A DNA stretch of 64,000 nt from Basidiobolus meristosporus CBS 931.73 (Eukaryota > Fungi > Basidiobolomycota), in contig MCFE01000053.1 in NCBI GenBank assembly GCA_002104905.1, positions 131,721 to 195,720 of the forward strand, written 5' to 3'. Of this stretch, positions 1-64,000 are shown piece after piece (positions within the stretch are counted from its first letter, which is position 1; every line of letters begins with the position of its first letter). The notes beneath the pieces were generated by a model. The model was not told where the DNA came from. It made no database searches and saw only the letters and a program-made list of their open reading frames with translations. Made by a program: the position numbers and the translations under genes.

Positions 1-267
1 GCCAACAAAGAAGATAGACAGGCACCAGGAGTACTGACTTGGTGTGAGTCCGATGTCGACCTCGAGTTTTGCCAAACGAGCATTTCCAATATTTACACGA
101 TCCAAGAAGGAGAATAGGTACAACAAGCCGGCATAAGGCAGAATTTTGAAATCCAGTTTTCGCAGCAACTCTTTGGCTTCCTCGGGGGTCCACGTTGCTT
201 CAGAGTCATATGCACCTGCTTTCATCTCTACCTCTACCTCGTTCTTTTTTTCCTGAAGGTCAGCCAT
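1..267 (-). CDS. MFS transporter, anion:cation symporter (Dal5/Tna1-like) family, 5' part; runs off the window
   Basis: Manual translation from ATG 267: MADLQEKKNEVEVEMKAGAYDSEATWTPEEAKELLRKLDFKILPYAGLLYLFSFLDRVNIGNARLAKLEVDIGLTPSQYSWCLSIFFVG. Contains the family motif LY(L)xSFLDRxNIGNA. Confidence 0.9.
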   Translation of the reverse strand, partial: MADLQEKKNEVEVEMKAGAYDSEATWTPEEAKELLRKLDFKILPYAGLLYLFSFLDRVNIGNARLAKLEVDIGLTPSQYSWCLSIFFVG

Positions 268-1044
268 TTGTATAGGGGATTGGTGTTTGAAAGGATAGAG
301 CCCGAAGTTAAGATGTACATCTTGACGGTCTATTTATATTCTATACCTTTATTACAGCTGCTACTAGTCAATGTTACGTGCTATGTAGACCGGCTCAAGA
401 CTGGTTTTTGGGAAGACGCCCACGCAAAGACTCCATGGTCAGTAGACGACGACAGATGGGATGAAATTAGTAAATTTCCACAGAATCAAGGAGAGTTTGT
501 TATGAAACCAACCAGGTGGGAATAAAGTTAAAGTAAGACAAAGTTGCCTTCAATAGTTCGATTCACTTTCCTCAATTGACTAGTCCAGTGTTTCTTATTG
601 TGAGGTGAATAGTTAAGAACCAGGTGACTCGCACAAAGTTTCGTACATCACGGATCGAGTACTTTCTGGGATACACCGTGAACACATTCAAATTTTGGCT
701 ATGGGAGCATCTTTCGCATTTGTTGCATTTTTCACATCAATCCAGTGTCACAAATGCCTTTATAATCTCTCATTGCTGAACTCATGATATGTATACCAAT
801 CTCAACTAATGAACTGGTGGTATTTTGTATCTGTGCTCAATGATGAAAAGCACATATTCACTCGAAGGGGTGAGATAGAAGGTATTGATGCATTCTTGTG
901 AACCCTGATCGATGGAATTATAATTAAACTCAGAGATAAGCTTTATTCATTTATACATTCTCCACATTACATATTGTTTTCTCTTGCACAAACATAAGCA
1001 TAAGCATGAGAAATTGGGTGGGGCAAAAATCAACCTGAGCCTTT

Positions 1045-2410
1045 CTACTCTTCTGTTTCAGCCTCTTCAGTTTCGCTGCCTTCGTCAATGTCTTCTTGGC
1101 TATTCTTCAGCTCATCAACGTCTGGCAAAATCCCTGAGAGAAGTTCGAGGGCATGCTTATGGTAGTTTCAACTGAACTGAAATCAGATCTGAAAGGTTCC
1201 GGATAGGTTCAGGCTTGATATGGCAACATCGTTAGTGGGGTAACATGATTTTTCAATGAATTTCAAGAACTTACTGAATCTACGACTGTTTTCATTAATA
1301 CCATAGCTTCTTGTACTGCGGTAATAAACTGGTCTTCCGCCTTCTCAGCATCCGCCTTAGCCTAAAGCTATCTGTTATCATCGTAGATCAAAAGATGGAA
1401 TCCAGCCAAATGCCTCTTACTGCTTCTTCTTTCTCAGGTTTTGCATTACGCAGGTTGGTCTTGCACGCGTCCAAATGTAGCCTGGCTGATTGAACATTTC
1501 GACGTGCTTTCTACAATGTGACATATCCTTCAGTATGGGTCGGGGTTTAACATCTCGATAACTCAATTGCTGTCGTACCATTGCTTTTTGAATATTCAGC
1601 TCAAGTGAGGCCTCGAGTGGTCGAATGAACTTCTTGTAGACATCGTCATCCTGCCGGTGCAATGTTGGTTCGCTAGCGATCATACTTGCACGTATTGAAG
1701 AGACATACCATATCCAGTCGTGCTTGACCTATCTGGTCGTGGGCGGTAGCAAACTTTGCCAGTGCAGTGCCTGTGGTTCGACGTGGTGAGCGGGAGACGC
1801 TATTGTACAAAGGATGCTGCAGCCATCATACCTAAAGGTTCCCCGACACCAATGATCTCTGCACTCTGTGCAGAGGCACGGGACAAAGCGTGGCTTAAGG
1901 TCTTGGGTGGCTCTTCAATTTCTTCCAAACCTGCACGGTCTCCAGCGTTCACCAAGGCTACTTGTTTCACTCCAATAGCCAAAGAACGAGTGAAATCAGC
2001 AAAAGAGTCTTGGAGATGATAAGGGTAATCGTATCCTTCGGTAGTGTAAACTCTAGCTACTTTAAGTAAGTTGTTGAACGAAACACGCACGGCATCCACA
2101 CGCTGAAAATAACGATCGTTAGATGACTGCCAAGGAAGAAACGCAGATTTGCGATCGAGAGATGGGATATCCGTAAAGTACTGACTTTCTCCATTTCAAC
2201 GTATTCCTTGGGCAGTTCGGTTACGTCAGTAGCATTCCCAAATTTCTCTTGTGCTAGCTATGTTGAATATCAATGTAATTAAACACAGTGCGATGGAGTG
2301 GTCCAGTTGAGCTATACCTGCTTTGCCTGGCCAAGGCCTTGCTCCAGACTTTGAGCAAACTTTTTGGCAAGTGGATTGAATTTTTGGCTGAAGGAAGAAA
2401 AGGAGTCCAT
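1045..2410 (-). CDS. GVP36: BAR-domain protein, Gvp36-like (multi-exon; apparent +1 frameshift in last exon at 1166-1168)
   Basis: Exons read MDSFSSFSQKFNPLAKKFAQSLEQGLGQAKQ, ..VYTTEGYDYP..KTLSHALSRAS.., KARRNVQSARLHLDACK, AEDQFITAVQEAMVLMKTVVDS|PEPIRNLSDLISVQL. Canonical GT-AG introns. Confidence 0.75.
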
Positions 2411-2780
2411 TGCTTGTTAGAAGAATACAAGATAAGTAGTTATGAGGGTAACTTGTAGAGTATTGGGAGGATTCACGATTATTTATGGCAGTTTTGTAGT
2501 GACGAAATTAGGATATTTTTGGATAGCAAATATTGCGCATAAATTGATCAGTCTACCAAATTGACCAATACTTTAATGCTTTCAAAAGACACACAACCAT
2601 ACATAAGCAATACTAGAGCAAATTCCGAGACCATGTATCTGAAAGTAATAACACCGTTGCACCTTATAGCCTGGTTGAGAACACATTGATACGTAAATAT
2701 ATTCAAAGGACAGGAATTATTTGGATAAATTTAATATATGAACAGTTGTCGTCTCTATAAGTGATCACTGCTCCATAGCG

Positions 2781-4707
<1,927 letters not shown>

Positions 4708-5048
4708 AGAAAAGCTATTTTGAGGTGCAAGTAGCAATTACTAAAGATGAAGTGGTGAAACAAGACTGTCATGTACAAAATTTCAAAGCAAATAAGCAGG
4801 AAATTATCCTAATATGTTTAATCATTATAGTGATCATTTCTTAAGTTGCCAACATGAGTTGTACATGTGATCACAGCATCATATGTTGAATACGGTGATG
4901 TCAATGCCGAGGTTCGTGTTCATTCAAATCAAATATTAATTGTGTATTCCAGCCAGAATTGATGAATAGGAGTAATAGGTTTATTGATAACAGCTACGTA
5001 TTTGTTACAACATACCGTTCATTAGGTAATGTTATGTGAGTTGGGAAT

Positions 5049-7755
5049 TTAATTGCCGAAAAAGCGTTTGTATAGACCACTGATACCACTGTGGTCATTG
5101 GTATCGTATGCAGAACCGCCAGATCCACCACCATTACCGCCAGATCCACCACCGTTACCGCCAGATCCACCGCCATTTCCACCAGAGCCGCCACCATTGC
5201 CAGGGCCATATCCTCCGGCACCACCACCGTTACCACCGGATCCGCCACCATTACCGCCGGCTCCTCCTCCGTTTCCAGTATCATAGCCACCAGCACCTCC
5301 TCCGTTTCCACCGGATCCACCGCCATTTCCACCAGATCCTCCACCGTTTCCTGGACCATAACCACCGGCACCTCCTCCATTACCTCCAGACCCTCCTCCA
5401 TTTCCACCGGATCCTCCACCGTTGCCACCAGATCCACCGCCATTTCCAGTGTCATAGGCTCCAGAACCTCCTCCATTGCCACCAGCACCACCTCCGTTTC
5501 CTGGGCCATATCCTCCGGTTCCACCACCGTTACCGCCGGCACCACCTCCGTTGCCAGTATCGTATCCTCCAGCGCCTCCGCCGTTACCACCGGATCCACC
5601 ACCATTGCCACCAGCACCTCCTCCGTTTCCTGGACCATAACCACCGGCACCGCCACCATTGCCGCCTGATCCTCCACCATTACCACCAGATCCGCCACCG
5701 TTTCCAGTGTCATAGGTTCCAGCCCCTCCTCCGTTTCCGCCGCCATTACCACCAGCTCCTCCTCCATTTCCTGGGCCATAACTACCGGCTCCACCCCCAT
5801 TGCCTCCAGAACCTCCACCGTTTCCGGTATCATACGCACCAGAGCCTCCGCCGTTACCACCGGATCCACCGCCGTTGCCACCAGAGCCTCCTCCGTTTCC
5901 TGGGCCGTAGCCACCGGCTCCTCCTCCATTACCACCAGACCCTCCTCCATTACCACCAGATCCTCCGCCGTTTCCAGTATCGTAGGCTCCACCACCGTTT
6001 CCACCGGATCCACCACCGTTGCCACCAGAGCCTCCTCCGTTTCCTGGGCCATAGCCACCGGCACCACCACCATTGCCTCCGGATCCTCCGCCATTTCCTC
6101 CAGATCCTCCGCCGTTTCCAGTATCGTAGGCTCCACCACCGTTTCCACCGGATCCACCACCGTTGCCACCAGAGCCCCCTCCGTTTCCTGGGCCATAGCC
6201 ACCAGCACCGCCACCGTTGCCTCCTGAGCCTCCTCCATTGCCTCCAGAACCACCACCGTTTCCGGTATCATATGCACCAGAGCCTCCGCCGTTACCACCG
6301 GATCCACCGCCGTTACCACCAGAGCCTCCTCCGTTTCCTGGACCGTAGCCACCGGCGCCACCTCCATTACCTCCAGATCCACCGCCGTTACCACCAGAAC
6401 CACCGCCGTTTCCGGTATCATATGCACCAGCGCCACCTCCATTACCACCAGCACCACCACCGTTGCCGCCGGCTCCCCCTCCATTTCCTGGACCGTATCC
6501 TCCAGCGCCACCGCCATTTCCACCGGATCCGCCACCGTTGCCTCCGGATCCGCCGCCATTTCCGGTGTCGTAGGAACCAGCACCACCACCGTGCACCAGC
6601 TCCTCCATTTCCTGGGCCGTATCCACCGGCACCGCCACCATTACCACCGGATCCTCCACCGTTTCCTGGTCCGTACCCACCGGCACCACCGCCATTGCCT
6701 CCTGATCCACCACCATTGCCACCGGATCCACCACCATTGCCACCGGATCCACCACCGTTTCCGGTATCGTAGGCACCAGCACCAGCACCACCACCGTTTC
6801 CGCCGGATCCTCCTCCATTTCCTGGGCCGTATCCGCCAGCGCCGCCACCATTGCCTCCTGATCCACCACCGTTACCACCGGATCCTCCACCATTTCCAGT
6901 GTCGTAGGCACCAGCACCACCACCGTTTCCGCCGGATCCACCGCCGTTGCCACCAGAGCCTCCTCCATTTCCTGGGCCGTATCCGCCAGCGCCGCCACCA
7001 TTGCCACCTGATCCACCACCGTTTCCAGTGTCGTAGGCACCAGCACCGCCACCGTTTCCGCCGGATCCACCACCGTTGCCACCAGAGCCTCCTCCGTTTC
7101 CTGGGCCGTAGCCACCGGCACCGCCGCCATTGCCACCTGATCCGCCACCATTGCCACCGGCTCCACCACCGTTTCCAGTGTCGTAGGCACCAGCACCGCC
7201 ACCGTTTCCGCCGGATCCACCACCGTTGCCACCAGAGCCTCCTCCGTTTCCTGGGCCGTAGCCACCGGCACCGCCGCCATTGCCACCTGATCCACCACCA
7301 TTGCCACCGGCTCCACCACCGTTTCCAGTGTCGTAGGCACCAGCACCGCCACCGTTTCCGCCGGACCCACCGCCGTTGCCACCAGAGCCTCCTCCGTTTC
7401 CTGGGCCATAACCACCGGCACCACCTCCATTTCCTCCAGATCCACCACCGTTGCCACCGGCACCGCCACCATTTCCTCCGGATCCACCTCCGTTACCAGT
7501 GTCATAACCACCAGCACCACCTCCATTACCGCCGGATCCACCTCCATTTCCACCAGAACCTCCGCCATTTCCTGGGCCATATCCTCCAGCACCTCCTCCG
7601 TTCCCTCCGGACCCGCCTCCGTTACCTGCACCCGAGAGATCGCTGGTATCATAGGCACCAACACCGCTTCCAGCACCATGACCGGACCCAGCTCCCGCAC
7701 TTGCTGAGGTAGCAGCGGAAATTAAAAAGATGAGGGCAGGGGCAGAGAATTTCAT
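5049..7755 (-). CDS. Secreted glycine-rich repetitive (silk/structural-like) protein, ~900 aa; net -2 frameshift at ~6591-6594
   Basis: Signal peptide MKFSAPALIFLISAATSASA, then GGNGGG(S/A) repeats punctuated by AYDT and GYGP. The Gly-rich frame switches from ORF 6442..7806 to ORF 5049..7700 at GGTGCACGGTGG (repeat consensus GGTGGCAACGGTGG). C-terminus is AYDTNDHSGISGLYKRFFGN*. Confidence 0.85.
5100..7640. repeat. Coding tandem array: 21-nt unit (GGNGGGS/A) organised into higher-order AYDT/GYGP blocks
   Basis: Direct reading of the sequence. Third codon positions vary between units. Confidence 0.95.
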
Positions 7756-8642
7756 AGTACTGAAAACGCTTAAATATCTAAAGACTCGAAGGTCTGATAC
7801 ATCCAACTGGGAAGATGGCCGAGCTTATATACCTCGAAGGCAATCTTGCCAAATTATGCCAATGAATCCTAATTGAGGTTCCAATTGAAAAATCGCTGAA
7901 TTTTGGAATAGCGCCCTTAAACTTTGGAATTGTTCCCCTTGACCCCTTAATGTATTTGTTTCGGGATACAATATCAGTGTTTACTGATCTGTTCTCAAAG
8001 CCTTAGTATTGAGCTAAAATAATCATGCACTCATGTGTTCCTTACATTATATTGAAACATTTCTATCCCTTAAACCGAGGGAAATCATCAAATAGTACGA
8101 AGCGAGCAATGTATTGCGAATGCGTTGACATTGATGGAAGATTATTCAGTGTATGGGAGATTGATTTATGGATCTGTAAAGCACATTATTCCCTCAAGTA
8201 TGATCCTACATTCCAAAATAGGGAAATGATTCCATTGGGTTCATGACATTATGATAGAGCATGTGTTGGCACTCAAGACATACATCGGCCCACCTGCATA
8301 ATGGTGCCTTGACTTTAGTGCACCCTTTTACACACTCTAGTTGTATTTCGACCATCTTCTATCTGGATTCCCTAAAAGTTAGTCCACATTCGTATCGTAA
8401 ATATTCCGAATGTAGGAAATTAAATCGGTCATCGAGGATGGTCTATTGCCATAGCCTTTAGCAAACAGCAGCTGGGAATTTGGACATTGCGTTACTGCAA
8501 GTTCAGTGCACCAAGAATTCCCCGGTCGCTATATATCGGCCTTATGCCCACTTCTCCTCAAGTCAAACAACCTCGCTTACCACGAGTACTTCAGCCAATA
8601 CCCCAAGTCTCAAAACCCACAACTCCTGATAAACCGGGCAAC

Positions 8643-9341
8643 ATGCATTTCACTCGTGTCTTCTTGTGCGCTACATTCTCTGCTCTGTTCTACTACGCAG
8701 AGGCCAGCCCGTCAATCACCTCCCCTCTGGGAAGCAATTGGCAAGCAGGAACAACGCAGACAATCACCTGGATTGACAACGGGGACAAGGAAGGGATGCC
8801 CGAGTACTTTGACCTCTACCTGATGGCTGGCAAGATGACAGCTCTCCAGCAGGTGGGTGTGATTGCCACCAACATCACCACCAAGCCAGGTCAGTACAAA
8901 TGGGACATCCCGAAGGAAACACCATCAGGAAAGGACTATGCCATTCGTATTGGTGCGCCACCGAGTGTCTCATACAGTCCATATTTCGAGATCTCCGGAG
9001 GTGCCGGCTCAAGACCCGAAAGTGGCCAAACTACTGGCTACTATGGTACGAGCACACCAAACTCGGACACTTCAGCGGGATATAACCCTGACAAACAGTC
9101 ACCCGCGTCACCCAGCCCCGGCCCGAACGGAAAATCAAGCGAGTCACAGCGCAAGAGTATGGGAAGCAGTGTGGACGCATCGACACTCACCATCCTCACC
9201 ATTGGAGCTTTGGCGATTGGATCAACAGTCTCACATTGTAGAGAATCGATGACAGGCGTAGTAGGATCGAATGACGATTCAATTAGAACGGAAAATGATG
9301 TTAGAGAAACCGCGAACCCATTATTTATTGGTCAGATGTAG
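8643..9341 (+). CDS. Ser/Thr-rich GPI-anchored cell-wall protein (Kre9/KNH N-terminal-like domain), copy 1; 1-nt deletion at ~9221 replaces the hydrophobic end with a hydrophilic extension
   Basis: MHFTRVFLCATFSALFYYAEA signal; domain ITSPLGSNWQAGTTQTITW..GQYKWDIP..GKDYAIRIG..SYSPYFEI. GGATCAAC here versus GGAATCAAC in copy 2. Confidence 0.85.
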   Translation: MHFTRVFLCATFSALFYYAEASPSITSPLGSNWQAGTTQTITWIDNGDKEGMPEYFDLYLMAGKMTALQQVGVIATNITTKPGQYKWDIPKETPSGKDYAIRIGAPPSVSYSPYFEISGGAGSRPESGQTTGYYGTSTPNSDTSAGYNPDKQSPASPSPGPNGKSSESQRKSMGSSVDASTLTILTIGALAIGSTVSHCRESMTGVVGSNDDSIRTENDVRETANPLFIGQM

Positions 9342-9720
9342 AAAATCTATATTTAATATATGAATAAAAGCAAAATTCTTACCTATCTTTTCTTTCATAC
9401 AAAATCATTTTGCTGGTAATATGAAGAAATCAAGAATCAACGTTCCTATTGTCCCCTGAGTCCCGTATTTTTATTACACCACTCATGTATCTTTTCATTA
9501 TTGGAGGTTTATAAGTGAACCAGGCGGATGAAATCATCACGGATTAGTAACTTCAAATACGATTATTCGCGAAGTAATTCGTGCATGTTGAGTTTACTGG
9601 AATTGGGGTTTATTATGAAAATTAAAGAACAATTAATAAATACAAATTTCCCATTCTCTAGCACCATTGTCTAATCTAATGGAATCGTCATTCGATCCTG
9701 CTACGCCTGTCATTGATTCT

Positions 9721-10320
9721 CTACAATGTGAGACTGTTGATTCCAATCGCCAAAGCTCCAATGGTGAGGATGGTGAGTGTCGATGCGTCCACACTGCTTC
9801 CCATACTCTTGCGCTGTGACTCGCTTGATTTTCCGTTCGGGCCGGGGCTGGGTGACGCGGGTGACTGTTTGTCAGGGTTATATCCCGCTGAAGTGTCCGA
9901 GTTTGGTGTGCTCGTACCATAGTAGCCAGTAGTTTGGCCACTTTCGGGTCTTGAGCCGGCACCTCCGGAGATCTCGAAATATGGACTGTATGAGACACTC
10001 GGTGGCGCACCAATACGAATGGCATAGTCCTTTCCTGATGGTGTTTCCTTCGGGATGTCCCATTTGTACTGACCTGGCTTGGTGGTGATGTTGGTGGCAA
10101 TCACACCCACCTGCTGAAGAGCTGTCATCTTGCCAGCCATCAGGTAGAGGTCAAAGTACTCGGGCATCCCTTCCTTGTCCCCGTTGTCAATCCAGGTGAT
10201 TGTCTGCGTTGTTCCTGCTTGCCAATTGCTTCCCAGAGGGGAGGTGATTGACGGGCTGGCCTCTGCGTAGTAGAACAGAGCAGAGAATGTAGCGCACAAG
10301 AAGACACGAGTGAAATGCAT
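9721..10320 (-). CDS. Ser/Thr-rich GPI-anchored cell-wall protein, copy 2 (intact GPI signal ..TLTILTIGALAIGINSLTL*)
   Basis: Inverted near-identical copy of 8643.., with signal peptide, domain, S/T/P linker and hydrophobic C-terminus. Confidence 0.9.
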   Translation of the reverse strand: MHFTRVFLCATFSALFYYAEASPSITSPLGSNWQAGTTQTITWIDNGDKEGMPEYFDLYLMAGKMTALQQVGVIATNITTKPGQYKWDIPKETPSGKDYAIRIGAPPSVSYSPYFEISGGAGSRPESGQTTGYYGTSTPNSDTSAGYNPDKQSPASPSPGPNGKSSESQRKSMGSSVDASTLTILTIGALAIGINSLTL

Positions 10321-10841
10321 GTTGCCCGGTTTATCAGGAGTTGTAGGTTTTGAGACTTGGGGTATCGGCTGAAGTACTCGTGGTAAGCGAGGTTGTTTGA
10401 CTTGAGGAGAAGTGGGCACAAGGCCGATATATAGCGACCGGGGAATTCTTGGTGCACTGAACTTGCAGTAACATACACTCAAACTCCTTCTCAACGTCAT
10501 CTGCTGCATACCAAGTGGGTAGATGTATTAATATAAAAGTGGAAATTTTGAACTCCACATGCACTCCTCGCCCACCCACCCCCGCACTCTTGGACATTGC
10601 AGCGGAAACTAAAGCTGGGATAACCATTTTTCCCTACTGACGGTAGCTGGGTATAAGTAACTCTACTATCCTTGAATCGTTTTTGAGTAATTTCATGAAT
10701 GCTGGATGGAATTTAACAAACAGTTCGAACTCCCTGGAATCAATAGAGTATTGTATATAGAAATTGTTTATTTCTTAATAACAACCTAACTACACATAAA
10801 TAAGATCTTCTGCCCAATAATTATTTTCTAAATGATAAGAA

Positions 10842-11417
10842 TTACATGTTCTTGAAATAGAAAGCAAACATACTGGACACCAGTAAATGAGATAGATTGT
10901 GTCTGGTAATAATACCCTCTGATGGTTTGGCATGGGCGCTTGAAATAATACTAGAATTAGGTTTCTGTTCCTCCGCTTTAGTTCCATTACTCTGGGGCTT
11001 TGTATCAGTACCGGAGCTACCATTTCCGGATACGTTGCTATCGGGTCTTGAGCCAGCACCTCCGGAGATCTCGAAATATGGACTGTATGAGACACTCGGT
11101 GGCGCACCAATACGAATGGCATAGTCCTTTCCTGATGGTGTTTCCTTCGGGATGTCCCATTTGTACTGACCTGGCTTGGTGGTGATGTTGGTGGCAATCA
11201 CACCCACCTGCTGAAGAGCTGTCATCTTGCCAGCCATCAGGTAGAGGTCAAAGTACTCGGGCATCCCTTCCTTGTCCCCGTTGTCAATCCAGGTGATTGT
11301 CTGCGTTGTTCCTGCTTGCCAATTACTTCCCAGAGGGGAGGTGATTGATGGGCTGGCCTCTGCGTAGTAGAACAGAGCAGAGAATGTAGCGCACAAGAAG
11401 ACACGGGTGAAATGCAT
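10842..11417 (-). CDS. Ser/Thr-rich GPI-anchored protein, copy 3 (same N-terminal domain, different tail)
   Basis: First ~125 aa identical to copy 2, with 4 synonymous changes seen. Tail is DSNVSGNG..HLLVSSMFAFYFKNM*. Confidence 0.85.
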   Translation of the reverse strand: MHFTRVFLCATFSALFYYAEASPSITSPLGSNWQAGTTQTITWIDNGDKEGMPEYFDLYLMAGKMTALQQVGVIATNITTKPGQYKWDIPKETPSGKDYAIRIGAPPSVSYSPYFEISGGAGSRPDSNVSGNGSSGTDTKPQSNGTKAEEQKPNSSIISSAHAKPSEGIITRHNLSHLLVSSMFAFYFKNM

Positions 11418-12916
11418 ACTGATCAAGTTAGAAACTACAGATATTGAATTCTAGATAAATATGATTGGTGCTCAATAGACTCTTTCTAAGTATCCTTTAT
11501 GTTGATTCGGTAACAGAGGGATAAAGTGCTTGTATGAAAGTCAGTGGCTTGATTCGGAAGGATGGATAAGGGCCCCATATATAGTGATCGGGAAATTACA
11601 GATGCACCAAATCTGCAGTAATGCAATCAACTCTCATCGAATGCAAGATGTCAGTTAAAATCCCCACAGTTATGCGGAAGGATTGCTTTGGACTTTCTCC
11701 GAGGTCCACTCTTATGCAATGGAGGTTTTGTTCCCCAGCCCTCTCAAAACGCTGTGTATCGTAACATCTAATCTTGAAGACTGTGGTGTGATTCGAGTAG
11801 GAATTCATGAACAGGGCATACTAAAGAACACGGTTGCTTCAAAGATCATACAGATACATATAAACGTGTACACCTAGCGGACCTCCGCAGCCATGATCTT
11901 CGCTATAATATCAATCATGAACATGTTTGTGTTTGTGCCACATCCATCAATGTTACTCGACCGGCCTAGTTAGGAATATCATGATACAATTCACTAAAGC
12001 GCATATATAGCAGACTCGATGACAGCTGACCTATATGCAGTAATCCATCCCCAAACCACCTCACATTCATATATCTCGTACTGAGAGTGACTACCAGAGT
12101 GACTATGGCTAAAAGGGAGCTTTTTTATCTGAAACCAAAATATGGGATTTCCAATGAAGAGCCACGAAGCCAGGGTGTATAGTCAACTCGGGTCACCTTT
12201 ACGTAGACAACAATACAATTAAACTCTAAACTCCATTAAGACGGGACCTAGACTCACAACCAGCCATCAGAGAATTCGACCAGATCAAGTGGAACCATGC
12301 GATCTGATGTTTTTAGCAATAACTTTTTATGGCCTTCGTTAGCGATAGCACTAAAGCCAGTCTTGGCATACCTTAATGCCTTGACCACTCAGCCGCCAAC
12401 GCTTGGCTCGTAATGTTCCCAATTATAGACCATTCTTTGTGTATGCAACATGGATGTGCTTTAACCTTGTCAACATGACACATCACAACTTCACCAGTTC
12501 TGTGTGCTTAATCCAAATGGAGTTAAGTGTACTGTACTTCATTGGCGCCTCGGATCTGAGACACAGACATTAGTAAGCTTGAGATTTTTTTATATTGATT
12601 TTATTTCGGTTGGATTATTTGGTCATAGTACACGATTGTAGCTGCATATTGGTAATCTACAATATCGATTGGAACTATCATTTTGTTGGCCCATTCTAGC
12701 CAATATATAGGGTTGGTACTGTAATATTGGGGAAATTTCTGTATTCTACATAAACCCTATGCATGGTGCGCACTTGAGATTCCCAAACCTCCATAAATTT
12801 ATACAATTTCCTGATTTCTCTTTCCGTCTGTTCTGTATTATACTTGTACTTGACCAAAGTGTGCGCTACTTCCTCTCCATATCCACGAGAACCCATAGGT
12901 GCATATTATCATTCTC

Positions 12917-15274
12917 ATGTTGACTTCTCAAGAAGCCAGCTTTTCTAGCGAGGCCAATGCGAATAAGAAATCTAGGACAAGCCGCGCTTGCGATCTCTGC
13001 AGACGAAAAAAAGTAAAGTGCGATGGTCTAAAGCCAACCTGCTCTAATTGCAGCTCTCTCGGCCATGATTGTACCTATCTCGACAAGCCTAAAAAACGGG
13101 GTCCACAAAGTTCCCAACCAAAGGCCCTGGAAGCACGACTTAAACACCTAGAGAGTTTGCTCACTTCGCTTGTCGACAACGGTGGCGCCATGACCAACCA
13201 AATCGCCAATGAATTACGCTCAATTAACGAACACGGCGATTCATCCCCCAACATAGAGTCACCCGAACAAGAAGAATCGGAGGTAACTATCCTTGCAGAG
13301 AAGCCTGGCCGATCCGATGCTAAAACCTTTATTTAGGAGGAACTGAGCGAAGACGAGGATCACAGCGCGGATGAGGATGCCGCGTTGGATGTTGGTGATA
13401 AGCCATGCCCTCAAGATGTATCATATCGGTATGCCGGGAGCAGCTCTGGCATGTACTTACTAAACGACAATATCAAAAGAAGCCAATCTGTACACGATAT
13501 TCGGAAACTTCTGCCGGAAGCATACAATGATATTCCGGATCTTCCGGAGTCATTTCCCCCACCGGAGCTCGGTGAAAAATTGTTGAAGATATATTTTTGT
13601 CGATTTCACCCGTATATGCCAGTGTTCCACGCGAACGGATTTATGAACAAATATCGAGAAGGAAAGGTTCCCCCTATTGTTCTCAACGCCGTCTACGGGC
13701 TCGCATGTATCCACTCTGGAGATCACAATATCTTCCCAGATGTCGAGTCATACACCAAATATGCTCAGATGTTCTTTCTTCGCACCAAAGCATACCTTGA
13801 TCAAGAATACCATTCATCATCCATTCCGGTGATTCAAGCACTCTTTCTGATGACATTCAGCCCTACGTCGGGATGGCTCTTCCTTGGGATGGCTATTCGT
13901 ATGGCTCAAGATCTAGGCCTGCATAGAAATATCGAGTCCCAAAGCATGGACCCCATCGAAAGGGAAGACCGCAGATTGTTGTGGTGGTGCTGCGTTGTTA
14001 TGGACCGTTTTCAGAGTTCGGCTCTCGGCAAGCCGATGTCCATCAGTGAGACAGACTTTGACACAAAACTGCCATTGGAAATAGCAAGCTCGCAGCCCAT
14101 ATTTACCAACTTACCGAACTCCGTCGTTTCCTTACGGTATTTCACTCATCTGATCCGCCTGACTAGTATCATTGGCCGGATAATGAAGGAGGTATACGGG
14201 GTTGATTCTCCCCCGAACGCTACCGGAAAGATCCTTTGGACACTAAATACAGAGATTCGAGACTGGGAGGCAACATTGCCTGCGGAGTTCAAGTATGATT
14301 ACACACGGCCACTGAAGAACAACGTACACTCCATCATGCTCAATACTTTCTGCCAATTCGCCGTCATCTTGCTGAACCGTCCATTCATCCCACGAGCAAA
14401 CAAGTACAAGAAGTCCACAGCAATCAGCCCTGCGCTAAAGGTCTGCTCAAGAGCTGCCAGCATCATGACATTCATAAGTTACCACACTCCCAATGGATAT
14501 AGATTACACGGGGTTATTTTCAAGACATTGTTTACATTTTCATCTTCAATGATCCATCTTATCAGCTCACTGTCAAACGCACCCGACATCGCACAAACCG
14601 GAAGAATCAATTTGTCGTTTAATTTACGCTTATTGCAAGAGTATCAGGAGATCTCATCGGGCTCGGCGCGTTGCCTCAACTTCATGAGAGAGATCGTTCA
14701 GGATCGGAAGGTGCATAAAGTGAACGAGCTTCCGCCAGAGCCGCCCTTGCCTCCACCAGTCCCGATCTCACCTGACCTCAATAACAAAACCCCAAAACGA
14801 AGTGATTCGGGGGCTCTTCTAATCATCCCAGAAAGACATTTTGGCTCTCCGGTAAATCGGAACTCGGGGTCACTTTCGCCGACCAGTATAACAACGCTCA
14901 ATTCGGTCAAGATGGAATCACCATCGGAGCCGTCTCAAACCACCACCCCTACTGTTACCACGTACCCAAACCTGAACCAAATCAATATCGCGGACCCGAT
15001 ATTCCAGTATCCTAATATCTCCCAAACCATGCAAGGCCCAAGGAATCTGTTCTCACCAGAGGCCTACTCCAGCCCGGGTAATTACATGAATTCCCAGCGT
15101 GAGGCAAGTGTGAATTCATCCATGTCCTTGTCCGAGATCTATCAGCAGGATTGTGCACCCGGCCCCTTCATCGGGAATCCGCAGTTCTACAACAACCACC
15201 AAATGGACATCAATATGCAGGAGTGGAATAATTATATTGACCAGTTTTCGAATTTCGCCTCCCCGTCCATGTAA
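12917..15274 (+). CDS. Zn(II)2Cys6 transcription factor with fungal-specific TF (middle homology) domain; intron 13283-13336
   Basis: RACDLCRRKKVKCDGLKPTCSNCSSLGHDCTY binuclear cluster; GWLFLGMAIRMAQDLGLHR..EDRRLLWWCCVVMDR. Exact start uncertain. Confidence 0.9.
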
Positions 15275-15938
15275 TTTTATCATCCCTTTATGCACCCCGC
15301 ATCCTCAGCCGACCCCTAGAACGTGCTGCTTTGTTACCGCACCACGACTGTAATTGTTTTACCGAAGCACTCTATGACCGTTAGCTTCTAGGGATGTCTG
15401 CTTCGCCCCGACCCCGTAAGCAGACGGATACATCCACATTCAGGCCCCTTTGGGCCCGGTCACTGGAATGGAAAGAAGAATAAATTTTTCATTTGATTGT
15501 AAAGATGACGATGTTGTGGAACTGATTTTGTTACGGTCTGTTACGGCATGCAAGTCTTTTTCCTACATTTCCTCATCAATCAATTCTTCTCACATCAGAT
15601 GTGATGCGTCAGGCGCATAGATGTGGAGGTCACGCAATCCCTCCTTTGACAGTCCTGACTCGCGCGAAACCTCGATACGATCAGGATGAGGGTGAGGGTG
15701 AGGGTGAGGAAAGAGGAACACAAGTGAGTTCGACAAAAATAGGACTTTCGGCGTACGATGCCATTACAGGTCAACACTAGCAGCTTTTCAACAAATTGGG
15801 ATGGTCTACACTCCGATCTATCAACGTGGATCAGATGGCTGGAAATAGGTAGGCTGGTGAGCCAATTGTGCCAAATCCCATTCCCCTGAAATGGAAACTG
15901 GTTTGACTATTTCCGGAGGGATGCACCGATACTAAATA

Positions 15939-17411
15939 CTACAAGGTGTAGACGAACTCTGGATGCCTATCCCCAGCCAGCTCCACTCCACCGTAATTCG
16001 TCACCTCCATTTCCACCTGCTCCGGCGTTAATTTGGAACGACGCCTATTCTCCCAAGTGAACACGGCTCTAAGCAAGACTACCAATATTGTTTGCAGGCC
16101 AACATTACACACCGCGATGGTGTGACCATGCACGTATTTAGGTGGATCATAATAAATCTGGCCGCCGATTGCTCCACCTATTGTACCGAATGACACTATG
16201 GCTGCGGACGCCACCGCTCGGCGAGTCAATCCGCCGAAGTTGTTGTTGAACCAGGCTATCTTGATCGAGACATTTGCGTAAACCCCCGCTGTCACGAGGA
16301 CAGCCCCGAAATAGTGAATCCCAACCGCATCGTGATGGATGAGTAGCAGAAACAAGAAGCCTGCAACGGTAACTAGATTGATGAAGACCATATGGAAGCT
16401 ACGCTCTACAAAATGATCCGAACTGAAGCATAGCAGTATGGTCGCAACGAATGCCGCCATGTAGGGAGGAACGGTCATCAATTGCGACTTGACCATGGAC
16501 CAGTGGCCAAGGCCGTTCACTATGGAGGGCAGGAACAGCGTGACACCTTGGAGCGCTATAGTCCCTGTGATGTAGATGAGCATATACGCGTATGTTTTCC
16601 AATCTTTGAACACCGAGCCTACTTGCGCCCAAGACCAAGAATGATCATTTGCCACTCCAGCATCCGCAGCCAACCTGTATATTTCATACGCACGCTCATC
16701 ATCGGTTAGAAACGTGGCAGTCTCGGGGGAGTCCGGAAGAAAGAGCCAGCAAAGGATGGCCAACATCACCGTGGGCAGGCCTTCGATCAAGAAGATGTTC
16801 TGCCAACCGGTGAGCGAGCTTCTGATTTGACTGATTCCGTAGGCAAGTATACCGCCGAACGCCCCTGCCAATGACGAAAACGACCAGAAGAAGCCCAGCC
16901 GTACTGCCTGTTCTTTACGCGGGTACCACAAAGACATGTAATAGATGATCCCAGGGAATAGACCCGCTTCAAAGGCACCCAGAAGGAACCTGCAAACCGC
17001 CAATCCAACGAAATCCTTGATAGCCACCATACAGACGGCAACAGTTCCCCAGCAAAACATCAGGATGGCAATCCATTTGGAGGCCCTCCACCTTCTCAAC
17101 ACAATGTTCGAGGGGAGTTCAAATAGCACGTAACCAAAGAAAAATATCGACAAACACCATTGGTATTGGTGCTGGTCTATGCCAATGTCTTGATCAAGCC
17201 CCGCAAGTTTGGCATTGGCGATATTCGATCTATCAAGGTACGAGAGCAGGTATATGATACACAAAATCGGCAAAAGCGTCAAGTCAAGTTTGCGGATAAG
17301 GCTCCTGTGTACACGTGCATGGTCTTCGTTCTTGCATTGAGCTTCCAAAGTGATGACTTCCTTAATGAACGGGTGTTCCTTCAGACCAGCAGGCTCGGCA
17401 GTATCGCCCAT
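15939..17411 (-). CDS. MFS transporter, Dal5/Tna1-like (allantoate/nicotinate permease family), intronless
   Basis: LIRKLDLTLLPILCIIYLLSYLDRSNIANAK, RFLLGAFEAGLFPG, AGAFGGILAYGI; 12-TM pattern; ends HPEFVYTL. Confidence 0.92.
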   Translation of the reverse strand: MGDTAEPAGLKEHPFIKEVITLEAQCKNEDHARVHRSLIRKLDLTLLPILCIIYLLSYLDRSNIANAKLAGLDQDIGIDQHQYQWCLSIFFFGYVLFELPSNIVLRRWRASKWIAILMFCWGTVAVCMVAIKDFVGLAVCRFLLGAFEAGLFPGIIYYMSLWYPRKEQAVRLGFFWSFSSLAGAFGGILAYGISQIRSSLTGWQNIFLIEGLPTVMLAILCWLFLPDSPETATFLTDDERAYEIYRLAADAGVANDHSWSWAQVGSVFKDWKTYAYMLIYITGTIALQGVTLFLPSIVNGLGHWSMVKSQLMTVPPYMAAFVATILLCFSSDHFVERSFHMVFINLVTVAGFLFLLLIHHDAVGIHYFGAVLVTAGVYANVSIKIAWFNNNFGGLTRRAVASAAIVSFGTIGGAIGGQIYYDPPKYVHGHTIAVCNVGLQTILVVLLRAVFTWENRRRSKLTPEQVEMEVTNYGGVELAGDRHPEFVYTL

Positions 17412-17796
17412 GTGGGAAGTTACAGTTGACGGGATTACCCAAGAGCCAGTCAGCTTGGTATCAAGCAATGCTATGTGACTGAAGTTTTATACTGGCTCTC
17501 CTCCGCATAGGGAATTCCTTCAGAAAGTTCCAAGGATAAATACAATCTCATTAATGCACGAGAACTTCGCCTTTATATACGTCACCATGTATTATTTGCA
17601 TGATGAGAGATTGTGAAAATCCGACAAATAGACACACCATGGCATGGTGGTGGTTTCTTGCCAACATACTGATAATGTGATCATTGCGGAAGTATTGCTG
17701 AGCATCAACAATACCACCAAGTCTATTTATACAAGTTTACAGAGAAGTGTGTACAGGGGTAAAGAACAAATACGAATAAAGGGAGAGGGGGTCTAT

Positions 17797-19205
17797 TCAC
17801 GAAATCCACAGATACTGCGACCTGACTTGAGCTCCAGTAACATTGTGCCTCAAATGGGCAAACTCCAAATGATCCTTGAACACAAGCAACCAGTTCTCCA
17901 TGGATTCTCGGGACTCCGCAACAAGATACATTTTGATTTGAATGTCCATGTTGTCATACAGGTCCCACTCGGGGAATTCTTTTGGATTTACCACTTCCGA
18001 AGAAAACGTCAATTCAAAAGTATTCATCCCCATGTTGATGATATCAGAGCGTGTGAACGATACATTGGTAAGGTGACCCAAATCAATGCTACCGATATGC
18101 GGCTGCTCCTAAAACCAATCTGTTAGGTAGTGCTAGGAATGGATAGAGTAGTGATACTTACCTTGGCGTTTTCGTGTGAATACAATAACAGTTTGCGATC
18201 TTTAAATACCACATAATACTTGCTCCATGTTTGCTGTAAGTGGAAAGTGTTAGAGGTTGATCGTAGAGCATTTGACAAAGCAGGTCCTACCGAGTAGATG
18301 CCTGTCCGGGTGAAGATTTTCAAGTAATCCTCATATATGACGCACTGGAGCGATTCCTTGACTGATCTCTCTTTCAAGTTCCCTTTGTATTCGGGTATCC
18401 ATTGGGGCTTCCCGATCATCATCACACCAATTTCCAAAGTGAGTAATGCGTGGTGCAGAGTGTTATTCTTCTCCAAAGATATGCTGTGTGTAACGAGCCG
18501 CTTCTCAGCTTTTTCAAGCGGAAATCGAAGGTCCAGGGTCCCAATGGTGTACGGGTCCTTTTCACGGCCTTGGATTCTCCGCAGCAGCTTTCGCGGGCTT
18601 AAAATACTGGGCTTCTTTACTAGATTGTGGGAGGCTTGTGCGATTGCAGTGATTTGTATGGTGAAGTCCGACACAACGTCGAATAGGAAGATCTCGTCAA
18701 ATGATAATGTGTACGAAGTGTCTCCCTGGTGTTGTGGTGTGACAGTAGAGGTAGAACATTCTTGGCCACCAACTTTTAATGCAAAGCGTACATCGTAAGA
18801 TTTCTTCACACTATTGTACTGCAATTGGTGAACTCGTACATAAAGTACACCGCATTCTCCAGGTTGAGGAGGTTTGCGAATCGATTTGAACAGGCACGAA
18901 GGTACCGAGGATCGACGCGTTCTCCTTCTAGGGCCGTTGGCGTGTTTCGTATGATTTTCATCCTGCTTCTCGATCTTGGGTTTGGTGCTGATCACCTCTT
19001 TGGATCGATCATACACCCAATCCGAAACGGCAGGTTCCAGGTCAGGACCCCGTTTTCTAGCACAATAAAAACTTTTCGCTCTCTGAGGGGGGACTTGGGC
19101 CGAGGGTATAGTGAATTCGCGTTTGGGTGAAGCCAAAAAGTCCGAGCGCTGTTTCTTTGGGGATGGGCTCATACGCTCATGAATGGTCTTTAGGCGCTTC
19201 AACAT
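17797..19205 (-). CDS. Anillin-related (Bud4/Mid2-like) protein with C2-like and C-terminal PH domain
   Basis: GVLYVRV..SFDEIFLFDV (C2-like); YEDYL..WSKYYVVFKDRKLLLY..YLVAESRESMENWL (PH). The 5' end may include an upstream exon. Confidence 0.55.
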
Positions 19206-19621
19206 CTGAGCAGTGGAATACTAATGTGAGGCCAACGTGCTTGTAACTAGTGGCGAGATAAGATCAGAAACACTTGTAACTAGTGGTGATGGGCTTGGGA
19301 TCGGTTCTTTTCGAACAGGCCAGGGCTTTATATTGGTTGGGTTTGTTTACCTCAAAGGTTTGATGTCCCAGCCCAATTAAGACACGCCCCGATAAAACTC
19401 GCTGTGCGCATGCTGAAATGGACAAAAACAGAGACCTTGGGATGGTAAACAAAGAGAAATTTAGATTCTGCCAAATGATTGGTGCAGCCTCTTGGAGTCA
19501 GTATATTTAGACTTCATTACGCAAATTGATTGGAGTGCCGTCAAAGGGACACTCTTCACTCGACGTGGTTTCAAAGTTGTTTATTAATTAGAACATGCTC
19601 GTTTGTGTTGAGTCCTTTGAC

Positions 19622-20784
19622 TTATCGCTTTTGTGCGATAACATACCAATTGTCCCGGTCGTAGCCGGATTCCAAGATGTCTGCCTCATTGGTACTACAC
19701 ACCAAATCATCGAGCTCGTGCTCACGGAAGAGGTGATAGTATCTTTCAACAAACACACGGGATTTAGTGAACGGCCTAGATGAATTGTTCATGTGCTTGC
19801 ATACCTGTTCAAAACAATCTCCTCCTGATCTTGCTCGGAAATATTGTTCTCTTCACGATACTTCTTGGCTAATTCGGTGGGCAATGCCCAGGGAACATAT
19901 ACGTCCTGATGATTTTGATCAAATTTACGCTTGCCCTGCGAGAATGCATTAGAACATGCCTTCTAAGATCATAGCATTGATCACCGTCTACCTGTTGCTC
20001 CAGTGCCCATACGAAGATCAAGATCTTGCCCGACTTCTTAGTAATTCGGAGGATTTCCTGATTCCTACCGCGTTAGCCTTTGTTGCTTTCCACGTCTGTT
20101 GTTTCAATATACCTTGATGGCTGCTATCCGTCTTTCGGGGGTGGTAAAGTGATGAATCACCGCAATTGATATGGCATAGTCCTATGGGGAGGGGGGTCAA
20201 GGTACAAAACTATATGGGCTTGGTTGACAAGGAACGTTGTGTCATACAAAAAAGATACAAAGCACTCCTTTCTGTAAGGGAGACTAAGATTATCGCAGAC
20301 CATTGCCTCCAGGCCTCGCTCACCACAGATCTTGATCAGATTAGAACTCCTATAAGACAAGACATTAATTTCTCTGGCATACCTAACAGGTGGCGGTCAC
20401 AAAAACCACCCATTCAAACAATATTCCGCTACCTGTCAGAACCAATGGTGAATACATTTTTGTTGACACCGAGATATTTTCCATTGCCACAACCAACATC
20501 AGCACCAACATCTCCGGTGGGAATAGATAGCATGAATTTCTCAACAACAGGCCAAGGCTATCCTCAATAATAACAACAATAGTGGCTGGTTAAAATGACG
20601 CTTATTCTACTGTTTATACTATCTCCAATGAAGATGAGCTATAGAAGCCTGTAATATCAACCTTGTACCGTGTTTGACTAAAGTGGGGAGCGATCACCTC
20701 GTATACATCGTGAACATGTTGCTCCTCCTCTTTTGCAGAGTTTTGACTTAAATCTTGAACGATCGGTATGTTTGGCTTTGGCAT
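19622..20784 (-). CDS. TRM9: tRNA (carboxymethyluridine-34) methyltransferase, Trm9 / ALKBH8 MTase-domain family (multi-exon)
   Basis: Spliced peptide HVHDVYEVIAPHFSQTRYK|PWPVVEKFM..DVGCGNGKY..DYAISIAVIHHFTTPERR..ILIFVWALEQ..QDVYVPW..RYYHLFREHEL..YDRDNWYVIAQKR*. Confidence 0.9.
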
Positions 20785-21180
20785 CTTGTTGGTGTAAGAG
20801 GTCACCCACTAGCTAATATGCGAGTCGTTCTAGAACTTGGTAGTCTAGAATGCAATTCCAATCATTTTTTTTGTCCCAAACCCCTTTTTTTCGAAAGAAA
20901 ATGCACATTCTGCTTATTTCCAACCAATTTAATCAGATTCGAGGGTGGATCTCCTAAGAGTACCTGGATTCGCCGATTCATTGGGATTTCTTGACAGCTG
21001 CATGGCTCTTCCAATGGGTGAACATTTGGACAACATTGGACTTGAGTTCTAGATTCGTTCTAAATGTAAACGCTCCGAGAAATCGATATTTATTTGGTTC
21101 GGCTCATCATATTCAACAATATAGTCGCTTTTCAGAGGTTGTCTTTGGTAGCCTACGCTCCATAGTTTATTTTGTGTGAT

Positions 21181-22479
21181 ATGGTCAGCAATCTAGCCTC
21201 CAACAACCCCACTGCTGGCAAGTTCAGGTCCAAGAGGCAGGAAAAATTGGCCTTGAAGAATGCCCAGAGTAACAAATCTTTTGTTAACCAAACGGCCTTT
21301 CGAACTGCCGAGCGTGCCTATCGTACTCGTATACCACCACCGGACTTTACCAATGTGATCGATTTTGCAAACCTTGAGAGAAATACCCAGGAGAACCTAG
21401 ACAGAATGGTGAAAGTGGAGCTTAAACACGACCTTGCCGCATTGTCACCTCTATTTGGGGAAAGCAAGGGAAACGAGGCTAAAGTGGGTTATACACTAAA
21501 AGACTTCCCTGGTAAACGTCTATTCAACTTGCTCACACTGGCAGTTCTGTATTTTCTAAAACCCTTTTGGCTTGCGACAGGTGTCGTCATTATACCTCGA
21601 GCTTTCTCTCCAGATGCACAAAAGGATATTATCAAGAGCTGCCTTCGTAATCACGCTAAACACCCCAACCTTTCAAACTTGGATGCTCACTACGAAGTAC
21701 CCGATGATGGTATCTGGAGTCTACACGAAAAAGTATTCAAAGGAGAGCTTTCGGAGGATGATCCTAGTTGTGTAGTCCCTCTCAAAGCCAACAAAGACGA
21801 CGACGAGGATATCGGTGCTTACTCAAATACCCCCAAGGATTCTCACCTAGCTGAACTTCCACCCTCACAGTTGATCCGCCGCCTCCGATGGATTACATGC
21901 GGATACCAGTACAATTGGCTGGAGAAGAAGTATGCACTGGACAAACGGTTTCCATTCCCCGAGGACATTAGCGATATCGCCATATCAGTGGCTAAAGCCA
22001 TTGAAGGTGTAGGACACATCGAAGCCGATGGGAGTGGATATGTAAATCGATACGAGGGAGACAAGTACAAACCGGAAGCCGGTGTCATCAACTACTATCA
22101 ATTGAAAGATAGCCTGATGGCACATGTGGATAAGAGCGAGATTAATATGGATGCCCCCTTGATTTCTTTCAGGTAAAACCGGACTGAATGCCTCACACAA
22201 CGTGCCTTCATCTGACTCTCTTACAGTCTAGGGCAGTCTTGCATTTATTTACTGGGTGGGGCAACAAGAGACGTTCCTCCGGTCGCCATCTATCTACGAA
22301 GCGGTGATATGATGGCCATGTGCGGCCCTTGTAGAGCAGCATTTCACGGTGTTCCACGCATTCTTGAAGGCACCCTCCCTGACCACCTGAAGCCCAATCC
22401 TGAGGACCCGGACTGGGATATCTACGCGGACTTTGTGAACGAGGCTCGAATCAACGTGAATATCCGTCAAGTGTTCTGA
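21181..22479 (+). CDS. ALKBH1: AlkB homolog 1-like Fe(II)/2-oxoglutarate dioxygenase
   Basis: LRWITCGYQYNW..PEAGVINYY..LMAHVDKSE..PLISFSLGQSCIFLLGG..LRSGD..FHGVPRI..RINVNIRQV (HxD..H..R motif). Confidence 0.9.
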
Positions 22480-22616
22480 ATGTACATTAAAATATGGGTG
22501 ATGGCCATAGAGTTTTGGAAATAGAATAGAATAGATTATTCAAAATCGTTTAATTAAATTAGGTTGGTTCAAAATTGCTCTCCCCTACTACCAATACTGA
22601 GCAGGTTGGGTGACTA

Positions 22617-23320
22617 TTAATTGATACATGACATCAAAAATGCGGGCATCAGCGCGACCAGAACGGATGCACCGAAGTTCGCGCTAGCGCCGTTGACCGA
22701 GATTGGAACTTTTCCGGCGGTATCTGGGTTACTTGCCACGTTCGCAACAGGAGTGGAGGATGGTGTGGGGGTTGCGTCAGATTTGCTTGTGGCCTTGGAT
22801 ACAGCGGAGGGAACGATAGCTGTTTCCTTAGGTGCTGGAACGTTAGAGGTACTGGTGACCTCGATGTTATTGATGGAAAAAGATTTGTCGTTGGCTTTGG
22901 AACCCTCGACGTCGAAGAAATGGGAGTAGAATACATCGCTACCAGAGCCGATACGAACGGCATACTGAGCACCAGAAGGGATAGTGTTGGGAACGGTCCA
23001 TTGATATGGACCCGATTTGTTGGTAAGTCCTTTTGCCACAACACTGACCTCCTGTAAATTGTCAGCTTTACCAGACATTAAAGTGATGTCGAACTTGGTG
23101 GGGGTGGTAGTTTGATTATTCTCTAACCTGTGATGATGACACTTAACGTACTGGACTGGTTTCATTGATCTGAGTGAATGACTTACCAATTAATAGTGAC
23201 CTTGGTCCCAGATACCCACTTGGTTCCATCAATTGGCTGGGTAATGTAAAAGCCACCTAGGGCGGAACTGGCCAAAAAAGCGACAGAACTTAGGAAAGTG
23301 AGACCGTTCAGGAGAAGCAT
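22617..23320 (-). CDS. Ser/Thr-rich GPI-anchored protein (Kre9/KNH-N-like), paralog 4, one intron
   Basis: MLLLNGLTFLSSVAFLASSALG signal; GTKWVSGTKVTINW|..GPYQWTVP..QYAVRIG..YSHFFDV; hydrophobic end ..VLVALMPAFLMSCIN*. Confidence 0.85.
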
Positions 23321-24197
23321 TAAAGAAATAAGAAGATAAGCTTAATGGCACTGGTTACGTCGCATGAGGATTATATATAGATCTTCGAAAGGCCAATCCT
23401 TGAAAACAAACCATAAATGTAGCGTAGCGAGTACAAGAAGAATTCTAGAGTAATGTATTTCATCATCTTTCAATAAGCATTTGACCTTTTTGATGTGGCT
23501 GGCAGCTCGAATCAGCCCTTACATTAATTATACAGTAAGTGCCCAGCATAAAGTCCACTTTCGTCCCTCCCAGATGACGGCCATTAACATGTACAACATA
23601 AGCATTTGGCTACTTGTTACAGACAACCATTGGCTCACCATGTCATGGTGTATTATGAGTTGTGTACCGGTGGCCACCAATGATGGCCATTTTCTCTAAT
23701 TAAATGTATCTATCCCTTGATTGTTGCATCTGGCTTGAGAATTCGGCATGGAGTCTAATTTAAACCAAATTTATGCTTGATATGAACCTTCGGGCTTAGA
23801 TTACTGGACTTGATGGTTACCAGGGACCGTCCAGATGGAATCGAAATAATTTGCTTCAATCGATTATGTTGAAACCGAAGTACCAAAAACAGTTTAGTGA
23901 AAAGGGAAAACTCGTTATTACAAGTAACGAATTCAAATCCGTACCAAAATTTGTACATAATTAAATTTGTACCATGCAATTAAGCTAGTACTATTTCATA
24001 ACAACTTACTTGATACCGTATCACAGTAGTTTGTTATGGAAAGGTTGGACATGGGAGATGACTACGAGATAAATATCTGAATCAGTCAGTACGCTACACA
24101 CATGTATTTTCGAGGAGCTGACAGTATAAAACTAAAGCGATATCAACACGAAGTACTCAGCTTCCTCTCCAACATAGCCTAGATTCCTTTCAACACA

Positions 24198-25013
24198 ATG
24201 TTCTCAAAGACCCTCGCATCTGTCGCCGCTGTCGCTTTGTTGGCCGCCTCTGCCAGCGCTGATTACTCCATCGTTGAGCCTGTCGAAGGTACCAAGTGGG
24301 TTGCTGGAGAGACTGTTACCATCAGATGGTGAGTACATGACCACTATTGCATGAGCTGAAGCATTATTGTTTTCCATCACATTCTAGTTCATCATCCTAA
24401 CATATCTTTTATCAGGGTTGAGGTTGCTGGAACTCCTACCCCCGAGAAACTCAGCCTTGCCTTGATGGTCGGTGAGCCCACCCAACTTCAAGTCAGCCAA
24501 GTTATTGCCGATGTTGACTCCAAGGCCGGATCCTACAAGTGGACTGTTCCCAGCACTGTCCAACCCAGTGCTCAATACGCTGTCCGTGCCGGTAGCGGTG
24601 ATGCCGTCAAGTACTCTCACTACTTCGATGTTGAGGGTGACAATGTCAGTGTTGCTGCTGTCCAATCCTCTACTGATTCCGCTGTTGAGTCATCCACTCC
24701 CAGCAGTACCGCAGCCATCCCAGTTGCTTCCAGCAACGCTACTTCAGTAGCCTCTTCTGCTACTCCTGCTTCCAACTCCACTACCATTGCCAGCACCAGC
24801 CTTGTTAGCCCTACCTCTAGCATCGCCTCGTCTATCACTTCTTCCGGTGCTTCTTCCAAGCCCACCAGTGCCGCCACTAGCGCTCCAAGCAAGGTTAGCT
24901 CACAAGCCACTCCTTCTCCCAGCAAGACCCCCGCCAGTGCTGGTAGCAACCTTGCCATCTCCGCCATCTCTGCATTGATCCCCGCTGCCTTGGTTGCTTA
25001 CATGCGCCAATAG
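24198..25013 (+). CDS. Ser/Thr-rich GPI-anchored protein, paralog 5 (intact), one intron
   Basis: MFSKTLASVAAVALLAASASA signal; GTKWVAGETVTIRW|..GSYKWTVP..QYAVRAG..YSHYFDV; S/T tail; ..AISALIPAALVAYMRQ*. Confidence 0.9.
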
Positions 25014-25746
25014 AGGGAATCTGGCCAACATTATAGTAGTAGTAGTTTGCGCAATGGCATCAGCAATCAGTGTTCATCGCAGTTGGCAAGCCATCAAAAG
25101 CATAATAATAATGTATTAGCTCGCATGAATCAGAGTATTCGTATTATTATAATTATTAATCAGCCCTATACCCAATAAAATGAAACTTGTTCAGTTGGTA
25201 CTACTGTGTAGCAACAACGACAAGAAGCAAGAATCACCAAGCGTTTATTCGATTATATTGGATATTGCGAATTCCAGCCTTTATGGCCGAATGTGTTCGC
25301 CATTCGAATGGTGGATGGAATTCCGATAGTAACGCCGAGGTCGTTGCACCTGGACAAATAGTTGGCCGGTTAGGCATTGTCATACAGGGCATTGCGGGAT
25401 TTTTGTTTAGGTCGAAGTCGGAGATATTCCTGGCACGATATCCCGGCTCCGGTTGGGTGAAGATTGGCTCTGGGTGGTGGGAAGGTATCCGATTTTCGCT
25501 TGGTTAAAGATTATCAGAAAATTTGACTTCATCATACTTGCTACTCAGTAGGACCCCAGCTGGAGAGGTTTTATTATAACGGGTATAGGGCTGATTAATA
25601 ATTATAATAATACGAATACTCTGATTCATGCGAGCTAATACATTATTATTATGCTTTTGATGGCTTGCCAACTGCGATGAACACTGATTGCTGATGCCAT
25701 TGCGCAAACTACTACTACTACTACTATAATGTTGGCCAGATTCCCT

Positions 25747-26586
25747 CTATTGGCGCATGTAAGCAACCAAGGCAGCGGGGATCAATGCAGAGATGGCGGA
25801 GATGGCAAGGTTGCTACCAGCACTGGCGGGGGTCTTGCTGGGAGAAGGAGTGGCTGGTGGGCTAACCTTGCTTGGAGCGCTAGTGGCGGCACTGGTGGGC
25901 TTGGAAGAAGCACCGGAAGAAATGATAGACGAGGCGATGCTAGAGGTAGGGCTAACAAGGCTGGTGCTGGCGATGGTAGTGGAGTTGGAAGCAGGAGTAG
26001 CAGAAGAGGCTACTGAAGTAGCATTGCTAGAGGCAATTGGGGTAACCAAGGTACCAGATTTGCTAGCATTGGTGGCTACAGTTCAGTGGTTTGGGAACCG
26101 CTAGCAGATGAGCTAGCTCCAGGGACTTTGCCACCCTCAACATCGAAGTAGTGAGAGTACTTGACGGCATCACCGGTACCAGCACGGACAGCGTATTGAG
26201 CACCGGGTTGGACAGTGCTGGGAACAGTCCACTTGTAGGATCCGGCCTTGGAGTCAACATCGGCAATAACTTGGCTGACTTGAAGTCGGGTTGCCTCACC
26301 AGCCATCAAGGCAAGGCTGAGTTTCTCGGGGGTAGGAGTTCCAGGAATCTCAATCCTATTCAAAGACATGTTAGAATAACGTACCGTATGAGATGGAACA
26401 ACAGTGATAGAAAACAATAATGCTTCAGCTCATGCAATAGTGGTCATGTACTCACCATCTGATGGTAACAGTCTCTCCAGCAACCCACTTGGTACCTTCG
26501 ACAGGCTCAACGATGGAGTAATCAGCGCTGGCAGAGGCGGCCAACAAAGCGACAGCGGCGACAGATGCGAGGGTCTTTGAGAACAT
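25747..26586 (-). CDS. Ser/Thr-rich GPI-anchored protein, paralog 6; 1-nt frameshift at ~26082 gives a stop at 26076 just after the domain
   Basis: Inverted copy of 24198... Reads ..GSQTTE-L* while the S/T tail and GPI signal continue in another frame (ORF 25747..26049). Confidence 0.8.
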
Positions 26587-27303
26587 TGTGTTGAAAGGAA
26601 TCTAGGCTATGTTGGAGAGGAAGCTGAGTACTTCGTGTTGATATCGCTTTAGTTTTATACTGTCAGCTCCTCGGAAATACGTGTATATTGCATGCATTCG
26701 GATCAACCAAAAATCCCAAGGAAAATACCGCTCAACGCAAAATAAGGAATGGGGCTGTGGTACGAATTTTATGAATCCGAATAAACAAGCGCTTGGGGTA
26801 GCACAATCCTCAGCAAATACAACAATTGATTCGAAGGCCCACCATTATAAGAAATGATTAATCCTGTGTTTTAGTTACTGAGGCCAACTGCAGAAGGAAG
26901 TTTACTCGTAATACACAATATCATTGCCAAGTATTTTCAGGAACCGGTCAGGTATAGATTCACAAAAATAGTAGGCTGTTGGCCGTTTTCGAGGGGAGAC
27001 CAAATTGGGAAGTGGGATCATTTTATATTTCTTCTATTCCAAGTAATATATATTCCAACCAGTATCATGCCGATGCACCTAAAGGAATTGGCACTAAGCA
27101 AGCTTATCTCGCGCGTTTTTCGGACTTGATTAATGGATTTCTATATGCTTGTGACACTGGGTGGATTCTGACCACTCGTGGTTCACAATCGATCGTTTAT
27201 GAAGTTACTAACTATGATAGGTCACTCTGGATTTTTTTGATTGGCATCTCGCATAGACTATACTACTGGGCATGTTACGCATCATCATTCTGTGATGTTG
27301 AAG

Positions 27304-27899
27304 ATGTCAACCATTACTAGTAAGCTAGTTTTCGCTGCCCGTCGTAATGCCAGCTCATTATCAGCTAGGTATATGAGCACCAAGCCGACCAGAGTCCACA
27401 CAGAGAATGCGCCCGCAGCAATCGGACCGTACTGTAAGTTTCGTCTAGTGTTCAATTGCAAATGAACGTAGGTTACACCAAAGCCTCACCTCTTGCAAAA
27501 CAACAGCTCAAGCGATGACCGCCAACGGTTTTATATTCGTGTCTGGACAACTTCCCGTCAATCCAAAGTCGGGTAGCATCGAATCGGATAACGTCAAGGA
27601 CCAAACCGTAAGTAGACAACAGATCTTCCGCGTTTTTGCTTATGTTAAATCTAATGCTTTACCAGCGCCAATCACTCAACAACGTTCGAGCGATATTGGA
27701 AGAAGCAGGTGCGGATTTTAGCCAAGTCCTGAAAACCACCGTCTTCCTGAAGAATATGGGTGATTTTGCCTCTATGAACGAAGTGTATGCGGAGCTCATG
27801 GGTGACGCACGCCCAGCCAGAGCCGCCGTGGAAGTTGCACGTCTACCAAAAGACGCGCTGGTTGAGATTGAATGTGTTGCAGTAGTCAGCAAACAATGA
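27304..27899 (+). CDS. MMF1: RidA/YjgF/YER057c enamine-imine deaminase with mitochondrial presequence
   Basis: [73 protein letters not shown]. Confidence 0.92.
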
Positions 27900-28132
27900 A
27901 TTCATATTTGTTGAATGGTCCACGAATTTCGGTTTCTTTAATCATCTCAGACAAGAGATATTTCCAACGAAGTTTGCATAGTACTATGGTTTATCTAATC
28001 AGAAATAAATCAAACGCTACTAGAATGTACACGCAAAAAATTCAACATTTAAATGTTGAAATCATTCGCATTTGGCGGTACCTTTTATTTTGAACCAGTA
28101 ACCTTGGGCTTGAGTTAGGCGCGAACGTCAAC

Positions 28133-29074
28133 ATGGTCTTGTATTTCACTAGTAAAGGTAGGGGTTTGGCGAAATCTTGAACAATAATCGAGCCATAGAA
28201 TAATTGACACTCTTTGTACCTAGTCGTCAATCCACCCGCCTTGATTTACATGGGCAAGGATAAATACGAAAGTGAGTCTTGAATTCGCTGATTCCCCTAA
28301 ACGCACTGTGGTACTTACGCAAACCTACTCTTTCACTGGTAGATGAAAGCCTTATCAAATATGGTTGGGATCGGGACGTATGGTAGGTTGTCGTCTTGTA
28401 AATGAAGATTCCGAAAAAAGCAGACCTCCCTTGCTTTTACTTCGACTTGTCTAATCTGTATGACTTATATTACGTTTTATTGACCTTGTAGGGTACGTGA
28501 AACATGATTTGACTTGCAGACTGGTCGAAAACGCTCACTCTGTTTTGCTTAGTTCCACGTCGATAAGCTTTCCAGCGCTCACGTATATCTACGTCTAAAT
28601 CCTGGGGATAGCTGGGAGAACATTCCAGAGGACCTGCTTAACGATCTTGGACAGCTAGTCAAAGCCAACAGTATCGAGGGAAACAAGAAGAATGACCTTA
28701 CTATTATCTATACTCCTTGGTCAAACTTAAAGAAGACCGGGGATATGGCCACCGGACAAGTCAGCTTCCACAACCAACGTTTGGTGAAACGGGTTTACAT
28801 CGAGAAACGAGTCAACGAGATCGTCAATAGATTAGAAAAGACCAAACAAGAGAAATACCCTGATCTTCAAGGGGAGAGGGAGGATTATGAAAGAGAGAAG
28901 AGAAAGGCACTCCGCATTAAAGAAAACAAATTGAAGGAGGAGGAGAAGCGCAAATTGGAGGAGCAGAAGAAAATGGCTGAATTGAAAACTTACAGCAACA
29001 TTTTCAAAGAGGAAGAGATGAGAACTAATCAAGATTATGACAATCCCGAAGATTTTGAGGATGATTTCATGTAA
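28133..29074 (+). CDS. CCDC25: CCDC25/Jlp2 (NFACT-R domain) protein, multi-exon
   Basis: [81 protein letters not shown]. Confidence 0.92.
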
Positions 29075-29487
29075 TGAATTCCGGAGATACGGTGTCTTTA
29101 GCGCCCTCACACTTTCCATTCATTCCTGAGTGTGTCGAGCTCTTTCAATTGATAATAAACAGCCTAATGTGCAATTCCAACATCCATACCAACACCACCT
29201 TGTAAGACTTGGTTCAAGTGGCTATTTTGCTTAGTTAAATGTTCAAGTTGGTGGCTTCCGGATTATTTATGACGGTTTAAGCATGAATTTCGGAGACTTG
29301 CTTAAATCGAGCGGGAGGAAAAAAAATCGGTTACTGCCGGATTTCCGAATGTATTATTGGTTAAAAAGTTTGATTGACTATTTTGCATTGAGATGGTCGA
29401 ATAAAGTGAATCTTCCCACTTGCTAGTCTACTCCTTCTCTTCTGGCGTATAGACCGTGGTATTAAGGCGTCAGTATAATACTTGAAA

Positions 29488-30196
29488 ATGGTTAGTATAC
29501 AGTACAGTATTTTGATGTAATTCCTCATGTTGTTGCGAAGATGACATTCTTGCTGAGGTGCCAGCACGAGTGAAATCATTTTCGCAGCACTCCTGTGTAT
29601 CCATTCTGTTGCGCTTATACATACATCCCACCACCTAAATCCATACTAACCTGCGAGTTGTATAGGCCGCTGAAGCTTCTCCCTCTACCAACCCCATGCG
29701 CGAATTGCGTATTGAAAAACTTGTTCTCAACATTTGCGTTGGTGAATCTGGTGATAGACTTACCCGTGCTGCTAAGGTGTTGGAACAATTGACTGGTCAA
29801 ACCCCAGTGTACTCCAAGGCCCGTTATACTGTCCGTAGTTTCAGTATCCGTCGTAACGAAAAGATCGCTGTTCACTGCACCGTCCGTGGACCCAAGGCTG
29901 AAGAGATCTTGGAGCGTGGTCTTAAGGTCAAGGAATACGAATTGAAGAAGTCCAACTTCTCTGCCACTGGTAACTTCGGTTTCGGTATCCAAGAACACAT
30001 TGATTTGGGTATCAAGTACGATCCTTCCATTGGTATTTACGGTATGGACTTCTTCGTTGTCTTGGGCCGCCCTGGTTTCCGTGTTGCTCGCAGAAAGAGA
30101 TGCCAATCCAAGGTTGGTTTCTCCCACCGTGTCACCAAGGAGGAGACCATGAAGTGGTTCAAGCAAAAGTATGATGGTATCATCTTGAACAAATAA
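29488..30196 (+). CDS. RPL11: 60S ribosomal protein L11 (uL5); ATG-only exon 1, intron 29491-29665
   Basis: [67 protein letters not shown]..; ATG|GTTAGT donor and CTAAC..TAG acceptor. Confidence 0.97.
29531..29589 (+). promoter_or_regulatory. Intronic RNA stem-loop in RPL11 intron 1 (14 bp + 3-nt bulge + 11 bp, 6-nt loop)
   Basis: TGTTGCGAAGATGA/TCATTTTCGCAGCA and CATTCTTGCTG/CAGCACGAGTG pair, with three G-U wobbles and one mismatch. Confidence 0.65.
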
Positions 30197-30913
30197 ATTT
30201 GCTCTTCATGTTAATTTCCTTGTCTCGAGTCCAATGTGTTTGGCCTGAAGACTGATTGAATAAATTAATGCTTGAATACCTATAAACCATTCTATCTGCT
30301 GTTCCAAACACATGAACTCCAAGCCCAAGGGCAGTGGAGAGTTCACCGGAACTAGATGTGACAGGTGATTCATCATTTAGGCGCTTTTGGGTTGATTCGC
30401 AGAATGCGTGGGAAACCGTACTTTAGAGCTCCGACCTCGTGGTCGGCCATTAACGTTGCCTTCAATTCGCTGCATTGCTCCGTAGTGAGAATTTGGCGGG
30501 GTGTTAAGGTTAGGCTTGTGGATTTGAGAAGCTAATCACCGTGCTATTCAGCCAGATTATTTTAACTTGCATCGGGGATCGTCTCGATCTCAGTCAGGTG
30601 GGATTTTTTGGATGGACATGCTCTAGTTCACATGAAAATACGAACTGCTGTAATACAAATTGATCAGTGAATCTCCTGAAGAAACGTCATTGTCCGGTGC
30701 TTATAGTGCACCTGTGATCATGAGACCTCGGAAGAGACTATAATACGCTTGCCTTCAAATATTATGGCATCCTCTGTGATTCAAATTACTAAGGGAATAT
30801 TGATTGCCATGGTTTATTATTATGTTGGTTCTAAAAACTACATAAAAGGGAGGGATTAGCTTGTCTTCATTTGACGCAACCGCATCAACCCCCTCGTACT
30901 TTCCGTCATCAGA

Positions 30914-32300
30914 ATGTCTTCCCTTTCAGTTTTCAGTAAGCGTATCATTCCTGCCTTGAGATCTGCCAGGGTCTTGGCTTCCGTTCAGCCTGCAAGGTTT
31001 GTCTACATCCGGCCCACTTGGCGGATTCAATGTGCTAATCAGTCTACTTAGATATTTCTCTCAAACCCATGGCGCCTCCAACCAATTCGCTTCTTTGAAC
31101 TCTTTGACTGAGGAGGAAGGAATGTTCCGTGACGCTGGTAAGGACACTCACGCTGAATTCCTACGGAGGTAGTGGTTGATCCAATATTGTGTTTCGCTAG
31201 TCGCCCGATTCGCCGCTGAGCAGGTGCAGCCTAAGGTGTCCGAGATGGACGAAAAAGAAACCATGGACAAGAGTGTCATCCAGGGCCTATTCGAGCAAGG
31301 CCTCATGGGCGTGGAAACCAGTTCTGATCATGGTGGTGCCAACGCCTCTTTCCTCTCCGCTATTATTGTCGTTGAAGAGCTTGCTAAGGTTGATCCATCA
31401 GTTTCGGTGCTCTGTGATGTTCAGAATACCCTGGTCAACACATTGATCAGAAAATACGCCTCCAAGGAGCTCCAGGACAAGTACCTACCTCAGTTGGCCT
31501 CCAACAAGATCGGATGCTTCTGCTTGTCTGAAGTTGGTTCCGGTAGTGACGCTTTTGCTCTTGCCACCAAAGCCGAGGACAAGGGTGATCATTATTTGAT
31601 CAACGGCAGCAAAATGTGGATCACCAATTCTGGTGAGGCAGAGATCTTTTTGATCTTCGCTAATGCCGACCCTTCCAAGGGTTACAAGGGAATCACCTGC
31701 TTCCTTGCTGAGAAAGACATGGGTGTTCAAATCGCTAAGAAGGAAAGCAAGCTTGGTATCCGTGCTTCATCCACCTGCTCCTTGAGCTTCGATGACCTCA
31801 AGGTACCCAAGGAGAACATCGTTGGTGAGTTCGGAAAGGGCTACAAATATGCCATTGAGATCCTCAACGAAGGCAGAGTAGGAATTGCTGCGCAAATGAT
31901 TGGTTTGGCTCAGGGTGTTCTTGACCACACTATGCCCTACCTGTTCCAACGTAAACAATTCAACCAGCCCATCGGCAGCTTCCAAGGCATGCAATTCCAA
32001 TACGCTCAGGTTGCTACCGAAATCGAGGCTGCCAGACTCTTGACCTACAATGCTGCCAGATTGAAGGAGCAAGGCCAGAACTTCGTCAAGGAGGCTGCTA
32101 TGGCTAAGTTGTATTCATCCCAAGTCGCCGAGAAAACCGCCTCGAAATGCGTAGAATGGATGGGCGGTGTTGGGTTCACTCGTGAATTCCCAGTCGAGAA
32201 ATACCTTCGTGATAGCAAGATCGGTGCCATTTACGAAGGAACCAGCAATATCCAACTACAAACTATCGCCAAGTTGATGGCCAACAAGTACACTTCTTAA
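30914..32300 (+). CDS. ACADSB: Mitochondrial short/branched-chain acyl-CoA dehydrogenase
   Basis: [70 protein letters not shown]; Arg/Ser-rich presequence exon. Confidence 0.93.
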
Positions 32301-32579
32301 ACCCAATCGTCTCTGCATTTCATCACATTCTTAAGCCTCACCTTCGTATTATACAATAAATCCACCATTTGCATGAATTTCGATGATGTTCGCACCAGAC
32401 CGTTTGCTCGTAAATAGAGATTTATTGCGTTAGTGAGATGACAACAATCGGATGCTTCTGAAAAATGTTGGGTGATGATGGTATTGTTAGTGGGAACAGT
32501 CAGATGTGTCGGGACAAGACTTCGAAAACATGGCATGTACACGGATTTTACTTCGCAAAGAAGATGGGGCTCATGTCAT

Positions 32580-33035
32580 TTATTCTTTCTTGGCTTGGCT
32601 CTCTTCCAATTCCTGCTTGCGCTTCAACTTCTGCATGTTTCTGAAACGGCGCATGTAGCTGAGAGACAGTTTGGGTGAGTTGCGAGGTTGTGATTTGGGG
32701 GGTAGGTCGAGTTCGTAACTTACTCATCGTATTGACATTTCTCGTAGCCGTGGCGCTCATCTTCACACTTCCAAGGAAGATACCAGGAGGCTTCGCGACA
32801 TTTGTTTAGGGGGATAAGAAGATGTGCGCAGCTATCACGGAAGGCTAGTGGGATTCTGGCATCAGCCATTTCCTTTTGGGTTGCGACCATTGGCGGCGGT
32901 GGCTCCAAGGTAAAGTCTGAGTTCAGCAAGCAACATTAGTATACTTGACGTGAAGAGGAGGATTTAAAGCAATGCATAATCGGGCGTGAGTGTCCTTTAA
33001 ATTTCAAGAGACTAACCTTCGGTTTCGGTGGTCAT
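32580..33035 (-). CDS. NDUFB7: NADH:ubiquinone oxidoreductase subunit B18 (NDUFB7/NB8M), 3 exons
   Basis: MVATQKEMADARIPLAFRDSCAHLLIPLNKCREASWYLPWKCEDERHGYEKCQYDD|YMRR.. (twin CX9C). Confidence 0.92.
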
Positions 33036-33519
33036 ATGTGGGATTTAATTCAGAAGCGACAAAGGGCAGAACACTTTGAGCTAATTAGAAAGTTTTGGAT
33101 CTGGGACACTGCGATATTCAACATAGAATTGTTGGGGTTATTGGGGAGTAGAGGCCCCTTCTTTTTTTCTCAACATTGATTTCCACTGGAGGTGCGGGGT
33201 AGGGGAGTAGGTCCAAGTCACTACAGGAAGGTTGAGGAGCCCCAGTATTTCACCGGATCAGCATTGATTTCATTCCTATCTTAATCAGGAACTTAACCTC
33301 AACTCAGATGCCATTGACAACCAATTATGCACAAAGGTACACACGCTCTAGGTGATCCAATAAGATAATAAGTCAAACTGGCTAATATGGAACATGTAGG
33401 AGAATGTATAGGGATGCAGATCGATTACCTTCAAGTGACTTCTATTTAAGTGCCTTGATATCCCTGATTTGACCACTTATAATCTGGGCGAGTGTTCAGG
33501 AAAAGAAGCCTCTGTCACC

Positions 33520-35786
33520 ATGTCCGGTGTATTACCCCTTCACAAAGATGAGAATGCTGACACACACACGAAACGGCGGTGTGCTCCACCGAAGTTGAAT
33601 CGCCGTTGCTTACAGTTTGGACTCATTAGCGTCGGGACTTTGGTGCTATATCTGGGATTTCGTGCGCTATCCTCTTCAGTGTATATGGCAAACGTCAACC
33701 AATCCCTACTTGTGTCTCAAAAGATTGCATCAGACTGCCCAGGCATCTTTGCCTCTAAGAGTCCCGAGGTTCCAAGATACACAACCTCTGGCGGCACCTG
33801 CACTGCCTATGAGGATCAAGAGCATTACGCTTTATCGGAGAAACGTCGCAACCAGGTCAAGGAAGGGTTTCTTCATGCCTGGAACAGTTACGTGGAAAAT
33901 GCGCTAGGGTGGGATGAAATAGCTCCTATAACCGGCAGGCCCAACAATAGGTACCTCGTTGATACGGTTCTTTGGTTGATCACAAGCTAATGTGTTGATG
34001 TCATTTTGCCACAGGTTCAATGGGTATTAACATCGGTCACCAGCAACGCACTATGGAATGCTCTGATTAATCGTTCTATATTTTAGCTGGGGTGCTACTC
34101 TATTCGACTCGTTAGACACTCTGTTGATTATGGATTTAAAAGTCGAGTTTAATGAAGCCAAGGAGTACGTAAGAGGAGTGAACTTCAATGAGAGTGTAAG
34201 TAAGTCATGTCGACTGATCAGGATGGAGAACTGCTAATCTGTTATGCAGAATAACGTAAACTTCTTTGAGACAACTATCCGGTACTTGGGGGGATTAATG
34301 AGTGCTTACGAATTATCGAATGAGCCGATACTGCTGACCAAAGCCCAAGAGTTAGGAACTCAGCTTCTAAAAGCTTTCCAATCGCGTTCTGGATACCCGT
34401 ACAATTTTGTAGACTTCGTAACGTAAGTGTGGTGTAGAACTCTGATACAGTGAGAAGCTAAGCATTTCTTTGTCCAGTGGGAGGGCCAATAATGCCGGTT
34501 GGACGGGAGGCAATAGTATCCTGGCAGAAATTGGCTCATTTCAACTCGAATTCAGACGATTAAGTGACTTGACAAAAGACTCGAAATACCACGAAAAGGT
34601 TCATCTTTTGCTATATCTCCACCCAACTTTGGCTTACCTTCTCGTCAGGGCCAGAAAGTGATAGATATGCTGGACCGTATTAAAACCCCGTATCCCGGCC
34701 TATTTCCGATCTACTTGAACCCCGATACGGGCAAAGCTGAGAGAAGTCAGTAATTGTGCGCTATTGCCTGACAAGTCCGCCTTCTAACCCACCATGCTAG
34801 GCTCCATTTCTTTCGGTGCACTGGGCGACAGTTTCTACGAGGTAATTGATCCTGATACATTCCTGTCAGTACAACTCACTCATACGCCTTGCGCCAGTAC
34901 CTATTAAAGCAGTATCTAATGACTGGAAGTAAGATTGACCAATACCGCCGCATGTGTATGTTGATTCTCGGTGAACATAGTCACCTCTCTATAGTTGCTA
35001 ACCCCCATCCGCGATACCAGACGAAGCCTCAATTGATAGCATGAAAAAGTACATGATTGCTGAATCCCACGGCCAAACCTACTTATCTGCATTAGACTCT
35101 GACCTAAAAATCGTGCAATCTTTGGAGCATTTGGTATGGCAACTTTCTGTAGTATAGCGGTGATTGCGTATGCTGAAGATTCGTTGGATAGACCTGCTTT
35201 GCCCCTGGCCTTCTCGCCTTAGGCTCAAAAACATTGGGTCGACCGGATGATATGGAATTAGCTAAAAAACTCGTTCAAACATGTTACAACACCTATGCTA
35301 CGACTAAAACAGGGCTTGGACCAGAAAACGTAGCCTGGTACACAGAATCAGATTCACTTGATAATTTATCGCCAGAAAATGCTAGAGATGTCTTGGATCA
35401 TGGGTTTTACCCACGCACTCCCTACTACATCTTACGACCAGGTAACACTATTCTTACCACAACCAACCCACCAAACTTACATGACCTTGCACCCTTTAGA
35501 AACGGTCGAAAGTATATTCTACCTTTACCGATTGACCGGCGACCGAAAATATCAAGAATGGGGTTGGAACATCTTTAGTGCCCTTGAGAAATTCTCGCGC
35601 GCAAAGTTTGGCTATTCCGGGCTTGACAACGTGCAGGACCCGAACTCCCTGGACAACAAGATGGAGAGTTTCTTCATGGCTGAAACCATGAAATACTTGT
35701 ACCTATTGTTTTCCTCCCCAGATCTGATCAACCTGGAAGAGTATGTGTTTACAACGGAAGCGCATCCTCTAAAGATTAGACAATAA
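33520..35786 (+). CDS. Class I alpha-1,2-mannosidase (GH47), type II membrane protein, many introns including a 9-nt exon at 34015-34023
   Basis: [106 protein letters not shown]. Confidence 0.93.
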
Positions 35787-35868
35787 TATAGAAATATCCA
35801 CCAGTTTCCTGCACTGTGATGGCTAAATATGAGCTTTTATTCTCGTCAACTATCATAAATATCATTGA

Positions 35869-36285
35869 TCAGGCCTTCAATACCACGTTAGTGGCATTTT
35901 CGTACTCTTCGAAGAACTGGTCGCTCAGCTGATCGAACCTATCTTCCTGCTTGTCGACATAATCCTCTTGCTTCTCATCGTCATCCTCCTTCAACAGCGC
36001 CTTTCTTGACGCTTCCCATTGATGACGCAGCTGCTTCTCCATGTCCCGTAGGTTCTTCAGATGATAAAGTACCTCGGAATGTGCCCTGTACCCCTCAGCA
36101 ATTCCTTTTGCATTCACCTTCTTCTCTATTTCTTGGAACTCCTTGATGGACTTTGTGTAAAATTCAATCCGATCACTTGTGACTTTTTCATAATTAGACA
36201 AGGATTTGGATTGATTAGTGCTAGCCAGTGCCAGTCCCGCGAGCAAAGACCAAATCAAGCTGAGAAATAACCTATGGGCCTTCAT
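35869..36285 (-). CDS. Small secreted charged helical protein, unknown function
   Basis: MKAHRLFLSLIWSLLAGLALA signal-like N-terminus; 138-aa E/K/D-rich helical body with no Cys; no recognised domain. Confidence 0.65.
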   Translation of the reverse strand: MKAHRLFLSLIWSLLAGLALASTNQSKSLSNYEKVTSDRIEFYTKSIKEFQEIEKKVNAKGIAEGYRAHSEVLYHLKNLRDMEKQLRHQWEASRKALLKEDDDEKQEDYVDKQEDRFDQLSDQFFEEYENATNVVLKA

Positions 36286-36600
36286 GAGTGTCAAGAGGAT
36301 TGTGAATTCTTTACCACGGTTTACCAGAGCTTTATAGAACTAGGTGTTTCAATGGTAGAACAAACGGTTTCATCACCTCGGTAACAAATGCCCACAACGA
36401 GATCCGGAAGTTTCGAACAAGCAGTCATGTAAACACACAAACATCAATGAAAGCTATTCGCTAGCAGCAAGTATTTATTATATACCAATTCAGAAATGGG
36501 AATAATATCGACGAAATACAAGTGTGAAATGATTTAAACATAATACATTTTCAGGTGTTTTGGCTAATAAACTCTATATATAGGATTAAAGATTGATGAA

Positions 36601-37707
36601 TTAATCGAAGGTGATCTTGGTACCGCTGAATTCTCCGACACCACCACGGTTGGAGGAGAATCCACCACGGGAGCCACCGCGACCGCCACGAGCACCACCA
36701 CGGCCTCCGCCACGGCCACCGCGACCACCAAAGCTCTGTCTGCGGTCACCGCCGAAGCTTTGTCTACGGTCACCACCGTCGTTGCTACGGGCAGCGGCGA
36801 AGTCAAGTCTGATGTTACGACCATCAAGATCGCTACCGTTCCATTGCATAGCGGCCTTGGCAGCGTCAATGGAGGCGAATTGAATGTAACCGAAACCCTT
36901 GGGTCTGCCGGTATCTCTGTCAGTAGGAAGTCTGATGGAGAGAACCTCACCGCATTCAGCGAAGGCAGCTCTGATAGAGTCTTCGCTGGAGTTGAAGGAA
37001 AGGTTGCCAATGAAGAGAGTGTCACTGGGCTCGTTGTTCTGGCTCTCGAAAGTTCTTTCGGGCTTCTTGGCGGCGGGCTTACCCTCGGAGAAGTCAACGC
37101 GGATACCACGTCCGTCAATCTCCTTGCCGGAGATCTCCAAAGCGTTCTTGGCACCCTCATGGGTGGCGAATTCGACATAACCGAAACCCTTGGACTTGCC
37201 AGTGGCTCTGTCGGTGATGACACGAACGTCAACGATTTCACCGCACTCCTTCATCTCATCACGAAGCCAGTCATTATCAACGCTCCAAGACAAACCACCA
37301 ACGAAAACGGTAGTGGGGCCTTCCTCGACCTTTTGCTTCTTGGCCTCGGACTCTTCGGATTCCTCAGACTCGTCAGCGGATCTCTTGTTGCTGGACTCCT
37401 CAGCTTCAGCAACCTCCTCAGCAGGAGTGGCCTCGGCCTCGGCTTCAGATTCAGAGGACTCCTCCTTCTCTTCGACGGGGGCAGCGACCTCTTCTTCCTT
37501 GGCCTCCTCCTCGGCTTCAGAATCGGAATCAGCCTTCTTGGACTTCTTCTCCTTCTTTTCCTTCTTCTCCTTCTTTTCTTTCTTCTCCTTCTTCTCCTTC
37601 TTGTCCTTAGGAGTCTTCACCTTCAACTTGTCCTCAGACTTCTCCTTCTTGGGGGTCTTTTCGACCTTGGAGGCCTTGGGGGATTTTTCGGTAACTTTGG
37701 AACCCAT
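36601..37707 (-). CDS. NSR1: Nucleolin-like protein (Nsr1/Gar2): K/E-rich N-terminus, two RRMs, RGG tail
   Basis: TVFVGGLSW..KSKGFGYVEF; TLFIGNLSF..RPKGFGYIQF; RGGRGGGRGGARGG. Confidence 0.95.
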   Translation of the reverse strand: MGSKVTEKSPKASKVEKTPKKEKSEDKLKVKTPKDKKEKKEKKEKKEKKEKKEKKSKKADSDSEAEEEAKEEEVAAPVEEKEESSESEAEAEATPAEEVAEAEESSNKRSADESEESEESEAKKQKVEEGPTTVFVGGLSWSVDNDWLRDEMKECGEIVDVRVITDRATGKSKGFGYVEFATHEGAKNALEISGKEIDGRGIRVDFSEGKPAAKKPERTFESQNNEPSDTLFIGNLSFNSSEDSIRAAFAECGEVLSIRLPTDRDTGRPKGFGYIQFASIDAAKAAMQWNGSDLDGRNIRLDFAAARSNDGGDRRQSFGGDRRQSFGGRGGRGGGRGGARGGRGGSRGGFSSNRGGVGEFSGTKITFD

Positions 37708-38247
37708 AGTGATAGATGACGAGGATCTAGAAGAGAAGAGTGAATATACCCAACGCGAAAGTACCTTCTTATTTAATTCAAAAAAAAAACCTTTTCGTCA
37801 GAATTTTTTTTTCAGACTCACTTGACCTTGGAAGCGCACACCTCGATAGTAACTAATAAGGGTCGTGCTATTCGGGCCACTCGCGTTGGTCAAAAAAAAA
37901 AATACGATTTTTTTTCCTTTGATTTAGGTGGTCCCATTTAAATGCCATTGATCAGCCTTCTAGTGACTCGTCTGTCCAACCCAGTCACGCTGGATTTGGC
38001 CTGCTCCAGCTCGAAAAATCGAAGGCTCCAGCCCTCGATGATTGGCCACTTGGGGTCCATCAATAGGATGGGTCGTTGGTAGGTGCATTCCGGCACCTCG
38101 CCAGCAATCACTGTCACTATCACCGTCACAGCGATTTCGTTCAATGTTTAATAGTAATCATGGAAGCGGTTAAATCATCGCAAAGGCGCTTTAATATCTG
38201 ATTAGACATATGTAACAATGATGGAATGAATATGGTTCCGCTCCAAC

Positions 38248-39923
38248 TTAAATATCCACGTCCCCATTTTTCAGGCGGTAGAGGAAGTTGAAGATTTCAT
38301 AACCATCTTCACGGAGTCCACTATAATGCATCCAAAATCAGCACTCCATATTTGATGCCCTTCCGATTGACATTAAGAGGACTTACTTGTGATGGTATTT
38401 GTTGGTGATCCACTGCTGCATTCCCTTGATGGTGTTGGCAGTTTGTTCGCTGAGAACCACATCGACAAACCTGTCATTCCGTAGAATTAGTGTCTCGGTT
38501 GGGTGGCTGAATTTGGTGGCGATACTTACATGTCGTTGTAATAAGATACAGCGGCCACTGGGACGGTGTTCTGACGAAGCTGATTTTCGTCATACAGAGG
38601 ACCCCAGCTTTCATAGTTGGCGGTGATCTCTGCCGCCTCTTTAAGAGGTCTCAATTCGGCATAATCGTCAAACATCCAGGAGTACACCATTTCACCTGGT
38701 CCATATGTGAGTATCTATCAGAGGGAGAGGGATGGAAAGCGAAGTGCGCCCTAAACGGTTACCTGTGAAATAGACGGGCTTCTCGGAGTTGTTATGATAA
38801 GCATCCCAGTTGCTTTCAAACTGGTTGTATTCAGCCCGCACCCTTTCGGCTGCCCACCTGTGGGACTCGCCTTGACAGTAGATGGACTCGTGTAAGATTG
38901 CATAAATGTTGTTGGTGTCAAAGGATTGGAGTTCCTGGACATTCTCCAAGAACTTATACGAAAGTTTTCCCAAGGTCTCCAAGTTGGAAGCACCGGTCAA
39001 GACTACTTGATGGACCGTGTCAAAGCCACCTGTAAATCCGAAGAAAAGACCAAGCTGTTGGAAACGACGAACCGTAAGGTCACCGCCGTTTGGAACCTTG
39101 GTGGGATGGCTGGCCAGGTATTCTACAATCGCCCTCACTCTTGATACATCCTTAGGGTATTTCTGGTAGTATTGTTGGTTTCGCTTGATAACACGCTTAT
39201 ACAGCCGTTGGTATACAGAATCCGGGTTGTTCACGAGTGGTGGAACTCCACCAGTAATGAGCGCGAACTCCAAACTTTCCGGGAATAGGGAAAGATAGGT
39301 GGTGATACAAAAACCACCGAAACTCTGGCCCAAAAGAGACCACTTTTGGTTGTCCCTATCCTTAAGTAACTCTTTACGGATTATCTCACAGTCTTTGATG
39401 ATAGAGTCAGCCCGGAAATATCTCAGATACTCTGCCTTTTCCTCGGCGGTTGAGAATTTCTCCAAGGAGGTGGTGTTGATGGCGGTGGAAAGCCCGGTTC
39501 CTCGTTGGTCAAGAAGGAGAACCTGATACCCTTTATCAAAGGCTGCCTTCATCCAACCACTATTGCTGGGAAGACGACACTCGAAACCCGGACCACCCTG
39601 TTCACATACATGGTTAGCCTCTTATCCCACGTTTTCTTACTGTGCTCAAACTGACCTGGAGGTAAACAATGAAAGGAAGCTTCTCCACATCTTGGGACTT
39701 CTCCAAAGGGAGCACTTGGCGTGCAAAAATTCGAATTTTCTCACCATTCTCGTTGTTATGGTCTATTGGATACTCAGACGTATAGCTTGTTAGCAAGCCA
39801 CGTTCGAATAAAAAATGCGAGTCGCTGAAACTGAAGAAACATACCGAGGGGGACTTCGAAATATTTGTCGAACACCTTCAAACCGGGGAGTACATAGGAT
39901 TCCACTTCGTGCAACTGAGTCAT
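38248..39923 (-). CDS. Proline iminopeptidase (alpha/beta hydrolase, S33), multi-exon
   Basis: MTQLHEVESYVLPGLKVFDKYFEVPL|..YLQ|GGPGF..LLDQRGTGLST..WSLLGQSFGGFC..LITGGVPP..LHESIYCQG..HHNGLREDG. Confidence 0.9.
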
Positions 39924-40842
39924 ATTGAGCAAGGTATTCCGTTAAGCTGTTGATGACGGTGAATATTTCACTGAGCATGAAAATCACCATTCGTAATTGA
40001 CTTTGCAGTACGAATCTTCGGTTCCACCAGGTTTCATTGGTTGAGACTCCACTTTAGCTCAAGCACGCCTAAACGTAAATTAAATAGATTTTACGCAATT
40101 TGCATATAATATATCTGGAATTATAAGAAATCGCTACCCCTTTATGATCGATGAGTCTCGATACGATTAACCGATACACATCCAGTGATTAGCCACTGAT
40201 CAATTTTCCTCTCCGTGACTCACGTTTACTTTATTGATGTAAGACACAAGAAGCATGTCTATTGGCTACCAAAGTTCAGAATGATTGGAGGAAATAAACT
40301 CACTCACCTTACAGATAAGGAAATTTGTTAGAAGCGGACTTACCTGATACCACCGATGAATGGACAACTTGTTATGAACTTCACTAATATATGGCAAAAA
40401 AAGCAATTCAAGAGACACCCAGAACCAGGAAATGATCAGACTTCGGAGGAATTGGGGCCAATTTTCGATTCCTAATCTTGGAGATCTATTTGATAAATCA
40501 AAGGAAAGCCACCAATTGGAAGCGACGGTCCTGCCCGACAGAATTGCAGTATTTACCAAACACCACAGGGCCAAATGAAGTAGTCGGGTTCCATCGAAGG
40601 TAATACAACCATCTTATGAATTGGGCTGTACATTATGTCTAGTGTGAACCAAGATGGTGATTAAGTATTCATAGATTTGATGGCATCTGATGGGGTGTTG
40701 TGCGTTTGCTGCATGCGTACAATTTATTAGGTGGATGAAGATGCCAATAAAGTCTACTGTATTCGGGAAATATACAACAATGAGTAATGCAAATGGCCGA
40801 AATCAATTGGGCGGAAGCTCTCAAAATGTGTCTACGAACAAG

Positions 40843-41604
40843 TTACCAAATTTGCACTCCTTCATCAAAATACCCTTCATACCTATGGCCAGGGATGCGT
40901 GTGGTGCGCACTGGAGTCAAGGTGGAGAGTATCTCTTTGCTAGGTTTCACCTCATCCTTACTGGGAAGACAAAACTCGATACATTTGCGGATGGATTTGG
41001 CTGGTCGCTTGGGCATTGCGGTAACCTCCGACTCATTCCCTTCGCTGTCAGAAGATTGCAACATTACCGAAAGCAACGATACTCTTTTTTGTGGCGCGCT
41101 ACTGGGGCAGACTTTGTTGAAACACAGTCCAGATCTGTTCGAGCTCATCTTCGGTGTACCATGTTGTTTAAACGGAGCGCGGGTTTGATCCTTCTGTGAT
41201 ACGAACCCTTTGGGAGGTGGGCTGAAATACACCTTTTGATCTCTTCTTGAGATCTGAGAAACCAACTCCGCGGCATCATCCTCGCTAGAGCAGGCCATTA
41301 ATCCAGGCATGGGGACGAGATCATCATATTCGTTTATAAAACTCATTAGTTTCATCTCAGTATCGGAACCAGCAGCAGCCATGATGCGCTCGAACCCAGT
41401 CATGTTGCGAGTGTCGTCAGCACACAATGTTGAGCAACTGCTGTAAGTAGATTGTCGGTTGGGTTCAGAAGTCTCCCGAGTAGCTCGGACTCTCTTCTGA
41501 GGAGTTTTTACGCTGCCTTTGCAAGTATATACAGAGGGTGACTTGTGTACAGCGGTGGAAGGTTGTGGGGAGTTGAGCGCCAAAGTATCGCTTTTAATGG
41601 CCAT
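40843..41604 (-). CDS. Intronless Ser-rich protein of unknown function
   Basis: 253-codon ORF from ATG 41604 with short motif-like segments (KVYF, SLLSVML, KCIEF, C-terminal YFDEGVQIW); no domain confidently recognised. Confidence 0.55.
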   Translation of the reverse strand: MAIKSDTLALNSPQPSTAVHKSPSVYTCKGSVKTPQKRVRATRETSEPNRQSTYSSCSTLCADDTRNMTGFERIMAAAGSDTEMKLMSFINEYDDLVPMPGLMACSSEDDAAELVSQISRRDQKVYFSPPPKGFVSQKDQTRAPFKQHGTPKMSSNRSGLCFNKVCPSSAPQKRVSLLSVMLQSSDSEGNESEVTAMPKRPAKSIRKCIEFCLPSKDEVKPSKEILSTLTPVRTTRIPGHRYEGYFDEGVQIW

Positions 41605-42709
41605 TTTCAACGGAGTGATATTATAAGAGAAGCTTTACAAAAGGGTCGAGAGTGAATTTACAACTGTGAATCTACAAAATAAATAAGCGGCGGGGGAGTC
41701 GAACGGTTGTTGCGAGAAGCGAGGGGCGGCTGTATACTTTGTGTGGTAGCGGTTTGCGCGCGCAAAGTTAACGTCTGTTGTCAAGAATATGCACGAGTGA
41801 ACAGAAACGAAATAAACTAGGTGCCAATTTGAGTTAATATACAAAAAAGCCCAGGATCTAGCCAACGTTAATGGGGAGCATTTTGGCCCAAATGGAGCGG
41901 TTACATTACGATCGATTGAAATATTGTTATGCCCAAATATGTACGTACCTTAACAAACCAATGACATCAGAGAAGTGTATATATGTTTATGTTCCATTGA
42001 GAAAGATGCGTTTCTTCTAGACTTGACTGGCTGTGTTAATCGTTTCTCACAATCGATCAAGTCAATCAAAATCACGCATACCACAGAATTTACAAATATA
42101 GCAATTCGTATTAGCACATGCTATGGAAGGGGCATAAATTGAGTGAGACTGGGTGTATTATGCTGTCGGAGGATCAGGCATTGAACACACTTCAGCCACC
42201 CCAATATTCTCCTAAATGTTAACAATAGCATTGCAAAGCTGGGAATGCTAGCCAAGTTTGATTCAAGTTCAGGTGACATGATGGTCAAGTTAGACTTCAT
42301 AGACTAGCCAAGGTGTATGGGTAGAGGGAAATGGCGTGTCTAGAAGTGATTCACACGCGAAACGCCGTGGGGTAGAAACCTCTAAAACGTATTTATGCTC
42401 TCCGATCACTTACATTTAGTAGGTTTCAATTTATCGAGAAAGGTAAAAGATCAATCGTCAATGCGGGGGAGTTGATATCTGGGTGAGCAAGGAGTCGCGG
42501 GGAGGAGGGTTGAGGAGAGAGATCCATGTCAGTAGTATCTGTGTAATCTCACCTGCATCTTGTATGCGGGTGGGTAGTTCAATACATTGTGTGACTAGCA
42601 GCCGTTGACTGAAGGGATGTATGGTGGAGAAACAGCCATGGAAGATGTATGTATTACGATATCACTACTCCTTTGATTGTTTCTGTATTTTTATATAATC
42701 CATGTGAAT

Positions 42710-43474
42710 CTATTTAATCGTATTTGAGAGATAGAGGTGCACAGAGCGGCGATACTTGGCATTTTGGCATAGCCACTCAAGTCCCTCACACAGCCCTTCT
42801 CCAGTGGTGGCACACGTGGGATAAACGATCCATTTGCGCCCCTGTATCTTGTGTAGTTCGAGCACCTCGGGAGTTTTGCTCGGTGACATGGCTAGATAAA
42901 GTCAAAAGTGCTTGTGCATTATAATCGCTTAGCTAGTTAGCTCCGTACCTGCGGGAAGGTCTTACTTGTTGGCAAGTAATAACAAAAGACAGCTTTTCAT
43001 TTCTTAATCGCTTAGAATTCGATGCAATTCTTGCCGTGCTTCAACAATACGATCCTGATCATACGAATCCAAGAGTCCCGGCATAGTAGTATCGCCATAA
43101 TGGCCGGATATGGTCTTGTCCGCCAACATCCTACGGCAATCTGATAGTTTTGATGCACTCAAGTAATGGTTTTCCCTTCTCAGCGGGCAATCTCACCCAG
43201 ACATTGAGTTTTTCATTCTTGTACGATACAGTCTCTATCAAACCCAACAGTTGGGATGATCCGGACTATCTGATTCAGCTTGAGCTTATAGAGAATGGCT
43301 ATGGTGCACGAAGGCTAGAGTCAAGGTCAACACGCTGTAGGGTTTCTCTTGTAGACTACAGGTTGAAATACGCAAGGATACTGGTTTTCCCTGCTGCATC
43401 CAAGCCCACATCGATATACCTATCACCTTGTTCCCAAAGAACTTACTAATAATTCTTGACAGTGAAGCACTCAT
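42710..43474 (-). pseudogene. ARF6: ARF6-like small GTPase pseudogene (unprocessed; introns retained)
   Basis: Piecing frames gives FFGNK..(V)GLDAAGKT|TILYKLKL..IPTVGF..ETVSYKN..NVW|DVGGQDHIRPLWRYYYAGT..LDSYDQDRIVEARQELHRILSD*EMK..LLLANK*DLP..WIVYPTCATTGEGLCEGLEWL. Frameshifts, a deletion, and stops at 43004 and 42962. Confidence 0.9.
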
Positions 43475-43716
43475 GTCACCGAAGTGATAGAGAACGCGCA
43501 GGAGAGGTGTGCAGATATAACCTTGGTTTGGATTTGAGGGGTACCATAACCTCAAGTTATCAGCTGTGTTTGACATTTGTTTCATTGTGGGTAATTGAAA
43601 TCAGGCAGTGGGAAGACTTAATCCTGAGGCGGAATCAACTGCGATGTGTTCTAGGCGTTTGGCAATTAATTTATTACAGATATATGGCTTGCGTATAATA
43701 GATGGTATATGTGTGG

Positions 43717-44634
43717 TCATTTGAACATATTTTTGGGGGTAGAACAAGCAAAGAACTCGTATAAAAAGCCGCCAATGACTGCACCTAGAGCGGGCCCAAT
43801 CCAAGGTACCCAGAAGAAGTGTTGGCCACCAACCCAAGGGATATCCCCCCAGCCTGCAATCGACATGAAGATTCTTGGTCCCATGTCACGGGCTGGGTTC
43901 ATGGAATAACCTGTAAGGGAGCCGAAGCTGAGGCCAATACCAGTGATCATCATTCCAAGTGCCAATGGGGCATAGTGGGTAGCACCAGCATTGAGCTTGT
44001 CGGTGATAGCAAAGATACTGGCGGCAAAGAATGCAGTATCAACCAGTTCAGCGTAAAAGGCATTGCCTGTGGACATATGGTCTGGGAGGAAGGCTGCAAA
44101 GAGGCCGGCTGATTCGATTCCACGATGACCGTTCTCAAACTTCACAATCTGTGCGTGGAAGTAGGTGTAATTCAGCAGAGCAGCACAAAAAGCTCCCAAG
44201 ACTTGAGCAATGATGTACCAGGGAACCTTCTTCCAAGGAAATCCACGGTTTACTGCCATTGTAAGGGTGATGGCTGGGTTGATGTGACCACCAGAAATGC
44301 CTGCACACATGTACAATCCCAACATGAAGCCGAATCCAACTCCCCAGCAGATGGTATTACCAACAGCAGAGTACCCGCCGATCTCCATCTTGCATTGCTG
44401 TACTACGCCAATGATAAAGCTTACGAACACGAATGTTCCAAAGAACTCCGCAATGTATTCACGGTTAGAGGCACGGATGTTGCCCAGAGCTCCAGCGTTC
44501 AGGAACCGTTGCATGCTAGATAGGTCCTCGATGGGACTGACTTTGCCAGGGAGATCTTGGTTCAGCTGATCATGAGAGACCTTGATGGTGGCAGAAGAGC
44601 TGTTGTCAGGTATAGTGATGTGTTGGTCAGTCAT
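43717..44634 (-). CDS. Aquaglyceroporin (MIP family, GlpF/Fps1-like), intronless
   Basis: AEFFGTF, SGGHINPAITL, GYSMNPARDMGPR, WVPWIGPALGAVIGG. Confidence 0.95.
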   Translation of the reverse strand: MTDQHITIPDNSSSATIKVSHDQLNQDLPGKVSPIEDLSSMQRFLNAGALGNIRASNREYIAEFFGTFVFVSFIIGVVQQCKMEIGGYSAVGNTICWGVGFGFMLGLYMCAGISGGHINPAITLTMAVNRGFPWKKVPWYIIAQVLGAFCAALLNYTYFHAQIVKFENGHRGIESAGLFAAFLPDHMSTGNAFYAELVDTAFFAASIFAITDKLNAGATHYAPLALGMMITGIGLSFGSLTGYSMNPARDMGPRIFMSIAGWGDIPWVGGQHFFWVPWIGPALGAVIGGFLYEFFACSTPKNMFK

Positions 44635-46173
44635 TGCTGTTGTGGATGTATCAATGCTTGCGGTGTAGAGTTTGAGCGTCTTTCCCTCCACTTTTATAAT
44701 CCCCGCGTCCTCATTTGGTTGAATCTACTGGCGTTGATAGTCTAAGCAATTTAGCGAATTTCCCCAAGGTTTGTCCAGGATTAGCTCAAGTTCGCTTGCT
44801 AGGCTTATTTTTCACTCGTTACATCATTCCTTGACCGTGTTGTATTCGACCTGATGAATTCTATTGGTTTTTTATAGCACTACTAGGCGTAGAATTTCCA
44901 TCCAGCGTTAATTTTTCTAATCCAGGGGAACCAATGGTATATGCTATGACCTTCAAGCTAATGCGTTTTTAGTGGCGCGCTCCTTAAGCTACAAATGAAT
45001 CTGACCATAATGGAAATAACGATACATGATTTGCTTGAAAGGATGTTTATCTTCTTTACTTGCTCTGAATTGGTTACCAAGCCGCTGGCGTATCGTGGAT
45101 TTCTTTAAATGTTACCATTCACTTGGCAACCTCGCTTTGAACCATCTAACTTTAGCAAGCCAAACATAGTAAGCAAATCGCCTCTTGATACGCACCCCAT
45201 TCGGCTTTTGGGGACCGACTGATTTCTCGATCTCGGCTTTTTATACTTAGTATGATCAAACGATCAGTAATAGGTATGTTTAGTTAAGCACCATTTTAAG
45301 TTTACTCTCGGATATTTGGCTAATATCTCACGAACTAGATTGAAAGTCAATTGTGCAGAATCCAGCCATTATCAAAGCTAGTGAAGCCCTGGGTGTATTC
45401 AAAATCCTCAGTCCCAACTAGAAGACCCCAAGATCCACACGTATCTCCAGAGACCTTGTCTGAAAACTCCTTTTCGTTGTTTCTGCAATAGCTCAGAAGT
45501 GCAGTACTGCATTGAACTCAAAACCAACCTGTGAATAATATATAAATCTTCTAGCTTTCCATACCCCTTTCTGCACTCTCCAAACACTTGCAACCAAATT
45601 AAATTTCGGATTAACTTGCCTATAATTATGAAAGAAGTGCTCAGTGCTTAAGATTACTTTCGATTCTTCAATATCCTGACAATTCTTAGGAGCTGTCAAT
45701 ACACATTCTAAATGTAAGCATCATATATAAAAGTTGTTTGGGCTGGACCAGCTATTGGATACATGTTTTCCCCATATTTATCAATTGTGAGGTATATGGT
45801 CATTAAAAACTTGAGCTTGAAGTGCAGCTGACCATGAGTTGTGCTATAGTGATCCACACCATGTTGTAATCTCATATAACTACACACATACTTTGATTTT
45901 GCGCATGTGGAATTTTGGGAGTTCTCTGAAAAGATAGAGATGGCTAAGATCTATATTATGTATCTCTCCACACTAATTATCAATACTAAGTCATACTATA
46001 GAAGCTTACCATTTACTTGATGGTTGGTGCTTGAGAATCACTTGGAGAATAGGGGCTCACAATTTATTAATCACTAATCTGAAGTCAAAATTGTTGATAA
46101 AATGGCTTCTGAACTTTACAGTTGCCCCACAAAAGAACTTTCAATTACTTTTTGCTGGTCTTCCGGTCACGAC

Positions 46174-46525
46174 TGTTGTAAGCTTCTTAATTACACCTAA
46201 ATATTTGCCCAACTTGGTCATTTAGATCATTGTCTACAAATCTTAGAGAGTTCTGGCCATATTCCTTGTTAGGATTTACTTGGAATATTTTCACCAAAAC
46301 ATCAGGTACCCAGAATATGAAATTTTGTTAAGTTGTCCAAATAGCCCCAAAATTTGCACACATGTTCTTGGAACCTTTCTAAGCATATTCTATGTGTTAA
46401 TACTTGCCAAGACCATGTAAAAGTATAAATACTACTTTTACATTCAATAAATCATTAAGTGAAAACCACATAATCTACTTGTTCTCCCAATCACTTCCAA
46501 TATCTCCAAAACTCTTAGAACAACA
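46174..46525 (+). mobile_element. Solo LTR of the Copia family (no clear TSD)
   Basis: TGTTG..CAACA ends; matches the reverse complement of LTR 56623-56972 along its length. Flanks ACGAC and TGTTG differ. Confidence 0.88.
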
Positions 46526-47700
46526 TGTTGCTTCTAACCTTACAGAATTTCGGTAATATACATAGCATATGAACAGCGTATCCAGAATAGCCTACCCTAC
46601 CAATGCCCCTAACCATGACTGTTGGTGCTCGTAGCTTCATCAAAGCTTAAATATATTCCATTCCAAGTATAACGTTTCTTCTTCGAGGGGTTGTAAATAA
46701 TGGCACATGAATACTACGTGATGAGAGTAAACGGTTAAATTGGGCATTTGCATTGTAAATCAACCGGAAACATGGATGATGAGCTTAGTACTCACTCCAA
46801 ATCTCAGGATCGCTACTCGGTGAAATAATCTTGAAGAGTAAGAGCTGTAGAGTCCATGATGACCTCTTTGGCAATTAAGTGATACCCCTCCCCATATTGG
46901 ACACTCTACCTAACCTAATGGGAGATTGCCACGATGTTGATATGCATGTTGGTGAAAGAAGGGGGTATTATGTAATTTAGGTAAGGTTACATAGGCATGG
47001 TTACATCAACAAGAAATGGCAAACCCGAAGAATTCGGTGGGATCATCTGACCGAACAACACGCTGATGGGAACCAGGCCTCTCCTTGTCGCTTACAAAAC
47101 CCACCCACTCAATCTGTCGTCGGATTGGTGGATGTAGCGGGAGCATGGGGTGTAGTGCAAAGACCAATCTTGGGTCTAGATGCCAGGAATTGATACACTG
47201 CAGGGAGGCGGATTCAAGTTTGCCACTCAGATCTAGATGAATCAATGGGAAACGGTGGGAACAACTGAATCCGAATAGCTAAATCATTTGGTAATCAGTG
47301 ATCCGGACTCTTTATGGCCTCTGTACAACGCTTGTCGCAATAATCCCGAGGTTTTCACCAATGATAACTCCATGGTTCCCGATAAGCCCGTAGGCACAAA
47401 TAGCTGCCGTGCTAGATCCTTAGCTTGAGTAACCTAGCTGTCACAAACACGCAACTCAGATGCGGAAAAATGGCTAATTTCAATGGTTTAATGTGAAGTT
47501 CTAAGGAAAAGTACAGAGATGTTACAGTGAAAGTGATCGATTAATTGGCAAATAAATCATCAAAAATTGATGTTGTATCTCAAGTAAGTATACAGGTGGA
47601 CGTCAAGAAGGGAAGACTGATGATGACTATGTACATGCACATACGTTAAGAAACAGAATCCTCGCTACAAAAGTATTTAGTCAAGAGCGAGCAAAATACT

Positions 47701-49029
47701 TCAGTGACAAGTGGCGGAGAAGTGCGGTATATTTCGCTCTCTTAGATACGAGCCAAATAGCGTGTCAAATGACTGCTCTTCATCTTTGGTGAATGAGGGT
47801 CTTCTCCATGGAATATCATCGCTTGGATTGGGCCAAAACTCCAACCGACGCTCCTTAAATATCTCCTCTATCTCTCTAGGCACTGATAGGGGCTTGAAGG
47901 CCTCCGTTCCAGCTTGTATAGTCGGGGAATTGTCGGATTTTGAATCCGACTCCGAATTGGAGCTTAAAATGGAGAGACTCCGACCAACCCCGTCGGTAGA
48001 GAGCCGCTTCGATGCAGGTGTGTGATATTCAGCGAAGGAGGATATTCTGCGATGCTGTGAGGGAAAGCTTACATCCTCTAATGATTTTCGTTTTACTGGA
48101 TTACTTTCGATAGAGTCCTCAGAATTATGGCGTCTGTAGAGGAAATACGTTAGCACTTTGGTTGGCACATAGCATACACTACGTGGAAATTGCTTACACT
48201 TTGGACCGATGTTCTTTGCGAATTCGGATCCGCACTCCTTGATCGGAGAAGGATCTGGAAAGAAAAGTAGACTCAGCCATGCCCGGGAACAACTTGGGCG
48301 GATAGACTGTGAAAACATCAGAGTAGGCTGTTGCTAAAGGGACGGCACTTTGACTGCAAATCGAAGATTAGCATAGTGAAACCTCGAAGCTAACAGCTTC
48401 ATGTCTTACCTGATTATCTCAAAAAGGCTGAATTGAAGTCGAAATTGACCTTCGACACGGACGGACACGTCAGAGAACACAAAAAACCCGCCATCTATTT
48501 TGGTATGTTAGTCGATAGTAAATCGAGCCTTTAGCTATCAGATTGTCTAATTACCAGTATTGTCGACATCTTTCAGCTTGTATAGGGATGATGCTAGCGT
48601 GCCTGTAAGGCTTCTGGGTGACAGTTGCGTGGTATCGGATGGGTTCGCTGGCACTAAGCTAGCGTACATTACGAAATATGGATTCTGTAGATAATCACTT
48701 GAAAATCATTTGGTTAGCAATCATCCCTAAAATTACGCAATATCATATGAAATACATACTCATTATCTTCATAGCCGTCGACTTTGATCTGAACTATAGG
48801 CGGGGGATCGATAGGTCTACGGTCCACTTTTTCCTTTGAGCTGCACAAACGTGCTTGCTTGGGTTGTTGGCGCACGATGAGAGAGTAAGATCTATATTTG
48901 AATTAACTAAGCTGGCTATGGTACAACCTTTGAAATAAAACCCGCTTACCCTCCGGGCTGATATCCAAGGCTCTCGAGGTCAGGAAGGAATTTGTATCCG
49001 TTCGTAGCAATGGGGTGTGATTTTGCCAT
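47701..49029 (-). CDS. Velvet-domain transcription factor, VosA-like (multi-exon)
   Basis: Spliced peptide [120 protein letters not shown]. Confidence 0.92.
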
Positions 49030-52000
49030 ATTCGATATGCTATGTGGATAGTATTATTACAGGGTGCAAAGAGTAGCACTTGGTATGGATATGAGAAGCA
49101 CACTAGGTGATATGGTGATAAAATGTGATAGCCAGATATCACAGAGATTTTTATGAGCAAGGAAGTTAAACTTGGATAGTTTAGGGTGCCTTTGTTAGAA
49201 TAGAGTTGGGTGATTGAAGATACCCGCTTGCGGATGGGTTCACGAAAGGTGTAGAAATAGGAAATAACTGGAAATAACTGAAAACCATGCGTCCTGACAC
49301 CCTTTTATATGTCTTCAGATCCCGACCCAGAAAACTCCGGCAATTCGTGACCATACAAAAATGATTCAACCAGCACATCGTAGATTTCAGCTGGAGTTTG
49401 TCAAAATAAATGAATATAGCAAAATGGGGAGCTAGAAAAAGGAAAAAAGGAAAAAAGATCGGATGAAGTAGATCCAATAGCCATAGTCATCTCCACTAAT
49501 GGCAAGTACGCTTTGCTTGATTAGGAACGTTGTCTTTGTCGATGATTTAGGCTTAAATCCTTAGTCAGAGCGATGGACATCCAAATCAAGAATTTCCCCA
49601 TGATTTCTTGACAAATAAAAATAGATCGAAGGAATCTTTAATCTTCATCATTGCACTGAGAGAAACAGACTAAATTCAGCTTTGTAACCGTGAGTTTTAT
49701 AATTACGAGAATACACACACCATTGGCCGATTACCTTGAAACTATATTAGTTCATGATAAAGCCGGAATCAGGATGTCGGATATTTTACTGGATTTATCA
49801 TTGGACATGGTGTGGTGATCAACACCCTCACTACATCACTGCCATACTGGGGCGGTCTCGGGTAGTCGAGTAGCTAGACAAGTGTCCTAGTATATGTCAC
49901 TTCGGTCACGGAGTTATCCCTCGTTGCCAGTCCTGATCACGCACAACCACAAGGAGCCAATCTTCAAAAAGGAAACGTTATCCAACTTATTCACATGGGC
50001 TTGCCTCGTCTTAGAGTTGATGCCAAGTCAAATAAATTGCTGGGTTCTGGAATCTAGGGTCTCCAAATGGCGTTGACCTCCCAAACTAAATCCTTAACTG
50101 CTGCACTGTGTTCTGGCTCTCACTTGACCTCCGGTTAACATTATCACAAGTCGATCATTTGGTGTGTTGGCTCACCCGATCTCTCCCGGCTTGATCCAGA
50201 AATTAGGTGGATATTGTAATCATGGCCCTCTCTGGCTGAACTTCAGCAACGATCAAGCTCTGGACTGGGTCATGCCATTAAGGTATAAGTTATAGATAGG
50301 TCAGCCATCCACGCTGAGGTTAAATCCGAAGACCATGGGGTTTCATGAGATACAGGGCATGAAGTATCTGTAGAGATTGATTGACGTAACTACAGCGTCT
50401 TATTGTCACCCTGATTCATACCCAAATGAAGCGCGATCCCAATTAATCCCCTTGATTCGACACGTCATAGAGTAGAATATTTATACCGATCAGTGCGACA
50501 AATATCAAGGGTGAGATGGCTCACAAACCACGATAAACGGTAAAAAATTCCGTAAGTGGTTCATCGACTAGTAGCATTTATCCTATTTGAATCTTTTGCC
50601 CTTAAGATATCGTGAATTCCACTGAGATAGGGAGAGACATTGCCATTTATGTACACAGAAGATCTTTCTCTCACTCACGGCTATTAGTCATCCGGGAAGG
50701 AACCGAAAATGCTTATTCAACTAGCATCTTAGATTAGGATTATACAGGATCGCTTGAATTGCTTCCACCCGCCGGAAAGACTTTTCCGGATTTTTTTCAG
50801 AACTTCTGCGTATTCCGATTATATGGGTCCTCATGGACTCTGCCGCGATTGGCTCGGATATAAATCGTTGGTCCCAAGTTTATCCTTGACTGAATTGATA
50901 TCCTGTACTTCGGGTGACCTTGGAAGCTTGTATATTAACATAGGTCAGGGTGGATATAGATTATTACGTTGAATGCTTTGTTTTATTATTATTACGTTGG
51001 ATGCTTTGTTTCATTATGGTCGCAGCTTTGATGTGAAAGGGGCTAAATAATCCTGCTTCTCGGTGGATCCAGGCTCTGGTTGATATGCTCTACTTGTTCA
51101 AATTCTTCGAAAGCTGGGGTAGTGATTGTTTTATGCTCTCTCATGTATTGGGGCTGGTTATTCAGGATCGCGCGGAACCATTGGCTCGTCTGCTCATAAA
51201 TGGTAGTTTGTACGAGATGTTTCAACATACTCCTTCTGATCACTGACTATTTATAAGGTTATTATAAAATTGATTGCATCAATAAAACCCCCTATGCACT
51301 GACTTCAAGTCTGCCGGCATCATCACATATGTGCATGATCCTCCATACTTCACATATGTATACATCGATATGCATTACTGGATTTTGGAAAGATGCTTAT
51401 TAGCAATCGATAGAGCGTTAATAGGACCTATGATGAGTCCAGTAATTGAGGGTTCCTACAGGTTTCCTTGCTTGGAGTCTAGGCCCAAAAATGGTCTTTG
51501 CACTCCCCCTGGCCCTGGATCATCACCGCCCTTACAGGATTTTACTGAGCGTACAAGATACAGCTTGGTAAGTATTTGATTTTACCGCCACGTTAGAACT
51601 TTCTTAAATGCGATGATTGGTAGTGAGCGTTGTAGCTATTTCTGCCAATCAATTATCGGTATTCGGCGAAAACCCTACTGAATATAATTTTCTTGCATTG
51701 AAGTTAACCTTTTGGTGCTTCAATTTAAATATAACTAAGTTATTTTATTGAACCATCACTGCATTGATAAAGAGATGGTTGCTTCATTCCTTAGTTTCTG
51801 CATCCGTTAGGTTTTCTTCAACTCAGTAAATTATAGTGCACCATCTTGATCATTGTATCCTCCTCTAATTACAAGACAGACAGTTGCATTCAGAGTATGA
51901 TATACAGCATTGTTGGGATATTCTCAGAAGCTATTTCATAGCCAATATTTCTGATGGATACCATCAGCATACTGTAGCTCAGCAAAAATCCTCCATGGAT

Positions 52001-52267
52001 AAAATTTATTAAAGGATGTTGTTGAATATAGACATTTCCGCCTCAACCCCCCTGTATATGCCAAGTATGAAGCTCAGATACTATCTTTTCATTAGTTGTG
52101 AGCAATACAATGTTTATCCAAGAGCGGGGTGGAGTTATGGCTCCATTTGAATTTAATTTGGATAGGAGTTATAAGTAAGAATCAAATACAAGTTTGAAAC
52201 TGCTACTATATAAGCAACAGGTTTAGCAATATTTGTTTGAGACTAATATCAAAGGCCAGGTAGATAT

Positions 52268-52611
52268 TGTTGCAAGCTTGTGTAATTACATCTAAATATT
52301 CCATCAACTTGCTTGAATTATAGTCTAGAAATCTTGAAATATTTTGCTCAAATTCCTTGTTGGGGCTTATTTGAAATGTTTTACCAAAATATCAGGTATC
52401 CAGTTCATGAAGACCGGCAGAGTTATCCAAAGGCCTCCAACTTTTGCACACATATTCTTGAGACCTTCCTAAACGTACTTTAAATGTTTATTTTGCCAAG
52501 ACCATGTAAAAGTATACGCACCACTTTTATATTCAATAAATCATTAAGGGAAAACTACATAATCTGCTTGTTCTCCCAATCACTGCCAATATCTTCAAAA
52601 TGCTTACAACA
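52268..52611 (+). mobile_element. Diverged solo LTR of the Copia family with 5-bp TSD GATAT
   Basis: GATAT|TGTTGCAAG..TTACAACA|GATAT; homologous to the Copia LTR. Confidence 0.9.
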
Positions 52612-53652
52612 GATATTACTATAAGGCTTGTTGGGAACTTTAGAAAATATAAGCCATATCTAATTCTGTTGAGATTTATGACATTTGGTTATTGCTAGTG
52701 ATTGCATCGATATCAAAAAACACAAACAGTTAGGCCTCAAATTATGAGCAAGTTGGTGAGACATAAACCATCAAGCCAGCTTCCTAAGATGTCAAGCACT
52801 ACACAACTGCGATGATATGGTTGTTGCGATAGAAGAATCCTACCCTACTTCGAATCAATGACCTGCCAACAAACCTCACGGGCACCAATAATGCACCCTA
52901 TACTTATTTGCGCATGTCATCTAGTGAGTAATATTGCAGCTTTGGTAACATACAGTGAGCATTACGTATTTTACATCCACATTAACCATAGTGGATTAGA
53001 AATTAATTAGTAGGACAATATACTCAAATAGGACAGGAAGGTTCACACGGTAGCTGTTTATCCGGGCATTGGCAACACTGACCTTTGACGAGATGCACAA
53101 GAACCGCCTAATTTACCGAACGCTTAGCATATTTTATATCTTCGATGGTGATGTCGCAATTGAATACCAAGCTGGATACTAGTTACACGATACTCTTACA
53201 AAGAATCCTGTTTCGGGGCAAACCTGTATAATGTTAATCATAAAGTTTCTGAGGTGCGCCTTTTATGTCTTTCTCCACGCAGTAGTCCGAGGTACCGGCC
53301 AATAAAGCCCAGAGAATATTTATGATACTGGAGATAACAGATTACCTTCTACACCAAGGCGGGAAAGATCATGAGAATCAGAAGTTATCTAGTTAACATT
53401 TTAAGTAATTTTCATGGACTTGTACAACAGTCAACGTTTCAAAGCGAGAGAATTTAGAAGATTAAACTTAATAAGCAAAGTAGGTCATGCGCATTAGGTA
53501 TTAAGCTTAGTTCCACTACGGGTAAGAGACTAATAAGCAGTCACCATTTGGTTTCAAACCATCTAGTGTTGTTGCGATGTCGGAGATTTTCCGTAGAGTT
53601 GATGTTTCCTATAAATTCTGCTCTCGTTTCTTTTGCTTCTTATCATTCCAAC

Positions 53653-55528
53653 ATGACTGGTGATAGTTTCTCTGGTGTAAAAGGTGGTGTTCAGATAGAA
53701 AAGGGATTCAACGGTGGCTTTTCCCCCGATCCTGCCGCTGAAAAGGCGTTGGTAAGGAAGTTAGACAAGCGTCTGATTCCATTTCTTTCCTTGCTTTACC
53801 TCTGCTCTTTCCTGGACCGGGTCAATATCGGTATTGTTATGCTGTATGATAGCAAAAATGGCGTCCGAAGTTCTCATAGTACTCTTCTAGGTAACGCAAA
53901 ATTGGCTCACATAGATAAAGATTTGGCTTTGACTGGTGACCAGTTCAACTGGTCTTTATCCATCTTCTTCATCGGTTATGTAAGTGAATGAGCTTGTATG
54001 TAATTCAGCAATATCCTAACTCTGATTTCACCATAGGTTTTATTTGAAGTGTATGTATTTCTCATCCTCACCGAGCACATGGCCTTCGGGTAATAACTCT
54101 GCTCCCTACATAGGCCATCAAATATTATGTTGAAAAAAATCGGCCCTTCAAGATGGATTCCAATTGTTATGATCGCATGGTCGGTCGTTATGATATGCAT
54201 GGCCGCAGTGAGCAATGCCACAGGCTTGTTGGCATCGCGGTTCTTTTTGGGTTTAGCTGAAGGTGGGTATTCTATTCCGCGCATAATCATGGCTTGCAAC
54301 ACTAACACCATACAGCTGGGCTATTCCCTGGTGTTATCTTCTATTTGTCGTTGTGGTACACCAGACACGAGCAGGCCCTTCGGATTGCCCTGTTCTTTGG
54401 TGCTGCAACAATAGCCGGTGCATTTGGTGGTGTTCTAGCTTATGGAATTATTCAGATGTCTGGCTTGCGAAACCTAACTGGCTGGCAGTGGATTTTCATC
54501 ATCGAGTATGCTCATATCAATTGCAATTCAACCTGATGCCAATTAACACGCTATTCTCAGAGGGTTACCCAGCCTTTTACTCGCGTTTGTGTCCTACTTT
54601 TATCTACCCGATTTCCCTGAAAGTGCTTCTTTCCTTACTCAAGAGGAGCGCGAGCTACTATTGGCGCGCCTCAAGCACGATGCTGGAGTTGCTTCTGAAA
54701 CCGAATTCTCCTGGAAACAGTTCAAGGATGCATTTATCGACTGGAAAATCTACATGCATATGATTGTTTATATCGCTGCTTCTACCCCACTCTACAGCTT
54801 GAGCTTGTTCTTGCCCAGTATCGTAAATGGGATGGGATTCACTGATCTAACGGCCCAGCTGATGTCTGCACCACCATACGCAGTCGCTTGTGTTTTCACC
54901 ATTGTCGTATCTTTCCACGCTGATTATAGAAAGGAGCGCGGGCTCCATATTGCTTTCTGGATGTTCATAGGGATGATCGGCTATATGCTACTAATTATTC
55001 TCCGCCATCGCGGATCCACGGCACTATACATCGCGGCAATCATTACTACCACTGGAGTGTTCGCCAACATCCCTAGTATGTTGTCGTGGTTCACCAATAA
55101 CATTGGCGGTCATACCAAGAGGGGCGTGGCTTCTGCTCTGATTATATCCTTCGGCAATATCGGAGGAGCTCTTGGCGGTCAGGTAAGTGCCCACCGCATT
55201 GCATTAGTAACAACCTCGACTTACCCTTGGGTAAACAGATATATAGAGCTGACGACGCCCCGTTCTATCCACGTGGCCACGCTATCTGCTTAGGATGTAT
55301 GGCATTAGGTTGGGTATCAGCATTAGTATTCAAATGGCTCTTGATGAGAGAGAATCGGCGACGCGATAATCTCAGTCCTGAACAGTACGAAATTGAATCT
55401 AATCAGGTCGAGCCAGCTGACTGGGTAAGTTGAAATTAGTGATTGATGGTGCTAGCTTTCATGTACTAAGGCTTGTTGGGTCATTTTCGTTAATCTTATA
55501 GCACCCTGGCTTCCGCTACATATCTTGA
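53653..55528 (+). CDS. MFS transporter, Dal5/Tna1-like, multi-exon
   Basis: LVRKLDKRLIPFLSLLYLCSFLDRVNIG|NAK..VLFEVPSN..RFFLGLAE..AGAFGGVLAYGI..GHTKRGVASALIISFGNIGG..HPGFRYIS*. Confidence 0.92.
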
Positions 55529-56199
55529 AAACCCCAATACATGTAAGCTTGTTGGTACACTTGCTTTGATTTTATATCGTAATAACCACACATGTAAATA
55601 TGTTAAATGTGGGGAAATTCCATTCAATTAAATCATACAGTTAGTAGCATAACTCTATATTCTTTCCCAAAACGGTGTAGGAAAATGTGCCCGGCGAGTA
55701 CTCACTCTCCGAATCAGAGAAACGCTCATTTTCCGATTGCAAATACACTCTGCGAATGTCAGGCTATTCTTCAGATTTTGCAAACCAAAATACTTTGTAA
55801 CAAAGTAGGCTGCCATATCAGTTCCTGCACTGACCCCTGAGGATATAATATACTCTCCATCTTGAACCCATCCATTGTCAGGGACTGGGCAGTAAAAAGG
55901 TTAGAATCAGGAATAATATTAGCTAATATGGTCAGAATCAAGAGTAATACTAGTTAACAACACATTGAGTCAACATTGGCCTAACCATCTTGTTGGTGGT
56001 TGCGCGTAAGCCATTCAGTAGCTCAGCTTTTGCAAGCAACCTGCTACCTGTGCATATAATTTATATTACCTTGGCCTTCATATCATTACGTTTGATAAAT
56101 TTAACTATAGTGGAGTTGGCCATTTCATATTGACAATACCCCCCCGAAATGAATAGATCCTCAAACTTGGGATGATTTTTGAATCCATAGTCCACTTTC

Positions 56200-56528
56200 T
56201 GTTGTAAAAATTTGTAATTCCACCTAAATATTCACCTAACTTAGTCACTTGGATCATTACCTTCAAATCCTAGAGAATACTGACCAAATTCCCTGTTGGG
56301 ACTTATCTAATTTTCATGTTCTGGGTAAATATTCTAAGTTGTCCAAACAGCCCCAGACTTTGCACACATGTTCTTGGGACCTTTCTAAGCATATTCTATG
56401 TGTTAATACTTGCCAAGACCATGTAAAAGTATAAATACTACTTTTACATTCAATAAAACATTAAGTGAAAACCACATAATCTACTTGTCCTCCCAATCAC
56501 TTCCAATATCTCCAAGACTCTCACAACA
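56200..56528 (+). mobile_element. Solo LTR with 5-bp TSD CTTTC, inverted relative to the adjacent full element; carries an internal micro-inversion
   Basis: CTTTC|TGTTGTAAAA..TCACAACA|CTTTC. Confidence 0.92.
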
Positions 56529-56972
56529 CTTTCCACACTGTGCCTTTATGCTACTTGATTAAACCAGGCTTCTCAGCAATCATATAGGCTTTGGTATAGC
56601 CAAGAATGGTCCAAGGTCCAACTGTTGTAAGAGTCTTGGAGATATTGGAAGTGATTTGGAGAACAAGTAGATTATGTGATTTTCACTTAATGATTTATTG
56701 AATGTAACAGTAGTATTTATACTTTTACATGGTCTTGGCATTGCAAACACGTAGAATAGGTTAAGGAAGGTCCCAAGAACATGTGTGCAAAGTTTGGGGC
56801 TGTTTGGACAACTTTGAGAATTTTCATGTTCTGGGTACCTGGTATTTTGGTGAAAATATTCTAAGTAAATCCCGACAAGGAATTTGGTCAGTATTCTCTA
56901 GGATTTGAAGGTGATGATCTGAGTGACTAAGTTAGGTGAATATTTAGGTGGAAAATACGAATTTTTACAACA

Positions 56973-56981
56973 CTCCCACTC
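56973..56981 (-). other. Polypurine tract (GAGTGGGAG); repeated at 61310-61318
   Basis: Immediately precedes each downstream LTR on the minus strand. Confidence 0.85.
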
Positions 56982-56983
56982 AG

Positions 56984-59900
56984 CTAAATGTTCATACTGA
57001 CTAGTCCTAATTTTGACCTAAGATATTCAAACTTGTCTCTGGCTAATGGTTTGGTAAATATGTCTGCAATCATTTCATCTGTAGGACAGTAAACTAAGCT
57101 AACTAAGTTATTCTCTATAGCTTCACGTATGAAATGATGTCTAATATCTATGTGCTTGGTTCTAGCATGAAAAGTTGGATTTCTACCTAATTGTATACAT
57201 CCTTGATTATCTTGAAATAAAGTAATAGGCGTTTTTTGACATAGGCCTAAATCTGTAAAGAGCTTTCTTAACCACATTGCTTCTTTTGTAGCTTCACAGG
57301 CTGCCATATACTCTGCCTCTGTGGTGGAAAGTGCTACGGTTGGTTGCTTTCTTGAATTCCATGAAATGGCTCCTTTACAGTAAAGAAAGGTGTATCCTGT
57401 GGTGGATCTTCTGTCTTCTAAATTTCGTCCCCAATCAGCATCAGAGTATCCCACAAGATCCTGTTCTGAATCCTTATAAGTGTATCTTAAGCAGATATCA
57501 GCAGTTCCTTTTAGGTATCTAAAAATCCGCTTAACTGCTGCAATATGATCAGATCCATAATTCTGATTATGTTGGCTGACAACTCCCACTGAATATGAGA
57601 TATCTGGACGTGTTCCAAGCATGATATACATCAGACTGCCGACCATAGATTGATAAGGAAAGTCAGGGCTTTCAGATGGCACCAAGCTCTCTTGATTTGG
57701 TTGAGTTTTGACCAAGTTAAGGTTTGTCTCCATTGGGGTAGCTGCCGGTTTACAGTCTTCCATTTGGTACTTCTTTAGTATATCTTGAATATACTTGGAT
57801 TGGCTTAGGGTAATAGTCTGGGTACTTCTGTCTATGGAGAACTTAATCCCTAAGTAGTAACTAAGTTCTCCTAGATCGGACATCTTGAACTCCTTAGATA
57901 GGCTGGATTTAGTCTCTTCCAATGTTTCTAGGTTATTGGCGGCTATAATAAGATCATCCACATATAGAGCTAATAGAACTGGATTTGCTCTATCTGGCTT
58001 ATAGTATATACTATAGTCAGCATTACTCCTTTTGAAACTCAAAGATTCCAAATAAGAATCTATCTTGCAATTCCAGGCTCTCGGTGATTGTTTGAGACCA
58101 TATAGTGACTTTTTAAGCTTGCAGACCAAATGGGGGTTATCTTGGTCAACAAACCCATCAGGCTGGTCCATATACACGTCCTCATCAAGTTCTCCATTCA
58201 AAAATGCAGTTTTTACATCCATTTGATGAATAAAAAACTTATATTTGGCTGCAATAGCCAATATTAATCTGATGGAATTAAACTTGGCTACCGGTGCAAA
58301 GGTCTCAGTATAGTCAAGTCCTTTTGTTTGAGAGTATCCTTTGGCTACAAGTCTTGCTTTGTATCTTTCAATTGTACCATCAGCCTTGTATTTTGTCTTG
58401 AAGACCCATCTGCATCCAATTGATTTTCGGTTGATTGGTAATTTGACTAAGTCCCAAGTTTGATTTTCCATCAGTGCCTGATATTCCTCAGTCATTGCAG
58501 ATCTCCAAAACTTCGTCTGAGGGCTATTTAGGGCCTCTTTTACAGTCTGGGGTTCATCAATATGGACTGAATAGGCATAGGCTAAGTTTGTACCCTCATT
58601 GATATAGTAATTTGGGCTATTTCTTGTCCGATTGGATCTCCGAGCATTTGATACTGGAATGATCACTTCTGGGATATTCCTGGGCACTGATTCTGGCTGA
58701 ACCACGGTTGTAGAGTCCTCTGGAGTGAAAAAATTTTCATTGTTTTGCTCTGATTCAATCCTGACAATTGGTGGACTTGAGATCAAATTTTCGTCATCAT
58801 CTGATGTCATTTTTTGTGAAAATTTTGAATTTTCATCAAACAACACATCCCTGGACTTGATAAGCTTCTTTGCTTCGGTATTGTAGAGTCTGTATGCCTT
58901 ACTCTCATTGCAGTAGCCCAAAAATATGCATTTTACACTTTTTGGCTCAAATTTTGACTGATTTCCGGCCAGTTTTTTGGCATATGCTGTGCACCCAAAT
59001 ATTCTTAGATGTTCTGCACTTGGTCTGTATCCATACCATGCTTCAAATGGAGTAGAATCACGAAGTATTCTGTTATAACTCCTATTTTTAAGGTATACAG
59101 CAGTGGCAACTGATTCCGCCCAAAAATCATAGGATAATTTTTGATCATGGATCATAGATCTTGCCATATCAATTATTGATCTGTTAGCTCGTTCTGCTAC
59201 TCCATTTTGCTGTGGGGAGTATGGTACAGTAGTCTCTTGCTTTATCCCATGAATTTTGCAGAAGTGGATGAAGAGTTTTGAGGTATATTCTCCACCATTG
59301 TCAGAGCGTATTTTCTTGATTTTTTCACCAGTTTCTCTCTCCACCATGGCTTTAAACTCCCTGAGCTTAGACAGAGCTTCTTCCTTTCTCTCCATGAAGT
59401 AGACCCATGTGTATCTTGTATAATCATCAATAAAAGTGATTAAATACTTCATCCCGCCTAAGGATAAATTTTGCATAGGTCCACACAGATCTGAGTGAAT
59501 TAGATCTAATTTTTTCTTAGTTTTGATTAACCCAGAGCTCTTGAACGGTTGTCTGGCTTGTTTCCCATATATGCAGGCTTCACAGTGCTCCAAATTAGCT
59601 GGGGGATCAATTTTCACTCCAGAAATTAGCTGATCTTTGATCATTTTGCGCAAATAATCAAAATTGATGTGTCCAAATCTCCTGTGCCAAAGCATTGGTG
59701 TTTCTTCATTTAAGTTACTTATATTGGCTTCCAGATATGATGGAATATAAGTCAACTTGTATAGGTTCTGATCTCTGATGCCCGAAGCAATATGAGCACC
59801 ATTTTGATCAGTGATCCTGCATCCAGAATTGTCAAAACTGAAACTGAGTCCTTCTGCTGTGGCCTTGCTTACAGAGAGTAGGTTCTTGGCTATTTCTGGT

Positions 59901-60955
59901 ACATAGAGTACTTCTTTAAAGGTCAGTGTATGGCTTCCTTCACTGCTTCTAAGGTTTACTTGGATAGTTCCTTCTCCCACTGCATCAAGTGTTCTATCGT
60001 CACCCATGAAAACCTTCTTAATTGGAATTTCTTGATATTGGGTAAAAAGTTCTTTTTGGTGTGTAAAGTGTTGAGAAGCTCCAGAGTCAATATACCACGT
60101 CTGAGAATCCTTGTTTGTGGTCATATTTAGTGCAGATATGAATAGTCTATCTTCAGTTGTTGCAGCATTTCCATATTCAGGCTTCTTTTGCTGATAATCT
60201 CTCTTTTTGAAACACCGGTCTGATGTGTGTCCTTTCCTTTTGCAGTAGTTGCAAAATAGGTTGCTGTTGCCTTTGTAGGGTCTTGGGTACCTCCTTTGTT
60301 GGTTATCATTGCTTATTAAAGCATTTTCTTCTTCCTTCTTATTGGCGCTTGATTTTCTTAATTCTTCATCCAGGAGCCTTCCATATACGTAATTTAAGGT
60401 CAAATCTTCAGTTCTGGACTCTAGGGCTGATACAAGGCCCTGAAACTCGTCTGTCAGGCTATTCAGGATGGTAACTATCACATCCTCATCAGTAGTTGGT
60501 ACGCCCACAGATTCCATCTCATCTACCAGCAGGGTAATTCTGTTAATTAGATTTTTCATTTCTTCTCCTGGCAGCATCTTTGTAGTAAAGAATTTTCTTC
60601 TCAGATACATTTTCTTGGCAGCTGAACATGACTGGTAGGTGTCTTCTAATGCCTTCCAGGCATTCTTTGCCGTTTTTGCTCTTGAGCATTGAATTAGCAA
60701 TTTGTCCTTGACATTAAGGCAAATGCAGTTAAAGGCACTTTGTTCTTTCTTCTGGTACTTTAAGGCTTCCTCTCCCACGTTTTTAGGAGGGCATTCTTCT
60801 CCCATGACAATATCCCAAAGGCCTCTTTCTTGCAGCAGCATCTTCATCTTCACCTTCCACACTTGGTAGTTAGATCCATCCAACTTTTCAGCAGAGGGAA
60901 AAATTCCAGTAATAGCAGTAGTAGACATTGCAGAGAGTGACAGCTTGGGGCTCAT
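56984..60955 (-). CDS. Copia Gag-Pol polyprotein (Gag zinc knuckle, PR, IN, RT, RNase H), intact
   Basis: CNYCKRKGHTSDRC; WYIDSGASQH; HCEACIYGKQ/HSDLCGP/IRSDNGGEY; LYVDDL; GYSDADW. IN-before-RT order is characteristic of Copia. Confidence 0.97.
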   Translation of the reverse strand: MSPKLSLSAMSTTAITGIFPSAEKLDGSNYQVWKVKMKMLLQERGLWDIVMGEECPPKNVGEEALKYQKKEQSAFNCICLNVKDKLLIQCSRAKTAKNAWKALEDTYQSCSAAKKMYLRRKFFTTKMLPGEEMKNLINRITLLVDEMESVGVPTTDEDVIVTILNSLTDEFQGLVSALESRTEDLTLNYVYGRLLDEELRKSSANKKEEENALISNDNQQRRYPRPYKGNSNLFCNYCKRKGHTSDRCFKKRDYQQKKPEYGNAATTEDRLFISALNMTTNKDSQTWYIDSGASQHFTHQKELFTQYQEIPIKKVFMGDDRTLDAVGEGTIQVNLRSSEGSHTLTFKEVLYVPEIAKNLLSVSKATAEGLSFSFDNSGCRITDQNGAHIASGIRDQNLYKLTYIPSYLEANISNLNEETPMLWHRRFGHINFDYLRKMIKDQLISGVKIDPPANLEHCEACIYGKQARQPFKSSGLIKTKKKLDLIHSDLCGPMQNLSLGGMKYLITFIDDYTRYTWVYFMERKEEALSKLREFKAMVERETGEKIKKIRSDNGGEYTSKLFIHFCKIHGIKQETTVPYSPQQNGVAERANRSIIDMARSMIHDQKLSYDFWAESVATAVYLKNRSYNRILRDSTPFEAWYGYRPSAEHLRIFGCTAYAKKLAGNQSKFEPKSVKCIFLGYCNESKAYRLYNTEAKKLIKSRDVLFDENSKFSQKMTSDDDENLISSPPIVRIESEQNNENFFTPEDSTTVVQPESVPRNIPEVIIPVSNARRSNRTRNSPNYYINEGTNLAYAYSVHIDEPQTVKEALNSPQTKFWRSAMTEEYQALMENQTWDLVKLPINRKSIGCRWVFKTKYKADGTIERYKARLVAKGYSQTKGLDYTETFAPVAKFNSIRLILAIAAKYKFFIHQMDVKTAFLNGELDEDVYMDQPDGFVDQDNPHLVCKLKKSLYGLKQSPRAWNCKIDSYLESLSFKRSNADYSIYYKPDRANPVLLALYVDDLIIAANNLETLEETKSSLSKEFKMSDLGELSYYLGIKFSIDRSTQTITLSQSKYIQDILKKYQMEDCKPAATPMETNLNLVKTQPNQESLVPSESPDFPYQSMVGSLMYIMLGTRPDISYSVGVVSQHNQNYGSDHIAAVKRIFRYLKGTADICLRYTYKDSEQDLVGYSDADWGRNLEDRRSTTGYTFLYCKGAISWNSRKQPTVALSTTEAEYMAACEATKEAMWLRKLFTDLGLCQKTPITLFQDNQGCIQLGRNPTFHARTKHIDIRHHFIREAIENNLVSLVYCPTDEMIADIFTKPLARDKFEYLRSKLGLVSMNI

Positions 60956-60959
60956 AACC
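60948..60959 (-). other. Primer-binding site GGTTATGAGCCC (half-tRNAiMet type), overlapping the gag ATG
   Basis: Directly follows the LTR-terminal CA; complementary to the initiator tRNA anticodon arm GGGCUCAUAACC, as used by copia/Ty5. Confidence 0.85.
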
Positions 60960-63900
60960 TGTTGTAAGAGTCTTGGAGATATTGGAAGTGATTTGGAGAA
61001 CAAGTAGATTATGTGGTTTTCACTTAATGATTTATTGAATGTAAAAGTAGTATTTATACTTTTACATGGTCTTGGCATTACAAACACGTAGAATAGGTTA
61101 AGGAAGGTCCCAAGAACATGTGTGCAAAGTTTGGGGCTGTTTGGACAACTTTGAGAATTTTCATGTTCTGGGTACCTGGTATTTTGGTGAAAATATTCTA
61201 AGTAAATCCCGACAAGGAATTTGGTCAGTATTCTCTAGGATTTGAAGGTGATGATCTAAGTGACTAAGTTAGGTGAATATTTAGGTGGAAAATACGAATT
61301 TTTACAACACTCCCACTCAGCTAAATGTTCATACTGACTAGTCCTAATTTTGACCTAAGATATTCAAACTTGTCTCTAGCTAATGGTTTGGTAAATATGT
61401 CTGCAATCATTTCATCTGTAGGACAGTAAACTAAGCTAACTAAGTTATTCTCTATAGCTTCACGTATGAAATGATGTCTAATATCTATGTGCTTGGTTCT
61501 AGCATGAAAAGTTGGATTTCTACCTAATTGTATACATCCTTGATTATCTTGAAATAAAGTAATAGGCGTTTTTTGACATAGGCCTAAATCTGTAAAGAGC
61601 TTTCTTAACCACATTGCTTCTTTTGTAGCTTCACAGGCTGCCATATACTCTGCCTCTGTAGTAGAAAGTGCTACGGTTGGTTGCTTTCTTGAATTCCATG
61701 AAATGGCTCCTTTACAGTAAAGAAAGGTGTATCCTGTGGTGGATCTTCTGTCTTCTAAATTTCGTCCCCAATCAGCATCAGAGTATCCCACAAGATCCTG
61801 TTCTGAATCCTTATAAGTGTATCTTAAGCAGATATCAGCAGTTCCTTTTAGGTATCTAAAAATCCGCTTAACTGCTGCAATATGATCAGATCCATAATTC
61901 TGATTATGTTGGCTGACAACTCCCACTGAATATGAGATATCTGGACGTGTTCCAAGCATGATATACATCAGACTGCCGACCATAGATTGATAAGGAAAGT
62001 CAGGGCTTTCAGATGGCACCAAGCTCTCTTGATTTGGTTGAGTTTTGACCAAGTTAAGGTTTGTCTCCATTGGGGTAGCTGCCGGTTTACAGTCTTCCAT
62101 TTTGTACTTCTTTAGTATATCTTGAATATACTTGGATTGGCTTAGGGTAATAGTCTGGGTACTTCTGTCTATGGAGAACTTAATCCCTAAGTAGTAACTA
62201 AGTTCTCCTAGATCGGACATCTTGAACTCCTTAGATAGGCTGGATTTAGTCTCTTCCAATGTTTCTAGGTTATTGGCGGCTATAATAAGATCATCCACAT
62301 ATAGAGCTAATAGAACTGGATTTGCTCTATCTGGCTTATAGTATATACTATAGTCAGCATTACTCCTTTTGAAACTCAAAGATTCCAAATAAGAATCTAT
62401 CTTGCAATTCCAGGCTCTCGGTGATTGTTTGAGACCATATAGTGACTTTTTAAGCTTGCAGACCAAATGGGGGTTATCTTGGTCAACAAACCCATCAGGC
62501 TGGTCCATATACACGTCCTCATCAAGTTCTCCATTCAAAAATGCAGTTTTTACATCCATTTGATGAATAAAAAACTTATATTTGGCTGCAATAGCCAATA
62601 TTAATCTGATGGAATTAAACTTGGCTACCGGTGCAAAGGTCTCAGTATAGTCAAGTCCTTTTGTTTGAGAGTATCCTTTGGCTACAAGTCTTGCTTTGTA
62701 TCTTTCAATTGTACCATCAGCCTTGTATTTTGTCTTGAAGACCCATCTGCATCCAATTGATTTTCGGTTGATTGGTAATTTGACTAAGTCCCAAGTTTGA
62801 TTTTCCATCAGGGCCTGATATTCCTCAGTCATTGCAGATCTCCAAAACTTCGTCTGAGGGCTATTTAGGGCCTCTTTTACAGTCTGGGGTTCATCAATAT
62901 GGACTGAATAGGCATAGGCTAAGTTTGTACCCTCATTGATATAGTAATTTGGGCTATTTCTTGTCCGATTGGATCTCCGGGCATTTGATACTGGAATGAT
63001 CACTTCTGGGATATTCCTGGGCACTGATTCTGGCTGAACCACGGTTGTAGAGTCCTCTGGAGTGAAAAAATTTTCATTGTTTTGCTCTGATTCAATCCTG
63101 ACAATTGGTGGACTTGAGATCAAATTTTCGTCATCATCTGATGTCATTTTTTGTGAAAATTTTGAATTTTCATCAAACAACACATCCCTGGACTTGATCA
63201 GCTTCTTTGCTTTGGTATTGTAGAGTCTGTATGCCTTACTCTCATTGCAGTAGCCCAAAAATATGCATTTTACACTTTTTGGCTCAAATTTTGACTGATT
63301 TCCGGCCAGTTTTTTGGCATATGCTGTACACCCAAATATTCTTAGATGTTCTGCACTTGGTCTGTATCCATACCATGCTTCAAATGGAGTAGAATCACGA
63401 AAGTATTCTGTTATAACTCCTATTTTTAAGATATACAGCAGTGGCAACTGATTCCGCCCAAAAATCATAGGATAATTTTTGATCATGGATCATAGATCTT
63501 GCCATATCAATTATTGATCTGTTAGCTCGTTCTGCTACTCCATTTTGCTGTGGGGAGTATGGTACAGTAGTCTCTTGCTTTATCCCATGAATTTTGCAGA
63601 AGTGGATGAAGAGTTTTGAGGTATATTCTCCACCATTGTCAGAGCGTATTTTCTTGATTTTTTCACCAGTTTCTCTCTCCACCATGGCTTTAAACTCCCT
63701 GAACTTAGACAGAGCTTCTTCCTTTCTCTCCATGAAGTAGACCCATGTGTATCTTGTATAATCATCAATAAAAGTGATTAAATACTTCATCCCGCCTAAG
63801 GATAAATTTTGCATAGGTCCACACAGATCTGAGTGAATTAGATCTAATTTTTTCTTAGTTTTGATTAACCCAGAGCTCTTGAACGGTTGTCTGGCTTGTT

Positions 63901-64000
63901 TCCCATATATGCAGGCTTCACAGTGCTCCAAATTAGCTGGGGGATCAATTTTCACTCCAGAAATTAGCTGATCTTTGATCATTTTACGCAAATAATCAAA
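60960..64000 (-). mobile_element. Second Copia unit in head-to-tail tandem, sharing LTR 60960-61309; pol 61321..>64000 with +1 frameshift at ~63401; runs off the window
   Basis: PPT and pol end resume directly after the LTR; about a dozen substitutions versus unit 1; CACGAAAG versus CACGAAG. Confidence 0.95.

Follow-up and report, generated by a model that had tools for sequence, protein, structure and literature searches.

The question raised by this locus is whether its two clusters of related cell-surface genes, each including an inverted pair, form a system for diversifying the surface akin to antigenic-variation arrays, as the original prediction had it, or whether a passive process can explain them. 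[quoted passage not shown] The clusters contain two inverted repeats, one with arms of mosaic identity, and a gene (A3) in which the domain segment has been converted. We think it probable that these are two gene-sized palindromes of cell-wall glycoprotein genes that are kept alike by repeated gene conversion, with no dedicated machine for variation.

The gene family and its surroundings

The assignment of six genes to the Kre9/KNH family was borne out. All six are above the Pfam gathering cut-off of 24.6 bits (28.5-61.3 bits, E 3e-6 to 1.5e-16), the lower scores being due to queries that were exon 2 only, and tblastn also found six copies of the domain. The orientations are A1(+) A2(-) A3(-) and B1(-) B2(+) B3(-), with A1/A2 and B2/B3 tail-to-tail, A2/A3 direct and B1/B2 head-to-head. 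Each cluster has one tail-to-tail inverted pair around a unique spacer plus a third relative, and in this the predicted layout was confirmed.

The proteins are of about 190-240 aa, with an N-terminal Kre9_KNH Ig-like domain, a Ser/Thr-rich stalk (Ser+Thr fraction after the domain 0.29-0.47) and a hydrophobic C-terminus. The N-termini, judged by eye in the translations, have about 20 hydrophobic residues closing with small residues and resemble secretion signals. Mean hydropathy of the C-terminal end is 1.3-1.9 for A2, B1, B2 and the tail frame of B3, is weak for A3 (0.66), and the end of A1 is hydrophilic. The label of GPI protein had been given to all six, but a putative GPI-type tail is plainly kept by only four of them, the exceptions being A1, with a 1-nt indel, and B3, with a frame break. 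We infer that the six are ordinary secreted Ser/Thr-rich cell-wall glycoprotein genes, most of them of GPI type.

Identity to Kre9_KNH proteins outside Basidiobolus is below 40%. Between clusters A and B there is 42-46% protein identity, in the domain only, and cluster B has an intron where cluster A has none. A single larger duplication as the source of both clusters was ruled out by the absence of DNA-level similarity between them, and the two spacers have no match to each other or elsewhere in the window. A conserved promoter core with a TATA box lies upstream of A1-A3 and B2/B3. No Rfam families were found in the region. The only other inverted repeats in the window are short dispersed copies at 46-61 kb with 80-97% identity, and these look like transposon fragments and not gene palindromes.

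Cluster A is divergently linked to a silk-like gene as predicted, with 887 nt from ATG to ATG between it and A1. The silk-like gene (5049-7755, minus strand) is recognised by translation as that of a secreted Gly/Asn/Tyr repeat protein without a Pfam match, having a signal-peptide-like N-terminus followed by GGNGGGS/GYGPGN/AYDTGN repeats, with a frame break near 6590-6600 and two long ORFs in different frames. When the larger ORFs between 4.2 and 27.5 kb were scanned with Pfam, the matches beside the family were to a Zn2Cys6 factor, an MFS transporter and a 2OG oxygenase, with one weak anillin match that stayed below the cut-off. Neither within nor between the clusters did this reveal a recombinase, reverse transcriptase or invertase.

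The two palindromes

In the case of palindrome A the left arm (8491-9308, plus strand) starts at the core promoter motif and TATA box, passes through A1 and stops about 88 nt beyond the 1-nt indel. A1 (8643-9341, plus strand) is an intronless Kre9_KNH gene (Pfam E=2e-16). The spacer (9309-9653) is 345 nt of unique, AT-rich DNA with 31% GC and no unusual fold (z = -0.6). The right arm (9654-10472, minus strand) is the inverted match to the left, and carries the Kre9_KNH gene A2 (9721-10320, minus strand; Pfam E=1.5e-16), which has a Ser/Thr-rich stalk and a hydrophobic GPI-type C-terminus. Identity of the arms (818 nt) is 99.7% over the first 731 nt (left arm up to 9221) and 90% over the last 88 nt. 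Compared with A2, A1 has a 1-nt deletion at 9221 that gives it a 38-aa hydrophilic extension in place of the hydrophobic end. The third Kre9_KNH gene, A3 (10842-11417, minus strand), is direct to A2, and its tail and position are orthologous to those of K7432_006911 of B. ranarum. Cluster A thus has three different C-termini behind one domain.

The cluster B genes B1-B3 are annotated in B. meristosporus CBS 931.73 as K493DRAFT_311976-8. B1 (K493DRAFT_311976; 22617-23320, minus strand), head-to-head with B2, is a complete annotated Kre9_KNH gene that has a single intron and encodes a GPI-type tail. Palindrome B has arms of about 1.1 kb with a mosaic identity of 54-100%. The left arm (24093-25198, plus strand) begins some 35 nt before the TATA box, reaches the region of the poly(A) signal and includes B2 (K493DRAFT_311977; 24198-25013, plus strand), a gene of two exons (intron 24329-24415) for a protein of 242 aa with a GPI-type tail. 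The spacer (25199-25555) is 357 nt of unique DNA with an ORF inside that has no Pfam match. The right arm (25556-26691, minus strand), the inverted match to the left, includes B3 (K493DRAFT_311978; 25747-26586, minus strand), with exon 1 and tail as in B2 and a frame break near 26076-26098, after the domain, that the public gene model bridges by a 23-nt "intron". The first exons of B2 and B3 are identical and the tails 98-100% identical, and a (TAG)n microsatellite in the 3'UTR differs in length. The predicted arm lengths of about 0.8 and 1.07 kb agree with these measurements, but the spacers are a little shorter than the roughly 385 and 407 bp that had been given.

Errors of assembly in repeated DNA could account for the frame breaks in A1, B3 and the silk-like gene, in which case our reading of the tails would change.

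Evidence for gene conversion

The patchy identity that had been noticed is real and non-random. Pair B has 70 difference events in 1148 aligned columns, with a longest identical run of 264 nt that was matched in none of 20,000 shuffles (P<5e-5), and the variance/mean ratio of the differences is 4.4 in 50-column bins. The result is a significant mosaic in which blocks of 100% identity adjoin blocks of 54-68%. A 100% block takes in the 5'UTR together with exon 1 and one half of the intron, and as it includes the 5'UTR and the intron half it cannot be explained by protein constraint. The other half of the intron is only 63% identical between B2 and B3, which puts them about as far from each other as from the B. 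ranarum orthologue (57-69% identity). The B2 and B3 domains are 89% identical as protein with a dS of only 0.06, and their dN/dS of about 0.85 (8 non-synonymous and 3 synonymous changes) might reflect diversifying selection and not a decaying B3.

In A3, the segment from the ATG to the domain end (11038-11417, minus strand; 380 nt) is 99% identical to A1 and A2 and has sharp borders. The A1-A3 domains are identical as protein, and all six variable nucleotide sites are third codon positions. For these domains dS is 0.012-0.038 within the genome and 1.8-2.0 between species, where dN is 0.09 and dN/dS about 0.05, indicating purifying selection on the coding capacity of the arms. However, the A3 tail aligns with the B. 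ranarum orthologue on contig L001, as do the neighbouring Zn2Cys6 and MFS genes. The A3 gene thus has its own tail and position, orthologous to those in B. ranarum, and yet its domain has a dS of only about 0.04 to A1 and A2, from which we conclude that the domain was converted. The A3 and A2 promoters share only an old core motif, at about 70% identity, which B. ranarum has as well.

Gene conversion between the copies is, on sequence comparison, well supported, and makes them alike. The expectation that it yields module-wise mosaics stands, as seen in the A3 domain and tail and in the segment identities of B2 and B3.

GC3 is 0.61 in the converted A domain and 0.39 in A3's own tail. GC-biased conversion as a reading of this contrast was considered and is not decisive, as the contrast is similar in the B. 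ranarum orthologue (0.51 and 0.32).

Under the explanation that we favour, each palindrome would consist of one complete transcription unit duplicated in inverted orientation. The duplicated stretch would start a little before the TATA box and reach the 3'UTR, and some 350 nt of unique DNA would lie between the two copies. Gene conversion within the chromosome would repeatedly copy stretches from arm to arm, and in cluster A would also reach the neighbouring direct paralogue A3, such that copies evolve in concert wherever they can still be aligned. The stretches that escape conversion, namely upstream regulatory DNA, half an intron, low-complexity linkers and 3' ends, would drift. The outcome would be one surface domain made under promoters that differ in their regulation, with C-terminal ends that vary somewhat, probably as a passive by-product of close and highly similar repeats.

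Comparison with B. ranarum and other family members

In B. ranarum, contig L001 breaks off within another copy of the promoter core, after about 95 nt of the stretch that corresponds to the start of the arm in B. meristosporus, and the B2/B3 orthologue is alone on a 1,174-nt contig, both ends of which are no more than about 50 nt from the arm borders. In the same fragmented assembly, the family members that are solo or in direct tandem are mid-contig. The position of these contig ends suggests that both palindromes are older than the split of B. meristosporus and B. ranarum. A second arm was never seen in the B. ranarum assembly, and a tail of the A1/A2 type is absent among its annotated proteins.

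Elsewhere in B. meristosporus there is one solo gene among the matches listed, and the family count is at least seven by a profile search of the best 8000 candidates. In B. ranarum two solo genes and a four-gene direct tandem array (contig L007) are among the matches found, the profile search having missed three genes of the array. The family members found outside the window are thus solo or in direct tandem and not in inverted pairs, which, by the refutation criterion that came with the original prediction, goes against a diversification system. As the family count is a lower bound, further inverted pairs in B. meristosporus may exist. The occurrence of the same architecture twice had been taken as the main signal, but two tail-to-tail arrangements among about seven adjacent paralogue pairs are statistically not strong.

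Alternative explanations

The palindromes might be young, independent local duplications with no meaningful conversion, the patchiness being due to uneven constraint and linker slippage. Local duplication is indeed common in the family, as in the array on L007, and Ser/Thr-rich linkers evolve fast by slippage. However the tail, position and promoter core of A3 are orthologous in B. ranarum despite the low dS of its domain to its neighbours, the blocks of full identity take in UTR and intron with the adjacent intron half so different, and the B. ranarum contigs break at the same borders, and we consider this account rather unlikely. The structures could also be mistakes of assembly, from a fold-back chimeric read or a mis-join, and it is relevant that the genome is a long-read or hybrid assembly (10.1101/2025.03.31.646025) and that three repeated genes of the region have frame breaks. 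We give this hardly any credence. The original prediction had argued against it from the unique spacers, divergent linker and microsatellite length, all of which were confirmed; in addition the arms differ by structured substitutions and indels, the outer flanks differ, both B genes of the pair are called in the public annotation, and the contigs of a second species, assembled independently, break at these arm borders too. A role as hairpin-RNA loci, in which read-through would give a double-stranded stem of 0.8-1.1 kb that feeds RNA interference and tunes the subfamily, including A3, is suggested purely by the geometry of convergent, near-identical units about 350 nt apart. It is highly improbable given the poly(A)-signal motifs at the inner arm ends, the lack of a special fold in spacer A and the purifying selection on the arms' coding capacity.

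The remaining alternatives give the palindromes a selected role. Pairing of the arms could be a mechanism for shuffling domain, linker and tail modules, as crossing over of the inverted arms would turn the spacer round and exchange 3' modules between the two promoters. The module-wise mosaic, the three C-termini of cluster A and the dN/dS of the B2/B3 domains can be cited for this, as can the fact that Basidiobolus inhabits vertebrate guts. However, conversion has made the exposed domain uniform, to the point of protein identity in A1-A3, where diversification was predicted. Each cluster offers just two or three states, and all copies have a TATA-containing promoter of their own, located within the arm or at its edge, with no silent cassettes and no single expression site. 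In the ORF scan of 4.2-27.5 kb neither a donor archive nor a recombinase came up, and the few further family members that were found are solo or in direct tandem. Moreover a direct tandem pair in B. ranarum has the same pattern of like domains and different tails, so that a palindrome is unnecessary for it. We therefore see a selected shuffling mechanism as very unlikely. An unlikely variant is that the palindromes are ancient (pre-split, dS >1.5), perhaps derived, given the similar spacers of about 350 nt, from one palindrome that preceded A and B, and have been kept by selection, with arm crossovers that would reverse the spacer and exchange C-terminal anchor modules between two promoters of different regulation, as a reversible two-state switch between anchored and released forms of one and the same wall protein.

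Relation to known systems

Our preferred reading, concerted evolution by passive conversion, has consequences for Basidiobolus genomics. Assemblies from short reads break or collapse here, trees of the paralogues will falsely mimic recent species-specific duplications, and for annotation, the public B3 model hides a frame break behind its 23-nt intron.

Fungal GPI-anchored Kre9_KNH proteins are distant relatives of yeast Kre9/Knh1. An example is SsGSP1 of Sclerotinia sclerotiorum, with 212 aa, of which residues 22-113 form the Kre9_KNH domain, and with a predicted GPI site (PMC12091936). The Basidiobolus genes are like those for such proteins in layout and size, but the anchor signal seems to be gone from A1 and B3, and the role in Basidiobolus is a predicted one.

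With trypanosome VSG, Pneumocystis MSG, Borrelia vls and bacterial shufflons the clusters share surface genes, recombination between copies and module mosaics. Unlike those systems they have no silent archive, single expression site, recombinase or hypervariable exposed region, and they reveal no new mechanism of surface variation.

Concerted evolution of tandem paralogues by ectopic gene conversion is a general phenomenon. A3 resembles a textbook case, with a homology-bounded 380-nt tract between orthologous flanks, and nothing essential differs. The Basidiobolus paralogues are thus an instance of a known phenomenon, in effect as miniature palindromes, and offer a clean small case in an early-diverging fungus, with a tract bounded exactly by the start codon and the domain end.

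The likeness to the palindromes of mammalian sex chromosomes (PMC8327919, PMC8600007, bioRxiv 10.1101/800185) lies in near-identical inverted arms, genes in the arms, a unique spacer that can diverge freely, and concerted evolution of the arms. Conservation of the structure across species may be a further parallel, suggested for Basidiobolus by the contig ends. The Basidiobolus locus is not known to be sex-linked or non-recombining, the arm identity of pair B is mosaic and not uniformly above 99%, and the arms are of about 1 kb with one gene each, where the mammalian arms exceed 10 kb. The two miniature palindromes act like their far larger mammalian counterparts.

Gene family and layout of the two clusters

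The six Kre9/KNH-like paralogues that the original prediction placed in two clusters are ordinary genes. All six pass the Pfam cut-off for PF10342 (Kre9_KNH), and tblastn finds exactly six copies of the domain in the 64-kb window. Cluster A consists of A1 (8643-9341, plus strand), A2 (9721-10320, minus) and A3 (10842-11417, minus), none with an intron, and cluster B of B1 (22617-23320, minus), B2 (24198-25013, plus) and B3 (25747-26586, minus), each with one intron, placed after a conserved Trp that is the last residue of exon 1; the spliced genes were searched exon by exon. B1, B2 and B3 have identical counterparts in Basidiobolus meristosporus CBS 931.73, namely K493DRAFT_311976, 311977 and 311978. 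GPI anchoring and a cell-wall role are predicted from the family (PMC12091936) and from hydropathy. The nearest other genome is that of B. ranarum AG-B5 (GCA_040143965.1), with coding DNA 67-78% identical to the window and dS of about 1.5-2.0.

Both palindromic structures are real. Palindrome A, the A1/A2 pair, has arms at 8491-9308 and 9654-10472 and a spacer of 345 nt, and palindrome B, the B2/B3 pair, has arms at 24093-25198 and 25556-26691 and a spacer of 357 nt. The inverted pairs and unique spacers first described are thus borne out, with spacers slightly shorter than the ~385 and ~407 bp then estimated. We found no similarity of either spacer to the other or to the rest of the window, no structured spacer on folding that of pair A, and no match to a known RNA family across the region. 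In both palindromes the arm homology extends from a few tens of nt upstream of the TATA box into the 3'UTR, and each arm is therefore one whole transcription unit; in pair B the inner end of the homology adjoins a poly(A)-signal motif. The DNA farther upstream is unlike between the two copies in both cases.

Neighbouring genes, promoter motif and other repeats

Translations place the silk-like Gly/Asn/Tyr repeat gene on the minus strand (7755-5049), divergent from A1 as had been proposed. It has one frame change inside the repeats (6560-6620, minus strand), giving two long ORFs, from 7755 to ~6600 and from ~6590 to 5049, both with GGNGGGS-type repeats; the change reflects either a true shift of frame or an error of the consensus in this very repetitive, GC-rich DNA.

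On the other side of cluster A are a gene for a Zn2Cys6/fungal-specific transcription factor (12899-15274, plus strand), in two ORFs that are presumably joined by an intron, and next to A3 with it an MFS transporter gene (15939-17468, minus). The pair is syntenic, flanking orthologous Kre9_KNH genes in B. ranarum, which has two paralogous regions (L001 and L002, 72-78% identical) each with MFS, Zn2Cys6 and Kre9_KNH genes. L001 has an extra NicO transporter gene between the Zn2Cys6 and MFS genes. In L002 (JASJQH010000257.1) the Kre9_KNH gene K7432_006068 has a stop right after the domain (10400-10487) with a Ser/Thr-rich stalk frame beyond it, and looks like a nonsense-mutated copy.

A conserved core-promoter motif (ACTGCAA, ~6 nt, TGCAC, ~8 nt, TYCCCG, 4 nt, CTATATAT) is found in the upstream DNA of A1, A2 and A3 (8492-8540, 10423-10471 and 11575-11625) and of their B. 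ranarum relatives in L001 (9755-9858 and 10860-10963), and may be a binding site common to the subfamily. A family of short dispersed repeats (46191-46522, 52370-52612, 56218-56953 and 60959-61290) occupies the right-hand end of the window, which is AT-rich. The repeats are 88-243 nt long, 79-97% identical and in both orientations, one of them forming a close hairpin pair (56411-56740), and are probably pieces of a small transposon.

Gene conversion between the copies

Gene conversion between copies, a part of the original prediction that holds, is the best-supported process in these clusters; the evidence is good, and A3 is the clearest case. The tail of A3 can be aligned to the tail of its B. 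ranarum counterpart K7432_006911 (in L001) and the two genes have the Zn2Cys6 and MFS neighbours in common, so A3 is an old gene that predates the species split. Yet over the 380 nt that begin at its ATG and stop with the domain, A3 has 99% identity to A1/A2. The six sites that vary among the three copies are all third codon positions, and dS is 0.038 to A2 as against about 2.0 to the B. ranarum orthologue. Beyond this tract all that A3 and A2 have in common is a core-promoter motif, ~70% identical, and the two tails cannot be aligned. The tract ends where homology ends, which is the trace left by ectopic conversion among paralogues already in place.

Pair B is a mosaic, in keeping with the patchy identity first noticed. 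B2 and B3 are 100% identical over 242 nt that take in the 5'UTR, exon 1 and the first (5') half of the intron, 54-63% in the 3' half of the intron, 95% in the domain exon, about 67% with indels in the linker, 98% in the Ser/Thr tail and 95-100% in the 3'UTR, where (TAG)n differs in length. Differences number 70 events over 1148 columns and show strong clustering; none of 20,000 shuffles gave an identical run as long as the longest one observed, 264 nt. Protein constraint cannot explain the 100% block, as it includes UTR and intron. In the unconverted half of the intron B2 and B3 appear, on only ~35 sites, to be as far from each other (63% identity) as from the B. ranarum orthologue (57-69%).

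The B2/B3 domains have 8 non-synonymous and 3 synonymous changes (dN/dS about 0.85), in contrast to about 0.05 for the A domain between species. Diversifying selection could be proposed, but decay of B3 fits better because B3 is also frame-broken, on counts too low for a decision. The public model of B3, K493DRAFT_311978, joins domain to tail by a 23-nt GT..AG "intron" (26076-26098, minus strand), an implausible length for an intron in a fungus, and thus probably hides a frameshift. An alternative intron of 59 nt with a weak GTGGCA donor would likewise restore the frame. The frame break could itself be a consensus error in repeated DNA.

The same could be said of A1. The coding regions of A1 and A2 differ by a single, synonymous substitution and by a 1-nt indel at 9221/9742, which leaves A2 with a hydrophobic, GPI-type end and A1 with a 38-residue hydrophilic extension, as judged by hydropathy. 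Identity is 99.7% upstream of the indel and 90% downstream, and this fall exactly at the indel argues that it is real.

Age of the palindromes

We put the chance that both palindromes are older than the split from B. ranarum at about even or somewhat better, on three indirect observations in a fragmented assembly. Beyond the A3 orthologue the L001 contig runs on for 387 nt and breaks off within another, direct copy of the conserved promoter core, which makes the A3-then-A2 tandem arrangement ancestral; the break lies ~95 nt past the point at which the palindrome arm starts in B. meristosporus. The B2/B3 orthologue (P0010) is alone on a contig of 1,174 nt (JASJQH010006137.1) that ends at most about 50 nt from the arm borders of the window, which is how a repeat of two copies would appear if collapsed. 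In the same assembly other family members, namely the solo genes of L005 and L008 and the direct array of four genes in L007, lie mid-contig.

Is this a surface-diversification system?

The proposal that inverted pairing serves to diversify the cell surface is not supported. The effect of conversion here is uniformity: the A domains do not differ at the protein level, and B2 has its exon 1 and tail in common with B3. Every copy is preceded by a promoter of its own, there is no silent archive or single expression site among the six genes, and Pfam scans of nearby ORFs gave no recombinase or reverse transcriptase near the clusters. A crossover between arms would exchange 3' modules between the two promoters. 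Shuffling on a limited scale could therefore occur mechanically, but there is no sign that it is used or selected.

Comparison with other family members, a refuting condition named with the proposal, also goes against it. The one further B. meristosporus member among the matches listed is solo, without a repeat around it, and B. ranarum has two solo genes and the L007 array (JASJQH010000027.1, 3823-9112), in which four Kre9_KNH genes are in direct tandem. The twofold tail-to-tail architecture had been taken as the main signal, but of ~7 adjacent paralogue pairs seen two are tail-to-tail, one is head-to-head and four are direct, which is no striking excess. In L007 genes 3 and 4 have 89% identity that starts exactly at the ATG and stops with the domain, their tails and promoters being unrelated, and could represent another instance of domain-limited conversion; as this direct array has the same pattern of like domains and different tails, a palindrome is not needed for it.

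Follow-up and report, generated by a model that had tools for sequence, protein, structure and literature searches.

A glycine-rich, tyrosine-spaced repeat gene in Basidiobolus meristosporus and the candidate extracellular material it may encode

Glycine-rich extracellular proteins and the Basidiobolus locus

Gly-rich, Tyr-spaced disordered elastomers and glues are found in animals, such as resilin, silks, eggshell and byssus proteins, and in plants as glycine-rich proteins (GRPs). The class-I glycine-rich wall proteins of plants combine a signal peptide with a (GGX)n body of 60-70% Gly, in which Tyr residues are cross-linked by peroxidase, while the flagelliform and MaSp2 silks of spiders are built on GPGGX and GGX motifs. 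The fungus Basidiobolus forms an adhesive spore tip for riding on insects, as well as a pressurised conidiophore that ruptures and launches the spore. Resilin carries the exon-1 repeat GGRPSDSYGAPGGGN and is cross-linked through dityrosine (PMC7794388). Members of the Basidiobolus family display rocket discharge and capilliconidia bearing adhesive tips (PMC13370150). A search of the literature on Basidiobolus or Entomophthorales with 'glycine-rich' returned nothing relevant, and no published fungal Gly-rich, Tyr-spaced elastomer or glue was found.

The window analysed here, a stretch of 64,000 nt from B. meristosporus CBS 931.73 (contig MCFE01000053.1), contains a coding gene on the minus strand running from 7755 to 5049, a span of 2707 nt (3n+1). 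Its features, in window coordinates, are as follows.

7824..7831, minus strand: TATA box TATATAAG, 69-76 nt upstream of the ATG, read directly from the sequence
7696..7755, minus strand: ATG and 20-residue signal peptide MKFSAPALIFLISAATSASA, with a predicted cut between ASA and G
7654..7695, minus strand: short N-terminal segment outside the repeats, GAGSGHGAGSGVGA, 14 aa
6592..7653, minus strand: repeat array, first half (frame A), 15 Tyr-headed blocks
6591..6600, minus strand: frame break, a one-base shift
5109..6590, minus strand: repeat array, second half (frame B), 20 Tyr-headed blocks
5052..5108, minus strand: unique C-terminal tail YDTNDHSGISGLYKRFFGN, 19 aa, holding the single KR
5049..5051, minus strand: stop codon TAA, read directly from the sequence
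4980..4985, minus strand: AATAAA, resembling a polyadenylation signal, 64-69 nt past the stop

Both ends of the predicted product agree with the initial annotation, which had proposed a signal peptide and a short unique tail. The former (7755-7696) has Lys at position 2, a hydrophobic core with hydropathy of 1.5-2.2 in the first ten 11-residue windows, and A-S-A ahead of the predicted cut before Gly, a site judged by eye using the -3/-1 rule; the latter runs directly into TAA. The fungal origin suggested at the same time is consistent with the neighbouring gene, which encodes a Kre9/KNH protein whose best named relatives are Basidiobolus proteins, namely those of B. ranarum at 79-85% identity and a paralogue in B. 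meristosporus CBS 931.73. Next to the repeat gene lie a LETM1-like gene and a pair of Kre9/KNH genes.

Repeat architecture and its likeness to known systems

The protein is a strictly patterned copolymer of Tyr 'sticker' tetrads and Gly/Asn spacer heptads. It comprises 36 Tyr-headed blocks, 18 YDT and 18 YGP in alternation, each consisting of a tetrad (YDTG or YGPG) followed by two to four heptads of NGGG(S/A)GG, with a modal length of 25 aa. The GGNGGG(S/A) heptads reported initially are indeed present (32 with Ser and 30 with Ala), as are the alternating openers, (A/G)YDT and GYGP. Tyr residues are regularly spaced at 25 aa (20 cases), 18 aa (5) or 32 aa (3), and 80% of the intervals fit 4+7n. 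Pro is confined to YGP (18/18), while 18 of the 20 Asp and 18 of the 20 Thr residues lie in YDT, and the YGPGNGG coding pattern was matched 18 times against 0.01 expected by chance.

The composition is dominated by Gly (61%), followed by Asn (11%), Ser (8%), Ala (7%) and Tyr (4%), with no Cys, Trp, Glu or Gln. The whole protein contains just 2 Lys, 1 Arg and 2 His, as expected from the earlier description of a Cys-free repeat almost devoid of basic residues, and the computed pI is ~4.05 with a net charge of ~-18. Asn is followed by Gly in 100 of 102 cases. Hydropathy analysis revealed no hydrophobic segments in the protein, and no N-X-S/T sequon occurs along it. A GPI-attachment signal, judged from the hydropathy of the C-terminus, is absent: the last 30 residues have 11-residue hydropathy values of <=0.2 and end in ...SGLYKRFFGN. 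Lacking a GPI signal, Cys and N-glycosylation sequons, the protein is unlikely to be held by the usual fungal wall anchors.

The composition and regular Tyr spacing do resemble those of silk and plant GRPs, to which the initial annotation had pointed, and also those of resilin. Like insect pro-resilin, the predicted product is secreted, disordered, acidic and rich in Gly, and each short repeat has a single Tyr, set in a Y-G-P-G-N-G-G-G context that is close to the Y-G-(A)-P-G-G-G-N-like context of pro-resilin, and the Tyr spacing would be suited to dityrosine cross-linking into an elastomer. Unlike pro-resilin, it lacks the Rebers-Riddiford chitin-binding domain (Pfam Chitin_bind_4; E<=1), and its repeat measures 25/50 aa rather than 13-15 aa, with 61% Gly and without Arg-, Pro- or Ser-rich content. 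No sequence homology links the two proteins, whose likeness is at most convergent.

Plant class-I GRPs are similar in that a signal peptide is followed only by Gly-rich repeats: the Gly content exceeds 60%, Tyr residues are scattered among the repeats and further domains are lacking. An extracellular structural role may be shared. With its signal peptide and (GGX)n body above 60% Gly, the Basidiobolus protein belongs with them as a compositional class, not by homology. No Pfam match was obtained, including to the plant GRP family, and plant GRP motifs include neither an Asn-dominated heptad nor a two-level alternation of YDT and YGP. This likeness, too, is best read as convergent and not homologous. 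Flagelliform and MaSp2 silks share GPG- and GGX-type motifs, hierarchical repeats and very long arrays with synonymous diversification; in contrast to these silks, the Basidiobolus protein has no conserved spidroin N- or C-terminal domains (its termini being the unique segments of 14 and 19 aa) and no poly-Ala blocks, and it is much smaller and Asn-rich.

Mycobacterial PE_PGRS proteins (PMC3034920) have a comparable Gly/Asn/Ala triplet-rich composition and polymorphic GC-rich repeat DNA, but the Basidiobolus protein has periodic Tyr, no PE domain in Pfam or NCBIfam and no sequence match to them, and it bears a eukaryotic Sec signal peptide whereas they use type VII export. The fungal SsGsr1 of Sclerotinia (PMC10269696) and Mad1-like adhesins (PMC4797125) also possess a signal peptide and glycine-containing tandem repeats of variable copy number. 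However, those proteins are GPI-anchored and Ser/Thr-rich, SsGsr1 having only ~14% Gly compared with 61% here, while the Basidiobolus protein has no GPI signal and no adhesin-type or collagen-type domain in Pfam.

Selection on the Gly/Asn frame and a break near 6591

Comparison of the 25-aa blocks gave DNA identities of 81-84% against amino-acid identities of 94-96%. Codon position 3 accounts for 1065 of 1137 differences among YDT blocks and 584 of 664 among YGP blocks, and the third-position share of differences between repeat copies (88-94%) is equal in both halves. Within the heptads, position 3 takes 89% (half A) and 90% (half B) of the differences and position 2 none, the first-position changes representing the tolerated Ser/Ala swap (TCN/GCN). 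Of the 549 Gly codons, only 11 are GGG (2.0%), whereas the figure for seven other ORFs from the window is 24 of 205 (11.7%; Fisher p = 2e-7). The first half includes young duplicates, with the YGP blocks at 7410, 7260, 7110 and 6981 sharing 95-100% DNA identity; copies in the second half are older (DNA identity about 80-81%) and bear the same third-position signature. The third-position bias, together with GGG avoidance, indicates that the Gly/Asn frame has been translated and selected. Judged by these substitutions, the copies have diverged at synonymous sites under selection that maintained the amino-acid pattern, and on the sequence evidence the locus is a real protein-coding gene, kept by selection and unannotated.

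A non-genic, GC-rich minisatellite that is open in all frames by chance would agree with the six open frames across 5.0-7.8 kb and with the failure to find homologues among 1.84 billion representative proteins. Such an origin is strongly disfavoured, given that ~90% of copy differences fall at one codon position of one frame and none at position 2, that GGG codons are avoided, and that this same frame is furnished with a signal peptide, TATA box, stop codon and AATAAA.

The gene was first taken as a single ORF of ~900 aa, which is not the case: its span is 3n+1 and the frame is broken near 6591, a break that the earlier reading had crossed unnoticed. Frame A (7755-6592, 388 codons) ends in ...GYGPGNGGAGA and frame B (6590-5052) has 513 codons, leaving base 6591 as the odd base between them. 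Translated as it stands, frame A gives 437 aa in total, the last 49 being an out-of-frame Trp/Arg tail that stops at 6442. The break is also the site of the only failure of the YDT/YGP alternation, with two consecutive YGP blocks, and alignment of this stretch to the other YGP blocks needs one 3-nt gap and two 1-nt gaps.

An intron bridging the break was considered and rejected. None of GTAAGT, GTATGT or GTGAGT occurs anywhere in the gene, and among the spanning GT..AG pairs of length 3n+1 a weak donor was seen in two only (GTGGGT...CCAG), both within ordinary repeat codons. With no credible intron across it, the break would reflect a fault in the assembly or else a frameshift of very recent date, the second half giving no hint of long-standing decay. 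The absence of stops is uninformative on inactivation, because all six frames are open.

If the frameshift is genuine, the locus would be a recent pseudogene or would encode a truncated secreted protein of 437 residues (388 native plus the 49-residue Trp/Arg-rich basic tail, mature pI ~10). We regard this as possible but doubtful. The break is present in the sequence as assembled and coincides with the sole pattern irregularity (paired YGP blocks and a shortened block), which is more like a local rearrangement than a miscall, and a public protein model in the correct frame is absent. On the other hand, the second half keeps the 90% third-position signature and GGG avoidance, so that any inactivation must be very recent; moreover, the CBS 931.73 assembly is PacBio-based (PMC7466969), and PacBio consensus sequences leave indels, especially within repeats. 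The protein of ~900 aa exists only if the break near 6591 is an assembly error.

Searches for relatives and a proposed role

The initial annotation recognised no named family, and the searches led to the same view: both halves returned 0 families in Pfam (E<=1), NCBIfam gave 0 matches, a PDB sequence search gave 0 matches at E<=10 and the ESM Atlas yielded no usable match. The two halves were searched as separate pieces rather than as a joined protein. With phmmer, the second half had two matches at E ~5e-5 among 1.84 billion representative proteins, both unrelated repeat proteins of the PGDPGYDP type, and no relative was obtained. In a local control the two halves scored each other at E = 7.5e-124 (Z = 5.8e9), showing that phmmer is not blind to this repeat. 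Word-index protein searches were made with the second half (region 371-883 of the 883-aa ORF) and, at E<=10, with the C-terminal tail (region 840-883); neither found anything among the best 8000 candidates, which were crowded with Gly-rich words and make both weak negatives.

Exact look-up of the literal and wrong-frame ORFs in the protein collection found none of them, and no public protein model of the locus in the correct frame was found among the 1.84 billion representatives. Taken with the six open frames and the frame break, this suggests that such genes are systematically missed or mis-framed by annotation. A metagenome DNA scan with a two-motif pattern had 0 matches, while YDTGNGGG alone was found at 41 loci with a single match each, taken as chance-level background because no second copy occurred in any; one of these loci, on a contig from a human-gut metagenome assembly that was not taken to be human DNA, was left out of consideration.

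On balance we lean, by a modest degree, towards a locus encoding an acidic protein of ~900 residues (~66 kDa when mature) that is secreted and intrinsically disordered and serves as a matrix component, elastomer or adhesive; by analogy with the systems above, it probably helps to build an extracellular material that is elastic or sticky. AlphaFold2 in a single-sequence run gave a mean pLDDT of 33 with no secondary structure, which is weak evidence of disorder. Regular folding of the repeats, as a polyglycine-II (PGII) helix bundle or sandwich or as a beta-solenoid, was also weighed. The polyglycine-II fold is known from the snow-flea antifreeze protein and predicted for mycobacterial PE_PGRS domains, and both the very regular 25-aa periodicity and a GGN/GGA/GGS composition like that of PGRS-type repeats would be compatible with it. 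A fold of this kind is nevertheless very improbable, in view of the structureless AlphaFold2 model, the absence of a PDB sequence match at E<=10 and a 7-residue period into which the 3-residue PGII repeat does not divide evenly.

For the disordered matrix protein, it may be envisaged that the signal peptide is cleaved and the chain exported to form a hydrated, flexible network in or outside the wall. The regular Tyr residues could provide points of cross-linking or cohesion, either by oxidative dityrosine formation, as in resilin and plant GRPs, or by non-covalent Tyr contacts, and the network would thereby behave as an elastic or sticky material. Genes that would support cross-linking (oxidase, peroxidase or laccase) were not found near the repeat gene. 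Such a network might sit at the adhesive tip of capilliconidia, in the wall of the pressurised 'rocket' conidiophore or in spore walls.

A secreted, disordered coat without cross-links, acting as a hygroscopic, space-filling or lubricating mucilage or wall hydrogel, appears unlikely, although it would suit an acidic protein without hydrophobic segments. In such a coat, deamidation of the 100 Asn-Gly sites would make the material more negative and swell it with age; 100 of the 102 Asn residues precede Gly, and Asn-Gly rearranges to Asp/isoAsp in hours to days under physiological conditions (PMC11659308). Yet deamidation may be merely tolerated rather than used, and the strict 4+7n Tyr spacing in two alternating conserved contexts would be left unexplained.

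Returning to the elastic or adhesive matrix, the repeat gene offers a concrete candidate material for the adhesive spore tip or the pressurised conidiophore, and its simple 25-residue design could easily be copied as a recombinant biomaterial. It is tempting, if speculative and with the chances well against it, to propose that a resilin-like elastomer or glue evolved independently in Basidiobolus, forming the adhesive droplet of capilliconidia or an energy-storing elastic wall for 'rocket' discharge, with the 100 Asn-Gly sites perhaps serving as a deamidation timer that alters charge and swelling after secretion. If true, this would be the first fungal protein elastomer or bioadhesive of such a type. 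The protein differs from Kex2-processed repeat precursors of the Ustilago Rep1 type in having no KR or RR between repeat units; with its single KR placed 4 residues before the C-terminus, Kex2 cleavage would remove FFGN only.

Gene layout and repeat architecture

The Gly/Asn repeat gene lies on the minus strand, with the following elements read from its sequence.

7831-7824, minus strand: TATA box TATATAAG, 69-76 nt 5' of the ATG
7755, minus strand: start ATG
From 7755, minus strand: predicted signal peptide MKFSAPALIFLISAATSASA, with GAGSGHGAGSGVGA following the cleavage site
Just before the TAA, minus strand: non-repeat, unique C-terminal tail YDTNDHSGISGLYKRFFGN
5051-5049, minus strand: stop TAA
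64-69 nt past the stop, minus strand: AATAAA

In agreement with the initial annotation, the N-terminus reads as a classical signal peptide, with Lys as its second residue, a hydrophobic core of 13 residues and the cleavage motif A-S-A, and the protein closes with a short unique tail directly before the TAA. The proposed repeat of blocks opened alternately by YDT and YGP was also recovered: block-by-block listing gave 36 Tyr-headed blocks, with the tetrads Y-D-T-G and Y-G-P-G in strict alternation and two to four NGGG(S/A)GG heptads after each tetrad. Successive Tyr residues are spaced by 25 residues (20 cases), 18 (five) or 32 (three), and 80% of the intervals fit 4+7n. All 18 Pro residues are located inside YGP, and the YDT tetrads contain 18 of the 20 Asp and 18 of the 20 Thr residues. 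At the DNA level, Tandem Repeats Finder resolved a hierarchy of 21-, 75- and 150-nt periods, the last with 11.2 copies and 77% matches. The YGPGNGG coding pattern was observed 18 times against 0.01 expected, each time within this gene.

The continuous ~900-aa protein originally proposed over 7755-5049 overlooked a frame shift at position 6591. The stretch is 2707 nt long, not divisible by three, and consists of frame A (7755-6592, 388 codons, ending in ...GYGPGNGGAGA), the odd base 6591 and frame B (6590-5052, 513 codons, starting with GGGAGSYDT...). Literal translation of frame A past the break runs through 49 out-of-frame Trp/Arg-rich residues to a stop at 6442, giving a product of 437 aa with a mature pI of ~10. 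If the break is genuine, this strongly basic tail (RWWCWFLRHRKWRR..., 6442-6591, minus strand) resembles cationic Trp/Arg peptides in composition; it is most likely meaningless.

With both halves counted together, the protein contains 61% Gly, 11% Asn, 8% Ser, 7% Ala and 4% Tyr. Cys, as previously noted, is absent and basic residues are nearly so (two Lys, one Arg and two His); Trp, Glu and Gln are also absent. The calculated pI is ~4.05, the net charge ~-18 and the mature mass ~66 kDa. Asn precedes Gly in 100 of 102 cases, no N-X-S/T sequon is present, and the C-terminal tail is not hydrophobic, indicating that the protein carries no GPI signal. A single-sequence AlphaFold2 run on the first half, a weak prediction, gave a mean pLDDT of 33 and no secondary structure.

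Selection on the frame and origin of the break

Every one of the six frames stays open through 5.0-7.8 kb, and the length of an ORF is therefore no evidence of coding. Comparison of the 24 canonical 25-aa blocks gave a mean DNA identity of 81-84% (range 69-100%) and an amino-acid identity of 94-96%. Of 1137 differences between YDT blocks, 1065 affect the third codon position and none the second; between YGP blocks, 584 of 664 affect the third. In the 95 heptads, position 3 accounts for 89% of differences before the break and 90% after it, with none at position 2, while those at position 1 correspond to a tolerated Ser/Ala swap. Of the 549 Gly codons, 2.0% are GGG; the share across seven further ORFs from the window is 11.7% (Fisher p = 2e-7). 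The position-3 bias between copies and the low GGG use together mark the frame as one under long purifying selection. This signature is as strong after the break as before, so any decay of the second half must be recent.

Four YGP blocks in the first half (7410, 7260, 7110 and 6981, minus strand; spacing 150, 150 and 129 nt) are 95-100% identical in DNA and are young tandem duplicates. Copies in the second half share ~81% DNA identity, and this part of the array is the older. The array length is still changing, and the recent duplications at 6981-7410 imply that repeat number probably varies between isolates.

An intron was considered as the cause of the break and rejected: repeat codons reach the break from both sides, GTAAGT, GTATGT and GTGAGT are all absent from the gene, and, among GT..AG pairs with a length of 3n+1, those with even a weak donor are ordinary repeat codons. 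Nowhere else is the alternation interrupted: at the break one YGP block directly follows another, and aligning this stretch to other YGP blocks opened three gaps, of 3, 1 and 1 nt. Either the consensus sequence is in error within the repeat, or a small rearrangement really occurred here in recent times; an assembly error is plausible given that the CBS 931.73 assembly is PacBio-based (PMC7466969).

Across 5000-7500, GC content rises to 55-66% and the plus-strand GC skew drops to -0.40 to -0.48, so that the sense (minus) strand has a very high G content, with closely packed GG runs; this could influence replication or transcription of the locus, or how accurately it is sequenced. Wrong-frame ORFs of 883, 554, 531 and 373 aa occur on both strands of 4994-7806, encoding Val/Glu/Thr-, His/Arg- or Pro-rich nonsense, and ORF-based callers could easily pick the wrong frame or strand at this locus.

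Searches for relatives and comparison with known systems

The view that the protein belongs to no named family held: Pfam and NCBIfam scans and PDB sequences (E<=10) gave no match, the ESM Atlas gave no usable match, and exhaustive phmmer against 1.84 billion representatives returned only two matches (E ~5e-5), both rejected as unrelated repeat proteins. This blank is meaningful, since one half searched against the other at the same database size scored E = 7.5e-124. The suggested search with unique segments was run with the C-terminal tail, and also with the second half, in a word-index protein search, and no relative was among the matches listed; two metagenome DNA scans gave no multi-copy match. 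The searched public protein collections contain neither a correct-frame model of the gene or a close paralogue nor its literal and wrong-frame ORFs.

Plant glycine-rich wall proteins are built on a sticker-spacer design, the same build as in the Gly/Asn protein. It is also that of resilin, which has the repeat GGRPSDSYGAPGGGN and dityrosine cross-links (PMC7794388). The domains defining resilin, spidroins and PE_PGRS proteins were not found in the gene, nor were the defining features of GPI-anchored fungal wall proteins or Kex2-type repeat precursors; the only class whose definition it matches is that of class-I plant GRPs, which is compositional. SsGsr1, a known fungal tandem-repeat wall protein, is GPI-anchored with ~14% Gly (PMC10269696), unlike the Gly/Asn protein with 61% Gly and no GPI signal, and no fungal counterpart was found in the published literature. 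Judged by its sequence, the protein would work like a known kind of molecule while standing outside any described family.

Proposed material role and neighbouring genes

The signal peptide would direct the chain into the secretory pathway, and the lack of Cys, GPI signal and sequons suggests that it would be exported as a very flexible polyanion, either bare or O-glycosylated. Tyr residues every 25 residues may act as stickers, in two conserved, alternating contexts (acidic YDT and turn-like YGP), with the Gly/Asn/Ser stretches as spacers. The best reading is that Tyr-mediated cross-linking or cohesion would provide an extracellular network, and hence an elastic or sticky material. Basidiobolaceae form capilliconidia with an adhesive tip, and their pressurised conidiophore ruptures to launch the conidium (PMC13370150); the adhesive tip and the conidiophore wall are candidate uses. 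No sequence deamidates spontaneously as readily as Asn-Gly, on a time scale of hours to days (PMC11659308); the secreted chain should therefore become more negatively charged and accumulate isoAsp as it ages, a change that may be put to use or simply tolerated.

The following neighbouring features were located.

8643-9338, plus strand: Kre9/KNH-domain surface protein gene (Pfam E ~2e-16), adjoining the Gly/Asn gene
9724-10509, minus strand: second Kre9/KNH-domain surface protein gene (Pfam E ~2e-16)
36601-37707, minus strand: nucleolin/Nsr1-like protein, intronless ORF
56984-61087, minus strand: full-length copia-type LTR-retrotransposon polyprotein ORF (gag, integrase, RVT_2; 1367 aa)
61321-63486, minus strand: second copia-type copy, truncated (721 aa), adjoining the full-length one

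The two Kre9/KNH genes form a convergent pair directly upstream of the Gly/Asn gene. The best named relatives of the 8643-9338 product are from B. ranarum (79-85% identity), a 48%-identical paralogue is present in B. meristosporus CBS 931.73, and a shorter, 176-aa public model of this gene falls in the same 90%-identity cluster. These relatives place the window in Basidiobolus, with B. meristosporus the most probable species. Other neighbours are a fungal transcription factor, an MFS transporter and a 2OG-oxygenase-like ORF, with an acyl-CoA dehydrogenase, the nucleolin-like protein and the two copia-type ORFs at greater distance; no oxidase or peroxidase gene was found among them. Downstream of the Gly/Asn gene (1400-4400, minus strand), several ORF pieces resemble, by eye, exons of a LETM1/Mdm38-type mitochondrial protein. 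The nucleolin/Nsr1-like ORF uses GGG in 0 of 43 Gly codons and combines a Lys/Glu/Ser-rich acidic N-terminus with an RNA-binding-domain-like middle and an RGG-rich tail.
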